Source: a plasmid
Strand: one strand, 5' to 3'
DNA: 64,000 nucleotides
Sequence record: NZ_CP033968.1
This document shows positions 1-64,000 of this stretch, one piece after another. Position 1 is the stretch's first letter; each line of letters starts with the position of its first letter. The position numbers and the translations under genes are program-made. The notes under the pieces are model-generated. The model was given only the letters and a program-made list of their open reading frames with translations. It was not told the DNA's origin and searched no databases.

Positions 1-619
1 CAATATGCTCAAGTACATTCGTATGACGGCCAGTTCCAACTTTGGCAACGTGTTTTCGGTGTTGGTGGCAAGTGCGTTCTTGCCCTTCTTGCCGATGCTT
101 CCACTGCAGTTGTTGGTGCAAAACCTGCTCTATGACGTCTCGCAGATTGCAATTCCCTTTGACAAAGTGGACGACGAACTGGTGACGCGGCCGCTGCAGT
201 GGAATCCGGGCGATATCGGGCGCTTCATGGTGTTCTTTGGGCCGATCAGCTCGATTTTCGATATCACCACATACCTGGTGATGTGGTTTGTGTTTGCCGC
301 AAAGACAGGTGCCGACCAATCGCTGTTTCAATCCGGATGGTTTGTGGTCGGCCTTCTCACGCAAACGTTGATTGTGCACATGATTCGCACGCCTAAGCTG
401 CCTTTTGTCGAGAGCCGGGCAGCTTGGCCATTGATCGTGATGACTGCCCTGATCATGGCTCTTGGGGTGTTCTTGCCGATGGGGCCGTTAGCGGGCTACT
501 TCAAGTTGCAGGCATTGCCATGGGCATACTTCCCTTGGATGGTCGGCATCGTGGTCAGCTATGCCTTGTTGACCACCGCGATGAAGCGTTTCTATGTTCG
601 CCGTTTCGGTTGGCAGTAG
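1..619 (+). CDS. mgtA: Mg2+-importing P-type ATPase MgtA, C-terminal ~204 aa (5' end lies outside the window)
   Basis: Translation of frame 5..619 aligns almost residue-for-residue with the MgtA C-terminus (LPFLPMLP.QLL.QNLLYDVSQ.AIPFD.VDDE...WNP.D.GRFM.FFGPISSIFDI...SGWFVVGLL.QTLIVHMIRT...RRYGWQ*). No start codon in window. Confidence 0.9.
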   Translation, partial: NMLKYIRMTASSNFGNVFSVLVASAFLPFLPMLPLQLLVQNLLYDVSQIAIPFDKVDDELVTRPLQWNPGDIGRFMVFFGPISSIFDITTYLVMWFVFAAKTGADQSLFQSGWFVVGLLTQTLIVHMIRTPKLPFVESRAAWPLIVMTALIMALGVFLPMGPLAGYFKLQALPWAYFPWMVGIVVSYALLTTAMKRFYVRRFGWQ

Positions 620-715
620 GACTGCTACGGTCGATAACCCTCATCTGTGTGCTGCCAACTGCTTGTAACAATGGCATGACATGATCCGGCCCCCTCGGGG
701 GCCCAAAACCGATAC

Positions 716-1453
716 TTGATCAACGCGAATTTTCCCATGGAAGCTGTTACCAATATCAATCTGGAATCATTGCTCGCCACCTGCATCAGCCTGGCCGCGG
801 CATTTGTCCTGGGCACAGTAATAGGCTTCGAGCGGCAATATCGCCAGCGCACGGCGGGCTTGCGTACCAACGTACTGGTTGCCGTCGGCGCGGCCATTTT
901 TGTGGATATGGCGAACCGACTGGCGGGCCACGATGGGGCTGTGCGGGTAGTCGCCTATGTGGTTTCGGGAATCGGCTTTCTCGGCGCCGGCGTCATCATG
1001 CGGGAGGAAGGGAACGTGCGCGGGCTCAATACCGCGGCAACCCTGTGGGGATCAGCCGCTGTTGGCGCGAGCGCGGGTGCGGGGTTGATTCTGGAGGCTG
1101 CGCTTGCTTGCCTGTTCGTTCTTGCGGCGAACACGCTGCTGAGGCCAGTGGTCAATCGAATCAACCGTCAGCCTATTGATACCCACGCTGTCGAGGTCAC
1201 TAATACGGTCTACGTCATCGCCCCGCGGCAACGTCAGAGGGAGGCGATGCGCTTGCTTGAGGCGGCCCTTGAAGCTAGCGAGCACCACACTCGCGATCTG
1301 GTTGTGCACGCTTTTGGCGTACACGACGTCGAAATCGAGGCGGTGCTGATGGCAACTTCCGTGGATGGCGACGAACTTGATCGCATTGTCGCGCAATTGG
1401 CCAGTTCAGACGCCATCAATCAGGCCTTTTGGAGCCCGAGTACGACAGAGTGA
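716..1453 (+). CDS. mgtC: MgtC/SapB family Mg2+ transport accessory and virulence protein
   Basis: GFERQ.RQR.AGLRTN.LVA.GAA.F...VSGIGFLGAGVIMRE..NVRGLNTAATLW signature of MgtC. Lies immediately downstream of mgtA on the same strand. Start may be the internal Met at 737. Confidence 0.85.
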   Translation: MINANFPMEAVTNINLESLLATCISLAAAFVLGTVIGFERQYRQRTAGLRTNVLVAVGAAIFVDMANRLAGHDGAVRVVAYVVSGIGFLGAGVIMREEGNVRGLNTAATLWGSAAVGASAGAGLILEAALACLFVLAANTLLRPVVNRINRQPIDTHAVEVTNTVYVIAPRQRQREAMRLLEAALEASEHHTRDLVVHAFGVHDVEIEAVLMATSVDGDELDRIVAQLASSDAINQAFWSPSTTE

Positions 1454-1601
1454 ATTTGCCGCTCGTCGCCCCTGAGTGCTTGCGTCGCAATTTGCTCTTG
1501 AACGACTGCAACGTTTGTCGTTGCGCGCCGGCACTTGGGAGGAAAGTGAAATCTTGGCAGGCATTGAAACCGATACGGATCACCTCGGTCGTTAAGGCGC
1601 C

Positions 1602-1860
1602 GAGACCGGAACGCGGCTGACCTCATTATCGGCGTCCACGATGCGATTTAGCGTCTCGATGAATGCCTGTTTCTCGGCCTTCGTTAGACCTGTCAGCATT
1701 CGCTCTTGGGCGTGTTCAGAGCCCACATACATCTGTTCCAGCTATGATTCGACCAGCGCCGTGAGATAGAGCAACTTGGTGCGGCGATCCGTACCGGTCT
1801 CCCTGGAAATCAGTCCCTTCGTCTCGAGCCGTTCTACGCGCCCGAAGTTGTGTTGCTGTC
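1602..1860 (-). pseudogene. MarR-family transcriptional regulator remnant (in-frame stop and frameshift)
   Basis: Minus-strand translation gives ...VERLETKGLISRETGTDRRTKLLYLTALVES*LEQMYVGSEHAQERMLTGLTKAEKQAFIETLNRIVDADNEVSR. This is a MarR wing-helix region followed by a dimerisation helix. It is interrupted by TAG and lacks an N-terminal start. Confidence 0.45.
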
Positions 1861-2019
1861 AACGCCGATGGATTACGCTACCCTAAGCTGGTCAATGCCT
1901 GGGTGGGCGCGGATTGCGGCCAATGCCGCGTAACCGGAGTGGTATCGAACTCTGCGGTTTCCTTCAGACAAACGGTTGTGGCGATCTGCTGAAGCCGGCG
2001 GATCAGGTGTCCCGGTTTG

Positions 2020-2240
2020 TTGTACAGCACCTGCGTTTCCACGACAGCAGCAACAAGGCATGGCTGTTTGCGGCGCGCGCCAACCATGCGTTCTCCAAGC
2101 GCACCACTGCCTATGGCACTGTGGGGTATATCGATAGTCGAGGGACGCTCAACTACTCTGTGAGCTCTGCCGCGACTGGTTCGAGTCCGACGCCAGGAGG
2201 CAACCAGTTTGGCGCGATGCTGGGTCTCAAGACGATCTTC
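2020..2240 (+). pseudogene. Gram-negative (Burkholderia OpcP/Omp38-type) porin, C-terminal remnant
   Basis: KAWLFAARANHAFSKRTTAYGTVGYIDSRGTLNYSVSSAATGSSPTPGGNQFGAMLGLKTIF matches the C-terminal beta-strands of trimeric porins, which end in ...F. There is no stop after the terminal Phe, no N-terminal part, and the region is embedded in ORF 1914..2318. Confidence 0.55.
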
Positions 2241-2540
2241 TGGCAATGGGGCCGCATCGAGTCTCTTGGCCGTACACCCAATCCGGAACTCAAAGAGGTC
2301 GAAAAAAGGGCTAAGTAGGAAGCCCGTACTTAGCCCATGGTTGCCTAACTTACCCGTCTGCCGCATGGGATCGGTACGCCTGCGCGTCGATTCCATTGGC
2401 GGCGCGTCTGCTGCTTACGCAGCGGCTGATCGTCCTACGATCGTCAGTGAATCCCATTGGGCATCATAGGATGCGAAGCAGGTAACGAACGTGAACGAAG
2501 AAGGAATGAGCGCTAACTACCATCTCTTGCTCGAATTTGA

Positions 2541-2738
2541 TCAATGTCGCTTTCGTCGCTTTCGTTTCGATCCGCGCCGTGGTGGCCTGTGAGCTCTCCT
2601 TTGAGTCTCTTTTTTGCATGGTCCATACCTCCACCGTAAGTAGAGGGCAAAGGCGACTATTCCGAGAACAGCCACGATGAAGAAGACGACTAGCGTAGTC
2701 GCATAATCGTCGGACATATAAGGTGCTCGGAGCCTCGT
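2541..2738 (-). CDS. Possible small single-TM membrane protein with Arg/Lys-rich tail
   Basis: ORF MSDDYATTLVVFFIVAVLGIVAFALYLRWRY... has one clear hydrophobic helix. No homology recognised; could be spurious. Confidence 0.2.
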   Translation of the reverse strand, partial: TRLRAPYMSDDYATTLVVFFIVAVLGIVAFALYLRWRYGPCKKETQRRAHRPPRRGSKRKRRKRH

Positions 2739-3136
2739 TACTTGTTTCATAAGAGTGCTATGAGATCCTCGGGTACACCTCCTCTTTCGGGTATGCCAGG
2801 TGTCGCGCAAGGGAGGACGATGTCCCGCGGGTACTTTGGGGTAACGTACGATTAAAGAATCGTGAAATGTGCATCACTTACCTAGCGGTTTCGGTAGGCC
2901 TGAACTGAGTAAGGAATACGATGTGCTTCAAGTTTCCTTGGCGGAACCCAGTTAGCAGTGCGCGTACGTCGTTATAAGTCACGTTCGGAAGTGGACGCGT
3001 GAGACTGCCGACTGGCGTCACACGCATCCTGCAACAACGTTGGGCGTAATGCGGTCGGCCCAGCACGGCTATCAGTCAGTGACGCCATAGCGGCCCAGAT
3101 ACGTGGCACTTCGTGTCGCATCTGGGCCCCGCTTGC

Positions 3137-4411
3137 TTACCTGAAGACCGAATCAAGCTGCAATTCGAGCTTCAGCTTTTCTTCTGCTTCCAAGGCGCTG
3201 ACCACCGCGGTTCGGGCAGCGAGGGTGGTTTCGGCAAGGCTTCGCCGAACCACAAGCAGTTGGGCGACGCCGATCTCGCCAGCGGCGTAGGCCTTCTGAC
3301 TCCTTGCCGCGGCGCTAAGATCCAATTGCAAAGCCGAAAACTGAGCTTTTGCCGCAGCATTAAGTCCACTAAAGGACTTCGCCAGAACATCGTAGTCGGC
3401 TCCTGCAGCCTGCTCCGCGCCATAGCGTCGTTGCGCGGCACTCCCTGCGTCCGCTGCAGCAGCTACCGCAGACGCGCGCCGATACGATGAACCCAAGGGC
3501 ATCGAAATCGAAATGCCGGCAATTCTCTCTGTACCGCCGCGCTCAACGGTCACGAAGGCGCCGACCGTCGGATCTGGCTTGCGCTCGAGGTCGGTCCGAT
3601 GAGCGACACGTTGGGCCATCGCCTCTTCCGCCAGGGCGAGGCGCACTGCATAGCTTGAGCCTATGTAGCGGGCTCGGGCATCGTCACCAAGCAGTGTCGA
3701 TGCTGGCAGGGCCGTTTCGACGGGCAGCCCTCCCGGCATACCTAGCAGTGGATAGCGGGCGTGCAGGTCTGCCTCGGCGGCAGATTGCGCAGAACGCGCA
3801 CCTGCTGCCGCCGCTTCCGCACGGGCAAGCTCTGCTTCGATAATCTCAAGATCCATTCGAGACGCATCTTGTGCACGAGCACGCTTTCTCGTCGAGGAGA
3901 CCAGTTCTGCGGCCAATTCGACGTTTCGATTCGTTGCCTCAGTGGCTTCGCGTGCGCGTATGACATTGAACCAAAGCGCCAGCATTTGTCGGGACGCCTG
4001 GTGCCGGGCATCTGCCGCTGCTAGCGCACCGGCATCGATGGCTGCGTCCGCAATCGCGGCATCGGCATCCGCTTTCCCCCAAAGACGTAGCGGACGCTCG
4101 ATTGCAACCTGGCCTTCTGCGAAGTTTGCAGAAGGATTGGTCACATTCCGGTTCTGCCCCGTAGCACGTACGACAAACTCCGCCGTTCCGGCACGGATGC
4201 CGACGGCTCGGGCGTTGGCGCTATCTTGCCGAGCGATCGCCGCCGAGACGGACGGGGCTGCATTCAGCGCGGCTTCGACCGCACCGGGTGCGGGCAAGTA
4301 TCCCGCAGCCGCCCGTGAAAGGGTGGGGTTGCAGAGTAGGGCTGTCAGGAACAGCGCGTAGCTGCCAAATACAATTCGATTTTCCATTGCAAAGTTCTCG
4401 CGCTGGTTCAT
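3137..4411 (-). CDS. Outer-membrane efflux factor, TolC/CzcC/OprM family (metal-RND type)
   Basis: 424-aa ORF with signal peptide, Ala-rich paired coiled-coil and beta-barrel repeats typical of OEP family proteins. Its ATG overlaps the TAA of the upstream RND remnant by 1 nt (TAATG), so the two were an operon. Confidence 0.8.
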   Translation of the reverse strand: MNQRENFAMENRIVFGSYALFLTALLCNPTLSRAAAGYLPAPGAVEAALNAAPSVSAAIARQDSANARAVGIRAGTAEFVVRATGQNRNVTNPSANFAEGQVAIERPLRLWGKADADAAIADAAIDAGALAAADARHQASRQMLALWFNVIRAREATEATNRNVELAAELVSSTRKRARAQDASRMDLEIIEAELARAEAAAAGARSAQSAAEADLHARYPLLGMPGGLPVETALPASTLLGDDARARYIGSSYAVRLALAEEAMAQRVAHRTDLERKPDPTVGAFVTVERGGTERIAGISISMPLGSSYRRASAVAAAADAGSAAQRRYGAEQAAGADYDVLAKSFSGLNAAAKAQFSALQLDLSAAARSQKAYAAGEIGVAQLLVVRRSLAETTLAARTAVVSALEAEEKLKLELQLDSVFR

Positions 4412-4660
4412 TATTCAACCGAGGATCCGGCAGGCGTCCGGATGCTCGCCCGCTGAGAGCGTGCGGTTCCAAACCGCTCAAATAGCAGCGGAAGGAGTAG
4501 GAGAGTAAGCGCGGTCGAAGTCACCAGGCCGCCGGTCACTACGATGGCCAGAGGACGCTGAATCTCTGATCCTGGGCCGGTCGCCAGCAACAGCGGAATC
4601 ATGCCGAGTGCCGTGATGCATGCCGTCATGAGCACGGGGCGTAGACGATCCCGCACGCCA
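4411..4660 (-). pseudogene. CzcA/CusA-type heavy-metal RND pump, C-terminal ~80 aa remnant
   Basis: RLRPVLMTACITALGMIPLLLATGPGSEIQRPLAIVVTGGLVTSTALTLLLLPLLFERF is the conserved TM12 and C-terminus of HME-RND transporters. Upstream of about 4660 the frame carries unrelated sequence, i.e. roughly 950 codons have been lost at the junction with the mobile module. Confidence 0.75.
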
Positions 4661-4772
4661 CGTGTGCATAAGCAGCTTTCGTGATGCCGAAAGCGTGGGG
4701 ATTTGAGCAAGAACGGTGATGGACGCTGGAGGGGTTCCCTCAGGGAGCGTGCATGCACGCGCCTGAGGGAAG

Positions 4773-5342
4773 ATGTCGCCTTTATTGTGTCGAGCAATGA
4801 AGGAGACCTCAGCAGTGTGCCATGCCTTGCTACAAACGCCAGCGTTTTTTGCCCTGTTGCGCCGGATCGACGAAGACTTGATGAAGGTGGCGCGAGACAG
4901 GGGCTGCTGCCATTGCGGCTCTGTGCTGCACAGTGCCAACTATCCGCGTAAGCCGCGCGGATGCCCACCGGCAGCACACCCGGACTGCAATACGCGCCTG
5001 AGCCTGTGCTGTGCCGGATGCCGCAAACGCATGACGCCCGATTCGGTGCGCTTTCTCGGCCGGCGTGTCTGGCTGGCCATTGTCCTGGTACTGCGATCGA
5101 GCCGTGCCACTGGCGCCTGCCTGGACGGCCTGCCGGCGATCAGTTGGGCCACGCTCAAGCGCTGGCGTCAGTGGTGGACCGAGACCTTCCCCAAGACCCC
5201 CGTCGGTCGGTGGCTGCGTGGCCTCATCCCGCCAACGCCCGAGCCGTTCATCTATCCCGACTGCCTGCTGCAATCGGTCGAGCACGACAGCGAAGACGAG
5301 CGTCTGGCCGCGGTGTTGCTTCTGCTGCTGGGCCCGGCCTGA
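4773..5342 (+). CDS. Cys-rich hypothetical protein (putative zinc-binding), first gene of the transposition module
   Basis: 189-aa ORF with CHCGSVLHSANYPRKPRGCP...DCNTRLSLCCAGCRKRM cysteine clusters. Co-oriented with and immediately upstream of the transposase. Confidence 0.4.
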   Translation: MSPLLCRAMKETSAVCHALLQTPAFFALLRRIDEDLMKVARDRGCCHCGSVLHSANYPRKPRGCPPAAHPDCNTRLSLCCAGCRKRMTPDSVRFLGRRVWLAIVLVLRSSRATGACLDGLPAISWATLKRWRQWWTETFPKTPVGRWLRGLIPPTPEPFIYPDCLLQSVEHDSEDERLAAVLLLLLGPA

Positions 5343-5453
5343 CCACGCTGGCTGAGGGATGCGCCAGATAGGGGAATCTCCCGCAGAACATGTCGATGGC
5401 GGGTCACCCGCACTGCCCGTAGCCTGCTCCCGTTATCCCCCCAACGGAGAGTC

Positions 5454-6893
5454 ATGTCACTATCGATTGATCATCGCAACCGATGGGCGCGCTTGCGCTT
5501 CTCGGTCATTGGCCCTTTGCTGGCTTCGCCGCCTGCCAAAGGAGAATTGCAGCAAGCGTTCCAGGCACTGGCCGCCAAGGTCTGGCGGCACCCCATCACC
5601 GGCGCCGACGTTCAGTTCGGCGCGTCTTCCATCGAACGCTGGTATTACCGGGCCCGTCACGTCCAGGATCCGGTCGATCAACTCAAGAACCGACTGCGCG
5701 ACGATTGCGGCCACTTCGTCAGTCTGAGCCCAGCCATCATCGAAGCGCTGGTCGAGCAGTACCGTCAGCACCCCGGCTGGACCATGCAGTTGCATTACGA
5801 CAACCTGCGCGTCGCGACCAAGGATGGCCCGGACACGCTGCCGTCCTACACCACGGTGTGCCGGTATCTGAAGGCGCAGGGTCTGGTGCGCAAGCCAACC
5901 CCGCGCTCGAGCACGGATGGGGCCATCGCTGCTGCGGCTCGCCGCGAGGCACGCGAGGTGCGTAGCTACGAGGTCGACCACGTGGCCGCGCTCTGGCACC
6001 TGGACTTCCACCATGGTTCGCGCAAGGTGCTCACCCCCGATGGGCAGTGGCACAAGCCGCTGCTGCTCTGCATTATGGACGACCATTCGCGGCTGGTCTG
6101 CCACCTGCAGTGGTTCCTCGACGAGACCACTGCCTCGCTGGTGCACGGCGTCTCGCAGGCGATCATGAAGCGAGGGCTGCCGCGGGCCATCATGACCGAT
6201 AACGGCGCAGCCATGATGGCCGACGAGTTCGTCGAGGGGCTGGCCAGTCTGGGCATCCTGCACCAGACTACCTTGCCCTACAGCCCATACCAGAATGCCA
6301 AGCAGGAACGCTTCTGGGGACAGCTCGAGTCCCGGCTGATGGCCATGCTCGAAGGTGAGTCGCACCTCACCCTGGAGCAATTGAACCTCGCCACGCAGGC
6401 CTGGGTCGAGCAGGAATACCACCACAAGGAACACGCCGAACTCGAGGCGACGCCTCTGCAGCGCTACCTGTCCTGTGCCGACGTCTCGCGCCCCAGTCCC
6501 GAGGCGCTGGCCTTGCGCCGGGCCTTCCGTATCCGCCAGCATCGCCGCCAGCGCAGAACCGACGGCACCTTCACGTTGGACGGCGTGCGCTTCGAGATCC
6601 CCGGCGCTTACCGCCACCTCGAGCAAGTCTGCCTGAGCTACGCGCGCTGGGATCTCTCCCAAGTCGACCTGATCGATGCGCGCATCGGCGCGATCCTGGC
6701 CGCCGTGTTCCCGCTGGACAAGTCTGCCAATGCCGACGCACGGCGCGCGCATCTCACGGCCAAGGGTGCCTCGCCTGCTAACGAGGAACCCGCGCAGGCT
6801 GGCACTGCGCCGCTGCTGCGTCAGTTGCTCGCCGAACACGCCGCCACCGGCCTGCCGCCGGCCTATCTCCCACCCGCACCCACCAAGCTATGA
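5454..6893 (+). CDS. DDE (rve/Mu-type) transposase, TniA/IstA-like
   Basis: 479 aa with N-terminal HTH and a central integrase core (D..D..E spacing: LDFHHG...MDDHSRL...MTDNGAAMMADEF...YSPYQNAKQERF). 4-nt ATGA overlap with the downstream ATPase gene. Confidence 0.85.
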   Translation: MSLSIDHRNRWARLRFSVIGPLLASPPAKGELQQAFQALAAKVWRHPITGADVQFGASSIERWYYRARHVQDPVDQLKNRLRDDCGHFVSLSPAIIEALVEQYRQHPGWTMQLHYDNLRVATKDGPDTLPSYTTVCRYLKAQGLVRKPTPRSSTDGAIAAAARREAREVRSYEVDHVAALWHLDFHHGSRKVLTPDGQWHKPLLLCIMDDHSRLVCHLQWFLDETTASLVHGVSQAIMKRGLPRAIMTDNGAAMMADEFVEGLASLGILHQTTLPYSPYQNAKQERFWGQLESRLMAMLEGESHLTLEQLNLATQAWVEQEYHHKEHAELEATPLQRYLSCADVSRPSPEALALRRAFRIRQHRRQRRTDGTFTLDGVRFEIPGAYRHLEQVCLSYARWDLSQVDLIDARIGAILAAVFPLDKSANADARRAHLTAKGASPANEEPAQAGTAPLLRQLLAEHAATGLPPAYLPPAPTKL

Positions 6894-7723
6894 ATCAACC
6901 CAACCTGCTGGCCTTGTACGGTCTGAAGTTCAACCCCTTCGCCCAGGACATCCCCGTCGAGGCCGTGTTCGTGCCACCCAAGCTCGATCACTTCTGCTGG
7001 CGCATTGAGAACGGTATGGCCCGCGAAGGCGGCTTCGCCATGGTGCATGGCGACCCCGGTTGCGGCAAGAGCGTCACGCTGCGCCTGCTCCATCAGCGCC
7101 TCATGCGCGTCCCCGATCTGATGGTCGGCTCGATCGCTCACCCACAGAGCAATCTGGCGGACTTCTATCGCGAGCTCAGCGACATCTTTACCGTACCGCT
7201 CAAGCCCCACAATCGCTGGGGCGGCTTCAAGGCGCTGCGCGAGCGCTGGCTCACCCACATGGAGGCCAGCCGCCGCCGCTGCGTGCTGCTCATCGATGAA
7301 GCCCAGGAGATGGCGGTGCCAGCCCTCTCGGAACTGCGCCTGCTCGCACAGGCACGCTTCGACTCGCAATTGCTGCTGTGCGTGGTGCTTGCCGGCGACG
7401 CTCGCCTGCCGGAGAAGTTCAGCCGCGAGGACCTGATCCCGCTGGGCAGCCGCATCCGCTGCCGTCTGGCGCTGGAGAGTGCGAGCATCGACGAGCTGCA
7501 GGCCTGCCTGGACCACTTGCTGGCCGCCGCCGGCAACGCCACCCTGATGACCATGCCATTGCGCCAGACCCTGTGTGAGCACGCCGCCGGCAATTACCGC
7601 ATCCTGATGAACCTGGCGGGCGAGCTTCTGGCCCAGGCCGCGCAGCGGGAGCTACCGCAGATCGACGAGAAGCTCTATCTGGAAACCTACAGCGCAACCC
7701 TGAACCGCCGCGCCAGGCGGTGA
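6890..7723 (+). CDS. AAA+ ATPase transposition helper, TniB/ExeA-like (functional analogue of IstB/MuB)
   Basis: 277 aa with Walker A GDPGCGKS and Walker B LLIDEAQ. The gene order transposase-then-ATPase with overlapping stop and start is typical of Mu-like two-component transposition modules. Confidence 0.8.
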   Translation: MNQPNLLALYGLKFNPFAQDIPVEAVFVPPKLDHFCWRIENGMAREGGFAMVHGDPGCGKSVTLRLLHQRLMRVPDLMVGSIAHPQSNLADFYRELSDIFTVPLKPHNRWGGFKALRERWLTHMEASRRRCVLLIDEAQEMAVPALSELRLLAQARFDSQLLLCVVLAGDARLPEKFSREDLIPLGSRIRCRLALESASIDELQACLDHLLAAAGNATLMTMPLRQTLCEHAAGNYRILMNLAGELLAQAAQRELPQIDEKLYLETYSATLNRRARR

Positions 7724-7992
7724 GTGGCGCCGTTGGCCATCGCCGCCACGTCCATCAACACAACGACGACATCACCATGACCTTCCACCAGCCATCCGGC
7801 ATCGCCCAGGGGCTGCCCCTGCTCATTGATGCCAACTGGACGCCCGCGCAGGCCTGGGCTGTGATCGAATTGCTCGACGATCTGCGCGACCGTCTGCATG
7901 CTCACTATCAATTGGCCTTGGCCCAGTGGCTGGCCGAAGATCGGCAGGAGCATCCTGATGGCCTTGGCGATCTCGCAGATAACGACTTCTGA
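7720..7992 (+). CDS. Small hypothetical protein, ATGA-coupled to the ATPase gene (start may be Met at 7777)
   Basis: 90-aa ORF whose ATG overlaps the ATPase stop. Followed 5 nt later by a 31-nt perfect palindrome. No homology recognised. Confidence 0.3.
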   Translation: MSGAVGHRRHVHQHNDDITMTFHQPSGIAQGLPLLIDANWTPAQAWAVIELLDDLRDRLHAHYQLALAQWLAEDRQEHPDGLGDLADNDF

Positions 7993-7996
7993 TCCA

Positions 7997-8027
7997 GTAA
8001 CAAGGGGCCCGCCGGGCCCCTTGTTAC
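7997..8027. repeat. 31-nt perfect palindrome GTAACAAGGGGCCCG-C-CGGGCCCCTTGTTAC (hairpin or protein-binding site)
   Basis: Read directly from the sequence. No T-tract follows, so it is not a canonical intrinsic terminator. Sits at the end of the transposition module just before the porin N-terminal remnant. Confidence 0.7.
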
Positions 8028-8169
8028 ATCAGTGCCGCTGCTCCGCATCCGGTCCACCGCGATAGATCGCCACGTCCATCAGCGTTGCCCGACGGCACGC
8101 AACATTGGTGATGGACGGTGCCGCAGCCGACCATCAATTACCGTGCTCGCGCATCCATCGAATCTCGTG

Positions 8170-8396
8170 CTCACGCACACGCCGAGATCTTCAACGCCAC
8201 GCATGCCCCAGCGCGACGTCGACATATTGCCCGAGGTCATGCGGACCTGGCTTGAACCACCAGGCGAAGCAGACGGGACGTTGCTCAGATACTCGATACC
8301 AGCATCGGCGACACCGTAGAGCGTCACGGTGGATTGAGCGAAGGCTGTCGTGGCGAACAGACCAAACGATGCAACGGCAATGCGACTAATCTTCAT
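8170..8396 (-). pseudogene. Gram-negative porin, N-terminal remnant (signal peptide plus first beta-strands)
   Basis: MKISRIAVASFGLFATTAFAQSTVTLYGVADAGIEYLSN...SRWGMRGVEDLG is a typical Burkholderia-type porin N-terminus. Similarity stops after EDLG at about 8170. The rest of ORF 8079..8396 is unrelated. Confidence 0.6.
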
Positions 8397-8694
8397 GGAT
8401 TCTCCTCAGTAAGGCCAGAATGAATTTTTGTTGAGGGCGAGTATAGAAATCCGCAGATGACGCTCAGATTGCTTTGCAATTACACGGGGGAACTTCGTGG
8501 TTCAGCGACGACAGGTATGCAAGCACTATGGATTGCACGTGTTGACAAGGCTTCCAGCAAGCGCCGTCCTTCGACGTCGACGCGAACATTGCGAGTTGGT
8601 AATGGGAAACTCATGAAAAAGGGTCGTTGCTCTAACCACAGTGTCGAATGCCGCTGACATACGCTGCGCGCTCCGAACTAGTTGGAGAGTGGAA

Positions 8695-9117
8695 ATGGAT
8701 ACCCCATACATCGCAAAGTGGGCCCGTAGTGAAGACAGCGTTCACGAGCAGGCGCTGAGGCTTCGGACGCGGAGGTTCGAGCTGTTATCTGCAAACATCG
8801 CGAACGCGGACACACCGAATTTCAAGGCGCGTGATCTCGACTTCAGTGCCGAGTTGGAGCGGGTGATGGGGAGTGGGCAGAATTTCGCCGGCATGACGAT
8901 GACCTCGCCGCGACATATCGAAGCGAGCAAGTCGGCGCTGGAGGAGGACCTTATGTATCGGGTACCGCTTCAGTCGAGCATGGACGGCAACACCGTCGAG
9001 ATGGACGTCGAGCGCGTGGCGTTCGCGGAGAATGCGCTGCGTATGCGATTCTCCATTCAAAAGACCGCCGACGAGTACAAGGATATGCTCAAGCTTTACC
9101 AGGACATGCGGCCGTAG
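8695..9117 (+). CDS. flgB: Flagellar basal-body rod protein FlgB homologue (orphan)
   Basis: LLSANIANADTPNFKARDLDFSAEL and LMYRVPLQSSMDGNTVEMDVERVAFAENALR align with FlgB (ANIANADTPGYQARDIDF...[32 protein letters not shown]). GGAGAG RBS before the ATG at 8695. No flgC or other flagellar genes follow. Confidence 0.65.
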   Translation: MDTPYIAKWARSEDSVHEQALRLRTRRFELLSANIANADTPNFKARDLDFSAELERVMGSGQNFAGMTMTSPRHIEASKSALEEDLMYRVPLQSSMDGNTVEMDVERVAFAENALRMRFSIQKTADEYKDMLKLYQDMRP

Positions 9118-9604
9118 TGACAGACGTCAGTCGCCGTCAGATTACCTGAGATTGATGGCGGCGCTCGACGCGTCTCGAGATGATGCTTCTGGTGCGCTCG
9201 CCGGGGACTGCTTCTTCGGCGGATGCGTGGCCGTTCGATGTCTGGGGTTAGCGGCCTTTGCCTGAAGTTGAGCAGGTGCGGCGCATTTGGTGTAGGACTG
9301 GTTGGCCGGGACGACGCTGTTCTCGACAAGATCCGGGCAGTACCTTGTATCGGACAAGGGGCCTGGCGATGGGGACAGCAGCAAGGCCAGGTAGGCAACG
9401 ACACTGAGCATCTTGTAAATTACTAGAGTCTTCCGCGGTGGAAGCGTGTCCGTACGATAGACGCGCGAGATGACTGGCAGATTGCGAAGTAATTACGGGT
9501 CGGCAATGTTTGAGGTGATGGGTCGATTGGGAGTCAAAGGCAAGGCACACTGATTGCTAGTTGTGCGAGTCACTGCCGTCTCAGACCAACTGGAGCCCGT
9601 AACA

Positions 9605-12097
9605 ATGACCGAAAAGCTGCGCTTGGACATCCCTGTTTTACTTCCAGGCATCCCTGATTCCTCGGACCCCTGCGTCGAGCGGCTGCTTGCGGAACTGCGG
9701 GCCAAGGATGGCGTCGATGCGGCACATCTCAAGTCCGGCAGTCCGGGAGATGATCCCCAGCTCTGTGTGCATTACGATCCCGCGATCATTTCTCTTTCCC
9801 GTATCCGCGAACTGGTGACGAGCACTGGCGCGAAGCTTTCGTCTCGCTTTGGCCATGTTGTCTGGAATCTTAAGGGTATTACGCACGCGCGGCGGGCGAG
9901 GACGGTTGCAAGTCAGTTGCGTGATTTTCCGGGCGTCATCGAGGCAGAGGTCAGTGCGGCCGGCATGGCGCGCGTCGAATTCGACAACGAACGGACGTCG
10001 GCGGCGAAGATTCGGGAGGCGTTGGCACAACGGGGCCTTGCGCCGACGGACAGCAGCGCGCGGGGTGATCGTAGCCATGCCGGCCATGATCACGGCGAGG
10101 GTGCCGCGTCCCATGTTCATGGGGAGGAAAAGGGGCATGCCGGGCACGAGCACGGCGGAATGTTCGGGCCGAACACGGAACTGATTTTCTCCGTCATCTG
10201 TGGTGCCTTGCTCGGCGTTGGCTTCGCCATCGAGAAGCTGGTCGCCTATGCGCCTGGCTGGCTGCCGACCTCGCTCTTTGTTGTTGCCTACGTCTTTGGC
10301 GGCTTCTACACCGTACGCGAGGCAATCGAAAACCTTCGGTTGAAAAAGTTCGAGATCGATACGCTGATGCTAGTCGCCGCGGCGGGTGCGGCTTCGCTCG
10401 GCGCATGGGCTGAGGGCGCGCTACTGCTGTTCCTGTTCAGTCTCGGTCATGGACTCGAGCACTACGCGATGGGGCGGGCGAAGCGGGCCATCGAAGCCCT
10501 TGCCGAGCTCACGCCTGCTACGGCCAGGGTGCGCCGCGATGGCGATGTGAGCGAAGTACCGGTAGAGGAGTTGCGGGTCGGTGACGTGGTTGTTGTCCGA
10601 CCAAATGAACGTTTGCCCGTCGATGGATTCTTGGTGAGTGGGACGTCCTCGATCAATCAGGCGCCAGTGACTGGCGAGAGCATTCCCGTCGACAAGCAGC
10701 CGGTGGCTGATGTGCAAGCGGCTAGAACGAGGCCGGACGGTGTAGAGGCCAGCTCACGCGTGTTCGCCGGAACCATCAACGGGGCTGGGGCCATCGAAGT
10801 AGAAGTGACGCGTCTTTCCAGTGAGAGCGCATTGGCGAAAGTCGTCAAGATGGTCAGCGAGGCCGAGGCGCAGAAATCGCCCAGCCAACGATTCACCGAG
10901 AGGTTCGAGCGGATTTTCGTCCCGGCTGTACTTGTGCTGGCGGTATTGTTGCTGTTTGCAGGTGTGGTCGTCGATGAGCCGTTCAGCGCTAGCTTCTACC
11001 GCGCCATGGCGGTGTTGGTGGCTGCTAGCCCGTGCGCGCTTGCCATTGCTACACCTAGCGCGGTCCTCTCCGGGGTGGCACGGGCGGCCCGTGGAGGGGT
11101 ACTCATCAAAGGCGGGGCGCCGCTCGAGAATCTTGGCTCCCTCAAGGCGATCGCATTCGATAAGACTGGAACGCTCACCGAAGGGCGTCCTCGCATCACC
11201 GACGTGTTTGCTGCCGATGGCGTTTCCGAACAGGATTTGCTAACGGTGGCCGTGGCCGTGGAGTCTCTCAGTGACCACCCGCTGGCCGCCGCCATTGCGC
11301 GCGATGGCCGCAAGCGCCTGGAAGGAAGCCCCGTCCCGGAAGCGACGCATCTCCAAAGCCTGACCGGGCGCGGTGTCACGGCGACGTTGGGCAATGAAAC
11401 CGTGTGGATCGGCAAGCCGGACATGTTCGGTGCCGAGGGCATGGCCCCGCTGAGTGACGCGATGACGAAGGCCGCCCAGACGCTGCGGAGCAATGGTCGC
11501 ACGACGATGATCGTGAGGCAGGGGGACCGGGACCTTGGCGCTATTGGTCTGATGGATACACCACGCGCGTCGGCGCAATCCGCACTCCAGGCGCTGCGCG
11601 GTCTTGGTATTACGCGCATGATCATGATCTCCGGCGATCATCAGCGCGCGGCGGAGGCAGTCGCTAAGGAAGTGGGCATCGACGAAGCTTGGGGCGATCT
11701 GATGCCCGAGGACAAGGTCGAAGCGATTCAAAAACTGCGCGCGGAAGCCAAGGTGGCAATGGTAGGGGACGGCGTCAACGATGCGCCGGCGATGGCAAAT
11801 GCCACCGTGGGTATTGCTATGGGCGCTGCAGGTTCCGACGTGGCACTGGAAACGGCCGACGTGGCACTGATGGCCGACGATCTCAAGCACCTGCCGTTTG
11901 TGGTCGGGCTGAGCCGCCACACGCGGGCCATCATCCTGCAGAACGTCTATATCAGTCTGGGTGTCGTGGCTTTCCTACTGCCAGCGACGATCCTTGGTCT
12001 CGGCATCGGTCCCGCCGTCGCGATGCATGAGGGTTCGACCCTCATCGTCGTATTCAATGCACTTCGGCTGCTTGCTTATCGCGACAAGTCCAGATGA
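9605..12097 (+). CDS. Heavy-metal translocating P1B-type ATPase, SPC-motif (P1B-4/CzcP-like) with His-rich N-terminal stretch
   Basis: DKTGTLT, GDGVNDAPA and TGES motifs; transmembrane SPC (VAASPCALAIATP) instead of CPC; HAGHDHGEGAASHVHGEEKGHAGHEHGG His-rich segment; no CxxC HMA motif. The ORF is open from 9554 (TTG) but ATG 9605 has a GGAG RBS. Confidence 0.9.
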   Translation: MTEKLRLDIPVLLPGIPDSSDPCVERLLAELRAKDGVDAAHLKSGSPGDDPQLCVHYDPAIISLSRIRELVTSTGAKLSSRFGHVVWNLKGITHARRARTVASQLRDFPGVIEAEVSAAGMARVEFDNERTSAAKIREALAQRGLAPTDSSARGDRSHAGHDHGEGAASHVHGEEKGHAGHEHGGMFGPNTELIFSVICGALLGVGFAIEKLVAYAPGWLPTSLFVVAYVFGGFYTVREAIENLRLKKFEIDTLMLVAAAGAASLGAWAEGALLLFLFSLGHGLEHYAMGRAKRAIEALAELTPATARVRRDGDVSEVPVEELRVGDVVVVRPNERLPVDGFLVSGTSSINQAPVTGESIPVDKQPVADVQAARTRPDGVEASSRVFAGTINGAGAIEVEVTRLSSESALAKVVKMVSEAEAQKSPSQRFTERFERIFVPAVLVLAVLLLFAGVVVDEPFSASFYRAMAVLVAASPCALAIATPSAVLSGVARAARGGVLIKGGAPLENLGSLKAIAFDKTGTLTEGRPRITDVFAADGVSEQDLLTVAVAVESLSDHPLAAAIARDGRKRLEGSPVPEATHLQSLTGRGVTATLGNETVWIGKPDMFGAEGMAPLSDAMTKAAQTLRSNGRTTMIVRQGDRDLGAIGLMDTPRASAQSALQALRGLGITRMIMISGDHQRAAEAVAKEVGIDEAWGDLMPEDKVEAIQKLRAEAKVAMVGDGVNDAPAMANATVGIAMGAAGSDVALETADVALMADDLKHLPFVVGLSRHTRAIILQNVYISLGVVAFLLPATILGLGIGPAVAMHEGSTLIVVFNALRLLAYRDKSR

Positions 12098-12103
12098 TGC
12101 AAA

Positions 12104-12136
12104 GGTCGCGTTCAGGCAAGGATGCCGGACGCGACC
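12104..12136. terminator. Probable bidirectional stem-loop between the convergent ATPase and His-rich mini-protein genes
   Basis: GGTCGCG-N19-CGCGACC hairpin followed by a T-rich stretch (cacagttttt). Confidence 0.4.
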
Positions 12137-12153
12137 GCCCTCACAGTTTTTCC

Positions 12154-12462
12154 TTACTTGGCTTTGCCGCAACTGCCGCAGAACTTGGCATCTTGCGCAA
12201 GGGCGGTGCCGCATTGCGTGCACGGCGTGGGAACCAGCGAACTACCGCATTGTTGGCAGAAGCGTGCACCATTGACGCCCACAACACCGCAGGTTGGGCA
12301 GGGATGCCTGGCGTAGCTCTGCGGCGGCGCAGGGGGATTGCCGTAACCGTTGCCGGAATCACCATAACCATTGCCGTGATGGCCTCCGCCGTGACCGCGC
12401 CGCATTCCCTTGCCATGGTGGCCGCCGCCGTGACCGCTCAAGAGTCGTTCCAGGAAACCCAT
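12154..12462 (-). CDS. His/Gly-rich small protein with C-terminal double zinc ribbon
   Basis: 102 aa: GHGGGHHGKGMRRGHGGGHHGNGYGDSGNGYGNP repeats, then CPTCG...FCQQCG...CTQCG...FCGSCG (two CxxC-x-CxxC ribbons). Strong AAGGAGAG RBS. Convergent on the metal ATPase. Confidence 0.65.
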   Translation of the reverse strand: MGFLERLLSGHGGGHHGKGMRRGHGGGHHGNGYGDSGNGYGNPPAPPQSYARHPCPTCGVVGVNGARFCQQCGSSLVPTPCTQCGTALAQDAKFCGSCGKAK

Positions 12463-12703
12463 CTATTCTCTCCTTAGTGGATATGTGTCGTCGCGTTTGC
12501 GGGGCGCTCGGGACCTTCGCTTCGCTGTCCCGTAGCGCATCGCGTTGCCAATGACTGCAGTAGATAGTCTGTAGTAGCTACAGGGTCAACGGATGAAAAT
12601 GGCGAGGGGTGGTGAAAGTTGCTGGTATTTCACATTCTGTCAAAGACGTCATGATGCCGACGCTTGCTCGCCATCTGCGGGCGTCGCGCACGTCTTCAGC
12701 CGG

Positions 12704-13828
12704 CTAACGAACCGAGGCCAGCTTCTCGGTTAGAGCGGAGGCTTGGTGCCGGCCGTCCGCCAGATCCGGCTCTTCACCCTGAGATCTACCCGGTGCGTGG
12801 AAGATGGCTGCAGGCGCCATTGGGGTCCTTGCTGGCTGCCGCGGTTCCTGAACTACGCCGCTGACGCTAGGCTCGGTGCCTGCGGGCGCTGCATAGCTCG
12901 CAACGAGATACACCGGGCGTCGCTTGACCTCATTAAACAGCCGCCCGACATACTCCCCCAGTATTCCGAGAAAGACGAGTTGCAGCCCGCCAAGCATCAG
13001 CAGGACGGTCATCATCGATGGATAGCCGTGTACAGGGTCGCCATAGAGCAGCGTCTTGCCGACGATGTAAGCAGCCATGCCAAATGCAGGGATGGCGACA
13101 AGCAGGCCAATGGAGGTCGCGAACTTGAGCGGGACAGTGGAAAAGGCGGTAATGCCGTCCACCGCAAAGCGCAGGAGCTTACGGTAGTTGAACTTGGTCG
13201 TTCCCGATGCCCGTGCGTCGCGCCGATACATGACCGCGGTCTGACGGAATCCGATCCAGGAGTAAAGCCCCTTCATGAACCGGTGTTGCTCTCGAAGCTG
13301 CCCCAATGCAGCCACAGCACGCCGGCTCATGACACGGAAGTCACCGGTGTCGGCCGGGATCTCCGTGTCGCTGAGTTTGCCCATCAGTCGATAGAACCAG
13401 TGCGCGGTGAACTTCTTGAGGAACGACTCGCCGTCCCGAGAGGTACGCGTGGCATAGACCACGTCGAAGCCCTCTCGCCATTTGTCGACCAAGGCGGGAA
13501 TCAACTCCGGCGGATCTTGCAGGTCGGCATCGATGATCACCACGGCGTCACCGCCTGCCACATCGAGGCCTGCGGTCAGTGCGGCCTCTTTGCCGAAGTT
13601 GCGACTAAGTTCGACAATGCCCACGCGCGCTTCATCGGCCTTCAGACGGTGCGCCAGTTCCAACGATCGGTCTCGGCTGCCATCGTCGACATAGATGACT
13701 TCGTAGTCGGAACCCAGTCCCTCCATGACGCGGAGGAGCCGGAAATGAAACTGGGGCAGGACGGCCTCTTCATTGAAGAGCGGCACGACGACCGAAATCT
13801 TCTCGGTCGGCAGGGTGGGATCATTCAT
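12704..13828 (-). CDS. GT2-family polyprenyl-phosphate glycosyltransferase (ArnC/GtrB-like)
   Basis: KISVVVPLFNEE...YEVIYVDDGSRD...IIDADLQDPPE...two C-terminal TM helices. ATG 13828..13826 overlaps the TGA of the upstream GtrA-like gene (ATGA). The longer annotated ORF (to 14041) is an in-frame upstream extension. Confidence 0.85.
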   Translation of the reverse strand: MNDPTLPTEKISVVVPLFNEEAVLPQFHFRLLRVMEGLGSDYEVIYVDDGSRDRSLELAHRLKADEARVGIVELSRNFGKEAALTAGLDVAGGDAVVIIDADLQDPPELIPALVDKWREGFDVVYATRTSRDGESFLKKFTAHWFYRLMGKLSDTEIPADTGDFRVMSRRAVAALGQLREQHRFMKGLYSWIGFRQTAVMYRRDARASGTTKFNYRKLLRFAVDGITAFSTVPLKFATSIGLLVAIPAFGMAAYIVGKTLLYGDPVHGYPSMMTVLLMLGGLQLVFLGILGEYVGRLFNEVKRRPVYLVASYAAPAGTEPSVSGVVQEPRQPARTPMAPAAIFHAPGRSQGEEPDLADGRHQASALTEKLASVR

Positions 13829-14208
13829 CGCATCGCTCCATTCATGAACGTCCAGTTTGCATGGAGTACGTAGTTGACCAACATGACTAAAAGGGTCGAG
13901 GCGATCTGGGCAATCAGGTAATGCAGACCGACGGCCAGTCCTGCCCACATCAGAATTGAGTTGAGCAGGAATGCCAGGACCGAGACCAGGATGAACCGGA
14001 CGAAGGCGGCGCGCTCCGAGTGAGCACGTACGAACACCCATCGGCTGCTGATGAAATAGTGGCTCAGCAGTCCGACGACGCTACCGGCTGCCGACGCCGG
14101 TAACGCAGGCGCACCAAAGCTGACGAGCGCGATCAGCGCGGCATAGTGCAACGCAGTAGCCGTCGCGCCAGCGCCAAGAAATCGTACAAAACGCGCCGGG
14201 ATGGTCAT
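13825..14208 (-). CDS. GtrA-family small membrane protein (putative polyprenyl-P-sugar flippase subunit)
   Basis: About 127 aa, four hydrophobic helices (FVRFLGAGATATALHYAALIAL...YVLHANWTF), GtrA-like. ATG 14208..14206 overlaps the TGA of the ArnT-like gene (ATGA). Confidence 0.75.
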   Translation of the reverse strand: MTIPARFVRFLGAGATATALHYAALIALVSFGAPALPASAAGSVVGLLSHYFISSRWVFVRAHSERAAFVRFILVSVLAFLLNSILMWAGLAVGLHYLIAQIASTLLVMLVNYVLHANWTFMNGAMR

Positions 14209-15866
14209 GGCTTCTGCACGAGAACGTTGACGCCATGTCGGCTGAGCACGGTCGTATCCGCTCCGAGCAACGCCTTCAGTCGCTCGAACGTGTCCTTGCG
14301 CATGACGGCGAGCTTGTGGCCGGGGGCTGTCCATCGCTGTACAAACGCAGCTTCATCGGCGATCCACTTGTTGGGTTCGACCGTGAAGCCAAGATCCAGC
14401 TCGGATCTGGCCCCCACAATGGTGGGCTCCCGCTCGGCATAGAATGCCAGGCCCCGGTCAATCTGCCCGACGTTGAACAGTTCCGTGTTGATGCGGGCCG
14501 CAGCTTTGGCTTCAATGCCGATCGGCTTGATGGAAAGCGATTCAAATGCTCGCGACGCCAGCAGTCCCGTCTGTAGGCCGGCAAGTGTCGCCAGGGACGC
14601 GACGGCGACCGCGCATAGCCTGCGGCCACGCATAGCGATGCCAAAGGCCAGGAAGCCCCCCAGCACCAGGATCGCCATGGTGACGGAGCCCCATACCTGG
14701 AGCGATGCTGGGTCAGTGACGTCGCGCTTTAGCACCGCACCCGACAGTGTCGGGTGCCACAGCAGAAACGCGATCGCTACGCCAAGCAGCGGCAAGGAGA
14801 GGAAGCTCGCGGCAAGGGTGGGGCGACTCACGGCCATTGCCCGATGGGCAAGCAGTACGGCCGCCGGCGGAAAGGCGGGGAGGATATAGAGCGGCAGCTT
14901 GGAGCGGGAAATCGAGAAAAATCCAATCACCACGATCACCCATAGCGACAGAAATAGCTGGGAATCGAAGCTCCGCGTTGTCCGGGCCAATCCCGGCCGA
15001 GGTGCGATGGCGCCGGGAATCAGAGCGATGAACGGCAGGACGCCGGCGGCACCCACTGCAAGGAAGAACCAGACGGGCTTGTCTCGCTCATGCACCGAAG
15101 ACGAGAACCTTGCAAAATGCTCGTGGATGAAGAAGTAGTTTAGAAACTCCGGGTTGCGTACCGAAACCATGATGATCCACGGCACTGCAATCGCAACGGC
15201 GAGCAGGCTCCAGCGCCAGAATTTGGTGCTCAGGAAGCTGAAGATCTGCCCGGTCAGCAGTGCATAGAGCAACAACGTGATTGCTGGCAGCACCACGGCG
15301 ATCAAGCCTTTGGCGAGGAAAGCCAGTCCAACCAGCAACCAGACGGCTGGGAACAGGCGAGGCTCTCGCTTCTGGTAGGCGACCGTGAACATCAGGGCTG
15401 CGCTTCCGAGAAGCGCACCGACGCCAATGTCCGTCGTTGTCAGATTCGAGCCAAGAATCCAGAGCGGGGCGCCAACAAGTGCTAGTGCAGCAGCCAGGCC
15501 CATCTGGCTTCCGTAGAGCAATCGCGCCGCCCACCATGCGGCAGCGACGCCCAAGAGTCCTGCGAGGGCACTCCAGATCCGGGCGGTCCATTCGGAAGGG
15601 CCAAAGATCTCGTAGGCGGTAGCGGTCGCCCAGTACTGGAGCGGTGGTTTGTCGAAGAACTTGACGCCGTTCAGGCGTGGTGTGACCCAATCACCTGAGA
15701 CGTACATCTCGCGGGGAACCTCGGCGTATCGCCCTTCATCGGGCTCATACAGCGGGCGCATGGATAGCGTGGAAATCCAGAGGACCACCGTGATCGCGAT
15801 GGTCAAGGCCAAGAGAATCTTTCGCTTCAAGAGACTGCCCATCAAGGTTTCGGCGACAATCGCCAC
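14205..15866 (-). CDS. ArnT/PMT-family (GT39/GT83) lipid-linked glycosyltransferase, polytopic membrane protein
   Basis: RPLYEPDEGRYAEVPREM..GDWVTPRLNGVKFFDKPPLQYW signature of 4-amino-arabinose / dolichyl-type transferases; 553 aa with many TM helices. First gene of an ATGA-coupled three-gene operon. Confidence 0.85.
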   Translation of the reverse strand: MAIVAETLMGSLLKRKILLALTIAITVVLWISTLSMRPLYEPDEGRYAEVPREMYVSGDWVTPRLNGVKFFDKPPLQYWATATAYEIFGPSEWTARIWSALAGLLGVAAAWWAARLLYGSQMGLAAALALVGAPLWILGSNLTTTDIGVGALLGSAALMFTVAYQKREPRLFPAVWLLVGLAFLAKGLIAVVLPAITLLLYALLTGQIFSFLSTKFWRWSLLAVAIAVPWIIMVSVRNPEFLNYFFIHEHFARFSSSVHERDKPVWFFLAVGAAGVLPFIALIPGAIAPRPGLARTTRSFDSQLFLSLWVIVVIGFFSISRSKLPLYILPAFPPAAVLLAHRAMAVSRPTLAASFLSLPLLGVAIAFLLWHPTLSGAVLKRDVTDPASLQVWGSVTMAILVLGGFLAFGIAMRGRRLCAVAVASLATLAGLQTGLLASRAFESLSIKPIGIEAKAAARINTELFNVGQIDRGLAFYAEREPTIVGARSELDLGFTVEPNKWIADEAAFVQRWTAPGHKLAVMRKDTFERLKALLGADTTVLSRHGVNVLVQKP

Positions 15867-16334
15867 CGATATTCGTCAATTACTGTCAGCCCCAGCGAAG
15901 GGCCAGGGCCTCGGAGGTGTTGCGTTGCTCTCGTGACGTTGTGCGTGTGGCAGAACACGTGGCGCATTCTTGATCTCCGCGAGGAGTAGATGCGACTTGC
16001 ACTGGGAGTCGATTGGGTGGCGGCCGGCCGGAGTGTCGCTGGGCGTCCGAGCCCTCGATCCCTGGAAGCGAACAGGGGGATTCTAGGGGGCTTACCTGTC
16101 GGGGGGATTACGAAATGATGACGGCGTAGCCACTGACGAGTATCTAGCGAAAAGAAGGCGGAACGTCGCAGCGTTGGCCCCATACCAGTCGCAGGGGCTG
16201 TAATCGCTTCGCAATGCGCAAGCAATCTTTCTCATAGTAGACTCGCGCCGCTCCCGCTTTGACGTTGAACTTTCACGAAGGTCGACAGACCGCTCACAAG
16301 ACTAGGTGCGGACCGTTGCGGACTGCGATGCCTG

Positions 16335-16868
16335 GTGGTTTCCTCCACGCAGCAGAATGGCGAAATATTTCGGGTCATGCGGTCGATATTGACATCCGCT
16401 CTGTTGATGATCTCGGCCTATCAGGCGTGGGATTTCTACCATCTCGCTACCAAATCCACTGATTCCCATGCATTTGCGGAGGCAGGTGTCGGCGCGGCAG
16501 GGATAATGGCAATGGCCTGGCTCGTGATTCGTGAGCGACGGCGTCGCTCCTTACAGAAACTGCGCGCGGTTGCCGCCAGTGCGGCGGCGCGACAGCAGGC
16601 GATGATCGAGCGAGACGAAGCGTCCATCCAAGTCACGCGGAATTTCCTTCAGTCGATGCGAATTCAGTTCCAGCTGTGGAAATTGACGCCATCCGAGATG
16701 GATGTGGCAACGCTTCTGATGAAGGGGCTTTCCGTCGAAGAATGTGCGCATGCGTTACAGTGCGGTGATACGACCGTACGGGAGCATGCTGCCAGCCCGT
16801 ACAAGAAGGCGGGCCTCGCCAATCGCCATCAGCTTGTTGCCTATTTTTGGGGCGATTTGTTGGGGTGA
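16335..16868 (+). CDS. LuxR/GerE-family HTH regulator with N-terminal membrane segments
   Basis: C-terminal LTPSEMDVATLLMKGLSVEECAHALQCGDTTVREHAASPYKKAGLANRHQLVAYF is a GerE-type HTH. Two hydrophobic helices at the N-terminus. Start possibly Met 16377. Confidence 0.7.
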   Translation: MVSSTQQNGEIFRVMRSILTSALLMISAYQAWDFYHLATKSTDSHAFAEAGVGAAGIMAMAWLVIRERRRRSLQKLRAVAASAAARQQAMIERDEASIQVTRNFLQSMRIQFQLWKLTPSEMDVATLLMKGLSVEECAHALQCGDTTVREHAASPYKKAGLANRHQLVAYFWGDLLG

Positions 16869-17017
16869 ACCGATGATTACTGCGTCCCCGCTCATAGAGC
16901 GTGCTCTGTAGATTCGATACGGTTTGGCACGCCTTCGCACGAACGTGCGAGGTTGAATCAGGCAGCACCAGACTAACAAATTAGATTACCGGCACTGCGT
17001 CGCCGCGTGAGCAGGTT

Positions 17018-17596
17018 TTGTGTCGTGAGCGTATGAACAGACTTCTTCAAGCTATACACGATAGCCTTCCCCCGTGGATGGCAGATTGGTTCGATATTCT
17101 GGTCCCGGCAGTTGAGGTTGTTCTGATAGGCGCGGTTGCATGGCTAGCGGTGCGCATCGCAAGTCGGTTGCTCCGGAAGCTGACAAAAACGTATTTACTA
17201 CCGGCCAAGGTCGCCGCGCTTTCGTTGCGTGTCGTCGCGGCGATCGTCTACGTGGCGGCCACCCTGTGGGCTTTGGAGCGATTGGGTGTATCCGGTACCG
17301 TACTGTGGACGGCATTCACGGGCTTCGCGACCGTCGGTGCTGTCGCGTTCTTCGCGGCGTGGAGTGTGCTGTCGAACTTGTTCTGTGCGCTGCTGATCTA
17401 CTTTACCGGGGCATTCCGCATCGGGGAAACGGTTGAGCTGCTCGAGAATGGAGAAAAGCCAGGGATAAAGGGACGGGTACAGGACATCAACCTCGTCTAT
17501 ACGACGTTGCTGGAAGCTACCTCAGACGGACAGGAGGTCGTGCTACAGCTACCGAATAGCTTGGTGTTTCAGCGTGTTCTTCGACGATGGAAGTAG
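17018..17596 (+). CDS. MscS-family small mechanosensitive channel-like protein
   Basis: Three TM helices followed by a beta-domain GD.VE...G.V.DI.L..T.L (FRIGETVELLENGEKPGIKGRVQDINLVYTTL). Start likely Met 17033. Confidence 0.6.
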   Translation: MCRERMNRLLQAIHDSLPPWMADWFDILVPAVEVVLIGAVAWLAVRIASRLLRKLTKTYLLPAKVAALSLRVVAAIVYVAATLWALERLGVSGTVLWTAFTGFATVGAVAFFAAWSVLSNLFCALLIYFTGAFRIGETVELLENGEKPGIKGRVQDINLVYTTLLEATSDGQEVVLQLPNSLVFQRVLRRWK

Positions 17597-17811
17597 GATC
17601 GGACGATCACTCCGCACGACGATATATTGGAACTGGGAGGAAGGCCGACCGAACGCAAATGGTGACGCACTTTGGTCGCGCGGACTGACGGGTCGAACGT
17701 GTCTGCTGGCAGGATTCGAGGCAGCCCCCTTGCTTGCCAGATACCGTCACGCCTGGCATTTCCTTTGGCGCGGAAGGACAATGTGCTTACTCGGTTTGAG
17801 GTTCTACGGCA

Positions 17812-18867
17812 ATGTCTCTGCGTACCGCTTCCCCAGCACTATTGGCGGCACTCCTCTTCGGTGCCAGTACACCCCTTGCAAAATCCCTGACCGGCGCGGT
17901 CTCACCGATCCTGCTTGCGGGACTCTTGTATCTCGGGAGCGGCGTCGGGCTTGCCTTGGTGATCGTGGCGCGACGGCTGTGGCACCCACCCGCCTTGTCG
18001 AGTGAGCAGCTCGGCATACCTAAGGCTGATTGGACCTGGCTATTGGGCGCCATCCTAGCTGGTGGCGTCGCTGGCCCAGGGCTTTTGATGACCGGGCTCG
18101 TGTCAACCAATGCCGCGTCGGCATCACTCCTCTTGAACGTAGAGGGAGTGTTCACCGCGATGATTGCCTGGATCGTGTTCAAGGAAAACGCCGACCGGCA
18201 GATTGTGCTCGGCATGATTGCCATCGTTGCGGGCGGTATGCTGCTCTCCTGGCAGCCAGGAAGTCTGCAGTTGTCGATGGGCGCATTATTGATCGTCGCG
18301 GCTTGCCTGTGCTGGGCAGTGGACAACAACCTGACGCGCAAGGTGTCGAGCAACGATGCGCTCTTGCTGGCTTGTATCAAGGGGCTGGTCGCCGGGCTCT
18401 GCAATACAGCGTTGGCCCTGGCGCAGGGGGCGGCATTGCCTTCGCCAACGGTCCTAGCCGGTGCGATGTTGGTCGGATTCGCCGGCTATGGCGTTAGCCT
18501 TGCGCTGTTCGTGGTAGGGTTGCGCGTTCTCGGCACCGCCAGAACGGGAGCTTATTTCTCGGTAGCCCCGTTGATTGGGGTCGTGATCTCGTTCGCGATT
18601 TGGCCAGAGGTGCCGAGCGTGGCGTTCTGGCTCGCCGCAACGTTGATGATGCTGGGGGTGTGGTTGCACTTGCGGGAGCGGCACGAACATGAGCACACCC
18701 ACGAGCCGCTCGATCATATTCACGCGCACCGGCACGACGAGCACCACCAGCATACGCACGACTTTCCCTGGGACGGCCGAGAACCCCACCGGCATCGGCA
18801 CCATCACGAAGCGCTTGTGCACAAACACCCGCACTATCCAGACCTCCACCATCGCCATTCGCATTAG
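17812..18867 (+). CDS. DMT/EamA-family transporter with His-rich C-terminal tail
   Basis: Ten predicted TM helices with duplicated EamA halves. The C-terminus is EHEHTHEPLDHIHAHRHDEHHQHTHDF...HRHRHHHEALVHKHPHYPDLHHRHSH, about 30 His in 70 aa. Confidence 0.75.
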   Translation: MSLRTASPALLAALLFGASTPLAKSLTGAVSPILLAGLLYLGSGVGLALVIVARRLWHPPALSSEQLGIPKADWTWLLGAILAGGVAGPGLLMTGLVSTNAASASLLLNVEGVFTAMIAWIVFKENADRQIVLGMIAIVAGGMLLSWQPGSLQLSMGALLIVAACLCWAVDNNLTRKVSSNDALLLACIKGLVAGLCNTALALAQGAALPSPTVLAGAMLVGFAGYGVSLALFVVGLRVLGTARTGAYFSVAPLIGVVISFAIWPEVPSVAFWLAATLMMLGVWLHLRERHEHEHTHEPLDHIHAHRHDEHHQHTHDFPWDGREPHRHRHHHEALVHKHPHYPDLHHRHSH

Positions 18868-18964
18868 GAAACCGCACAATTCCGTTGGCGATAGCTATCG
18901 CGCGAAAACAGGGAGCCGCGCCACCAAGCTGCATCTGCTCGACGAACTGGTCGACGTCGTTACG

Positions 18965-19489
18965 CTAGGCTGCCAAGCGCGTCGCGAGCGTGGCCCACTC
19001 AATTTTATGCCCCGTGGATGAAAGAAACGCCTCCAGATCCAGCCTGGAAATTGAGAGCGTCGCTGCGCTATCCAAAGGATGAAAGAGGAAGGTCGGCTCG
19101 CCTTGCAGTTCGGCATCGACTACCAGGTCAATGGATGGCTCGACATCGTTGATCAATGCCAGAGGGCTAAGCGAACCTGGGAGCACGCCCAGCATGCCTT
19201 GCATACGTTCGGCAGACGCGAAAGACAGCCTTTTGCTGCCGATGCTCTTTGCCGCGGCGGAGAGATCCAAGGCCTTCTCGGAGGTTGTCACAACGAGGTA
19301 GACATGTCCCTGTTTGTCCTGCAGGAGCAGATTCTTGCAGCGAGTGCCCTCCAATGAAAGTCGGAGTTCACTGGATTCCGCCATGTTGAGCACGCGCTCA
19401 TGATCTTCGTAGGCAAAGGGAATGTTCCTTGCCTTCAGAATCGAAAGTAGTTCTTCCTTTTCAACCATTCTTCTGTCGTCAAAATTCAT
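18965..19489 (-). CDS. YbaK/ProX-family aminoacyl-tRNA deacylase (trans-editing domain)
   Basis: 174 aa; CKNLLLQDKQGHVYLVV...GSLSPLAL matches the YbaK/ProX deacylase fold motifs. Confidence 0.65.
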   Translation of the reverse strand: MNFDDRRMVEKEELLSILKARNIPFAYEDHERVLNMAESSELRLSLEGTRCKNLLLQDKQGHVYLVVTTSEKALDLSAAAKSIGSKRLSFASAERMQGMLGVLPGSLSPLALINDVEPSIDLVVDAELQGEPTFLFHPLDSAATLSISRLDLEAFLSSTGHKIEWATLATRLAA

Positions 19490-19532
19490 TAAAAACCCGC
19501 CGCCATTTCTAGCCTGGCGGCGGTTACACCAC

Positions 19533-20945
19533 TCAGGGGTTGAAGACCGGATGCGAGGCCTTCTTGATCGCCTCGAGGGTTTCCTGTTTTGAAAGCAGGC
19601 CGGTTTCCTCGAGAATGCTCACCAGTGGCCGCCCTTCGGCCACGGACTGGCGGGCAAGTTTGCTGACCTTTGCGTAGCCAATCGTCGGGACGAGCGCAGT
19701 GGCGACTGCCATGGATTCGAGCAGATGCTTCTCGTTACGGGCCACATCTGCCTGGATGCCGACGACGCACTTCTCACCAAATCGCTGGATGCCGTTCTTC
19801 AGAAGCGTGATGCTATCAAAGACGCGGGATGCCACGACGGGTTCAAAATGATTGATTTCCAGTTCGCCATACTGCACGGCTTGCGCGACTGCGACGTCGT
19901 TACCGACCACAGCAAAGCTCAGTTGGATCATCGCCATGGGTAGGACCGGGTTCACCTTGCCGGGCATGATGGACGAACCCGCCTGCGCTTCGGGAAGGCG
20001 CAGTTCACCGACACCACCAACAGGCCCGGAAGACAGTACGGTAAGGTCTGCTGCCACCTTGGCCAGCGAGGTCGCACAGGTGCGGAGTTCTGCCGACACA
20101 CGGGAGAACACGTCCATGTTCTGCATCGCGTCGAACGGGTCCGCAGGCGGCTGGTATTCCACCCCGGTAACGCGGCTGAGGTGCGGATATACTGCAGCGC
20201 GATAGCCTGCCGGGGCTCCGAAGCCCGTGCCGATAGCGGTGCCACCAAGGGGCAGAGTGCGAAGCTTGTCGCGCACTGCGACCAGTTCCTCCGCGAGGCG
20301 ATGGGTCAGGGAGGCATATCCGCCAAAGAGTTGGCCGAGACGCATAGGCTGTGCATCCTGAAGGCACGTTCTGCCGAGGTGCAGAATGTCGGCGAACTCG
20401 TACGCCTTGCGATCGAACAACCGTGCCAACATCCTGACTTCATCGATCAGCGGACCAAGCATCGCGTAGGTCGCGATCTTCATCGCTGCCGGATAGACAT
20501 CGTTGGTCGACTGGGACCGATTGACATGATCATTCGGATGGATGAGCTCGTAGTTACCCGGCTCGCTCCCCATGAGTTGCTGAGCGCGATTGGCAATCAC
20601 CTCATTGAAGTTCATGTTGGTCGAAGTGCCGCCCGATCCTTCCATCAGGTCGACGATGAGCGAGTCGGAAAACGCGCCGCTAACAATGTCATCGCACGCA
20701 CGCGTGATGGCATCGCATTCCTCAGCGGTGATGACGCCCGTGTCGCGATTGGCCAGCGCGGCCGCCCACTTGCACTGGGCAAATGCCGTACTGAACTCAG
20801 GAAAGTGAGCGACGTTCAGAGGCGAGACCGTCAGGTTTTGGAAGCCTCGCACCGTATTCACACCGTAGAGCATGTCGGCGGGGATGCTGACCTCGCCGAC
20901 ATAGTCGCGCTCGGTACGGCCGTCGTTGTTGAGGGTATTACTCAT
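19533..20945 (-). CDS. aspA: Aspartate ammonia-lyase (aspartase)
   Basis: Fumarase/aspartase family with GSSIMPGKVNPV signature, TNMN and NDHVNRSQSTND motifs. GAGGA RBS before the ATG at 20945 (ORF open to 20960). Confidence 0.85.
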   Translation of the reverse strand: MSNTLNNDGRTERDYVGEVSIPADMLYGVNTVRGFQNLTVSPLNVAHFPEFSTAFAQCKWAAALANRDTGVITAEECDAITRACDDIVSGAFSDSLIVDLMEGSGGTSTNMNFNEVIANRAQQLMGSEPGNYELIHPNDHVNRSQSTNDVYPAAMKIATYAMLGPLIDEVRMLARLFDRKAYEFADILHLGRTCLQDAQPMRLGQLFGGYASLTHRLAEELVAVRDKLRTLPLGGTAIGTGFGAPAGYRAAVYPHLSRVTGVEYQPPADPFDAMQNMDVFSRVSAELRTCATSLAKVAADLTVLSSGPVGGVGELRLPEAQAGSSIMPGKVNPVLPMAMIQLSFAVVGNDVAVAQAVQYGELEINHFEPVVASRVFDSITLLKNGIQRFGEKCVVGIQADVARNEKHLLESMAVATALVPTIGYAKVSKLARQSVAEGRPLVSILEETGLLSKQETLEAIKKASHPVFNP

Positions 20946-21936
20946 GGTTTGTCCTCTCATTTAGAGTGATCAGTTTGTCGACCCCACTTCCAATATCCCG
21001 CAGTCGGGGTAGAAGGGAGGTCTCGATGACTTCGCGCGCGATCGTGCACGCGTCTTCGAAAAAGGTGGTGTACTCGTCGCGACGGGCGACCAGATAAAGA
21101 GACCGTTCCAGGCCCATACCTTCCACCACGTGGATCGAGACGCGATCGGCATAGGCGACGGCCTGCAAAAGGCACATGGGGGATGTCAGCGCCCAGCCGA
21201 TTCCCTCGGCCACCATTGAGGTGAGGGCGTCGGCGTTGTCGAGCTCCAGTCGGTTTGGCATCCGCAAGTCGATCCGACGGAGATAGCGATCGACCTGCAT
21301 TCCGACCTGCGAGTTCCGGTTGAACCGGACAATCGGCAGGGCGTTGGCAAGGGGTCGCAGGTCGTCTAGCGTCTTGATCGGATGCCGTTGGTCACGCGGC
21401 GTAATTACCAGATAGCGCTCGGAAAACAAGCGATATCTGACTACCTCGTTGGCGTCCATCAGCGGGTCGCTGGTGACAACCAAGTCAAGGTCTCTTCGCA
21501 ACAGCGCCTCGCCTTGTTGGGGACTCAGACCCGTGCGGATCGAGAGCTGGGACGTCTTGCCGAGCAATCGCTTAATCAGAAGAGAGCCACAGGTTGCAGC
21601 GAATGAGTCCACCAGACCGATACGGAGATCCGGGTTGATGCCGCGCCCCGCTTCGACAACCTGTGCCTTGAGATTTGCGATCTCCTCAGTGAGGATCGCG
21701 CCACGGTTCTTCAACGCGATACCAAAAGGCGTCAAGGACAACGGACGTCGCGTACGGTTCACCAGAATGACGCCCAGGTCGTCCTCCAGTTGCCGGACCA
21801 TCTGGGAGACGCCCGACTGGGAAATGCCCAGGCGGGTTGCTGCGCCGGACATGCTTCCTTCTTCGGCCACTGCTACGAACACCTGCACCGCGTTCATGTC
21901 GATGGGCTTGCTAAAGGACATTTGGTCTCCTTGCAA
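20938..21936 (-). CDS. LysR-family transcriptional regulator
   Basis: N-terminal HTH (FVAVAEEGSMSGAATRLGISQSGVSQMVRQLEDDLGV) plus LysR substrate-binding domain. Same strand as, and 8-nt overlap with, aspA. Confidence 0.85.
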   Translation of the reverse strand: MQGDQMSFSKPIDMNAVQVFVAVAEEGSMSGAATRLGISQSGVSQMVRQLEDDLGVILVNRTRRPLSLTPFGIALKNRGAILTEEIANLKAQVVEAGRGINPDLRIGLVDSFAATCGSLLIKRLLGKTSQLSIRTGLSPQQGEALLRRDLDLVVTSDPLMDANEVVRYRLFSERYLVITPRDQRHPIKTLDDLRPLANALPIVRFNRNSQVGMQVDRYLRRIDLRMPNRLELDNADALTSMVAEGIGWALTSPMCLLQAVAYADRVSIHVVEGMGLERSLYLVARRDEYTTFFEDACTIAREVIETSLLPRLRDIGSGVDKLITLNERTNHE

Positions 21937-21950
21937 CCGGAAGTGTCGTG

Positions 21951-23327
21951 TCAGCGCGCGACGGAGTGGTTCAGGGGCGTGGTGGATGCGACTGGGCGAG
22001 GCTCTTCGGAGTCGTTCGCACCGCCTACGTCCGACAGGTTGTCATTGCCGGTCTCGGGAGCGAGCATGTGGCAGAACACCCCGCCGAACACCAGCACCGC
22101 CACGCACGCGCCAAGCGCTGCGTGAATCCCTACTTGCTGAACGGCAATCGGCAGCAGGAAGGTGCTGATTGCAGAGCCGAATCGGCTGGACGCCACAGCG
22201 AGGCCGACCCCGGATGCGCGCAGATGAGTGGGAAACAGTTCCGGCGGGTAGACGAATTCAAGGTTTGCCGCTGCGGAAAGGACACACGCGAAAACACCGA
22301 AGACGAGCATTGTCCCGATCGGGCCAAAGTGTCCGAATGCGAGGAGAGCCAGCGCGATCGCCGCAAGATAGAACGTCCCGATCAGGAACGCACGGCGTGA
22401 CAGACGATCGATCAGGAGCAGACCAATGATGGCTCCAATGAAGAGCAGGACGTTGTACACGACGCCACCGGCGAAGCTGTCCTTGACCTGGAGGGCCTCA
22501 AGAACACGCGGTGAGAATGTGCCGAGCGCAAAGAACGGAATGACCTGGCACGTATAAAAGACGCAACCCACGAGGGTGTTGCGACGCCAACGAGGCGAGA
22601 ACAGTTGCGCCCAGGCGCCCTTTCGCTGCTGCATTGCCACCGGTTCGGGTTGAACGAGGTCAACCTCCGGTCCGAGCTTGCGACGGACAATTTCCAAGGC
22701 TTCGTCGCGACGGCCCCGCTTCATCAGCCACAGTGGCGATTCGGGAACTCCCATGCGCAACGGGAAAATAAGCAGCGCTGGCAATCCGCTGGCAACGAGC
22801 ATATAACGCCAGGCATCAGGACCCAGGTCGCGCATCATGAAGCCGACAAGGTAAGCGCCCACGTAGCCGGCGGCCCATGCTGCCGCCAGCACGCTCAACA
22901 GACGCCCCCGATAGCGGCGCGGTGCGTATTCGGTGACGAGCGATTTGCTGACCACGTAGTCGGCGCCAAGAATCAGACCGAGCAGCAGCCGCAGGATAAG
23001 CAACTGCGTCGGGGAGGTGACAAAGAACTGCGCTGCCGAGATAGCGGCGAACAAGACCATGTCATAGGCGAAAATCGAGCGTCGGCCATGCTTGTCGGCG
23101 AAGGGACCCGCAAAGATACTTCCGAGGAAGAGGCCAGCGAGCGATGCCGCGCCAAGAAGCCCCATCCACATCGCGTCGAGTTGCAGCGGGCCGGCGGCCA
23201 TGCTTACCGCGATACCGATAATCCCAAGGACGAAGCCGTCGCTGAACTGACCGCCCGTGCCACTGAATGCGACTTGCGCATGAAACCTGCGCAAGGGCAG
23301 GTCTTCCAACAGAACCTTATTACTCAC
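21951..23327 (-). CDS. MFS transporter (metabolite/sugar:H+ symporter family)
   Basis: 12 TM segments and a G.LaD..GRR-like loop (FADKHGRRS). Probable GTG start at 23327 preceded by AGGAGA; the 6-frame ORF is open to 23588. Confidence 0.8.
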   Translation of the reverse strand: MSNKVLLEDLPLRRFHAQVAFSGTGGQFSDGFVLGIIGIAVSMAAGPLQLDAMWMGLLGAASLAGLFLGSIFAGPFADKHGRRSIFAYDMVLFAAISAAQFFVTSPTQLLILRLLLGLILGADYVVSKSLVTEYAPRRYRGRLLSVLAAAWAAGYVGAYLVGFMMRDLGPDAWRYMLVASGLPALLIFPLRMGVPESPLWLMKRGRRDEALEIVRRKLGPEVDLVQPEPVAMQQRKGAWAQLFSPRWRRNTLVGCVFYTCQVIPFFALGTFSPRVLEALQVKDSFAGGVVYNVLLFIGAIIGLLLIDRLSRRAFLIGTFYLAAIALALLAFGHFGPIGTMLVFGVFACVLSAAANLEFVYPPELFPTHLRASGVGLAVASSRFGSAISTFLLPIAVQQVGIHAALGACVAVLVFGGVFCHMLAPETGNDNLSDVGGANDSEEPRPVASTTPLNHSVAR

Positions 23328-23589
23328 AACTGTCTCCTGACTTTCTTCGTAGAGCTGCTGACGCTTGCCGCTGTCGATGCAAGCTTGGAGATCAGTGTAG
23401 TCAGCGAACTTCAGGAAAACAGCATGTGTGATGACACTATTACTCAACGTGATAGTAGTTAGCGCTGGACGTAAAGTTGCGCGTCCAGTATCAGGGTTTA
23501 CGCATGTGTCAGGCGTAAAAAGAAGAAGGGCCGCCTTGTTTGAAGCGGCCCTTAATGCCCTTTGGATTTGGCGCGCTAGCGCGGTCAAT

Positions 23590-23676
23590 AGGTGTGGAAG
23601 TACTCCTGGATGCGCTTCGGATCCTTGGTAAGAGTCAGTGCCAGCATCAGCAGAATGCGGGCCTTCTGCGGGTTCA
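23590..23676 (-). pseudogene. ansB: ansB 3' fragment (last 28 codons of L-asparaginase II), separated from the rest of the gene by the transposon
   Basis: Minus-strand translation [30 protein letters not shown] equals the canonical AnsB C-terminus. It abuts the left transposon terminal repeat. Confidence 0.8.
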
Positions 23677-23722
23677 GAGGGTCGGCCGGAATTCGTGAAA
23701 TTTTCGCCAAAGTGATCTTAAG
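23677..23722 (+). repeat. Transposon terminal inverted repeat, left (Tn3-family type: GGGTC tip ... TTAAG inner end)
   Basis: Direct sequence comparison with 39372..39417. Confidence 0.85.
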
Positions 23723-24051
23723 TATTTGATCCGAAATGAGAAAGCCATTCTCCACCTCGGGCCAAGGTGCCGTTCCCTAGTCTTACTTCGCCTAATCTGA
23801 CGGTGTGGGTATCGTGAAAATCCGCCACACCTCCACATCTCAGCTAACCCGATAATTGGAAAGGAAACTTCGGTTCCGATGCGCGCTAGCGGGGCAGACG
23901 CCGGTGGCTGTCAAGGCAGGGCGGCGTAGCAACTTTGCCGCCGACACCAAGAGCCGAGCAGTGCAGCGCTAGAGTGGCCGTAGTAGCAGCAGCGCGTTCT
24001 TGGTAATCCCATCAAGCTCTGTACATTGTGGGGATTCGACATCAAAATATT

Positions 24052-24934
24052 TCAAGATCCACTCTCATCCGGACGAAGGTGAGCATGCTGTTTAGTGCTC
24101 CATAATTCGGCCCAAGATTGGACTTGCTCTGCTGGCATGGGCTTGGCGACAAAATACCCTTGTGCAACGTCACACCCTATAGCTCCCACGTAGTCCCAGT
24201 CTGCCTGATCCTCTACACCTTCGGCAACGATGCGCAGGCCGAGTCGGTGAGCCAGAGATACTGTAGCCTCTATGATTGATTGGGAAATCGCTTTGCCTTC
24301 ATGGCCGGCATTACGCACGAAACTTCGATCTAATTTAAGTTCAGTGAAAGGGATATCTCTTAATTTGGTCAAAGTCGAATGACCAGTGCCGAAATCGTCA
24401 ATTGACAGGGTTACCCCCATGAGCTTAAGTCGGGCCAGCACTTCAAGCGATACAATCGGGTTAGCCATTATCTGCGATTCGGTAAGCTCGATCGTCAAAC
24501 ATGAGATATCAGCTCCTGCCGCGGCGGCATCCTCCAAGTCATCAAGAAATCCGAATGTGCTAAGGCTTTCCATCTGCACGTTCAGTGCAATCGGCAAGTC
24601 GAAATCCAAGTCCTGCCAGCTTTTCGCCTGAAGGAGCACTTGGGCAAGCATCGACTTGTCCAGTAATCTGGCATGGCCATGAGCCTCAACAGCATTCATA
24701 AATTGCGAGGCTGGCAAAACGCCACCGTGTGAGTGCTTCCATCGTGCCAGCGCCTCAACGCCAACCAGCGTCGCATTCGCCAAGTCGACCTTTGGCTGGT
24801 AATACGCGACAATTTCAGACTCTTCAATCGCGGCCTCCAGATCTGCACTTGTAAAGCGGGGTGCTGGTATCTTGGGCGGACGCCAGGCAGGCCCAAGCCT
24901 TCTATCGCGCAGGACCCTCTCCAACGACGCCTTA
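24052..24934 (-). pseudogene. EAL-domain (c-di-GMP phosphodiesterase) half of an IS-split REC-EAL response regulator (RocR/PvrR-like)
   Basis: EAL signature YQPK....EALARW, ELTES, DDFGTG.S, EGVE...Q. Reading frame is open up to the IS5 insertion point. After removing 918 bp (IS plus one TSD) it is in phase and contiguous with the REC half (...LPKPVTK|ASLERVLRDRR...). Confidence 0.85.
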
Positions 24935-24943
24935 GAGACTGTT

Positions 24944-25732
24944 TCAAAAAGACGGCTCAGCGCGCCTGAAGATGTTCCAGCAGACGAGAGAGCAGCCGAG
25001 TTTTAGGAACGCTTCGTGAATGTCGGCTCGACGTTCGAAGCGAATGCGAAGACGACGAAAGTTGTGAAGCCACGCGTGAGTACGTTCGACAACCCAGCGG
25101 AATTTGCCCAAGCCACTGCCGTGTTCTGTCCGGCGCTTGGCGAGCACCGGTTTGATGCCGCGCTCGCGAAGCCGCTGACGATGCGGCTCGGAGTCGTAGC
25201 CACGGTCTGCGTAGATGACTTTGGGCTTTTGAAGCGGGCGACCGCGCACGCCGCGAATTGGCGGGATCGCGTCGACGAGCGGCAGCAGTTGGGTGACGTC
25301 GTTGCGGTTCGCCCCGGTCAGGATTGCGCTGATGGGGACGCCATTTGCGTCGACGAGGATGTGATGCTTGGAACCTGGTCGCGAGCGATCCGTGGGGTTC
25401 GGACCAGTTTTTCGCCCGCCCCAACGGCTCGCACAGACGATGAATCGACGGCTGCTCGGGAGAAGTCGAGTTCGCCGGCCTCGCGTAACTTCGCCAGCAG
25501 TAGCTCGTGCAATCGCTTCCAAACGCCGGCCTTCTGCCAATCGCGCAAGCGCCTCCAGCAGGTCGGCCCCGACCCGAATCCCAACTTGGTCGACAGGTCG
25601 CACCAGCGTATGCCAGTCTTGAACACGAACAGGATGCCGTTCAGTGCAGCCCGGTTCGAAACCGGGAGCCGCCCTGGATATTTCTTGCGTCGCGGTTTCG
25701 GCGGCGGCAGCAAAGGTTCGATCAGTGCCCAC
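24944..25732 (-). CDS. IS5-family transposase OrfB (DDE domain)
   Basis: 262-aa ORF with DDE_Tnp_1-like motifs (ILVDANG...YADRGYDS...ERTHAWL). Overlaps OrfA in the -1 frame. Confidence 0.8.
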   Translation of the reverse strand: MGTDRTFAAAAETATQEISRAAPGFEPGCTERHPVRVQDWHTLVRPVDQVGIRVGADLLEALARLAEGRRLEAIARATAGEVTRGRRTRLLPSSRRFIVCASRWGGRKTGPNPTDRSRPGSKHHILVDANGVPISAILTGANRNDVTQLLPLVDAIPPIRGVRGRPLQKPKVIYADRGYDSEPHRQRLRERGIKPVLAKRRTEHGSGLGKFRWVVERTHAWLHNFRRLRIRFERRADIHEAFLKLGCSLVCWNIFRRAEPSF

Positions 25733-25761
25733 AGTTCATCATCAATGATCGGCGCGCTCAT
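25318..25761 (-). CDS. IS5-family transposase OrfA (HTH, N-terminal part of frameshifted transposase)
   Basis: 147-aa ORF DDELWALIEPLLPP...GRLPVSNRAALNGILFVFKTGIRWCDL, typical of IS427/IS5 OrfA. Confidence 0.75.
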   Translation of the reverse strand: MSAPIIDDELWALIEPLLPPPKPRRKKYPGRLPVSNRAALNGILFVFKTGIRWCDLSTKLGFGSGPTCWRRLRDWQKAGVWKRLHELLLAKLREAGELDFSRAAVDSSSVRAVGAGEKLVRTPRIARDQVPSITSSSTQMASPSAQS

Positions 25762-25852
25762 CCCCTCGGTTCCAGTTGTTCAGATGGCCAAGGTTAACAG
25801 CTTGCCGAAAAGGTTAACAGCCCCCCGGGGCTCTTTTTGAAACGGTCTCTTA

Positions 25853-26205
25853 GTAACCGGCTTTGGCAAGCTGGCGATAACCTGTAGTCCGTGCAATTTG
25901 GCAAGCTGCTCCGCAGTCTGGAGAATTCCCGCGCCTTCACCGCTGACCAGTAACAGGGCACCGGTATAACCGGCGGCGGAAAGGTGGCGGAGGAATTCGA
26001 TGCCGTCCATTTCGGGCATCTGCAGATCTGCGATCACTAACCGAAATGCACGTGGCTCTTTTTGGATCAGCGCGAGGGCACCATTGGCCCGTTCAAATGT
26101 AGTAACCTTGTCGTAACCAATCTGCTCAAGCTGCCGGCTCAGCAGTCTGAGGCTGAATACATCATCGTCAATAAGAGCAACTTCCGCGGCAAGCGTGGTT
26201 TTCAT
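25853..26205 (-). pseudogene. Receiver (REC) half of the IS-split REC-EAL response regulator
   Basis: ALIDDDVFSLRLLSRQLEQIGY...LVIADLQMPEMDGIEFLRHL...LLVSGEG: phospho-acceptor Asp and the full REC fold. Frame runs into the IS right end, where it terminates. Confidence 0.85.
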
Positions 26206-29200
26206 TGTAAGTTCCTTCCTTCGGCTATCGCTATGCTAGCCTGAATCTCGTGCTGCAATGTTGAAAGTGCATGCGTAACTCGTAATGCCTCGTCCTCGAA
26301 CGATGCAAGAAGCTCGCCCAAGTCCAAATCCTCCTTGCAGGCGCGCTCTATTTGCGTGCAAAGCTCGCCCAAGGACAAAGCGCCAACCGATCGCGAGGAG
26401 GACTTCAACCGGTGAGAGAGGTAGCTGGCCTCGTTGCGGTTATCGTTTCTCAGTGCCTGATGCAGTCTGGGCTGCATCTCTCGCAGTTGTTCAGCATAGG
26501 CAGATAGCAATTCAGAAACGACCTGGGGATCGTCGCCGATCATCTCATGAAGAACAGACACATTCATGGAGCGGTCGTACCCTCTTTGCTCTTCCTGAGT
26601 CAGTACAGCGCCCCGTGACGCAGGCTTAAGCCATCGTTCGAGAGCGGCTTTCAAGCTATTGAGATGCAGTGGTTTGGTCAGGTAGTCGTCCATGCCTGCC
26701 GCTAAGGCACGTTGTTTCTCGCCAAGCATGGCATTGGCTGTCAGTGCCACAATTGGCGTCTCCCCGCCATTGCCCTCGGCATCCCGGATCGCCCCAACTA
26801 GCGCGTAGCCGTCCATGATTGGCATGTGTATATCGGTCAGGATCAGTCCATAGTGGGACCGTCGCCACTCCTCAATCGCTTCGGCACCGTTGTTCACCAA
26901 TTTGGCTTGGTAACCGAGAAGCTCCAATTGAGCACATATCACTTTCTGGTTGATAGGATCGTCTTCAACAACCAGGATCTTGCTAGATTCGGCGGCCGAT
27001 GTCCGATGGTGTTTGGCGGTCATTTCATCGCGCTTGGCAGCAGCGGGTGCTATCGGGAACGAAAGCATCGCTGAAAAGGCCGAACCGATCCCGACCTCAC
27101 TTGTCACCGAGATCTGTCCGCCCATGGCTCTGACTAAACGCTGACAGATCGCCAAGCCCAGGCCTGTACCGCCGTAGCGCCGCGTGGTCGACGCTTCGGC
27201 CTGCGTAAACGGCTCGAACAGATGAGGAATCGCATCGCCTGCGATGCCGATGCCGTTGTCCGTCACAGAGAAAGTGATGGTTTGCGCGGCAGGTTCTCCT
27301 TCGCTGGCTCCAATAACATCGACGCTGATCTCTACAGATCCCGCTACCGTCGGTCGGCCGGTCGAAAACTTGATGGCGTTGCCGACCAGGTTATACAGCA
27401 CCTGACGCAAGCGCGTTTCGTCTGCAAGTACCCATTCAGCCACGTTGTCTGAGACACCACAATGCAGACTGACATCTGCTGCATTGGCCACAGGAAGCAG
27501 GGCAAGATACACTCCCTCCACGACTTGACGCGGTGACACGGGGTTGCTTTCAATTTCCATTCGCCCCGCTTCAATCTTGGAGAAATCGAGGATGTCATCA
27601 ATGAGACGAAGCAGCGTTGCAGCAGACTGGCGGATCGTCGAAGCGATATCGGATTGATTCTCGCTTAGCCCACTGCGACTTAACACCTCGATCATGCCGA
27701 CCACTCCATTCATTGGTGTCCGAATTTCATGGCTCATGGTCGCTAGGAAGGCGCTCTTCGCTCGCGACGCGGACTCTGCCTCGGCTTTGGCGAGCAACAT
27801 CTGGTCACGCGCGGCGCGGATGTCGGTGACGTCACGCGCAATCGCATAAATATACCCATCCGGTTCTCGTACTGCATTCCAGGCCAGCCAACGATATGTG
27901 CCATCCTTGCAGACGTAGCGGTTCTCAAAATGCTCAGCTAGCACTCCGACATTGCTCGAGGCCACAATCTCAAAGGTTCGCGGGCGGTCTTCCGGATGGA
28001 CGAAATTAATATAGGGCTGGCGGGCAATTTCGTCAGATGTCCACCCCAGAACTTGGGTAAAGGCACGGTTCACACGTTTTAGATAACCGTCTTCGCTCGC
28101 GATGCACTGCAAGTCTATCGATAGTTCGAAAAACCGATCCCGCTGGGTTTCGGCCATTCGGCGGGCACTTATATCCTGCAGGAGCACCAGTGCTGAAGAT
28201 TCACCGTCCCAGTCATAAGGCACCGCTGTTACCTCACATTCCAGTAAGGAGCCGTCAAGGCGTATCCAACGCTCCGCGGTGGTTGGCACACTGATGCGCT
28301 GCTTGCGTAGCAAACTAATGCGTGATTTGACCAGGTCACGGTCCGTGCAATGGACTAGTTCGAGGATGTTTCGATCCAGCAGTGCATCAACGGAAGACGC
28401 CCTGAGCATACTGACGGCCATTGGGTTGGCGTAGCAGATCTTGTCGTTGCGTTGCACGATGACGGCATAGGGCAAAAACTCGATGAGTCTGCGATAACGA
28501 TCCTCGCTTGCTTGAAGGGCCTTCTCCGCAGCACGTTCGACGCTGACATCGCGCATCACCAGCACGGTGCCCTGGAAAACCCCGGCATCATTGCGCAGAG
28601 GCGCCGCGCCAAGAATGATGTCAACTGGTGTCCCTCTTGCTGCGCCATGCAGCGTCAAGTCTGAGCGGTTAAGCGGTAGCCCGGTGCGCGAGACCTCGCT
28701 GACGGGATCCACGAAGGTCCCACCATCGTCTGCGCATGTCAAACGCAGTACTTCGGTCACCTGTCTGCCTACCGCCTCGCCCCATCCCAGACCGATGAGT
28801 TGGCTGGCCATGCCGTTTATACGCTTCACGTTTCCCACTGCGTCCGTGGAAATGACCGCATCGCTGATGGCATGCAATGTGATGTGAAGATCCCGCTCGC
28901 TTTCCTGTAAATCGGCGTGGCTGGTGATATCGCGGATGAGCAGCAACGTTCCGCCATCACGGCGCGAATCGACCTGGATTTCATACACAACAGTCGTTTG
29001 ATCGGCGATAGGGAAAATCAGTGTTTGTTTTTCTTCTCCTTGCAGAGCCTCGCAAAGCGACTGTACCTTGGATGTTCGATCGAGGCTGCCGTCATGCCGA
29101 AAGAGCGTTTTGGCAACGCTCTCAATTCGAGTCCCTATCAGTTCTGCCCGGCTAGCCTCTAGAAGCAGCAGCGCATGGCTATTGAGGCCGTCGACGCACC

Positions 29201-29360
29201 CGCCCCTGTCAAATCCCATTGCCGGATAGGGAATCGCCTGGAAAAGTGCATCAATGCGCTCAGCCTTTCCCATTTCACGGTCTCTGGCGGCGTTTGCGGC
29301 GAGCGTGGCGCCGAGCATGCTATCCATCAGGGCGGTCTGCTTTGCACGGGCTGACCTTGC
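26202..29360 (-). pseudogene. Hybrid sensor histidine kinase (PAS x3 - HisKA - HATPase_c - REC - HPt), cytoplasmic part; the N-terminal sensor part is separated from it by an IS3-family insertion (RocS1-like)
   Basis: MSHEIRTPMNGV H-box; HATPase G-boxes ([15 protein letters not shown]); REC (ILVVEDDPINQKV...DIHMPIMDG); C-terminal HPt (SHRLKSSSRSVGA). In-frame translation stays open upstream of Met 29327 all the way to the IS3 boundary, so the native start is missing. Confidence 0.85.
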
Positions 29361-29391
29361 CCCTGTTCCACGAATCCCATAACCGAGGGAA

Positions 29392-30285
29392 TTAGGCAGC
29401 CCGGTGTTGCTGAGCTGCGGACCAGTTTTTCTCGAACGTCATGGGGCTGACGTAGCCCAGCGTCGAGTGGAGTCGGCTGGCATTATAAAAGCCAAGCCAG
29501 TCAATTACCTCGTCCATTGCGGCGCGGCGGGTAGCGAACTGGCGACCGTGCAGGCGAGCGACCTTCAACGACCCCCACAGACTCTCAGTCGGCGCGTTGT
29601 CCCAGCAATCGCCCCTGCGGCTCATTGACGAGCGCATGCCATACGCCTTCAGGGCGTCTTGAAACAGATGGCTGCAATACTGGCTTCCCCGGTCGGTGTG
29701 CACAATCACACCGGCTTCCGGGCGGCGCCGGAACCAGGCCATGCGCAGCGCGTCCGTGACCAATTCGGCCTTCATGTGTGGTTGCATCGACCAGCCAACC
29801 ACCTGCCGGCTGAACAGGTCGATGATGACCACCAGGTAGAGCCAGCCTTCGGCGGTCGCCACATAGGTTATGTCGCTCGTCCAGACTTGATTGGGTGCTG
29901 CTGGGCTAAAGTCGCGTTGCAGCAGATTGGGGGCCACCGGCAAATCGTGGTTCGAGTTGGTTGTCGCGATGTACTTGCGCTTGTGGCGGGCACGGATGCC
30001 GTGCAGCGCCATCAGCTTGCGAACACGCTCCTTGCCCACCCGCACCCCACGCGCCAGCAGTTCCTTCCACATGCGCGGCCAGCCGTACTCCCCCTTGACC
30101 CCGGCGTGAATCGCCTTGATGTGGGCCAACAAGGCATCGTCACTGAGTCGGCCTCTATCTGGCCTGTCGGTGCTTACTGTGCGTTGCTTGCGCTGGTGAT
30201 AGCCGCTGGGGCTGACCCCTAACAGCTCACACAGGACCGAGACCGGCCAGTAACGTCGGTTTCGCTCGATGAACGCATACCTCAC
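29392..30285 (-). CDS. IS3-family transposase OrfB (integrase core)
   Basis: 297 aa; VWTSDITYV...IDLFSRQVVGW...HTDRGSQY...DNAPTES DDE motifs. Confidence 0.85.
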   Translation of the reverse strand: MRYAFIERNRRYWPVSVLCELLGVSPSGYHQRKQRTVSTDRPDRGRLSDDALLAHIKAIHAGVKGEYGWPRMWKELLARGVRVGKERVRKLMALHGIRARHKRKYIATTNSNHDLPVAPNLLQRDFSPAAPNQVWTSDITYVATAEGWLYLVVIIDLFSRQVVGWSMQPHMKAELVTDALRMAWFRRRPEAGVIVHTDRGSQYCSHLFQDALKAYGMRSSMSRRGDCWDNAPTESLWGSLKVARLHGRQFATRRAAMDEVIDWLGFYNASRLHSTLGYVSPMTFEKNWSAAQQHRAA

Positions 30286-30581
30286 ACCGACTCCTTCGCA
30301 AAGTATGCTGCGGCTTTTTTTAAAATATCGCGCTCCATCTTCAAGCGCGCCACCTCCGCCCGAAGCCGGGCCAGCTCCATCTGCTCCGGGCTGACCGGCT
30401 TCATACCCGCACCAGTCAGCTTGCCTTCCCGCTCCGCCTTGACCCAGTTATGCAGCGTCTGCGCTCTGATGCCCAGGGTCGCGCTAACCACTGCCATGCT
30501 CTGCCCGCTCTTCACCAGCCGTACCGCTTCCAGCTTGAATTCCAGCGTGTACTGCGCCCGCTTTGTCTTGCTTGTCATCAC
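30282..30581 (-). CDS. IS3-family transposase OrfA (HTH)
   Basis: 99 aa; RAQYTLEFKLEAVRLV...LGIRAQTLHNWVK HTH_Tnp_1 plus coiled-coil. Confidence 0.85.
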   Translation of the reverse strand: MMTSKTKRAQYTLEFKLEAVRLVKSGQSMAVVSATLGIRAQTLHNWVKAEREGKLTGAGMKPVSPEQMELARLRAEVARLKMERDILKKAAAYFAKESV

Positions 30582-30636
30582 ATCTCTCCTTGCTTCAGTT
30601 TAACCTCAGCAAGGGATTCGTTTTGCGGGGGCAAGC

Positions 30637-31500
30637 TCAGGCATATAAAATCAGCGCCGTCATCAAGATTCCTACGATGAGCAGAAAGGTGCGTCGCGCA
30701 CGATACCCGGCAAGGTACTCTGGTTCGGAGAGGCCAACTGCTACAGCGAGCGGGTAATCTTTGATCGATCGGAAGGCGATGGCCTGGGTCGTACCGTCCA
30801 CGAAACTGGGACCCCGAAAATTTCCAGCGGTGGAAGACGCCGCAAATGCCCGTCCTAAAGCGCTAGTTAATGGGATTTTCGCGCCGAAGTGCGAGTCCGG
30901 GTACGAGCGTTCTGCCCGTATGATGAAATCCCTTGCACCAAACACCAGTACCTGGCCATGTTCTCCCACTCTCAACTGATCGAACAACTGTATCAGGTAG
31001 GCCGGGTCCAGGGAAACCACTACCACGCCGAGGAAATCGCCCTCACTGTCTTCAATTCGCTTGGATAACTGAATGGATGGTTTGCCGCTCGCGCGGCCAA
31101 TGAGAGGCTCACTGATATACAAGCCGGATGCCGGAGCATTAACGTGCGCGCGAAAATGCGGCCTGTCACTAAGATCAACTGGCTTGAATCCTGGGACGGT
31201 GGAGGCTCGCAAAATGCCACGCTGATCGATTACTGCAACTTGCAGAAATAGGCCTAACTGGACCGCTTTTGCCTGGACATAAGGGACCAAGGCTATATTA
31301 GGCCCAGATTTCAGCACTTCCTGCGTGACCATCCAGGCCAGTTGATCCGCTTGTCGCAGCACACGGGTTGTGTGTGCTGCTAAGAGATCGCTTAGTGCAG
31401 CAGCCCGTTCTTCAGCAGCATCCCGCTCCGAGTCCTGATCCCACATCATGGCCGACGCAAGGGCGACCCACAATGCCAGTACGAGCATCCCTCCCCGTCC
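30637..31500 (-). pseudogene. N-terminal periplasmic sensor domain (Cache-like) plus TM helix of the IS3-split hybrid kinase
   Basis: Signal/TM (MLVLALWVALASAMMW), extracytoplasmic domain of about 250 aa, then a second TM (RTFLLIVGILMTALILYA). Terminates at the IS3 boundary. Start coordinate uncertain. Confidence 0.6.
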
Positions 31501-32219
31501 TAGGGCTCTAAAGTGTTTCTTGTTTAACAATTGATCGTGTGGTCCGCTGGCGGACGGTCGGTGGTGCCAGACTGTTGGCAGTACTTTGAACTTTAGAGTG
31601 ATTTTACTAACAATGCGTGGTGGTGACCAAAACGGTGCGGAGGGCAAAGCAGGACGGGGAGGAAGGGCATAAATCCACTCCAATAGCCGCAAATGATGCA
31701 ACCAAAAGCGTGCCATGAGCGGTGCCGCCCGCGGCCAGAGCAGTATCGCCAGCACCGTGGTGACGTTGAATGTGGCGTCGTTGTCACTGTGCAGCACGGC
31801 TTAGCCGCCATGGCGTCAATACTCTCGGCCTGCGCTGTGTGCGTTTGACCGGATGCGTGGCATAGTCCGCGTCGTCGCGATGAATACCCACCGCGCTTCC
31901 GCGCCGACGTTCCAATTGGTCACAATACCCGCCGGCGAAAACATGAAAATCGCGTCGTCAGTGACGCCCTGAACCAGAATCCGGAACTGCCCCTCTGTTT
32001 CGCGGGTGCCGACCTGGCTAGTGTCTTCTCTACATGTTTGCGCCTACAAGTCCCCCGAAGACTCAGTTCCGGTTTGACGCTTCGGAGAGTTGAACTGTCC
32101 CACTAAACTGCCTGTGTGGTGCAATGTGCATCTACGAGCGCCAGGTTACCGGTAGCGGAACTGTTTCTTGGTAAGTCTTCGAACTACAGCTTCATTCTTA
32201 AGCCCATCGACCGATGTCC

Positions 32220-32809
32220 CTATGCATCGTCGCCTGCCGTTGCGTGGCCCATTTGCACGGTGTGGAACCGCGACTCCGCTTCGCGGAACAGCAACTTAAC
32301 CTTGTCGACGTCCCAGGGCCGTTCGGCCAAGGTCTCATGATCCCACTGACTGCGGGGCTCGGTCGGATGGAAGAAGTCACCACCATAGACGTGGATGGCG
32401 CACGTCATCTTGCCGATCGGATTCAGCACAGAATGGATCGCCTCCCGGTCGAGCACAGCGACGTCGCCCACTCCAAGAGATCTAGCTGTCGTTGCCTCGA
32501 TACCCGATGCCGTCCGCCGCCAGAAGACATTATCCTCGCGTCCCGCATAGATGCCCACTGCCGAGAACATCCGGTGATTGTGGGGCATGAGGCTCATGCA
32601 CGGTGCCCAGACGAAATTGATGACCGTGACCTCGGGCGAGGTGTAGAGCGGTAAGAGGCCGGCGTGTTCCGGCTCGCCGAGCCCGGCGAAGATACCGGCG
32701 CCGTCGGCAACAGCTTCTGCCACCACCTCGCGCACGGCCTGCGAGCCTTCGGCGACGGCCTTGACGCAATCCTCGATGAAGCGGTCCTTATCGAACACGA
32801 TCCTAACCT
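32220..32809 (-). CDS. Cupin-fold thiol dioxygenase-like protein (cysteine dioxygenase type / COG5553 family)
   Basis: 196 aa from GTG 32809 (AGGAGG RBS). His-x-His cupin motif LMPHNHRM plus downstream His (AIHSV). Conserved VINFVWAPCMSLMP and HVYGGDFF strands. Confidence 0.6.
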
Positions 32810-33352
32810 CCTGCGCTGAGTTTTTGGTCCGAGATCGTCCCGCATTCGAACCGCGCGCTCGGAGCGGAATGATGGCATTCCCGCGTTCGTCGATCGGGTA
32901 CGCATATTTGAAAAAGGCGGCCGGGAGCCGTTCCTGTCCTCCAGGAGGGCGACAGCCAAGGCCGAGTTGCAAGAGCAGGCCGGCGGACAGGTTTCGGAGC
33001 CCTGCCTTTGCTCGAACGACTGGGATGCCAGGCCAGCGAACGACAACTCTTGGCTGGGAAGCGGCCTTCGAGGTTCGAAGTGGCCATCGATCTGCGACGA
33101 CACAAGTCCCGGGTCATGCTCGCAGTATAGATGTGCGGGGAGACCAATGGGTTCCGACATGAGCTTTGGCGCGCCGTGATCGATGAGCGCCGCATTGGGG
33201 CAACGGCGGTGCGTACGCCTGTAGGTAGTCGCGCAAGCGCGGCGCTTTGGGCAGTGCGCATGGCGGCGGCGCCCTCCAGCGCAAACCGGCGAGGCCGATC
33301 CATTCGAGGCCGATGGTCCGAGCGATTCACGAACGCCAGGGCCAATACGCGC

Positions 33353-34537
33353 CTACTGTGGCGGGGCGGGCGCGGTGGGTGGTTGAGCTTGTTGCTCGCC
33401 CACGGTGTGCGCATGCCGCCGGTCGTCCTCGGCGTGCAGGTAGATGCCGGTCGTCTCGATCGAGGCGTGCCGCAGGTTCTTCTGAATAAAGCGGATATCG
33501 GTACCCGCGTCGGCCTGGTGCGAAGCCGCGGAATGGCGCAGCCAGTGCGTCGAGGCACGCGCCAGCGTCGCCGCGCCGGCCGGATCGCTCGCCTCCAACA
33601 CGGCGGCCGCCCGCCGGAACACTTCCTTCGCGATCAGATAGACCGCCGTCGGCGTGAGGTGCCGCTGCGCGTCCCCGGCGACGCTCAGGATGGCCGGGCT
33701 CAGGTCACCGGGCCCCGGCATCGGCGGCAGGCCGTGGAACGCGCGATAGCGAGCAAACTCGGCCATCAACGCGTCGCTCACTGGTACCTCGCCCTCGGCG
33801 CCGCCCTTGCCGACAACGTACAGCCACCAGCGCCCGCGCCGCTGGACAAAGTCGGCTGCCTTCGCGTGGGCGGCTTCGCTCGCGCGCAGCGCCGTATGGT
33901 AGAGGAAGCGCATCACCCAGCGGCTGCGCTCGTAATGCTGGCACTCGCGCGGCGTGCCCTGCGGCCAGCCCTCCATCGACGCGAGCACCACCTGCCACAG
34001 CGCATGATCGAGATAGCGCTCGACGCGTCGCGCGCGCGAGCCACGCGTTGAACGGCTGCGGCGCAGGGCAAGCGGATTGCCTGCGAGGTAGCCGGCCGTG
34101 ACAAGGTAGTCCAACAGACCCGAGAGGATGCCGAGCGCTTGACGGCGGCTGCCCTCGGCGAGCGGCCCCCCGAACAGGCGCCGAGCGCCGCCGCGGCGCG
34201 GCAGCGCCGGGTCGATCCAGTCCGCCGTTGGCGCGGCAAGGAAACGTTCGTACAGGAGGAAATCCTCGCGCGTGAGGCTAGAGAGCGGCTTGCCCAACGT
34301 GCGCGTTGCCCAGATGAGCAGCCGTACTACTTCCTTTCGGTAGCTGCGCAGCGTGTGCGGCGAGCTGGCGTACTCGGCAAGCCACAGGCGTACGGCCTCG
34401 ATATCGGTGTCGGCGGCGATCTGGCGGTGGCCGCCGCGCGCGCGGTTGGTACCGTCATGGCCGTCGAGTGCGGCGGGCAGCGCGACGAGCAGAAGCGATT
34501 CGGGGGCTGGGGCAGGCAGGTTCATGGGGTTCCGCAT
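33353..34537 (-). CDS. tnpS: Tyrosine recombinase, TnpS-like (cointegrate resolvase of Tn4651-type transposons)
   Basis: 394 aa; catalytic R...HWLRHSAAS...R..GIYLH (R-H-R-Y tetrad region). Divergent from a TnpT-like gene with a 133-bp palindromic intergenic res-like region. Lies inside the Tn3-family element. Confidence 0.7.
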   Translation of the reverse strand: MRNPMNLPAPAPESLLLVALPAALDGHDGTNRARGGHRQIAADTDIEAVRLWLAEYASSPHTLRSYRKEVVRLLIWATRTLGKPLSSLTREDFLLYERFLAAPTADWIDPALPRRGGARRLFGGPLAEGSRRQALGILSGLLDYLVTAGYLAGNPLALRRSRSTRGSRARRVERYLDHALWQVVLASMEGWPQGTPRECQHYERSRWVMRFLYHTALRASEAAHAKAADFVQRRGRWWLYVVGKGGAEGEVPVSDALMAEFARYRAFHGLPPMPGPGDLSPAILSVAGDAQRHLTPTAVYLIAKEVFRRAAAVLEASDPAGAATLARASTHWLRHSAASHQADAGTDIRFIQKNLRHASIETTGIYLHAEDDRRHAHTVGEQQAQPPTAPAPPQ

Positions 34538-34670
34538 CGTACACCTAGTAACCTTACGATTATGCGCGTTATCGTAAATTTCTACGGCTTGTGATTACAG
34601 ATATAACGTAATACGATCATATACATCAGTCAGATTCACGAAATTCCACCCTCTCAGCCCGCTTCCGCCC
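34538..34670. promoter_or_regulatory. Putative res/recombination site and divergent promoter region between tnpS and tnpT
   Basis: AT-rich segment containing the inverted repeat TTACGAT-N10-ATCGTAA plus additional ACGTAATACGAT half-sites. This position corresponds to the res site in TnpS/TnpT-type transposons. Confidence 0.5.
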
Positions 34671-35618
34671 ATGAGCCGTATCAGCGATACCCGTCTACGC
34701 ACCCGCGACGCCGCCGCGCGCTTGGTTTCCGCGGGCCGGCACCCGCATGAACTCACCGTCGACCTGATCTACGCCGAGATCCGCCAGGGCAGCCGCACCA
34801 CCATCAACGACGAGCTGAAGCTGTGGAAGGACGAGCAGGCGCGCAACGACGCGCTCTCCGCCGCACTGCCGCCAGCAGTCGCCAACGCCATGCTGTCGGT
34901 CTGGGCGTTGGCCGTCGAACAGGGGGAACAGGTCTTCGCGCAGCGCAGCGGGGAGTTTGAGGCCGAAGCGACCGCCGCCATCACGCGCGCCGAATCGCTG
35001 CAGGCCGCCAACACAGGGTTGCAGGCGGAAGTGCAAACGCTTCGCGCCCAGGTTGACGACCTGCAGGCGCGGCTCGCTACCGCGCTGGCCGCTCACGCCC
35101 GGGGCCAAGCCGAACTGGAGGCTGCCATCCGACGGGCCGAAGCCGCCGCGGCTGAGGGCGATGCCGTGCGCGCGCAAGCAGAGCAGGCCTTGCGCGAAGC
35201 GCAGTCCGCCCATGCCCGCGAACTGGAAGCACTGCGGACCGCCCGCGCCGAACACGAGGCCGCCCTGCGGGTGGAGGTCGACCAGGCTACCGCCCGGCTC
35301 GAAGGCGTGCAGAAGCTCGTCATGCTGCAGACCGAGGAAGCGCGCGAAGCCCAGCGTCGCGCGGAAGCTGCCCTTGCGAAGACCCGCCAGCGCAACGAGC
35401 AACTTGTGGCTGACGGGCAGCGGCTCAGCGCCGACGCTGCTGAACACCGCCGGCTGGCCGAACGGCATGAAAAACAGCTCGCCAGTGTCATGGAAGAGAC
35501 GCGCGAACTGCGGCGTGAGCGCGATTCCCTGACCCAACAGGTCGCCCTGCTGCAGGGCCAGCTCAAGGGTCGCGACGAGTCTGCGCCAGCGCGTACAGCC
35601 AGGCGTCGCGCCGGCTGA
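34671..35618 (+). CDS. tnpT: TnpT-like recombination accessory protein (KfrA-N-like DNA-binding head plus Ala/Glu/Arg-rich coiled coil)
   Basis: 315 aa; N-terminal LVSAGRHPHELTVDLIYAEIRQGSRTTINDELKLWK resembles KfrA_N. The remainder is a long alpha-helical AEAR repeat region. Orientation and position match Tn4651 tnpT. Confidence 0.6.
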   Translation: MSRISDTRLRTRDAAARLVSAGRHPHELTVDLIYAEIRQGSRTTINDELKLWKDEQARNDALSAALPPAVANAMLSVWALAVEQGEQVFAQRSGEFEAEATAAITRAESLQAANTGLQAEVQTLRAQVDDLQARLATALAAHARGQAELEAAIRRAEAAAAEGDAVRAQAEQALREAQSAHARELEALRTARAEHEAALRVEVDQATARLEGVQKLVMLQTEEAREAQRRAEAALAKTRQRNEQLVADGQRLSADAAEHRRLAERHEKQLASVMEETRELRRERDSLTQQVALLQGQLKGRDESAPARTARRRAG

Positions 35619-35713
35619 GCCAACAGCGAGCAACGGTTTTCGGACTACCGCGGAGCGCGTCAGCGCCCGCGCTACAATCGGGCCTTCGGTCATCGCCTGC
35701 GGGCGCTGGACCG

Positions 35714-36190
35714 ATGCAGTGCCATGAGCAACCGCCCGACAGGAAACCGAGCCTCATGAACACGAACGAACCACAGCCACCAGCCTGGCAGCCGATCGCT
35801 GCGCTGCCGGTCATTCTGGATCTCGCCGGCGCGCAGATTGATGAGGTACAGGCCACCTTCGACGCCCTGACCCGGTGCCGGTCGCGACCCCATGTGCTTG
35901 ACGACGCCACCCTGGCCCGGACGCGCCAGGTCTACGGCGAACAACGGGATTTTCTGCCGATCCAGCGCGAGCAGGTGGCACGGTGGCGATCCGGGCCGCT
36001 CACACCGCAGGAGCGCGAAGCCCTTGCTCATCTGAGCGCGCGGATCGACCGGCTGGCGGCGCTGCTCGACGATCTGCTCGCGCTGGCAGACGAGCTGTCG
36101 CACGGCACGATCGACCGGATCATGGGCATGAGCGATGCGGACCTTGCCACTGCGGTGTTATCGGGCGCGCTCAGATTGCCGCAACGCTGA
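35714..36190 (+). CDS. TnpC-like small protein upstream of tnpA (possible transposition regulator)
   Basis: About 145-158 aa ORF directly between tnpT and tnpA, co-oriented. No recognisable catalytic motif. Assignment by position only. Confidence 0.35.
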   Translation: MQCHEQPPDRKPSLMNTNEPQPPAWQPIAALPVILDLAGAQIDEVQATFDALTRCRSRPHVLDDATLARTRQVYGEQRDFLPIQREQVARWRSGPLTPQEREALAHLSARIDRLAALLDDLLALADELSHGTIDRIMGMSDADLATAVLSGALRLPQR

Positions 36191-36241
36191 CAGGCGGAAA
36201 ATGCAGCAACGGTACCGGCTGGCTCGATTCGCGCGGCACCT

Positions 36242-39223
36242 ATGAACCAGATTTCCGAAACCGCGTACCCGTTACTGCCAGCGGAGATCACCGCAGACGA
36301 GTTGCGGGCAGTCTACACGCCCAGCGCCGCCGAAATCCGCTTCGTGTATGGCCAGTTCCGGCAAGCGCCAACACGCGTGCTGATTCTGACGCAGCTCAAA
36401 CTGCTTCAGCGTCTGGGATACATGCCGCCAATGTCAGACGTGCCACCCGAAATCGTCGCCCATATTTGCTCGGTGCTCAAGGTCCGATCGCCGCCCCGCA
36501 CGACAATCAAGCGCTATGACAGGTCGGGCAGCAAGTCTCGGCACCAGAAGGTGCTGCGCGAATTTGTCGGCATCCGCGTCGTTGATGCGCTTACCCATGA
36601 ATGGCTTGCTGTCGTCGCGGCCATCGCGGCGCGCACGAAGGCAGAGTTGCCGGACATCATCAACGTTCTGCTCGAAGAGCTCATCAGGCAGCGCTACGAA
36701 CTGCCGCCGCTGGCAACCCTCTCGCGCATTGCGGCTTCCGCCCGCAGCCGGCTTCACGAGACCATCTACCAGGCCTTCTCCGACGCGTTGGACGAACCGC
36801 TCAGAGCCCGCCTCGACGCTCTCTTCAGCAACCGGGCGGGACGCACGCCCTGGGACGAACTGAAGCGGGAACCAAAACGGCCGAGGCCGCGCGAGGTCGC
36901 AAGCTTCCTCAAACACATTCAGGCCTTGAACGAGCTGGCCGACGGCCTACCGCCGCCGCCGGAAATGCTCTCGGTCCCCAAGCGCATGCAACTCGTCCTT
37001 GAAGCACGGGCCCTCGACGTCCATGAGATGCGCATGCTCAAGCCGGCGAAGCGCTACACGCTTGCTGTGCTATTCATCCTCGCGCAGCTGCAGAAGGCAC
37101 TTGATGACGTCGCGGAAATCTTCATCAAGACGGTCCGCAACCTGGAAGGCACGGCGGAACTGCGCATGAAACAGTATCGGCTGGCGCACGCTGACGAGCT
37201 CGAATCGCTCGTCAGTCAGTTTCGCGATGTGCTCCACATCCTGCAAGACGACGAGGCGCCGCCCGCCGAGCGCATTGCGCGCATGAGGGCATCCCTCAAT
37301 GACGATCCCGGCAACGCCCTGAGCCGATGCAACGAGCACATCGCATATACCGGCAATCACGCCATCCCGTTTCTGCTGGCCCCATACAGGAATCTGCGGT
37401 CACTGCTGTTCCAGTGCCTCGATCTCCTGTCACTGCGCTCGAGCTCCCAGGACGATGCCCTGCTCGGCGCGCTCGCTTGGGTCCAGCAATACCGGGCCTC
37501 ACGTCGCGAATACCTGCTGCTGGGCGACGCCGACCTCGCAGAGCTGCCGCTCGACTGGATGCCAGAGAAGTGGGAGAAATTTGTCTTCCCGGACGGGCGG
37601 ACCGCCCGACTGCTGCACCGGAAATATTTCGAGTTATGCGTGTTCAGCCAGCTCAGGCGTGAACTCAACTCCGGGGACGTTTACGTCGAGCACAGCGACC
37701 AGTACGATGATCCCCGCGAACACCAGGTATCGTGGGACGAATTCCGCGAAGAACTGCCGCGCTATGGCGAACTCGTCGACTTCCCGGTCGATAGCCGGGC
37801 CTTCGTCCAGCAACTGAAGGACCAACTCAGCGCACTGGCCGACGAGGTCGACGCTGCCTTTCCGGAGAACGACTACGTCGAGATTGGCGACCAAGGTCTG
37901 ATTCTCCACAAGCTCGAGAAGAAGCCCGACCCGCCAAACAAGATGTTAATCGACCAGGCCATCACGGCGTCGATGCGGCCGGTCAGCATCCTTGACATCC
38001 TGACCGAAACCGAACAGTGGCTCGACCTGCACCGGCTGTTTGGCCCGTTATCCGGCTTCGAGGCGAAGATCGACGAGCCGCGCAAGCGCTTCATCACGAC
38101 GCTGTTCTGCTATGGGTGCAATCTCGGACCGGCGCAGACGGCGCGCTCGGTAAAGAACCTCAGCCGCAAGCAGGTCGCCTGGCTGAATCTGCGCCACGTG
38201 ACCGAAGAGCGCCTGGACAAGGCCATCGTCCGGGTCATCAACGCCTACAACCAGTTTGCGTTGCCGAAGTTCTGGGGTTCCGGAAGCCGAGTTTCGGCCG
38301 ACGGCACGAAATGGAATCTCTACGAGCAAAATCTGCTGTCCGAATATCACATCCGGTACGGCGGCTATGGCGGTATTGGTTACTACCACGTGTCGGACAA
38401 GTACATCGCGCTCTTCAGCCACTTCATTCCGTGTGGCGTGCATGAAGCCGTCTACATCCTCGACGGGCTGATCAAGAATACCTCCGACGTGCAGCCGGAC
38501 ACGGTCCATGGCGATACCCAGGCGCAGAGCGCGCCGGTCTTCGCACTCGCACACCTGCTCGGCATCAAACTAATGCCCCGCATCCGCGACATCAAGGAAC
38601 TGCGCTTCTACAAAGCGGACCGGCGCCGTCGCTACACCAACATCGAATCACTGTTCCGCGGCAACGTCGACTGGGCCCTCATCGAAAGGCACTTGTCGGA
38701 CATGCTGCGCGTCGCCATCTCAATCAAAGCCGGCCGGATGACGCCATCGACGATCCTGCGGCGCCTCGGCTCCGAGAGTGTCAAGAACAAGCTGTATTTC
38801 GCGTTCCGCGAGCTCGGGCGGGTAATCCGCACGCTGTTCCTGCTGCGCTACATCAAGGACCCCGAAATGCGCCGGACGATCCATGCCGCGACGAACAAGA
38901 GCGAACAGTTCAACGATTTTGCGAAATGGCTGATGTTCGGCGGTGACGTCATCGCGGAAAACGTCCGGCACGAACAGCGCAAAGTCATCAAGTACAACCA
39001 GCTCGTCGCGAACATGGTCATCCTCTACAACGTGCAGTGGATGTCGCGCAAACTGAAGGAGTTGCAAATGAAGGGCCATCCTGTCGACGCCGAGGTGCTC
39101 CAGGCGCTGTCGCCTTACCGGAAGGACCACATCAACCGGCTCGGGTCTTATTTGGTGGATCTCCAGCGGAAGGTGCCGCCGCTCGATACGTCGATCGATT
39201 TCGTTTTCGGATCGGCGGCATAG
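36242..39223 (+). CDS. tnpA: Tn3-family transposase TnpA
   Basis: 993 aa; N-terminal DUF4158-like region and C-terminal DDE_Tn3 core (...GSGSRVSADGTKWNLYEQNLLSEYHIRYGGYGGIGYYHVSDKYIALFSHFIPCGVHEAVYILDGL...). The 3' end lies 149 bp from the right terminal repeat. Confidence 0.9.
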   Translation: MNQISETAYPLLPAEITADELRAVYTPSAAEIRFVYGQFRQAPTRVLILTQLKLLQRLGYMPPMSDVPPEIVAHICSVLKVRSPPRTTIKRYDRSGSKSRHQKVLREFVGIRVVDALTHEWLAVVAAIAARTKAELPDIINVLLEELIRQRYELPPLATLSRIAASARSRLHETIYQAFSDALDEPLRARLDALFSNRAGRTPWDELKREPKRPRPREVASFLKHIQALNELADGLPPPPEMLSVPKRMQLVLEARALDVHEMRMLKPAKRYTLAVLFILAQLQKALDDVAEIFIKTVRNLEGTAELRMKQYRLAHADELESLVSQFRDVLHILQDDEAPPAERIARMRASLNDDPGNALSRCNEHIAYTGNHAIPFLLAPYRNLRSLLFQCLDLLSLRSSSQDDALLGALAWVQQYRASRREYLLLGDADLAELPLDWMPEKWEKFVFPDGRTARLLHRKYFELCVFSQLRRELNSGDVYVEHSDQYDDPREHQVSWDEFREELPRYGELVDFPVDSRAFVQQLKDQLSALADEVDAAFPENDYVEIGDQGLILHKLEKKPDPPNKMLIDQAITASMRPVSILDILTETEQWLDLHRLFGPLSGFEAKIDEPRKRFITTLFCYGCNLGPAQTARSVKNLSRKQVAWLNLRHVTEERLDKAIVRVINAYNQFALPKFWGSGSRVSADGTKWNLYEQNLLSEYHIRYGGYGGIGYYHVSDKYIALFSHFIPCGVHEAVYILDGLIKNTSDVQPDTVHGDTQAQSAPVFALAHLLGIKLMPRIRDIKELRFYKADRRRRYTNIESLFRGNVDWALIERHLSDMLRVAISIKAGRMTPSTILRRLGSESVKNKLYFAFRELGRVIRTLFLLRYIKDPEMRRTIHAATNKSEQFNDFAKWLMFGGDVIAENVRHEQRKVIKYNQLVANMVILYNVQWMSRKLKELQMKGHPVDAEVLQALSPYRKDHINRLGSYLVDLQRKVPPLDTSIDFVFGSAA

Positions 39224-39371
39224 AGGAATTCTGGATACCGGGCCGCTCCTGCACGGGGCAGTTCAGCTGCTGACACATCCGTACGCGATAGCTGCGTCAC
39301 GGCTCGGCATCGCCCACACAACCGTGCCTTGGCCCGAGGAAGAGAACCACTTTTACGTTTCGGATCACATA

Positions 39372-39417
39372 CTTAAGGCAACTTTGGCGAAAATTTCACG
39401 AATTCCGGCCGACCCTC
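39372..39417 (-). repeat. Transposon terminal inverted repeat, right
   Basis: Reverse complement matches 23677..23722 (35/35 outer nt identical, inner TTAAG conserved). Followed by the GTTCA direct repeat. Confidence 0.85.
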
Positions 39418-40446
39418 GTTCAGGCTATCTGCGACGAGGCCAGGGTATGCCGGATCATCTGGCACAAAGCCACCACCGGTCCGTGACGAACGCACGACGA
39501 CGATGCCTTGCCCCATCGCCTTTTTGATGGAGGGGATGGCGCGCAGCGAAACACTACCGGCGCCTACACCTGAGGCAATGATGCCTTTGATGCCGTTGTT
39601 TGCTGCGGCTTCGTACATGAATCCGGAGTCACTTTGATAGTGCGCGATCACCGCGACTTCGGGCAAGACATCGAGTTTTGCGACGTCGAATGGCGTGGCT
39701 TTGGTGTGAGGCTTTGCCGTGGTGGTTTCGAAGTAGGGGACTTGATCGACCAGTGTTCCGAGGTAGCCCGCGTCCTGCCCCTTGAAGGTGTCCAAAGAAT
39801 TGGCATTGGTCTTCGTGACATACCGCGCAGCGCCAATACGATCATTCAACACGATCATGACACCGCGTCCGCGGGCAGACGGGGCTGCGGCGACCGTAAC
39901 GGCCTGGAGGATGTTACTGGGCCCATCCGCGCTAATCGCCGTCGAGGGGCGCATCGCGCCGGTCACGACCACCGGCTTGTCGCTCTTGACCACCAGATTC
40001 AGGAAGTAAGCCGTCTCCTCCAACGTGTCGGTGCCGTGTGTGATGACAACGCCGGCGATATCGGGCTGCGCCAGGAGGGCGTTCACGCGCTTTGCGAGTT
40101 TCAGGAGAATCTCGTTGGTCATGTTGTCACTGCCAACGTTTGAGATCTGTTCACCCGACACGCGTGCGACTTTTTCGAGCGATGGCACGGAACGAAGCAG
40201 CGCGTCGGCGGTCAGCACGCCAGAGGTGTATGCGGTCGTTTGGGTCTCGCTTGCGCCGGTACCCGCGATGGTGCCTCCCGTAGCCAGCACCGCCACACGG
40301 GGCAATGCAGCTTCTGTGGGCTGGGCATGCGCACCCGTCGAAAGCGTAGCGGCAAGGATGAAGCATTGAGTAATCAGCCAGCGAAAACGGCCTGGAAGGG
40401 TGCGTTGTTGTGTCACAGAGTGCTCCACTGATTTCAGTTTGAACAT
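39418..40446 (-). pseudogene. ansB: L-asparaginase II (periplasmic), N-terminal 343 codons. Interrupted after ...VADSLN by the transposon. The ORF-track C-terminus [13 protein letters not shown] is encoded by the transposon repeat
   Basis: Signal peptide, TGGTIAG and HGTDT active-site motifs, GVVITHGTDTLEETAYFLNL. Joining to 23676..23590 across one copy of the TSD restores ...[15 protein letters not shown]... Confidence 0.85.
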
Positions 40447-40469
40447 GTCAATTGATTTGACACGCAGAC

Positions 40470-41237
40470 TCAGGCCAGTACGTGGCCCAGGAACTCGCGT
40501 GTGCGGGAGTCCTGCGGATCATCAAAAAATGCGTCCGGTTTGCCGTGCTCCACGATAAGTCCTTTGTCGGTGAAATAAATGTGGTGGGCCACTTCCCGGG
40601 CGAACCTCATCTCGTGGGTCACGAGGACACAGGTCATGCCTTCCTGCACCAGCTCTCGGATCGTGATCAGGACTTCTTTGACGGTCTCGGGATCCAGTGC
40701 TGCAGTGACTTCGTCGAACAGCATTACACTAGGCCGCATGGCCAATGCTCGTGCGATTGCCACGCGTTGCTGTTGCCCGCCCGAGAGGTGGCCGGGGTAG
40801 GCGTTCTCTTTGCCAGTCAGTCGGACTTTTGCAAGCAGCGTCATGGCGCGCTCGCGGACTTCGTCGGGGCGCTGCTTCAGAACCTGGACGGGCGCAAGCA
40901 TGATGTTCTCGAGCACCGTCATATGAGGGAAGAGGTTGTACTGCTGAAACACCATGCAGACGTCCTTGCGCAAGGCAATGCGTCTCGCACTGTCGGAAAG
41001 GTCATGGACCCTGTGCCCCGCGGCATAGATCTCGCCGCTATCCGGCTGAACGAGACCATTGATGCAGCGCAGCAACGTCGACTTGCCGGAACCCGATGGC
41101 CCAATCAGCGCCACGGCTTCCCCTTTGCCCACGGTCATCGAAACGCCCTTGAGCACCTGATTTGCGCCGAATGCCTTCGTCACGCGGTCGACTTTCACGA
41201 TGGTCTCGCGAGTATTGTTAGTCACGAATGTCTCCAT
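40470..41237 (-). CDS. Polar amino-acid ABC transporter ATP-binding protein
   Basis: GPSGSGKST Walker A, LSGGQQQRVAIARAL signature, LLFDEVTAALD Walker B. Confidence 0.9.
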   Translation of the reverse strand: METFVTNNTRETIVKVDRVTKAFGANQVLKGVSMTVGKGEAVALIGPSGSGKSTLLRCINGLVQPDSGEIYAAGHRVHDLSDSARRIALRKDVCMVFQQYNLFPHMTVLENIMLAPVQVLKQRPDEVRERAMTLLAKVRLTGKENAYPGHLSGGQQQRVAIARALAMRPSVMLFDEVTAALDPETVKEVLITIRELVQEGMTCVLVTHEMRFAREVAHHIYFTDKGLIVEHGKPDAFFDDPQDSRTREFLGHVLA

Positions 41238-41246
41238 TTTTATGTG

Positions 41247-42014
41247 TCATGCCACGGCGAAGCGGGCTTCGAGCCGTCTTGTCCAGCGCGCAATGGGCGC
41301 GCAATAGGCAAAGAAGAGAATGAGGAGGAGCCCATACACAGGCATGAGGAGTGCCGGGCTGTTCTCAGCCGACAACACGGCCCGTGCCACGGTCACGCTA
41401 TCCTCGACGCCAACGATGGACACCAGCGGCGTGGCCATCATCAGGATGGCGTAGACGTTCATCCAAGGGGGAACCATCCGCTTGACGGCCTGGGGCAACA
41501 CCACCAGACGAAGAATCTGCCAGCGGCTCAACGCCAAGGAGTCCGCGGCCTCCCACTGGCCGGAAGGAATCGACTGAATGCCGCCACGCACCACCTCGGA
41601 GACGTTCCCCATGACCGGTAGTGCAAGACCAATGATGCCTTTGGCCCAGCCAGGAAAGGGTATGTCCGTGCCCAAGAGCGTGAACTGGTTGGGGAGCAGT
41701 AAGACGCAGAAAAACAGCAGGACGAGCCATGGCGCATTGCGGAAGAACTGCGTCACCCACTGTGAAGCGACTCGAAGCTGGCGACGCTGCGCGATCTGCC
41801 CCAGTCCCAGCCCTGCGCCGAGGAGGGTTCCGATGGCCATCGATGCCGCGCTGATGCCTACGTCGACGGCGAAGCCTTGCAGGAGTAATGGGAGCCACTT
41901 GCCCAGCGCCGCGGCGCCGGCCTCACCATCCTTTGCCAGGGCGGAACCTGCGTAGGCCGAGAGCGCGAGCGCCGGCCACCATTTTGACGTTGCACACTTC
42001 ATGTATGGGCTCAT
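41247..42014 (-). CDS. Polar amino-acid ABC transporter permease (HisMQ family)
   Basis: EAA-like loop and 5 TM helices. Stop/start overlap with the next permease gene. Confidence 0.8.
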   Translation of the reverse strand: MSPYMKCATSKWWPALALSAYAGSALAKDGEAGAAALGKWLPLLLQGFAVDVGISAASMAIGTLLGAGLGLGQIAQRRQLRVASQWVTQFFRNAPWLVLLFFCVLLLPNQFTLLGTDIPFPGWAKGIIGLALPVMGNVSEVVRGGIQSIPSGQWEAADSLALSRWQILRLVVLPQAVKRMVPPWMNVYAILMMATPLVSIVGVEDSVTVARAVLSAENSPALLMPVYGLLLILFFAYCAPIARWTRRLEARFAVA

Positions 42015-42748
42015 GCTTTTCCCCAGCCAGGTACTGCGACGGCATGCTCGATCCTGTGCATCAGCCAGGTGAAAACGCCAATAACGGCGATGTAGAAGAC
42101 GAGGAGAAAGACCATCATCTCCAGCGCGTTCAAGCTTTCTGACCAGATTTGCGAGGACGCATAAAGCAGCTCAGGCACGGCAATGGCGAAGGCGTTGGTC
42201 GACGTCTTGATCAGGTTCACCAGGTTGTTATTCAGGCCGGCGAAGCTGATGCGCAACGACAGCGGCAGCACCACCTTGCGAAACGTCTGACCCTTGTTCA
42301 TCCCAAGTGCATCGGCTGCTTCAAGCGTAGAGTTGGGGACGGCCTCCATGCCAGCACGAAAGATTTCCACGTTGAACGCACCGGCATAGAACGTCAGCGA
42401 GACGATCGCCCAAGTTACGTTGCTCAGGACGGGGGAGGTGCCGCCGAGCAAACCGGTTAGCGCAGGGCCCAGCGCAAAGTAGAAAAAATAGAGCTGGACA
42501 AGCGGGGGCGTGTTTCGGAAAGCCTGCACGTAGAGGTCGACGGCACTCCTGGCGAATTTTCCACCCGAAAACTGGAGGTAGGCGCCGATCGCCCCCACAA
42601 CCAGGCTTCCCACGATCGACGCCACCGACAGCCAGGCGGTGTAGCGTATGCCCTGGAGAAGAAGCTCCTTGTCGAACTGGTCGTAAAAGAACGAGAAATT
42701 GATGCCTTGAGTGCTGTTTAGGCCGCGAAAGAGTTCTGCGATGTCCAT
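42011..42748 (-). CDS. Polar amino-acid ABC transporter permease
   Basis: Paralogous permease, 5 TM helices. 4-nt overlap with the downstream permease gene. Confidence 0.8.
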   Translation of the reverse strand: MDIAELFRGLNSTQGINFSFFYDQFDKELLLQGIRYTAWLSVASIVGSLVVGAIGAYLQFSGGKFARSAVDLYVQAFRNTPPLVQLYFFYFALGPALTGLLGGTSPVLSNVTWAIVSLTFYAGAFNVEIFRAGMEAVPNSTLEAADALGMNKGQTFRKVVLPLSLRISFAGLNNNLVNLIKTSTNAFAIAVPELLYASSQIWSESLNALEMMVFLLVFYIAVIGVFTWLMHRIEHAVAVPGWGKA

Positions 42749-42756
42749 CTTGCCTC

Positions 42757-44133
42757 CTAGGCGTGCGCAGCTGGTCGCAGAAGATCGCGCGCTTCAGGCA
42801 GACTGGCTATGCTCATCAGCCGATCCCACAATGCCTCGCGGCCAGAAGCTTCCAGCACTTGCGCCGTGCAGTCCTTGAACTTCGTGCACAAGGTGTCGAT
42901 CGACGCGGGCTTTTGGGGCATGCCTTCGGCCGCAAGAATGGTCTCGCTGTAGCGTTCGCCGTTGGCGAGCGTAATTTCAACGCTGGCACCTTCCGGATAG
43001 TCTGCCCGCTCGCGCGGATCCACGAGTTCCGCATCGGCAATCATTTCGATGTGCGTCATCAGAACGCGAAGTCGTTCGTCGCGCAGCGTTTCCATATTGA
43101 GATGGTTGATAGAGACCGGCCCGTACAACAGCGCGCAGGCGATCGCGAACGTCATCGAGAACTGAGCTTCTGACGGCGCCGTCGGTTCCAGATATGGCAG
43201 GCAGCTAGCGGCCAGCGGCGTGGTTCGACAACGGATCCGGACGATATCGGCGACACGCGGTCGCAAGGTGGTGGCAATCATCAGCGTGGCCTCGATCGCG
43301 GCCTGAGTCGCGGAGCACAGGGGGTATAGCTTGAAAGCGATTCCTGGTGAAATCAGTGCAAAGCGGGTTCCAAGTCCGGCGATGGCGTCTTCATGAAACC
43401 GTCCGCCGTTCACCGTATTAATGAAGCCGAAAGCGTGATGTGTGGTATTGGTGCTCCCCGCGATGCCGGCCTTGGCCGCAAGCGCCATCTCGACGCCCAG
43501 TCGGGCTGCCATACCGCAGAGGAACGGTTTGCCGGTGGAGCCGTGTGTCGCGCGCAGCCCCAGGGGAATGTTCATCGAGAGACGAATGGCGTTCGCGACT
43601 TCCTCCACGCCTAAACCGTAGAGCTTGCAAGCCCCGACGGTCGCCCCCAGGATGCCCAACGTCGCCGTCGTCCAGTGTCCGCGGGCGTACAGCGTCTCGG
43701 TGAGCGCCAGGCCCAGGGTGTACTCGACTTCGGCTGCACAGATGAACGCTTCCAGCAGTTGGCGGCCGTTGGCACCGATTTCCTCGGCGACAGCCAAAAC
43801 GGCAGGAAGTATGACGGCAGACCCATGGACGATTCCAGCGTAGCTTGTGTCGTCAAAGTCCAGGACATGCGAGGCCACTGCATTCAGGTACGCTGCTGAC
43901 GGTGCATCAGCAGTCGCGCCCGTGCCGATAACCGTGCAACCGCCTTGATGAAATCCAGTGCGGGAACAAAGGCCGTAGGTCTCAGTGCGCGACCCGGCGT
44001 GAGCGACGCCCATGACGTCTGCAATACATAGCGTGGCTGCGCCGATGGCGCCTGCCGGTGCTTGATCGATGGAGAAACGGTGTACCCATCGGGCGATGGT
44101 CGTTTCCAGGTCCATTTGGTCGGCTTCCAGCAT
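42757..44133 (-). CDS. MmgE/PrpD-family protein (2-methylcitrate dehydratase-like fold; function here unknown)
   Basis: About 459 aa from Met 44133; family-typical N-terminal helical domain (AIGAATLCIADVMGVAHAGS...ASHVLDFDDT) and C-terminal domain. Embedded inside the amino-acid ABC operon. Confidence 0.7.
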   Translation of the reverse strand: MLEADQMDLETTIARWVHRFSIDQAPAGAIGAATLCIADVMGVAHAGSRTETYGLCSRTGFHQGGCTVIGTGATADAPSAAYLNAVASHVLDFDDTSYAGIVHGSAVILPAVLAVAEEIGANGRQLLEAFICAAEVEYTLGLALTETLYARGHWTTATLGILGATVGACKLYGLGVEEVANAIRLSMNIPLGLRATHGSTGKPFLCGMAARLGVEMALAAKAGIAGSTNTTHHAFGFINTVNGGRFHEDAIAGLGTRFALISPGIAFKLYPLCSATQAAIEATLMIATTLRPRVADIVRIRCRTTPLAASCLPYLEPTAPSEAQFSMTFAIACALLYGPVSINHLNMETLRDERLRVLMTHIEMIADAELVDPRERADYPEGASVEITLANGERYSETILAAEGMPQKPASIDTLCTKFKDCTAQVLEASGREALWDRLMSIASLPEARDLLRPAAHA

Positions 44134-44135
44134 TG

Positions 44136-44960
44136 TCACTTTCCTGCAGCCAACTTCGTCTGGTTTTCCTTCAGGAACTCGGTGGGCTTGAGACCCCACT
44201 TCTTTTCCTCTTCGATCAGATAGCCGCTTGCGTGCCACTGTGTCACGGTCTTGCGTACGAAGTCGCCGTATGCCGTGTTGAGTTCACCGATGGGGACAGC
44301 GATTGCCCAGGGTTGAAGGTCCTGAACGGGCAACGGCGTCGTGTAGTCATTCCACTTCGCTTCGCCGCTTGAAATGATGGAGGCCAGGAGGGTGCTGTCC
44401 TGCACGAAGCCGACGCAGGAGCCCGTCAACAAGGCGTTCAGTGCTTCGACGTTCCCAGGGAATGCCACGATGTTCGCCCCGTACTTCTGCGCCACTGCCC
44501 GGTTGTAGTACGCGCCTTGCGTGCCACAAATGTCTTTGCCTCGGACATCTTCCCAAGTCTTGATGCCGGCGGACTTTCGGGCGAGCAGGCTCGTCCCGCC
44601 TGCGTAATAGAAGGGCTCGATGACGCCGACCACTTTCCGACGTTGGTCGTTGACCGACATGGTGGCAATCATGAGATCGATGCGGCCTTGCTGCAGGAAC
44701 TCGATGCGGTTGGCGGTCTGGACCGGAACCAGTTCCAGCTTTACCTTCAGTTTCTGCGCCAGATCTGCAGCCAAGTCCGGTTCCAGGCCAACGACGGCAC
44801 CCTTCGGATCGAGGTACCCGAACGGTTTGTAGTCGGTCTTCACGCCAACGCGTAGCACACCGGAGTTCTTAATACGATCCAGCGCGGGGCTTTGTGCATA
44901 GGCCTGAACCACAGTCAAAGCGGACAGGGCGGCGGTTGCCCATACGATCAGTTTCCTCAT
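44136..44960 (-). CDS. Polar amino-acid ABC transporter periplasmic substrate-binding protein (family 3)
   Basis: Signal peptide MRKLIVWATAALSALTVVQAYA plus SBP_bac_3 fold motifs (LRVGVKTDYKPFGYLD). Confidence 0.85.
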   Translation of the reverse strand: MRKLIVWATAALSALTVVQAYAQSPALDRIKNSGVLRVGVKTDYKPFGYLDPKGAVVGLEPDLAADLAQKLKVKLELVPVQTANRIEFLQQGRIDLMIATMSVNDQRRKVVGVIEPFYYAGGTSLLARKSAGIKTWEDVRGKDICGTQGAYYNRAVAQKYGANIVAFPGNVEALNALLTGSCVGFVQDSTLLASIISSGEAKWNDYTTPLPVQDLQPWAIAVPIGELNTAYGDFVRKTVTQWHASGYLIEEEKKWGLKPTEFLKENQTKLAAGK

Positions 44961-46008
44961 TGTCTTGTCTCCTTTTTTAATACCGCCAGAATGGCGGTGC
45001 GCTGTCGCGCGGTGTCAGGCGGCAGGCAGGGCGGATCGAAGCACAATGGCGTTGATCGGAGGCCGGAAAATCTGCCGCGTGATTTCAGTTTATGGGCTGT
45101 TGCATAAGCCAAGGGCGGTCGGCGTCCCGTATCAGGAAATCTAATACTGGCTAGCTGCAAGGCGTGCTAGTGGGGGAGGTCAATGCGGGTTTACCGAATT
45201 GGTGGATTCCCTATCTGATAGGAGGGTCACGGCAAGCACGGCTGCGCTTCCTGCGTGGTGCATAAGGCGGTGGGGGATTTTGGGGTCAGCGTGTGAGTAG
45301 ATTGCGCTCAGGGTGGCAGGTCTGAATGGGCAAGCGCGACCTCGGAATTCTCCCTATCCGACGTGGGTGGGTGGAAGAAGTTGCCTAGGATATTGAACGA
45401 GTAAACCTTGGCGGTAGACCGCCAGCGGAAGGTGAGGGCCAATGTTGGACTGTGTCCCCCTGTCCCGTTAGGCACCCGGCAGGTCTGCAAAGGGCGCGTT
45501 GATCCGCGAGAGGTTGGCGACCGCGCCTTTGAATGCAGGGTTCAATCGACATCCGGGAAGAGGCGTGCTTGCGTCCGGTGTTCTCTGCCGACGTCAGAAG
45601 CCGGGCAGGGGCACGAGCGGCGGCATTTTTCCCAAAGCAGGCCAAAACGCGAGAAGGGCGGGTGCCGAGAGATCGAAATCGATCTTTGCTTTTCGCTGGA
45701 ATAAGGCGAGCTGCATGATGGGCATTGAGGCGATGTGGCGAAACTGTCCTTCTAGAGTATGCGCCAGTAGGCCATGTCAAGTGCGCGTTGTCCTGTGCAA
45801 CAGCGTGGGATGCGATCCTTCTACCATGGCAGGGTGCATTTGCTTCGCCGAGCTTTTGCAGGGAACAGGAAGACGCCGTGGCGCCGCGGTCTGGGCTAAC
45901 CCGCGCTTCGCACTACCTGATCTGCAGGATGATCCAGCGCCAGCCGTTCATGCTTGACCTCGTCACCATGAACGGCAATACGACGATCGCGGATTTCGAA
46001 TACTGGCG

Positions 46009-47028
46009 TTACGTCGATGCGCTGCCGGCGGCCTGAAGCGGTGCGCTGCCCGCGGGCACCGGACTGGCATGGGTGACGTAGTGGATTGCCTGCAGCACCC
46101 CGTCGACCGAAGGCGGTGCGCCGTTATCGCCGACCGACACCGACTGGCCTGGCTTGTTGACGCCAAAATGCGGACGCGATGTCGCGGTGAACAGCATCAC
46201 CGTTGGCTTGCCAAGCGCGTCCGCCAGATGCACGAAGCCGGTGTCCATGCCGACAACCAGTGACGCCGCGTCGACGCGCTGCGCACACTCGGTGATCGAC
46301 ATGCGGGGCAGCACCTCGGCGCCGGGGATGGCCGCAGCCAGCGCCTGGGCTTCCTGCTGCTCCTTCTGCGAGCCCCAGGGCAACTGCACGCGATAGCCGC
46401 GCCGGGCCAGCTGATGCCCAACTTCCACCCAGTTCGCCTGTGGCCATTTCTTGATTTCGAGTGACGTCGCGTGGAACAGCAGCGCACGTGGCACGCCGTC
46501 GGCATTCAGCGGCGTGGCCGGTGCCGGCACCCGAAGCTCGGCCGTTTCGTGCGGCTCGATGTCGTAGCCCAGCGCGTTGGCCACCACCATGCGCATTTTC
46601 TGCCGGCAGTTGGCATCGCCATGCGGCCCGAAAATCTCGGTGTAGGCGAACACCGCCTTTGCTTCGCCAAGGAACTCGGCGGCATAGCCGAGGCGCCGCT
46701 TTGTCCGGGCGAGCCTGGCCGCAATGGCACTCTTGTAGACACCGTGAACGTCAATGGCCACGTCATAGCGCTCGCGGCGCAGCGACATCAGTGCGCTGAA
46801 TATGCCGCGCAGGTCGCGCCATTTGCGGCCATTCTTCTTGAACTGGCGCAGGGGCGGCGCAATGACACGATCGACGCCTACCGCCCAGTTGGGGATATCC
46901 GCGCACGACGCGTCGGCAATCCAGTCGATTTTGGCTTCCGGATAGGCGCGCCGCAGGTCGTACAGCAGCGGCAGGGTATGCACCATGTCGCCAAGCGACG
47001 TGATCTTGATTACCAGGATGCGCTTCAT
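46009..47028 (-). CDS. ADP-heptose:LPS heptosyltransferase (GT9; WaaC/WaaF/WaaQ family)
   Basis: MKRILVIKITSLGDMVHTLPLL N-terminal signature and C-terminal GMDTGFVHLADALGKPTVMLF motif of GT9 heptosyltransferases. ORF is open to 47133 but the family start is Met 47028. Confidence 0.8.
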   Translation of the reverse strand: MKRILVIKITSLGDMVHTLPLLYDLRRAYPEAKIDWIADASCADIPNWAVGVDRVIAPPLRQFKKNGRKWRDLRGIFSALMSLRRERYDVAIDVHGVYKSAIAARLARTKRRLGYAAEFLGEAKAVFAYTEIFGPHGDANCRQKMRMVVANALGYDIEPHETAELRVPAPATPLNADGVPRALLFHATSLEIKKWPQANWVEVGHQLARRGYRVQLPWGSQKEQQEAQALAAAIPGAEVLPRMSITECAQRVDAASLVVGMDTGFVHLADALGKPTVMLFTATSRPHFGVNKPGQSVSVGDNGAPPSVDGVLQAIHYVTHASPVPAGSAPLQAAGSAST

Positions 47029-47752
47029 GCGGGGGACGGCTTGATTGAGCGAGCGCGGCCGGATCTGCCCGCGGCGGGCCAGTATGCCCCAGGCCGCCGC
47101 TCCAGCGCGTGACAATTGCGTAATGAACGACACACTCTCAGCTCGCCATTCGGCCCTGCGTCGAGCGGGCCGTTGGCGCGTTGTTTACAGGGCAGGCTGG
47201 TCCGGTCAAAAAGTGCGTACTTCGGTATTGCGCTTCGTACCCTTGGTAAGCGTTGGCGTCGCCATCCGCAGAATGCGCCTCTGCAGACCGCGACAAGGCC
47301 GGAGCCTACCGGCAGTTTTCCGAATTGTTCACTATCGTGCCTCCGGAGACTCCTCGCCGTGAAAGGCATTGCGCTTCCATTGGGCGCGAGGTTGCTGCAC
47401 CCAAAAAGGCTCACTCGAAAATTCCTGCCTTGCCCCTGGACGGGTTGGCGGGCGACGCCGCCTTCAAAATGCGCCTGGACACGCCGCACTCCCCAAACCC
47501 TTCTATATATAGAGGGCGGGAAACTCGCCGGCGCAGTCGTCGCGCCGCCCGCCGCCCGCCTCCCTCGTCGGCCCGTCATCTCGCGCAGCATCGGCATCGG
47601 CGGGCTGAGGTTGGCGCGATCCCCGTCTCAAACTAAATGGGCACACTTGCAAAATGCCTCATAAGGTACTTTTCGTGCCAGTCCCCGCCAAAAATGCACT
47701 TTTTATGTGTGCATGATAACTACACTTATCAAGCATAGAAAAAATAAGGTAC

Positions 47753-47812
47753 GGGTCACCTAGTATCCCGCACAGGGCAGGGCCTATAATGTGACCCATT
47801 CGCGCGTGACCC
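47753..47812. promoter_or_regulatory. Inverted/direct repeats GGGTCAC-N31-GTGACCC-N8-GTGACCC overlapping a TATAAT -10 box, 50 bp upstream of the island's first gene
   Basis: Read directly: GGGTCAC 47753..47759, TATAAT 47785..47790, GTGACCC 47791..47797 and 47806..47812. The region immediately 5' (47640..47750) is conspicuously AT-rich. Confidence 0.4.
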
Positions 47813-47861
47813 GCGCCGGCGCTGGGCTGGCGGGTGGCAGCGCCCACCGACCCTGAACCAC

Positions 47862-49136
47862 ATGGACCGCGATCCCGACACTCTGCAGCAGGTCACCCAA
47901 TCCCACCTGGAGGCCGCCGCCGACGCATGGCAGGCGGGCGAGCGGGTCCCCGGGCTGGCGTCACATTCGCCGTGGGAGGCGCTGATCGCGGGGCAGTGGT
48001 ATCCGAACAAGGCCATTCTGGCGCTCGCGCACCGCCTGGCGGGTTTCGGCGACCTCACGGCAAAAACGCTGGCCGGCGCCGCCGTCCGCCGGCGACTGGT
48101 GGCGCTGGATATCCCGCTGCGGAATGCCAGACAGGAGACGAGCTCCGACACGCGTCCGGATTGGTCGCGGCTCCAGGCGCACCACGTGGAAGCCGGCGCC
48201 GCCGAACTGTCCCGGGAACTGGAACACTTGATCTCGATAAAACAGATTGCCCACAAGCCGCACGAGACCGGCTGGCGGGTAGGCGTGAATGGGCTCTGGA
48301 TCGGGCCATATACGCTTGGCACCGCGGCCTGTGACGTGGCGGGGCTGCGTTTCGAGCGGGAGATGACACCCGTCGAATATGCGCAGTACCGCGCGCACCT
48401 GGAGTCGCTCGGCTTTCCGGTGAAACGTGGCCGGACACCGACCCGCACCAAACCCACCTGGGGCGCCGGCGAATTGCGCGCCGCGGCAGCGGCGCTGGTC
48501 GGGAGGGATCTTGAAGCCGCAGACGCCGCCGAAGGCGAAAGCGAACCGCTCCAAGTGGTCCTGGACGGCCGGGCGTACCCAGCGTCCGACCTGCTCGGTC
48601 TGCCGGCCGGCCAAACGCCCTCTGCGCAAGACCTGACCGCGATCGCCGAAGCCGGGGGCGCCTTGCGTGCCGCTCCTGACCCTGTTGACGACGCGCTGGA
48701 AGCCTTGGCCGCCCAGAGCGGGTTGCCCACGGAAGCGGCGCGTCAGGTGCGGGGCCGGATCGGGCAGGGACGGTTCCGCGACGCGCTGCTCCAGGTCCAC
48801 GGCCGCTGCGTCCTGACCGGCATCGCGACCCCGGCCGTCCTGCGCGCGGCGCACATTCATCGCTGGGCGGACTGCGCCGACACACCGACCGCCCGCCACG
48901 ACATTGACAACGGCCTGCTGCTGGCCGCGAACCTCGACTGCCTGTTCGAGACCGGGCTGATCGCCTTCCACGACGACGGCCAGATCCTGATTTCACCCGA
49001 ACTGGACGAAGCCGCGCGTGACGCGCTGGGCCTCAGACCGGAACTGCGGCTGGCGGTCGTACCATCGGCTGGCCAGCGCGGTTACCTCGCCAAGCACCGC
49101 GCACGCACCCGGGCCATGCGCGGGGCTTCGGCATGA
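47862..49136 (+). CDS. Two-domain protein with C-terminal HNH_2-type nuclease domain (restriction/Abi-like)
   Basis: C-terminus GQGRFRDALLQVHGRCVLTGIATPAVLRAAHIHRW...DIDNGLLLAANLDCLFETGLIAF fits the HNH_2 pattern (Q-G-x-FR...C.ITG....L.AAHI.P.....N..NGL.L....H..FD.G). The N-terminal roughly 300 aa is uncharacterised. Stop overlaps the start of the recombinase (ATGA). Confidence 0.65.
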   Translation: MDRDPDTLQQVTQSHLEAAADAWQAGERVPGLASHSPWEALIAGQWYPNKAILALAHRLAGFGDLTAKTLAGAAVRRRLVALDIPLRNARQETSSDTRPDWSRLQAHHVEAGAAELSRELEHLISIKQIAHKPHETGWRVGVNGLWIGPYTLGTAACDVAGLRFEREMTPVEYAQYRAHLESLGFPVKRGRTPTRTKPTWGAGELRAAAAALVGRDLEAADAAEGESEPLQVVLDGRAYPASDLLGLPAGQTPSAQDLTAIAEAGGALRAAPDPVDDALEALAAQSGLPTEAARQVRGRIGQGRFRDALLQVHGRCVLTGIATPAVLRAAHIHRWADCADTPTARHDIDNGLLLAANLDCLFETGLIAFHDDGQILISPELDEAARDALGLRPELRLAVVPSAGQRGYLAKHRARTRAMRGASA

Positions 49137-51277
49137 CGGCGCCGGCGACTGCCGTCGATACGCCCCTGCGGCGACGCCGGTCCGTCACGCGCCGGCAGCT
49201 GCATCGCGGACACTTCGGGTTCCTGCGGGCCATCATCCAGGGGCTGCACGCGCGGGCCATGTGGGAACGCTATCTGATGGAGGAGGGCGAGATCGAGGCC
49301 GATCAGGAGTTGCTGGCCCGATCCCCGGAGGGCGAGGAGAGCGAGGCGGCCAACGACGAAGCGGATCCCGCCGCCCGCGCGTTCGCCACCCACCCCAAGG
49401 TCCGCCGGGTCACGGCGTGGCTGCGCAGCGAGCTCATCGCTGCGGCAACCCGGGCCCAGCGCCCCGGTACCGCCCGCCGTTTGAAGCTGGAAGCCCGGGA
49501 CCTGCGGAAGATCGGCCAGAAGGGGCTGGGCCTGCCGTCGCTCGAGGAATTTGTGGCCGAGACCGGCATGGACGGCTTTGGCGAGTCCGAGCAACTGGCC
49601 GCCTACGAGGAGCGCTATGGCAACGCCCTCAAACGGGAATCCAAGCGCGCCAGGATGATGCGTCGCCAGCTCGAGGCGATCGACTGGCTCGAAGAACGGT
49701 ACGCCCAGCCCGTCCTCGCCGGCGACGCTTGCCGGGCGTGGCTGGCCGAGCCCCTCGCGGAGCGCCTGGAGGCGGCCGGGGCCCTGACGCTCGCAGATCT
49801 GCTCGATCGCATCGATGGACTGGGCACCGGCTGGGCCCGCGGCCTGCCAGCGATCGGCGCCGGCAAGGCAAGGGCGATCGAAGCCTTCCTGGCCACCCAC
49901 GCCGAGACGCTGGGCCGGGTGATCGGCAACCACGTGGCGGTGCCGCGCAGGAAGCGTTATGCGCATGAGATGGCCACGGTCGTTCCCCGCGGCAAGGAAA
50001 ACGCCCTGGTCCCGCTCGACAAGCTGCTGCTGCCCGCCCATCTGGACGGTCGGGACGGCGCCTACCGCCTGCCGCAGGCCCGCTGCCTCATCAACGCCCA
50101 CAACGACTACGAAGCCGTGCTGTCCTGGCTCCGGTCCAAACCCGGCCTGGCGCCGGATCGGATCTTGCGCCTGCGGGAAAAGCGCAAGGATGTCGGCACA
50201 GGGCAGGGGCCCTACGACTGGCTGCATTACCTGTCGAATACCCAGCGCGCGTACCGGAAGGAGGCGGAGCGCTTCCTCCTGTGGTCGATGTTGGCCCGCG
50301 GGAAGCCCCTGTCCTCCATGGACACGGACGATTGCATGGCCTACCGGGACTTCCTCGCCGACCCGCCGAAGGAATGGTGTGGCCCGCGCTCGCGGGAACG
50401 ATGGACACCCCTGTGGAGGCCTTTCGAGGGACCGCTCAATCCCCGTGCCCAAGGCTACGCGATCGGTGTGCTGACCAATCTCTACACCTACCTGAACGCC
50501 AAGAACTACCTGGCGGGCAACCCGTGGCAGGGCATCCACGTGCCGACGAGCGCCAAACCCGAACTGGACGTCAGCCGCAGCCTGACCGAAGACCAGTGGG
50601 CCTTCGTCAAAGGGTGTCTCGCCCGCCTGCCGGCGACGTCCATCCATCGCCGGTTGCAGGTTGCCTTGCCCCTGCTGTACGCGACGGGCCTGCGCCTGTC
50701 GGAGCTGGTCGCCGCCAGCACGGATGACCTGGAGTGGGTGAGCCTCGCCCAACCCGGTACCGGCGAGCGGGAGGAGGGCTGGTGGCTCACGGTGATCGGC
50801 AAGGGAAACAAGCTGCGCCGCGTGCCGGTACCGGACGCCACGGTCAACGCCTTGGGCGGGTACCTGGAATCGCGCGGATTCGCCAGTGATCCTGCCCGGT
50901 GCCGCGGGGTGGCGCTGCTAGGCCACGCAACCGACCAGGTCGAACGGGCAGGGGGCTGGGCAAAGGTGGACATGGCTCCCGCCGAGGCAGGATTGGCGGC
51001 AACCACGTTGTACCGGCAGATCAAGCGGTTCTTCCAGGCCTGTGCGACCGAATTGGAAGCGGTCGACGCCCGGGGCGCTGCGCGCCTCGCGGCAGCCAGC
51101 ACGCACTGGATGCGGCACACCCATATTTCCCATGCATTGGCCGCTGGCGCACCGCTCGAGGCCGTCAAGCAAAACGCGGGGCACGCATCGCTTGATACCA
51201 CCACCCGCTACGTCACGACCGAGGACGCCCGCCGCCGAGCTGCAATGAGGAAGTTCTGGGATTCGCAATCAACGTAA
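49133..51277 (+). CDS. Large (714 aa) tyrosine recombinase with N-terminal extension containing an HhH-like motif
   Basis: C-terminal catalytic region LPLLYATGLRLSEL...AASTHWMRHTHISHALAAGAPLEAVKQNAGHASLDTTTRYV (R..H..R..Y), paralogous to the transposon tnpS-like recombinase at 33353..34537. Long N-terminal domain with LPAIGAGKARAIEAFL helix-hairpin-helix-like motif. Confidence 0.8.
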   Translation: MTAPATAVDTPLRRRRSVTRRQLHRGHFGFLRAIIQGLHARAMWERYLMEEGEIEADQELLARSPEGEESEAANDEADPAARAFATHPKVRRVTAWLRSELIAAATRAQRPGTARRLKLEARDLRKIGQKGLGLPSLEEFVAETGMDGFGESEQLAAYEERYGNALKRESKRARMMRRQLEAIDWLEERYAQPVLAGDACRAWLAEPLAERLEAAGALTLADLLDRIDGLGTGWARGLPAIGAGKARAIEAFLATHAETLGRVIGNHVAVPRRKRYAHEMATVVPRGKENALVPLDKLLLPAHLDGRDGAYRLPQARCLINAHNDYEAVLSWLRSKPGLAPDRILRLREKRKDVGTGQGPYDWLHYLSNTQRAYRKEAERFLLWSMLARGKPLSSMDTDDCMAYRDFLADPPKEWCGPRSRERWTPLWRPFEGPLNPRAQGYAIGVLTNLYTYLNAKNYLAGNPWQGIHVPTSAKPELDVSRSLTEDQWAFVKGCLARLPATSIHRRLQVALPLLYATGLRLSELVAASTDDLEWVSLAQPGTGEREEGWWLTVIGKGNKLRRVPVPDATVNALGGYLESRGFASDPARCRGVALLGHATDQVERAGGWAKVDMAPAEAGLAATTLYRQIKRFFQACATELEAVDARGAARLAAASTHWMRHTHISHALAAGAPLEAVKQNAGHASLDTTTRYVTTEDARRRAAMRKFWDSQST

Positions 51278-51302
51278 TTGAAATCAACCTATGGGGGAAG
51301 CG

Positions 51303-51632
51303 ATGTTCGAAGTTCGTCGAGCACGCCTGCTAGCGAAGATGCTAGCGCGTGCCTACCGCATTGAAATGCGGCTCGGCAAGAGGCTGGTCACTACCGTCAG
51401 CGGCTGGGCTTTACAACGTCGCACAGTGAGCGTGGACATTGCAGAGACCGCGTGGGTTGCTAGTGACAAGCCTCGCGTGCGCCTAGTCGTTGACTTCATC
51501 AACGAGCGCATCGAAGTTCGGCAGTACGCAAGTGGCAGAGGCGACGAACTGAAGTTCATGGTTACGTCACTTGAGCAGTTCAACACCGTTGGCCACCAAA
51601 TCGTCGCGTACCTGGTACGCACCTTCCCCTAA
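51303..51632 (+). CDS. Hypothetical small protein
   Basis: 113-aa ORF directly after the recombinase. No recognisable motif. Confidence 0.35.
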   Translation: MFEVRRARLLAKMLARAYRIEMRLGKRLVTTVSGWALQRRTVSVDIAETAWVASDKPRVRLVVDFINERIEVRQYASGRGDELKFMVTSLEQFNTVGHQIVAYLVRTFP

Positions 51633-51704
51633 GTTATTGGGGGTTGGAAGATCGGTACTGCCAACAGCTTGATTCGGGTCCACGATAGACAAAGGGCAGG
51701 GGAC

Positions 51705-52325
51705 ATGAAAGAAGACATTCTGGAGCAGATGGTCGACGAGTACCTCCAGCACAAGGGGTATTTCACCCAGCACAACCTGAAGTTCCGACCAGCCAAAGAC
51801 CATGTCGACTATGTCGCCCAAGCCGATGCGGTTCACAGCGACGTCGACGTGATCGGCATTCACCCGCTAATGCAGGGGCCCGAACGGGTGGTGGTAGTCA
51901 GTTGCAAGAGCTGGCAGCAAGGCTTCAGCCCGCAGTATTGGAGTGATGCGATCGCCAAGAACAAGAAGGTGAATGGTAGGGAAGCATGGCTGGCATTTCG
52001 CGAGCTCGCCAGGCCGAAATGGGCGCAGGCGTTTCGCGCTGAGGTGGAGCGAGCCACGGGCGCAAAGGCATTCACGTACGTAACGGCCGTGACGCGGCTC
52101 ACTGCCCAAGCAGATCGGACTGCTTGGGAACAGCACCCAGAGTTCCGCCAGAGCTTGAATGGAAACCCCATCAGGATACTGACGTTCGACGATATGTTGA
52201 GTGAGCTATTTCCGACGATCAACCAGACAGTCGCCTCCTCACAACTCGGTCGCCTGCTTCAACTGATCAAGGCATCAGGTTGGGCGCTAGCTTCGAGGAA
52301 TGAAAATGGGCCATCCTTGGTCTAG
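51705..52325 (+). CDS. Hypothetical protein with PD-(D/E)xK (restriction-endonuclease-like) fold motifs
   Basis: GGGGA RBS. Helix with conserved acidic residue (EDILEQMVDEYL), then strands ...SDVDVIGIHP... and ...RVVVVSCKSW... This gives the D...D...(S/E)xK arrangement of PD-(D/E)xK nucleases. Confidence 0.45.
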   Translation: MKEDILEQMVDEYLQHKGYFTQHNLKFRPAKDHVDYVAQADAVHSDVDVIGIHPLMQGPERVVVVSCKSWQQGFSPQYWSDAIAKNKKVNGREAWLAFRELARPKWAQAFRAEVERATGAKAFTYVTAVTRLTAQADRTAWEQHPEFRQSLNGNPIRILTFDDMLSELFPTINQTVASSQLGRLLQLIKASGWALASRNENGPSLV

Positions 52326-52439
52326 GTCACGGTCACTGCCAAAGCCTCGCGCCGTACTCCGGACGTGTCATGATCGCCGATCGCCGCGCGGCAATTCAGT
52401 TACATTGCGCCTAACCGTACTAGCTGACAATTGACCCTA

Positions 52440-53249
52440 ATGAATACCAAGGTTTTTGACTGGAGAATGCGCCGGAACTGGCTGGCTAGCATCCGCCACT
52501 ATGCAGGCCATGTGCTAACCGTCGAACTGCGACAGCATCTCTCGCAAGAGCGGCCGAAATGCTGGTCGGACGACTTTGCCTGGCTACCCGACTCGGAATA
52601 CGTCCTACCCGAATTCGTCGCTGGCTTAACCAGCTACTACACGCATTTCAAGGGCTTTCATGGCTGCCGCCCGTTGAAGCTGGCCAGCTACTACGAGCGC
52701 GGCTTGCTCGGGCAAGACAGCGAACTTCTTTGCGACGCGTTCCGCGAGATTTTTTCGGATGTACCCAAGGAGGACGTGGATAGTGCCATCAAGCAGTTCG
52801 CCGACCGCAGCGATAGGGAGCGGGGCAAAATGTGGCTCGTGGGAAGTGACGAATTTCTAGTAAAACAATGCGGCCATTACCTCATCCAAGGTAGTGAATA
52901 TTTGATGGCGCTCGCGGCGCATCTGGGCCGTCCCCTGAGTGGTGAAGACTACCGCTTCCGGCTTCGCAACTATGGCATCCCGACAATTCTGGAGGTCGAT
53001 GTCCCAGTAGGCCTCGTGCCTGCGGCGCAGCATGTTGAAGTGGCGAAGATGATCTTGTCCGAGTGGGGGCAACTAGCCGCTCGGCGCCCCTTGGGTTTTG
53101 GGGGTGAGCCCCCCTGCTATGTCGTTCGCCAAGACATCCCCCCCGATTGCGTTCAGGGCCATTACCATCCCAAACAGATTGTTGACCCCCATCAGGGAAA
53201 CCGGCCGTACATCAATGGCCTGCTGACCTGCGATGTGTGCGGCGGGTAA
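52440..53249 (+). CDS. Hypothetical protein (about 270 aa)
   Basis: Co-directional ORF, no recognised motif. ORF track starts at TTG 52431. Confidence 0.4.
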   Translation: MNTKVFDWRMRRNWLASIRHYAGHVLTVELRQHLSQERPKCWSDDFAWLPDSEYVLPEFVAGLTSYYTHFKGFHGCRPLKLASYYERGLLGQDSELLCDAFREIFSDVPKEDVDSAIKQFADRSDRERGKMWLVGSDEFLVKQCGHYLIQGSEYLMALAAHLGRPLSGEDYRFRLRNYGIPTILEVDVPVGLVPAAQHVEVAKMILSEWGQLAARRPLGFGGEPPCYVVRQDIPPDCVQGHYHPKQIVDPHQGNRPYINGLLTCDVCGG

Positions 53250-53306
53250 ATCCGCCGCCAAGCGTGTGGCGACAACACAGACCGGCTTTGAAGAGATACG
53301 AGACTA

Positions 53307-54497
53307 ATGGAGCAACTTGCACAGGTTTTGAGGCAGATCGGGGACCTGCCCCAGATGGAATCGCCGGAACTCAACTTCTACGCGGTTGGCGGCGCGGGGT
53401 ATTTGGAGAACCCTACGTCCGACCTGATGGCTCTTTTCATGGGTGCGGAACCACAAGCGCCGCGATGGCTAGCAAAAGCACTTCTATCGTGTCTCGCAAA
53501 TAGAGGCCTGGCTGAAGGGATCATAGTCGAGTCGGTCGACTGGGACGGCGTTACCGCTGAACGGGAAGTTGCCCAGACCGATCAAGAGAGTGATTCTGTA
53601 AAACGCCTTGATCTCGTGATTTCTGACGGGGACTTCGTTCTGGGCATCGAGAATAAGGTCTACGCCACCGCACGCGGAAACCCGTTCCACGTTTACGACC
53701 GGCTGCTTGCTGAACGCGCAGCCGGTGGGCCAATTATCAAATGCGTACTCCGCCCGACCGATAGGACCTCCGATGTTCCATTGGGATGGCCGGTGGTCAC
53801 CTATCCCGATCTCGTGAAGACAGCGCTCGATCTTCTAGGCCAGGAATTCGTTCGGGCACCGGTATCAAAGTGGCACTTTTTCTACAGAGAATTTCTCAAC
53901 CACCTAGAGTCACTCGCCAACCCAGAGAGCGGCACCATAATGTCAGACGCAGCATTCAGCTTTGCCCTGAAAAACTTCCATGCACTTAGCCAGGCCGCCG
54001 ATCTCCTAGGCGAGTTCAAATCGCAGCTTGAGCACGATGCCACGGCACGCGTGCGAGAACGTCTATCGGCTATGACACTAGAAGGGTCCGTCGCGCTGAC
54101 TTCGAAACAGCAGGTCTGGCGATCCCTTAACCAGCATGTAGTCGAGATTTATCCTGCTAGCTGGGGAAAATATTCGAAGGTGGTACTGGCTTATGGTGAA
54201 GATGAAACGGATGAAGATCATGCGCTGTACTTCTACGTTCTCGGCTACATCAGCTTCGGTACCGAAAAGCAAAGCATCGAAGAGATCAAACAAAGGTTTT
54301 ACGCCGACACGAAGAACGAAGTCAGTTCATGGCGTACCCACTCGGACCCGGCAGACAATTTGTTTGAGGAGGGTCGATCGACCAAGTATCTCGGAATCAG
54401 CGGCATGCCCAAGGATGCGACGCTGAGCGGGGCGTTGCAAGCGCTGGAAGACCTTGCAGCCTGGATGCAGCAGTTTGTATTCACCCCGGCGCAATGA
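53307..54497 (+). CDS. Hypothetical protein with PD-(D/E)xK-like core (PDDEXK_4-like organisation)
   Basis: 396 aa; N-terminal NFYAVGGAGYLENPTSDLMALFM followed by RLDLVISDGDFVLGIENKVYA. The D-x-D ... E-N-K arrangement resembles nuclease-superfamily proteins common in defence islands. Confidence 0.45.
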   Translation: MEQLAQVLRQIGDLPQMESPELNFYAVGGAGYLENPTSDLMALFMGAEPQAPRWLAKALLSCLANRGLAEGIIVESVDWDGVTAEREVAQTDQESDSVKRLDLVISDGDFVLGIENKVYATARGNPFHVYDRLLAERAAGGPIIKCVLRPTDRTSDVPLGWPVVTYPDLVKTALDLLGQEFVRAPVSKWHFFYREFLNHLESLANPESGTIMSDAAFSFALKNFHALSQAADLLGEFKSQLEHDATARVRERLSAMTLEGSVALTSKQQVWRSLNQHVVEIYPASWGKYSKVVLAYGEDETDEDHALYFYVLGYISFGTEKQSIEEIKQRFYADTKNEVSSWRTHSDPADNLFEEGRSTKYLGISGMPKDATLSGALQALEDLAAWMQQFVFTPAQ

Positions 54498-54604
54498 CTT
54501 CGGCAATTAAGCCCGGCGCGACGGAGGTAATCTAGCCGCCCCCCATGTGCGCCCTGTGACACAGATCAAGACCAACCATCACCAGAATCGCAAGACGATC
54601 AACA

Positions 54605-55297
54605 ATGACGAATTCTCTCATTCGACCCACAGTCGGCGAGGTGTATCAACTCCTCCAAGGCGTCAGTGGCCTGCTCGTACATTTTTCTGGGGCGCCGAAA
54701 GGCGCGGGGAAAACTGACGCTGAAAGATTGTGGTTCCCTGACGACCTGCAGAAGGTACTTGACGGGAAAGCGCAAGGAGGACTCTCCGCGTCGGTGGTCA
54801 TGCCAGGCGACCGGTTTGGGCAACACTATGCGAGCAATGCGGTTGGTTGCGTTGGTGTGATTCTCGGCCTGCACTCTCCGCAATCCCTACGGTGTGCAGA
54901 TGCGGCAGATTGTGGCTCGTGGACTGACCAGACGGGAAGCCGAATGTGCGACGCGCCAGCGAGCCTCTCAATTCAAGAATTGGCGCTGACGATTTCCAAT
55001 CGGCGCCAAGGTTGCTACAACGAATGGGTGATTGCCGACTACATCCCGCTTGGAATTCTCGCGATGCCTCCGTTTGAGGTGCGAACCGGAGGGTCGCCTT
55101 CTGACTTGCCAGGCGGCGGCGACCTTTCGCCCGAACTCGCCGGAGACAGCCCCGTTGAGGTTCCAAAGTTTCTCGATCTGGCAAGCGTGCGCAGGGTCTT
55201 TCCGAGTCAGCCGCTCTACACGATGACTGGAGAAGGCATTGCCTTGGTAGGGCCAGACGACAGTACCTCAATCATTCTTCACGACCAGATCTATTGA
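54605..55297 (+). CDS. Hypothetical protein with N-terminal P-loop-like motif
   Basis: 230 aa; HFSGAPKGAGKTDAE fits [AG]xxxxGK[ST] Walker A. Possible small NTPase or kinase. Rest unrecognised. Confidence 0.35.
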   Translation: MTNSLIRPTVGEVYQLLQGVSGLLVHFSGAPKGAGKTDAERLWFPDDLQKVLDGKAQGGLSASVVMPGDRFGQHYASNAVGCVGVILGLHSPQSLRCADAADCGSWTDQTGSRMCDAPASLSIQELALTISNRRQGCYNEWVIADYIPLGILAMPPFEVRTGGSPSDLPGGGDLSPELAGDSPVEVPKFLDLASVRRVFPSQPLYTMTGEGIALVGPDDSTSIILHDQIY

Positions 55298-55550
55298 GCA
55301 GGGGCGGGCCAGCCAATGGCGGCATGACATGGCAGGGGAACGGCCGGTCACCCAGACCAATGATCAGACCACTTGATCTTCTGCCGACGATGAGTATCAT
55401 GCTTGGAGCGCTGCCCAAGCCTTCCGTGCACCCGCCGACTCGGCGGATGGTAAAACAGGGCCTATTCCACCTCCTCATTCTCGTGCTGACTTCTGTCGCG
55501 GCCGAGGCAATGTGCACACCTCTCACGCCGCGCAAAATGGAAGACTCAGC

Positions 55551-57098
55551 ATGCCTGCTCTTGCACACCCCTATGGGTCCAACGGGTTCTGGAACGATCT
55601 GGCCAGACGACTCGAGCCTTTCTTGGGCAACGTCAAAGTCTGTCTGGGTGGGAATTGGTACGACCGCTTCGAAGACCTGTTCACCAAGCCTGATTTCGAG
55701 ACTGTCGCAATCGCCGAAGGCGGTCTGCCCCAAGCACGCTATCTGATTGAGCTGCAAAACTCAGCAGATGTCCTGGCGAGTCGCTACGACTGGCTAATGG
55801 CAGGAGCATCGGAGGCAGAGTGTGTCGCCGCTCTGCTAGATATGTGTCGAGACTCCGATCAATGGCCAACCGCTATATCTCGAGCCCACAATATCCTTGC
55901 ATTCTCGCGCGACAACGTCCCGTTTGCAGAGATTAGACCAGTCCCTGAGCCGCCTCGCTGGTCCAGCGCGACACTTGACCGCGCCGAGCACGCGCTAGGT
56001 CGGTTGCACAAGAACGGCGACTCGGAAAAGGAGTTCGCCAATCGAATCAAGCGATGGCCGGGATTCGAATCAGTCCAGGTAGGTGATCGCGAGCAAACGA
56101 CGCCGCAGTGGGGTCACTGGCCTAGCCCGGCGGAGTGGCTGATATTGGCTCGACAGCTTCTCAGCATCGCGGGAGCAACCGAAGCCGGCACTGCGCAAGC
56201 GCAGGCGCTGGTTGCCGCCATCTTTGACGTGGCCAGCTGGCATCACCTTTGCGGGCTGATGCCTGGTTGTCGCGATGCCCAGTGGTGGGCATTGCAGGGC
56301 CCGTTTTTAACTTCTCTCGGACGGAATTCTGAGGACGAACGGGTGTTCCCTGGCCCTGTAGAGGCCTTCATGGATTTCATTACTCGCGGGACAAAGCTTA
56401 GTCCTGATGATGGCCCTTGGACCGCCCGTATAAGCTGGCCTTTGGAAATGCCCTATATAACGCTTGAATCCGAACGCCGCCACGATGGAGGGCCCTATCC
56501 GTTGCCAATTTTGGGGGCGAGCATGGAGGCGGTGTGCCATACCTCTGCTAGACCAGAGAGCCTTGCTGCCATAGCGTCGCCACTGAGCACTAACGACCTT
56601 GAAGGGGTGTTAGCGTGCTTTGTGATCGACCCTAACGACGACAGCTACTCCACCCGCATTTTCCACAGAGCGAACTTTGGTGGGCTGCTCTGCAAAGGCT
56701 TCGTTACGAGCGATGGCCCATATATCACTTGCGGAGACGGCTGGATGGACAGCACTCCGCTCGGCGTCTCGATGCTTCGGAAGTTTCAGCCCCATCCAAA
56801 GAATGGCCGCCCCCAGAAAGAGGGATGGTGGCTGGTGAAGTACTCCAGTGAGGCCAGGGTTGATCTGACGCGGTTCTCGGAAACACAGATCCAGCAGCTC
56901 AGTAAAGAGTTTGGCATCGTGGTTGCCGGTGAAGCCGAGTACGGGGACGACGAAGAGCGGTTCTTTTCCTCACCTGCCTGGTCAGCTCTGCAGGACTGGG
57001 CACGGTCACACCCTGAGTTGGCGAAAGACTTAGCCGAAGGGGCGTCCTACTTACCAGGCTGGTACCAGCGAGCAAAGCGCAAGGCGGCGTTGCACTGA
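55551..57098 (+). CDS. Large hypothetical protein (about 515 aa)
   Basis: Long uninterrupted co-directional ORF with GGAAGA RBS before Met 55551. No recognised domain. Confidence 0.45.
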   Translation: MPALAHPYGSNGFWNDLARRLEPFLGNVKVCLGGNWYDRFEDLFTKPDFETVAIAEGGLPQARYLIELQNSADVLASRYDWLMAGASEAECVAALLDMCRDSDQWPTAISRAHNILAFSRDNVPFAEIRPVPEPPRWSSATLDRAEHALGRLHKNGDSEKEFANRIKRWPGFESVQVGDREQTTPQWGHWPSPAEWLILARQLLSIAGATEAGTAQAQALVAAIFDVASWHHLCGLMPGCRDAQWWALQGPFLTSLGRNSEDERVFPGPVEAFMDFITRGTKLSPDDGPWTARISWPLEMPYITLESERRHDGGPYPLPILGASMEAVCHTSARPESLAAIASPLSTNDLEGVLACFVIDPNDDSYSTRIFHRANFGGLLCKGFVTSDGPYITCGDGWMDSTPLGVSMLRKFQPHPKNGRPQKEGWWLVKYSSEARVDLTRFSETQIQQLSKEFGIVVAGEAEYGDDEERFFSSPAWSALQDWARSHPELAKDLAEGASYLPGWYQRAKRKAALH

Positions 57099-57210
57099 TC
57101 TCCGGTCAGCATTCTGGATGTACATGCGCGAGAGAGGGGTAAGGGAGGCAAGGCCACGGCCAGAGTTGATTGGTACAATCCGCCGTGAGCCTTAGCCACC
57201 TACTTTCGAT

Positions 57211-57543
57211 ATGAAACAGTTCACGTTTGAGGATGTTCTGAGTCTGACTTTCGACGAGCTTGGCGCCATAGAAGACCCCATGCAATTGGCCGCCACCGCG
57301 CAAGTCTCACCGATGCTTGTACGGTACGTCATCAGAACGGACCAACTCGAAGAGAGGTACCGCGGCGTCCGAATGCGCACCTTGCTCGGTGCAATCGACG
57401 TAGCTGCCGCGGCAGTAAAATGGCCAAACGTGGTCGGGCAGAAAGCTCTGTTGGCACAGAAGGATGCCGACGTTGATGCCTATTTGGATGAGCTACAACC
57501 GCATGTAGCCAAGGCAATCGAATTGGCGCCCAAGTACCACTGA
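57211..57543 (+). CDS. Hypothetical small protein (last gene of the co-directional cluster)
   Basis: 110-aa ORF followed 8 nt later by a strong hairpin terminator. Confidence 0.35.
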   Translation: MKQFTFEDVLSLTFDELGAIEDPMQLAATAQVSPMLVRYVIRTDQLEERYRGVRMRTLLGAIDVAAAAVKWPNVVGQKALLAQKDADVDAYLDELQPHVAKAIELAPKYH

Positions 57544-57550
57544 CCCATGA

Positions 57551-57580
57551 AAAAAGGCCCGCGACTTAGCGGGCCTTGGT
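57551..57580. terminator. Bidirectional intrinsic terminator-like hairpin
   Basis: AAAAA-GGCCCGC-gacttag-GCGGGCC-TTGGTT. Perfect 7-bp GC stem flanked by an A-run and a T-containing tail, between convergent genes. Confidence 0.55.
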
Positions 57581-57605
57581 TCATCAAACGGTAGGTTGCG
57601 TACGA

Positions 57606-57973
57606 TTACTTCATCGAGGGCCAGCCCATCGGCTCGGCCTCGTTCAGCGCAACATCTGCCTCATTGACCATGGTCGTCACGACCGCAAACTGTTCCTCCG
57701 TCAACTTCTTTGCGGAAGCCAATCCGATGGCTTCCGAGTACTTGCGAGCAGCTTGCTCGCACTGCGTCTTTTGCTCGCCCAAGGTCTGAAGTTCCTCAGG
57801 GTCCGTATCGTCGTCAGAGTTGTCCAGGGCTTTATCGAAGGCGCTGGTGAGGTGACCGTCAAGGCGTGCCAGATGACGCTGGCACTTGCGGATGTGTCGT
57901 TTAACGTGGTTGACTTCGGCTCGATCTGCGAGAGCCACCGGCTCGCTAGATGAACCACCCGTGTCAGTTGTCA
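57606..57973 (-). CDS. Hypothetical protein
   Basis: ORF 57606..58055. Probable start Met 57973. Predicted mostly helical with an acidic patch. No homology recognised. Confidence 0.3.
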
Positions 57974-58192
57974 TAATCAACTCCAGGAAAGAGACTATTG
58001 CTCTGAGCTGGCGCCAATTCAAGTTGAGAGGGTGATCAATCCTCCTGGTCGACAATCTACCCGAAGGTTACGCCGTTTGGAAGGCGGCAGATGCGTCCGG
58101 GAACCCAAGCTCTGAGCGCCGGCCCACACGGCAATCCCCGGGCTCTCCTGCCGTGCTAGATTGCAGAAATCTATAGGCCAGAGGTACAAACC

Positions 58193-58369
58193 ATGGAAGT
58201 GGAAGGTCAAGTCCTATACGTCTACCGCTGTCCGACGTGCGGCCACCGTGGCGAAGTTCATTTCGCCGACGACTCGCATGATGCCGCTTCCCATACTTGC
58301 GCTTCGTGTGGTGGTCAGGTCTCGCTCGAGTGGGATGGCGGCGTGACGTTCGATGTTGTGCCAAAGTCC
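58193..58369 (+). CDS. Small (58 aa) zinc-ribbon protein, not in the >=60 aa ORF track
   Basis: Manual translation: MEVEGQVLYVYRCPTCGHRGEVHFADDSHDAASHTCASCGGQVSLEWDGGVTFDVVPKS*. It has two CxxCG knuckles (C-P-T-C-G and C-A-S-C-G). Confidence 0.4.
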
Positions 58370-58623
58370 TGATCTACCTACCAAGGGCACGCCCCAAAAT
58401 CCTTCACCTCCACGCCCCAAATCTGTTCCCCTTTGCGCCGGCGGTGGCGTCAAGTTGCACAGATGCGCCTTCGCCGCTAATATCTTGCGGTGGATGGCCT
58501 CCCAACCTGCCGACGGGTTAAACGGCCTGCGATACCTACGGACACTCGTCCTCGGCATGTGAATCTCCATTTCATTGTGCCCGCATGTAATCGTCGGTTG
58601 TGGGCAAGAAACGGAGTTTTCCC

Positions 58624-59238
58624 ATGTTGCTGCTATTCCCATCCGCTCTCACTCAGAACTCAGCTGGCGAACACAAGAAGGCCGCGCGAGAGCAATTTTC
58701 TGGCATCAAATCGTCGCACTTGAGCGAAGCCATCGCGTCTGGTTTTGGCTATCAGTCCCATGCGGCTCTGCTCGCCGCGCTGGGTAGCAACGCCCGCCCG
58801 CGCAGTAATTTCTCTTTGATTGGTTTCGGGAAGCGGTTGACTGAACTCGGATACGAACGCCCAGCGGATTTCCTGGCCGACCAGGACGTGCCCTGGGCAG
58901 TTCAATGCCTGGTGTCCCTCATGATCGAGGCGGGATTTCGAGACTCTCTTGCTAGCAACAGTTCACGGATCGGCGTCACCAAGACAATTGATGCGCTCAA
59001 TGTCGCCGGTTGCACCGAGTTCAATTTCAAGGCCCTAGGCCGGCAAGCGCAACAGCAACAGACCCGAGCCTTGCGCGAACTCTTCAGCACGGTTATCGAG
59101 TTGCAAGTCTCGGTGCGAGACGGCGATCGCGTATTGAGATCGCCGATTGTCCGAGAGGTAGGAATCGAGACGCCAACCAACTGCATATTGTTCTCGCTAG
59201 CGGACGTTATTGTCCGAGCGGCCCGGTTAGCAGCTTAG
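58624..59238 (+). CDS. Hypothetical protein
   Basis: About 205-aa ORF (track 58600..59238). No recognised motif. Confidence 0.3.
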   Translation: MLLLFPSALTQNSAGEHKKAAREQFSGIKSSHLSEAIASGFGYQSHAALLAALGSNARPRSNFSLIGFGKRLTELGYERPADFLADQDVPWAVQCLVSLMIEAGFRDSLASNSSRIGVTKTIDALNVAGCTEFNFKALGRQAQQQQTRALRELFSTVIELQVSVRDGDRVLRSPIVREVGIETPTNCILFSLADVIVRAARLAA

Positions 59239-59622
59239 CGCCCTACGTGTGACGCTTGATGCACATAACGTCTATTATGTTAAATGCGCCAAGCAAACCA
59301 GCCGGGGAGATGCGAGATGGTTAAAAGGCGGGTATGATGCCCATTTTCCCGGCTTCGGTGCCGTGTCTGGCACATTGTTGATCGGGGACTTCCTCAGCGG
59401 ATGTCTGGTGTTGTTTGCTTCCTTGTTTATGGTGTTCGAGGTCGAGATCGGCGTCGAGGCTCATTTGAAAGGAAAAAAATGAAACTGAGATTCAAGCTGA
59501 AAAGCAATCGAAGGGGCGCGGGGTTACTGGGGGTATGCGCACTGGACACTGCAGGGGAGTCACGATCGCATACGTGGCAGACTTAGGCCCAAAGAGTGCC
59601 TCAGCCCCCGCCAATTCCAAGA

Positions 59623-59648
59623 AACGCTCCACTGGGGCGTTTTTTTTC
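59623..59648 (+). terminator. Rho-independent terminator
   Basis: AACGC(T)CC-ACTG-GGGCGTT followed by TTTTTTT. Confidence 0.5.
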
Positions 59649-59703
59649 GACCCTCGTCAGCTGGCGGGCGTCGCACGAAGGATGAACTAGTAGGAGTAAC
59701 AAG

Positions 59704-60102
59704 ATGAGTTTTCATTTTCATCCGATTCCGGCTGCCGGGAACGGCGGCGGCGTATCGGTCGTGGCCGCATACGCGAGTTTCAACCCCCAACACGATAAAA
59801 CCTGGGAATTCTCCGGCTGGCTCGAATCGGTGCGAACACGAGCCCTCGACTACTTCCCAGACCTCAGCGAGCAGGTGTACTTGCGGATGTACCTGCCGCA
59901 GAATGTGCTCAACCTATACAGCAAGGGTGGCGGAGTCCGGGAAATGGCTCTGCGTCACCTCATCCCTGGCAATTCAAGACGTCATACTCGCATCGCGTAC
60001 TTCGACTGGGTCACGAGCGACCAAATCTTTGACGTTGAGGCTGACTTTGACCAGTTCATCCAGTTCGTGCAAATGAACTGGCCGAGGCTCCGGAGCTACT
60101 GA
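59704..60102 (+). CDS. Hypothetical protein
   Basis: 132-aa ORF with GGAG RBS (gtaggagtaacaagATG). No recognised motif. Confidence 0.4.
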   Translation: MSFHFHPIPAAGNGGGVSVVAAYASFNPQHDKTWEFSGWLESVRTRALDYFPDLSEQVYLRMYLPQNVLNLYSKGGGVREMALRHLIPGNSRRHTRIAYFDWVTSDQIFDVEADFDQFIQFVQMNWPRLRSY

Positions 60103-60483
60103 TCTGGCATTGGCCGAGCGCCCCAGAACAGAGGCCACTCTGGCCGGCGCTGGCCGCACAAAACTAATGTCAGCAGGCCATTGTTAATCAACACCCGGCT
60201 CGCGTTCGAAAAACCGACAGGAGAGCGCCCGAATCGGCGCATATGGCACAGCATGCGGGCAGTCCATCCATAGCCGAGGGTGAGGAAATTCTGGCCGGAC
60301 GCCGAACTGCAGCCGCGAGCAGGTGCGGCAGATGGAATCCTCTGGCACGACATAGGATGGCATCGGCAGGGGTGGGGGCTCAAAACCGGCACTCACGAAA
60401 TTGAACTGGATATTTGTACAGTACTCCCATTGTAGATCGGCATCTGGCCGCGCCCTTGCGACCCGGGTGGTGCTTACGGCGGT

Positions 60484-61455
60484 CTAGCGGTCATCTTCTT
60501 CGTCGGCTTCTGCACATCCATCGTTGTACCGCTGCGTTGGTACAGAAACATAGTTCACGGCGGAGAGATTGATCGCAACTTGCTTATACGAGCCCTCGAC
60601 ATCGAGAGTCACAAATGGCACGTCCTGGTAGGGATACTCGAGAGTGAAGCAGAATGCGTTGTAAATCGAGCAATCATCCTCCACGTCGACATCATGTTGA
60701 CCGATGCATGGCAGGTTCCAGACCACACAATTTGCGCGATCCATATACCGATCCAAGATCTTCTTGTCCACCGAAGCAACAACTGCGTCCCAATCCAAAC
60801 CCTCGAATTCAACTCTGCTAGGCGTCCCGCCCAAAGCGGGCGAGGATGGTCGAATATGAGTGAAAACCGCCAGAACCTCTTCTTCGGTGAATTCAGCCTT
60901 CGCCAGAAGATCATGGGGGGAGTCCAGTTGTGACACTATCCTCCAAAACGTATCATCCGGAGCAACACCAAGGTACTGGTCACCATATTCCTCTGGCCCA
61001 CCCTCGCCCACTTCATGGCCGGTTAGGTACATGTCGCCCATCGCTGCGCGACGGATGTACACGGTCCTGTTATCCAATGATTGGATGACAATCCCTAGCG
61101 TGTCGGCATCATCCAGCTGTATCAGGATGCGACTGCGTTCTCCATCAGATATCGGCAGTAGCAACGGCGGACAGCCGGTACTAAAGTGAATCGCTGCGAA
61201 TCCGTAGTTCTTCCTGTCTGCAGGAAGTTGCTCATCCATTCCCTCGATATCAAATGGCTCAGGCTGCCCTCGCAAGTACTCTACAGATACCCCGAGTGCC
61301 TCCGACAGAGAAATCACCTTCGCCTCTGGAACCTCGATCTCGCCGGACTCCCACCTGTGATAGGTCGATTGGCTCAGGCCGAGCCGCTTTGCAATTTCGC
61401 TTTGCGTCAAGCGCGCAAGACGCCTCGCTCTTTTCATCGCGTTTTTGCGGACCAT
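60484..61455 (-). CDS. XRE-family HTH regulator fused to an uncharacterised ~250-aa acidic C-terminal domain
   Basis: N-terminal LTQSEIAKRLGLSQSTYHRWESGEIEVPEAKVISLSEALGVSVEYL is a Cro/C1-type HTH. The remainder has no recognised motif. Confidence 0.65.
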   Translation of the reverse strand: MVRKNAMKRARRLARLTQSEIAKRLGLSQSTYHRWESGEIEVPEAKVISLSEALGVSVEYLRGQPEPFDIEGMDEQLPADRKNYGFAAIHFSTGCPPLLLPISDGERSRILIQLDDADTLGIVIQSLDNRTVYIRRAAMGDMYLTGHEVGEGGPEEYGDQYLGVAPDDTFWRIVSQLDSPHDLLAKAEFTEEEVLAVFTHIRPSSPALGGTPSRVEFEGLDWDAVVASVDKKILDRYMDRANCVVWNLPCIGQHDVDVEDDCSIYNAFCFTLEYPYQDVPFVTLDVEGSYKQVAINLSAVNYVSVPTQRYNDGCAEADEEDDR

Positions 61456-61684
61456 GATTCACCTCCATGTCGACGCATCCTATGCGAATAATATGCGTCA
61501 AGATGGAATGATCAAGGATAGGAATGAGTTCTCTCGCACTTTCATTGCTGTGATCCTGATGGATGGCGCTGGGTTCGAAAACCCGCAGCCGCGGCTGGCT
61601 GTCGTTGGCGCCTCGCCTGGCGTAGACTCGCGTTGGCCGGCACCAATCATCAGAGAGCCGATAGCAGAGCAAGGGGGAAGTCAG

Positions 61685-62056
61685 ATGGCTCGGCACTTTA
61701 GGCTTGGCATGTGGAATCGGCTAGCGATTGTTCTGACAGTGATCCTCTCGCTTGGGGTGCCGACGTACTTCCATTTTGCCCGCGGTTTGCAGTTGCAGAT
61801 CGATTTCGACAAGTCTTTGCAGGACTGCAAGGACATTGCCATCAGCAAGGGGCTGCAGCTTGACCCCGCAGCGGACTACATCGGGGTTTGCCAGAAGCAA
61901 ACCAAGATGATGTACGCATGGGAAGAACAGCATGAGCCGTACATGTATGTCAGACACATTGTCGCCATGTTCGCCCTTTCAGTGGCTGCCTATTTGCTCA
62001 TTTGGGCCGGCGCGGCAGTGGCACGGTGGATCTTGCGCGGGCGCACGCGCGCATAG
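61685..62056 (+). CDS. Small two-TM membrane protein, divergent from the XRE regulator
   Basis: AAGGGGGAAG RBS before Met 61685. Two hydrophobic helices (LAIVLTVILSLGV..., VAMFALSVAAYLLIWAGAAV). Confidence 0.4.
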   Translation: MARHFRLGMWNRLAIVLTVILSLGVPTYFHFARGLQLQIDFDKSLQDCKDIAISKGLQLDPAADYIGVCQKQTKMMYAWEEQHEPYMYVRHIVAMFALSVAAYLLIWAGAAVARWILRGRTRA

Positions 62057-62117
62057 CTGCTAGCAAGGGCCCGCCGTGCCGCGCCGGCAACTGCTCGAGC
62101 TCGAGGATATTCAGCCG

Positions 62118-62690
62118 ATGCTGGCGGTAGCCAGTAAGGCCCTGCCGCGTACGGGCACCTGGCAGTATTCCCCGTAGCACGATGGTTACCGCACGCTGGC
62201 CACACGGGATCGGTTGCGCACGCGCGGCGGCGCGGATGCCACGACATGGTTTCCGGAGATTCCTGCCACGCTAACCGGTCTGCCCGCTGGCCATCACATC
62301 ATCGACGGCGAGATGTGCGTGCTGGTCAACGGGCGCTCCGACTTCGTACAGTTGCACGAGCGCGCTATGCGGCGCCGCTGGTATCCGGGCGCACCACCAG
62401 TGGTGCTGTGTGCGTTCGATCTGCTGGTGCATGCCGGCACGGACATTCGTGGCAAACCCATCGAGGAGCGCCAGGCACGCTTGGCGGCGTTGGTGTCGGG
62501 TTTGCCTGGCGTGCTGTATGTGAGCGCCATCGATGACGGCGCGGCGATGTGGGCTGCCGTGATTGCGCTGCAGCTTGAGGGAATGGTGGCGAAGCGCGTA
62601 GGCAGCGCCTACGTGGCTGGGCCCTCGCGCGACTGGCTCAAGATCAAGAGACCGGGCGCCACCCTTCCCGGCTTCAAGCGCGATATCTGA
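62118..62690 (+). pseudogene. LigD-type ATP-dependent DNA ligase, adenylation-domain remnant with in-frame TAG at the catalytic-lysine position and no OB/Pol/PE domains
   Basis: MLAVASKALPRTGTWQYSP*HDGYRTLATRDRLRTRGG... then DGEMCV (motif III), LCAFDLL (IIIa), EGMVAKR (IV), DWLKIK (V). The TAG at 62175..62177 sits exactly where the KxDG lysine is expected. Confidence 0.6.
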
Positions 62691-62888
62691 TGCACCAAAG
62701 CAAAACGGCCGCACGCGACCGTTTCTAAAGGCACTCCTGGCGGCTAGCGTCCGTCCGAGGAGGGAGCAGCTAGCCGTTGGTCCAAGGCGCCAAGTGACAT
62801 GACAGGATAACACCGATGCAGACCAGCCGGGCCACGTTGGTGATGCTGCGGGACGAGAACCTGATAGATCACACTTCAGTGGCTCAGC

Positions 62889-63374
62889 GTGCCGGTTCTC
62901 TTGCATTGTTCACGAGCAATCTCATTCCAACGCACTGCCTCGCCCGCCCCTTCGATACTGTATATTTATACAGTGCTATTCGAAGTCATGAAACTCTGTC
63001 AGGAGGGGCGCCGACTACACCGTGGATGGTGGGGCGGGCAGTCGCTATGGCGCGGCCAGGTGTTGATCGAGGACCGCATGGATACGCGCGCCCATCGCGT
63101 GATGGCTCATGCGTTCATGGCCTACAGCAAGCACCAGGACGTGGCGGAGCTCGGCGTTCTGTACGACGCGCGGATAGTGAAACTCACCTCCGACGACATG
63201 ATCCTGACGGGGTTTGAGCGGGCCGACTTCGATCTGAGGGAGTACCGCCAGGCCTGGCTGCTGCGGCCGATCACGCAGGCAGAAATGGACACGCCCATCC
63301 GCGCTGACGTGGTACGCGGGCGCGGCAAGGTACCATCACCACCACCCGACAACGGAGACAAGTCATGTGCGTGA
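62889..63374 (+). CDS. Hypothetical protein, possibly 3'-truncated by the IS66-family element
   Basis: 161-aa ORF ending 40 bp before the IS66-type terminal repeat. No recognised motif. Confidence 0.25.
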   Translation: MPVLLHCSRAISFQRTASPAPSILYIYTVLFEVMKLCQEGRRLHRGWWGGQSLWRGQVLIEDRMDTRAHRVMAHAFMAYSKHQDVAELGVLYDARIVKLTSDDMILTGFERADFDLREYRQAWLLRPITQAEMDTPIRADVVRGRGKVPSPPPDNGDKSCA

Positions 63375-63413
63375 ATTACGCCCCCGTGCAACGCCAGGTG
63401 TTACGGGACGTGT

Positions 63414-64000
63414 GTAAGCGCTCAATTGACGACGTCTGGTATTGAAGGCTGAACGTTGGCAGGCTAGCGTCCGCAAAGACTTTGCGGACGCAAACATGAT
63501 CCAAGACGAGATTGACCTATTTCCGCTGCAGGCGGTGCGAGTCCGCTCCAATGGGAAGCGCGACTACGAGCCAGCGGCCAAGCGGCGTCTGATTGAGTTC
63601 TGTCTTCAATCGGGAGCATCGGTCTCGGGCACGGCGCTCAAGGCCGGTATCAACGCTAACCAGTTGCGCAAATGGATTCGGGACTACCGAGATTCAGTGC
63701 AGGCGCGAGGTGCGTTGCCGGCATTCGTGCCGGTTGTCCAGGAGGTTCAGGATTCGCGGCCAATCGAGACACTTGCAAAGGTTGCGGTGCCGCGTCACGA
63801 AGCGGCATCAGCGACTGGCGATCCGCCACCGCGGCAAGCGCAACCGCTGGCGCTCTTGAGCGCAAAGCTGCCCAACGGTGTATCACTTGAGCTCGAATGC
63901 AGCGAGCGAGACGTTGGGCTCGTAAAGGCAATGATCGAAGCACTGAGTGGAGACCGTTGATGTTTCGGCTCGACGCTGAGCTGCGGGTGTATCTGCATCG
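63414..64000 (+). mobile_element. IS66-family insertion sequence, left end (continues beyond the window)
   Basis: Terminal repeat begins GTAAGCGCTC (IS66-family hallmark 5'-GTAAGCG). It is followed by tnpA-like ORF 63442..63960 (HTH; C-terminal LPNGVSLELECS...AMIEAL) and the start of a tnpB-like ORF at 63957 (MFRLDAELRVYLH...). Confidence 0.7.
63442..63960 (+). CDS. IS66-family accessory protein TnpA (Orf1)
   Basis: KRRLIEFCLQSGASVSGTALKAGINANQLRKWIRDYR HTH_Tnp-like region. 4-nt overlap with the next ORF, as in IS66 operons. Confidence 0.65.
   Translation: MKAERWQASVRKDFADANMIQDEIDLFPLQAVRVRSNGKRDYEPAAKRRLIEFCLQSGASVSGTALKAGINANQLRKWIRDYRDSVQARGALPAFVPVVQEVQDSRPIETLAKVAVPRHEAASATGDPPPRQAQPLALLSAKLPNGVSLELECSERDVGLVKAMIEALSGDR

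Follow-up and report, generated by a model that had tools for sequence, protein, structure and literature searches.

Tyrosine recombinases are known to resolve plasmid and chromosome multimers, as Cre does at loxP in P1, XerCD at dif and cer, and ResD at rfsF in F. The locus described here resembles these systems in several respects: there is one core site per replicon, in which inverted arms surround a centre of 6-8 bp (11-6-11 here, as in dif), the recombinase gene lies beside the site with partition genes near, and the best named relatives of the recombinase in NCBIfam are Xer families. By contrast, the recombinase belongs to another subgroup, with every Xer score far under the family cut-off, and the centres vary between plasmids.

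The subgroup in question is the DUF3701 'TnpR subgroup' of simple tyrosine recombinases, defined by Smyshlyaev et al. 2021 (PMC8138268), with the 'resolvase TnpR' of Tn4401 as the closest described relative. The two proteins share DUF3701 and the catalytic domain, with 34% identity over aa 233-707 (E 6e-60), and the resolvase-type annotation is consistent with a role in single-site resolution. Unlike TnpR of Tn4401, the recombinase studied here carries ~230 extra N-terminal residues, has no Tn3-family transposase adjacent to it and sits in a plasmid backbone beside par/rep genes, with a passenger gene between site and recombinase; the tnpA-tnpR interval of Tn4401 contains no inverted repeat comparable to the palindromic core site found here. 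A literature search on the substrates of DUF3701 recombinases found no paper.

Three further genes of the locus have described counterparts. For the HNH gene, the nearest counterparts appear to be VcaM4I (EVE-HNH) and ScoMcrA, restriction endonucleases of the type IV, modification-dependent class. The closest known proteins to the product of 52440..53249 are the H-Y-E ADP-ribosyltransferases (DarT, Tpt1/KptA, PARPs) and pertussis-like toxins, from which it differs by having no sequence-level family match and by an extra C-terminal HxH...CxxC module. Finally, the match of 53307..54497 to PADLOC PDC-S26 is almost end to end (E 3.7e-44); the PDC systems, predicted by 'guilt-by-embedding', are untested candidates (bioRxiv 10.1101/2024.01.29.577857).

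Results

Identity and base composition of the stretch

The window, here meaning the whole stretch of 64,000 nucleotides (64 kb) of plasmid record NZ_CP033968.1, comes from a Cupriavidus heavy-metal megaplasmid of the known pMOL30 family, and the segment described below lies in the maintenance region of that plasmid: window 47.7-63.4 kb shows ~97% identity to the 18 kb immediately 5' of parA-parB-repA in C. metallidurans pMOL30. The counterpart of window 47708-63413 is pMOL30 213701-232023, with parA(1)-parB-repA directly downstream, and the layout in C. campinensis is as in pMOL30. The sequence is already public and annotated through pMOL30, most products being called hypothetical proteins. 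In the window, the homology ends at an insertion sequence:

63413..64000, + strand: left end of an IS66-family element, which terminates the pMOL30 homology

Compared with pMOL30, 51208-60759 contains one mismatch in total. Compared with plasmid p1 of strain BS1, the differences counted all fall within 47736-51094 (526/526), and outside this segment the identity is 100% on both sides except for one SNP, at 51990. The GC content of the window is mostly 55-65%, and not the 65-70% that the earlier note had taken as background. That note also placed the onset of AT-richer sequence at ~47.6 kb; in fact 47.5-51.0 kb, which holds the HNH and recombinase genes, is the GC peak of the window (65-72%), and GC falls to 54-58% only from ~51.2 kb, just past the recombinase stop. 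GC3 reaches 0.80 in HNH and 0.84 in the recombinase gene; in the cargo ORFs it is 0.58-0.70.

The confinement of the BS1 differences, the near-identity to pMOL30 and the step in GC and GC3 at the recombinase stop argue for two layers of unlike history, and the whole is probably best explained by two unrelated layers, a recombination module and a patchwork of accessory genes. Layer 1 (47.66-51.28 kb, high GC) would be a site-specific recombination module; layer 2 (51.29-63.4 kb, low GC) would consist of accessory genes acquired separately, between the recombinase and parA.

The HNH and recombinase genes

Both genes of layer 1 are part of the high-GC plasmid backbone:

47862..49136, + strand: HNH_2 nuclease, 424 aa, with three small N-terminal alpha/beta modules and a C-terminal HNH domain
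49133..51277, + strand: tyrosine recombinase, 714 aa, DUF3701 'TnpR subgroup' (Pfam and NCBIfam)

The latter is a Phage_integrase tyrosine recombinase (PF00589, aa 503-698, E 1.7e-13, Pfam) that also belongs to the DUF3701 'TnpR subgroup' (PF12482, aa 186-273, E 4e-19, Pfam). It had been described as unusually long with an HhH-like N-terminal extension, which agrees with its 714 aa and with the helix-hairpin-helix type of DUF3701. The RKHRHY set is present (R521, K560, H658, R661, H684 and Y693, as read from the motifs ATGLR, GKGNK, HWMR, NAGH and TTRY), and dN/dS is 0.083. Genes of the par/rep type adjoin the recombinase, directly downstream or within ~1.5 kb, in the R. solanacearum RS24 plasmid, a B. 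thailandensis plasmid, USMAHM13, WXY105 p2 (a TrfA replicon) and C. pampae; the distance is 4 kb in USMAA2-4. As regards a Tn3-family resolution module, no transposase lies beside the recombinase in the window or in pMOL30, and the nearest Tn3 transposase (36242-39223) is part of another element, which has a recombinase of its own.

The HNH_2 nuclease motif predicted at the C-terminus of the first gene was recovered (PF13391, aa 316-370, E 1.1e-10). Its active-site residues H331, N350, D359 and E363 align with H224, N241, D250 and D254 of VcaM4I; judged by this alignment, the active site is intact. The catalytic domain resembles that of type IV restriction enzymes.

The stop codon of the HNH gene overlaps the start codon of the recombinase gene by 4 nt (ATGA), as the ORF coordinates confirm, and this overlap is retained in the window, pMOL30 and relatives. 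Such conservation would suit a functional pair, in which the nuclease either spreads the cassette by homing, cutting rival alleles or sites that are then repaired, or aids recombination; so would the allele swap, which spans exactly the HNH-recombinase cassette, and the purifying selection on HNH, whose N-terminal region evolves faster (dN up to 0.38). We nevertheless consider a functional pair unlikely. Indeed, the slot between site and recombinase holds, across relatives, HNH, a KAP NTPase plus HNH, KAP alone (which likewise overlaps the recombinase gene by 4 nt), a KAP remnant of 76 aa, or no gene at all; 69-108 bp separate the HNH and recombinase genes in USMAA2-4 and USMAHM13; and the closest relatives of the HNH domain are stand-alone type IV restriction enzymes. 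Because the content of the slot varies in this way, HNH is a facultative passenger of the module: of the HNH-recombinase coupling highlighted previously, the overlap stands for this plasmid, but the coupling is facultative among relatives.

The core site and its surroundings

A candidate crossover site and several smaller elements lie upstream of the HNH gene:

47661..47669, + strand: left copy of the 9-mer ATAAGGTAC, candidate accessory half-site, partly conserved in pMOL30 and EM10
47709..47736, no strand assigned: lox/dif-like core site of 28 bp, GTGCATGATAA-CTACAC-TTATCAAGCAT (11-6-11), candidate crossover site of the recombinase
47744..47752, + strand: right copy of the 9-mer, within the invariant AAAATAAGGTACG
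47784..47789, + strand: TATAAT, conserved -10-like box ahead of the HNH-recombinase operon; the surrounding string CTATAATGTGAC is conserved except at one position

Across the related plasmids and contigs examined, the arms of the core site are conserved and its centre is variable: the inner arms TGATAA/TTATCA are identical at 12 of the 12 aligned plasmid and genome sites, and the centres among them read CTACAC, CCGTAC, CCGCAC, CCATAC, TCGCTA, GTCTTA or GTATTC. The site was found at one place per record in each of 10 plasmids and in one copy in the window, and the element 47708-47850 is kept even where blastn detects no HNH coding sequence. The more distant recombinases of R. pickettii and B. 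thailandensis have perfect 10-6-10 palindromes of their own, 200-300 bp upstream. The 9-mer occurs twice in the 64-kb window (0.07 expected), its two copies flanking the core site. The TATAAT box would be a promoter element of the HNH-recombinase operon; direct reading of the upstream sequence revealed no good -35 box.

A scan of metagenomes that started from the site gave 16 loci with a recombinase relative, 15 of them at 165-2600 bp and one at 7.1 kb; when the count is restricted to loci whose sequence extends 3 kb or more to one side of the site, 11 of 57 have a recombinase relative. The majority of the metagenome matches to the site pattern have no recombinase close by, and we take these as chance matches and short contigs. 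Taken alone, a palindrome of this grade is no rarity: about one 11-6-11 palindrome with at most one mismatch is expected by chance per 64 kb; the window's own core site has two arm mismatches.

Natural recombinants at the core site

We read the core site and the recombinase as a plasmid recombination module that would also swap plasmid arms. The recombinase would bind both 11-bp arms and exchange strands at the edges of the 6-bp centre, and this exchange would resolve plasmid multimers; as a by-product, recombination with other plasmids bearing the same arms would swap whole plasmid arms. Multimer resolution is the probable role, given the position of the module and its single-copy site. As at lox, dif and cer, two inverted arms around a 6-bp centre lie beside a recombinase gene, with a single site per replicon.

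Natural recombinants bear on this reading. When the left flank (W or P) and the right module (W or P) are distinguished, all four combinations occur among the window, BS1, pMOL30, L026 and L025, and C. campinensis has a third left flank at the core site. The crossovers map to 47708-47720 or 47724-47735. In BS1 and L026 the three variable central nucleotides are those that belong to the left flank; in L025 they are those of the right module. The exchange points therefore fall within the 28-bp core, to one side of the centre or the other. Homologous or illegitimate recombination at the arms may have produced these recombinants instead of the recombinase: the arms are short islands of identity, and the recombinants are only three in number.

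The canonical two-step exchange of tyrosine recombinases should be hindered by centres that differ at 3 of 6 positions, so hybrid sites would require a heteroduplex or a replication step.

The palindrome might also be merely an operator or a centromere (parS-like), the flank differences stopping there through selection on the promoter region and not through crossover. Operators are typically palindromic, the conserved -10 box adjoins the palindrome and par genes are near. However, the site accompanies the recombinase on plasmids with differing Par/Rep types (rep_cluster_332, rep_cluster_331 and TrfA), plasmid centromeres are usually repeated whereas the core site is single per plasmid, and in the recombinants the central nucleotides go with one flank or the other; moreover, conserved arms around a free 6-bp centre are a hallmark of tyrosine-recombinase cores. 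An operator or centromere is for these reasons rather unlikely, and we infer that the recombinase acts on the core site.

Cargo genes downstream of the recombinase

Seven co-directional ORFs, present as previously reported and called by RefSeq in pMOL30 too, occupy 51291..57543:

51291..51632, + strand: 113-aa ORF, no family, confined to pMOL30-type plasmids in the searches
51705..52325, + strand: 206-aa ORF, possible Mrr-like PD-(D/E)xK nuclease (weak; Mrr_cat E 0.021, sub-threshold)
52440..53249, + strand: 269-aa protein with an ADP-ribosyltransferase (ART) fold, family unnamed, H74, Y84 and E185 invariant, C-terminal HxH...CxxC
53307..54497, + strand: PDDEXK_4 nuclease, 396 aa (Pfam E 5.4e-35; PADLOC PDC-S26)
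54605..55297, + strand: 230-aa ORF, no family, with a Walker-A-like string that is not conserved
55512..57098, + strand: 528-aa ORFan (RefSeq start at window 55551)
57211..57543, + strand: 110-aa ORF, homologues on Robbsia and Pandoraea plasmids

Of the two D...D...(E/S)xK nuclease cores proposed from direct reading, that of 53307..54497 corresponds to PDDEXK_4, and PADLOC model PDLC04981 (PDC-S26) matches aa 2-343 of this protein. The other, in 51705..52325, was not confirmed beyond the sub-threshold Mrr_cat match; the single homologue of this ORF lies on a replicon of Azospirillum and is 39.5% identical. Nor did the P-loop proposed for 54605..55297 hold: the string GAPKGAGKT is present here but absent from the only homologues found (R. 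etli and M. extorquens), searches of Pfam, NCBIfam and PADLOC gave no match to an NTPase family, and the 'P-loop' is, judging from these comparisons, a chance motif.

The product of 52440..53249 defines a new ADP-ribosyltransferase-fold family, with homologues in defence islands. Residues H74, Y84/Y147 and E185 are invariant and are candidates for an H-Y-E catalytic triad. Unlike in DarTG, no macro-domain or other obvious antidote gene lies alongside, and the neighbours in three other contexts include no Macro-domain antidote either.

The earlier note treated the whole row as a candidate system, and one new multi-gene defence system would account for seven genes on the same strand with gaps of 13-214 bp, a hairpin at the end and two or three nuclease-like or toxin-like products. 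By contrast, when all the cargo ORFs were joined into one tblastn query, every match elsewhere was to a single ORF, never to several together, so that the seven genes co-occur nowhere outside pMOL30-type plasmids in this search. The homologues of the ART-fold gene have unrelated neighbours in three genomes, and the PDC-S26 candidate consists, by definition, of one gene. In strain BS1 an insertion interrupts the 528-aa gene, an ORFan whose C-terminal ~140-190 aa have stand-alone homologues on Pseudomonas and Ralstonia megaplasmids, and no start and stop codons overlap inside the cluster. A single system is thus very unlikely. Since the ORF homologues occur singly, since other genes follow the recombinase in EM10, 2SB and L025, and since IS elements and deletions vary from plasmid to plasmid, the cargo is better described as a patchwork.

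Layer 2 would hold at least two stand-alone defence-type genes, encoding the PDC-S26-like PDDEXK_4 nuclease and the ART-fold protein; any defence activity is putative. With the type IV-like HNH protein added to these two, the description of a nuclease-rich accessory region with defence-type genes remains apt.

Hairpin and genes beyond it

The remainder of layer 2 comprises the following features:

57554..57577, no strand assigned: GC-rich hairpin between convergent genes, 9-bp stem with 7 GC
57606..58055, - strand: 149-aa ORF (122 aa in RefSeq), no family by ORF call and profile searches
58193..58372, + strand: 59-aa zinc-ribbon ORF, CPTC...CASC by motif reading, unannotated in RefSeq
58600..60102, + strand: three ORFs of 212, 77 and 132 aa, no family in profile and homology searches
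60484..61455, - strand: XRE-HTH regulator, 323 aa (HTH_3 E 7e-14), C-terminal domain without assigned family
61445..62056, + strand: ORF with two hydrophobic segments by direct reading, divergent from the regulator
62214..62690, + strand: ATP-dependent DNA ligase fragment, N-terminally truncated (DNA_ligase_A_M profile positions 46-204 of 204)

The hairpin had been taken as a strong terminator closing the cluster. It is indeed present, but it is a canonical terminator in one direction only, that of minus-strand gene 57606..58055, with a T-run after the stem; on the plus strand, GGTTCATC follows. The zinc-ribbon mini-ORF, the XRE-HTH fusion regulator, the divergent two-TM ORF and the decayed LigD ligase were all found where they had been announced. 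In pMOL30, the regulator gene is interrupted by ISRme13. The window contains only a partial ligase domain and no Ku, i.e. no LigD/NHEJ module; intact Ku and LigD are found at the equivalent place in EM10.

With both layers described, the proposal of a lower-GC island opened by an integrase can be assessed, that is, an integrative island gained by horizontal transfer, or a phage-inducible satellite, extending from 47.6 to 62.7 kb, with the recombinase as its integrase. A tyrosine recombinase does lie at one end, the GC of the cargo is lower, EM10 and the pMOL30-type plasmids carry different cargo, and the left flanks at the site vary between plasmids. However, the recombinase and HNH genes have the high GC native to the backbone and a history unlike that of the cargo, and in cargo-less relatives the recombinase adjoins parA/parB/rep genes. 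The proposed check for att direct repeats gave no meaningful ones between ~47.6 kb and 62-63.4 kb, and the recombinase site is not duplicated, being single in the window and in each plasmid; the window contains no tRNA gene. PHROGs matches are limited to the integrase and unnamed HNH families, with no phage or satellite genes. An island or satellite with these boundaries is therefore extremely improbable.

Discussion

A bolder proposal, which we regard as speculative and on balance rather improbable, is that the 28-bp site and the long DUF3701 recombinase form an active module-swapping device of Burkholderiaceae megaplasmids, which would fuse and re-sort whole arms between co-resident replicons, and that the KAP NTPase and HNH proteins encoded in the slot would be allele-specific weapons or homing-like drivers favouring their own cassette. 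If true, this would explain how a 3.4-kb cassette, ~15% diverged at the DNA level, comes to lie inside otherwise identical plasmids.

A divergent cassette within otherwise identical plasmid DNA

Window 47708-63413 is ~97% identical to Cupriavidus metallidurans CH34 pMOL30 (NC_007971.2, 213701-232023), where its counterpart forms the final 18 kb ahead of parA(1)-parB-repA; it is as close to three or four sister plasmids that share this replicon type. The remainder of the window gives 100% matches over long stretches to plasmid p1 of C. metallidurans BS1. The megaplasmid bearing this region is thus already known and annotated; most genes of the region carry the label 'hypothetical protein', and we found no discussion of the region in the pMOL30 literature. 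The features on which the analysis centers are the following:

Candidate features of the recombination module and its cargo
47709-47736: candidate 28-bp core site, GTGCATGATAA-CTACAC-TTATCAAGCAT, conserved heart of the upstream element
47862-49136 (+): HNH gene (424 aa, HNH_2)
49133-51277 (+): recombinase (714 aa, DUF3701)
51291-57543: seven co-directional accessory genes

A low-GC island beginning at 47.6 kb in a 65-70% GC background, as the earlier note had it, is not what the composition gives. GC is mostly 55-65% across the window and peaks in the HNH and recombinase genes (65-72%; GC3 0.80 and 0.84, respectively), and the drop to 54-58% begins only at ~51.2 kb, immediately past the recombinase stop, with GC3 of 0.58-0.70 in the genes that follow. 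All main ORFs show GC1 > GC2 < GC3, the pattern of real coding regions, and most of the gene-level claims made earlier were borne out on checking.

Alignment with BS1 p1 separates two layers: 45001-47735 is identical, 51095-56102 is identical bar one SNP, and all 526 differences are confined to 47736-51094. This confinement defines a 3.4-kb cassette of ~15% DNA divergence, made up of the upstream element, the HNH gene and most of the recombinase gene, within otherwise identical DNA. Against pMOL30, 51208-60759 contains a single mismatch, while the protein products of the cassette are 74.6% (HNH) and 94.3% (recombinase) identical to the pMOL30 alleles, with dN/dS values of 0.28 and 0.083, respectively, which indicates that both genes are functional.

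Immediately left of the core site (46009-47597), the window and BS1 have a heptosyltransferase gene (Glyco_transf_9, waaC) along with genes for an amino-acid ABC transporter; the DNA at this position is different in each of pMOL30, C. campinensis and EM10. The IS66-family element starting at 63413 (63413-64000) is identical to a copy located elsewhere in C. campinensis (L007 19911-20498), between 77-aa and 132-aa ORFs, and has therefore been recently active in this plasmid family. The 1.8-kb stretch 57443-59287 recurs at 100% identity in CP151111, an unrelated C. metallidurans plasmid of 153 kb; as BS1 homology stops at 59286, the stretch is a separately moving segment. A separate Tn3-family transposon occupies 33100-39223 (transposase 36242-39223, +); its own tyrosine recombinase (~33410-34465, -) aligns with the long recombinase at 32% identity (aa 305-703), and a C. 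taiwanensis plasmid has a stretch matching the transposon at 92.5% identity, with the annotation Tn3 transposase, tyrosine recombinase and DNA-binding protein. Finally, an element with an IS481-family transposase and an AAA ATPase (4649-8186) recurs at ~100% identity in many Cupriavidus plasmids as well as in chromosome 2 of CH34.

A conserved site upstream of the HNH gene

The 140 bp ahead of the HNH gene are kept even in plasmids in which the HNH coding sequence is undetectable by blastn, and the upstream element occurs once in the window and once in each plasmid searched. The inner arms of the core site are invariant at 12 aligned plasmid or genome-contig sites, with identical sites in four more assembly contigs, while the 6-bp centers of the aligned sites vary (CTACAC, CCGTAC, CCGCAC, CCATAC, TCGCTA, GTCTTA, GTATTC). 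The 9-mer ATAAGGTAC has two copies only in the window, one on each side of the core site, and a conserved TATAAT lies downstream of the site and these repeats. Perfect 10-6-10 palindromes are found 200-300 bp upstream of more distant long recombinases in R. pickettii (TGCAAAATAA-CCCGGC-TTATTTTGCA) and B. thailandensis (GGTAACATAG-CCCTTA-CTATGTTACC). When metagenome contigs were scanned for the site first, 119 matches emerged, of which many are presumably due to chance; 16 are accompanied by a recombinase relative (23-89% identity), at a distance of 165-2600 bp in 15 of the 16, and show further new centers. We rejected palindromicity by itself as evidence for a site, as such palindromes are expected by chance about once per 64 kb; it is not significant alone, and the case for the core site rests on conservation, position and natural recombinants. 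A similar site was looked for in Tn4401 and not found.

The same arms (GCATGATAA...TTATCAAGCAC) also occur near far more distant, shorter recombinases in five metagenome contigs (L070, L120, L134, L061 and L105), at ~510-1400 bp (~510-530 bp in four of the five). These proteins are 23-25% identical to the long recombinase, in alignments limited to aa 368-714. The site type may predate the recombinase's long N-terminal extension.

Breakpoints of natural recombinants fall within the candidate core site

The window's exact HNH protein is present in other assemblies with other flanks. Denoting each arrangement by its left flank, the three variable central nucleotides and its right module (W, window-type; P, pMOL30-type), we obtained the following:

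Left flank, central nucleotides and right module at the core site
window: W, TAC, W
BS1: W, TAC, P
pMOL30: P, CGT, P
L026 (retrieved locus): P, CGT, W
L025 (retrieved locus): P, TAC, W
C. campinensis: C, CGC, P

All four combinations of W and P flanks and modules are thus represented. BS1 and L026 have their exchange point within the right arm (47724-47735), whereas that of L025 is within the left arm (47708-47720). The W and P alleles are ~85% identical over 3.4 kb and share a longer perfect stretch at 47741-47763; despite this alternative, the three exchanges all lie inside the 28-bp core site. Strand exchange at the two edges of the central region of a tyrosine-recombinase site would leave this pattern. 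Junctions on the right are of another kind: the W and P alleles converge at 51095 and L025 turns EM10-type at ~51135, both at the near-invariant coding stretch for box II (HWMRHTH). Unlike the core-site junctions, they resemble what ordinary homologous recombination would give.

The recombinase is a plasmid backbone gene

The recombinase combines DUF3701 with a tyrosine-recombinase catalytic domain bearing a complete R521-K560-H658-R661-H684-Y693 set; among named families it comes closest to Xer models, every one scoring far under its cut-off. By tblastn it matched 1649 plasmid records (PLSDB), 153 of them full-length (coverage of at least 80%); the matches as a whole come mostly from Klebsiella (Tn4401 TnpR), Burkholderia, Ralstonia and Cupriavidus, and identity to the Tn4401 'resolvase TnpR' is 34% (E 6e-60). 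DUF3701 recombinases are included in the 'TnpR subgroup' of simple tyrosine recombinases (Smyshlyaev et al., PMC8138268). No site-level description for this subgroup was found in the literature searched.

In the contexts examined, the long-form recombinase is a backbone gene:

Gene order around the long recombinase
B. thailandensis: HU, recombinase, parA, parB, rep
R. solanacearum RS24: recombinase, parA, parB, rep
WXY105 p2: recombinase, ParA, small ORF, TrfA
USMAHM13: recombinase adjoining ParB/ParA/Rep
C. pampae: recombinase adjoining ParA

Among these contexts, only pMOL30-type plasmids put 11-16 kb between recombinase and parA, and this interval is the low-GC block. In C. campinensis the order, as in pMOL30, is HNH, recombinase, hypotheticals, SRAP peptidase, parA, parB and rep, the par end being without nearby IS interruptions.

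As for the gene between core site and recombinase, internal repeats in the HNH N-terminus give only a weak signal at the sequence level (z 2-3.5) and are visible only in the predicted secondary structure; the nuclease is predicted to have a new triple N-terminal module. In relatives, the occupant of the slot between core site and recombinase is a KAP-family P-loop NTPase (PF07693, E 4e-31) or a 76-aa KAP remnant (L002 6142-7566; L016 4433-5929; L011 9156-9386). The KAP stop overlaps the recombinase start in C. pampae, as the HNH stop does in the window.

The low-GC genes as a probable accretion of single genes

The seven co-directional genes had been proposed to form one system. In a concatenated tblastn search, their homologues were never found together outside pMOL30-type plasmids; beyond these, cargo homologues occur singly, ORF by ORF, in unrelated hosts. 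EM10 and 2SB have other genes after the recombinase, ahead of an intact Ku-LigD module; L025 has the EM10-type neighbor, and IS elements break different genes in different plasmids. The hairpin at 57554-57577, put forward as closing the cluster, is real but is a canonical terminator for the convergent minus-strand gene only.

Individually, 53307-54497 encodes a PDDEXK_4 protein matching the PADLOC candidate PDC-S26, a predicted phage defense gene, and 51705-52325 gives a sub-threshold Mrr match and nothing else. The P-loop ascribed to the 230-aa ORF was discarded, the Walker-A-like string not being conserved. The 528-aa ORF (55512-57098) is an ORFan; large Pseudomonas megaplasmids and Ralstonia insidiosa plasmids encode stand-alone homologues (~140-190 aa, 33-44% identity) of its C-terminal part (aa ~332-522). 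PADLOC on 20 ORFs returned nothing beyond HNH models, PDC-S26 and the regulator's HTH, and PDB sequence searches with the 206-, 230-, 396- and 528-aa ORFs gave no meaningful match.

Homologues of the ADP-ribosyltransferase-fold protein (52440-53249) are single genes within obvious defense islands (L019-L023), which contain SMODS/E2-CBASS, RT with SLATT, HEPN, or OLD-TOPRIM with UvrD. PADLOC-DB v2 contains nothing that matches them, and a BFVD search gave weak ART-like phage matches only.

Nor did signs of integration emerge. The att direct repeats sought around 47.6 and 62-63.4 kb amounted to short chance matches, searches for tRNA and tmRNA and for Rfam families in 47-64 kb found none, and PHROGs returned integrase and unnamed HNH families only. 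Both an integrated island or new integrative element and one new seven-gene system were rejected in favor of a public pMOL30-type plasmid backbone with accessory genes.

Discussion

On the best reading, the region comprises a putative plasmid recombination module (candidate site, passenger and recombinase) and, after it, a zone in which accessory genes have accumulated. This zone would fill the interval from the recombinase to the partition genes, and some of its genes would be of defense type. A false lead is thereby removed, the region being neither a new integrative element nor a seven-gene system. What remains of interest is a putative site, with natural recombinants, for an uncharacterized recombinase subgroup, along with two uncharacterized protein families. 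The unnamed, well-folded ADP-ribosyltransferase-like family of defense islands and the HNH nuclease are two cheap experimental targets. The DUF3701 'TnpR subgroup' gains a concrete, testable candidate substrate, and the natural recombinants suggest that the core site shapes the mosaic structure of metal-resistance megaplasmids.
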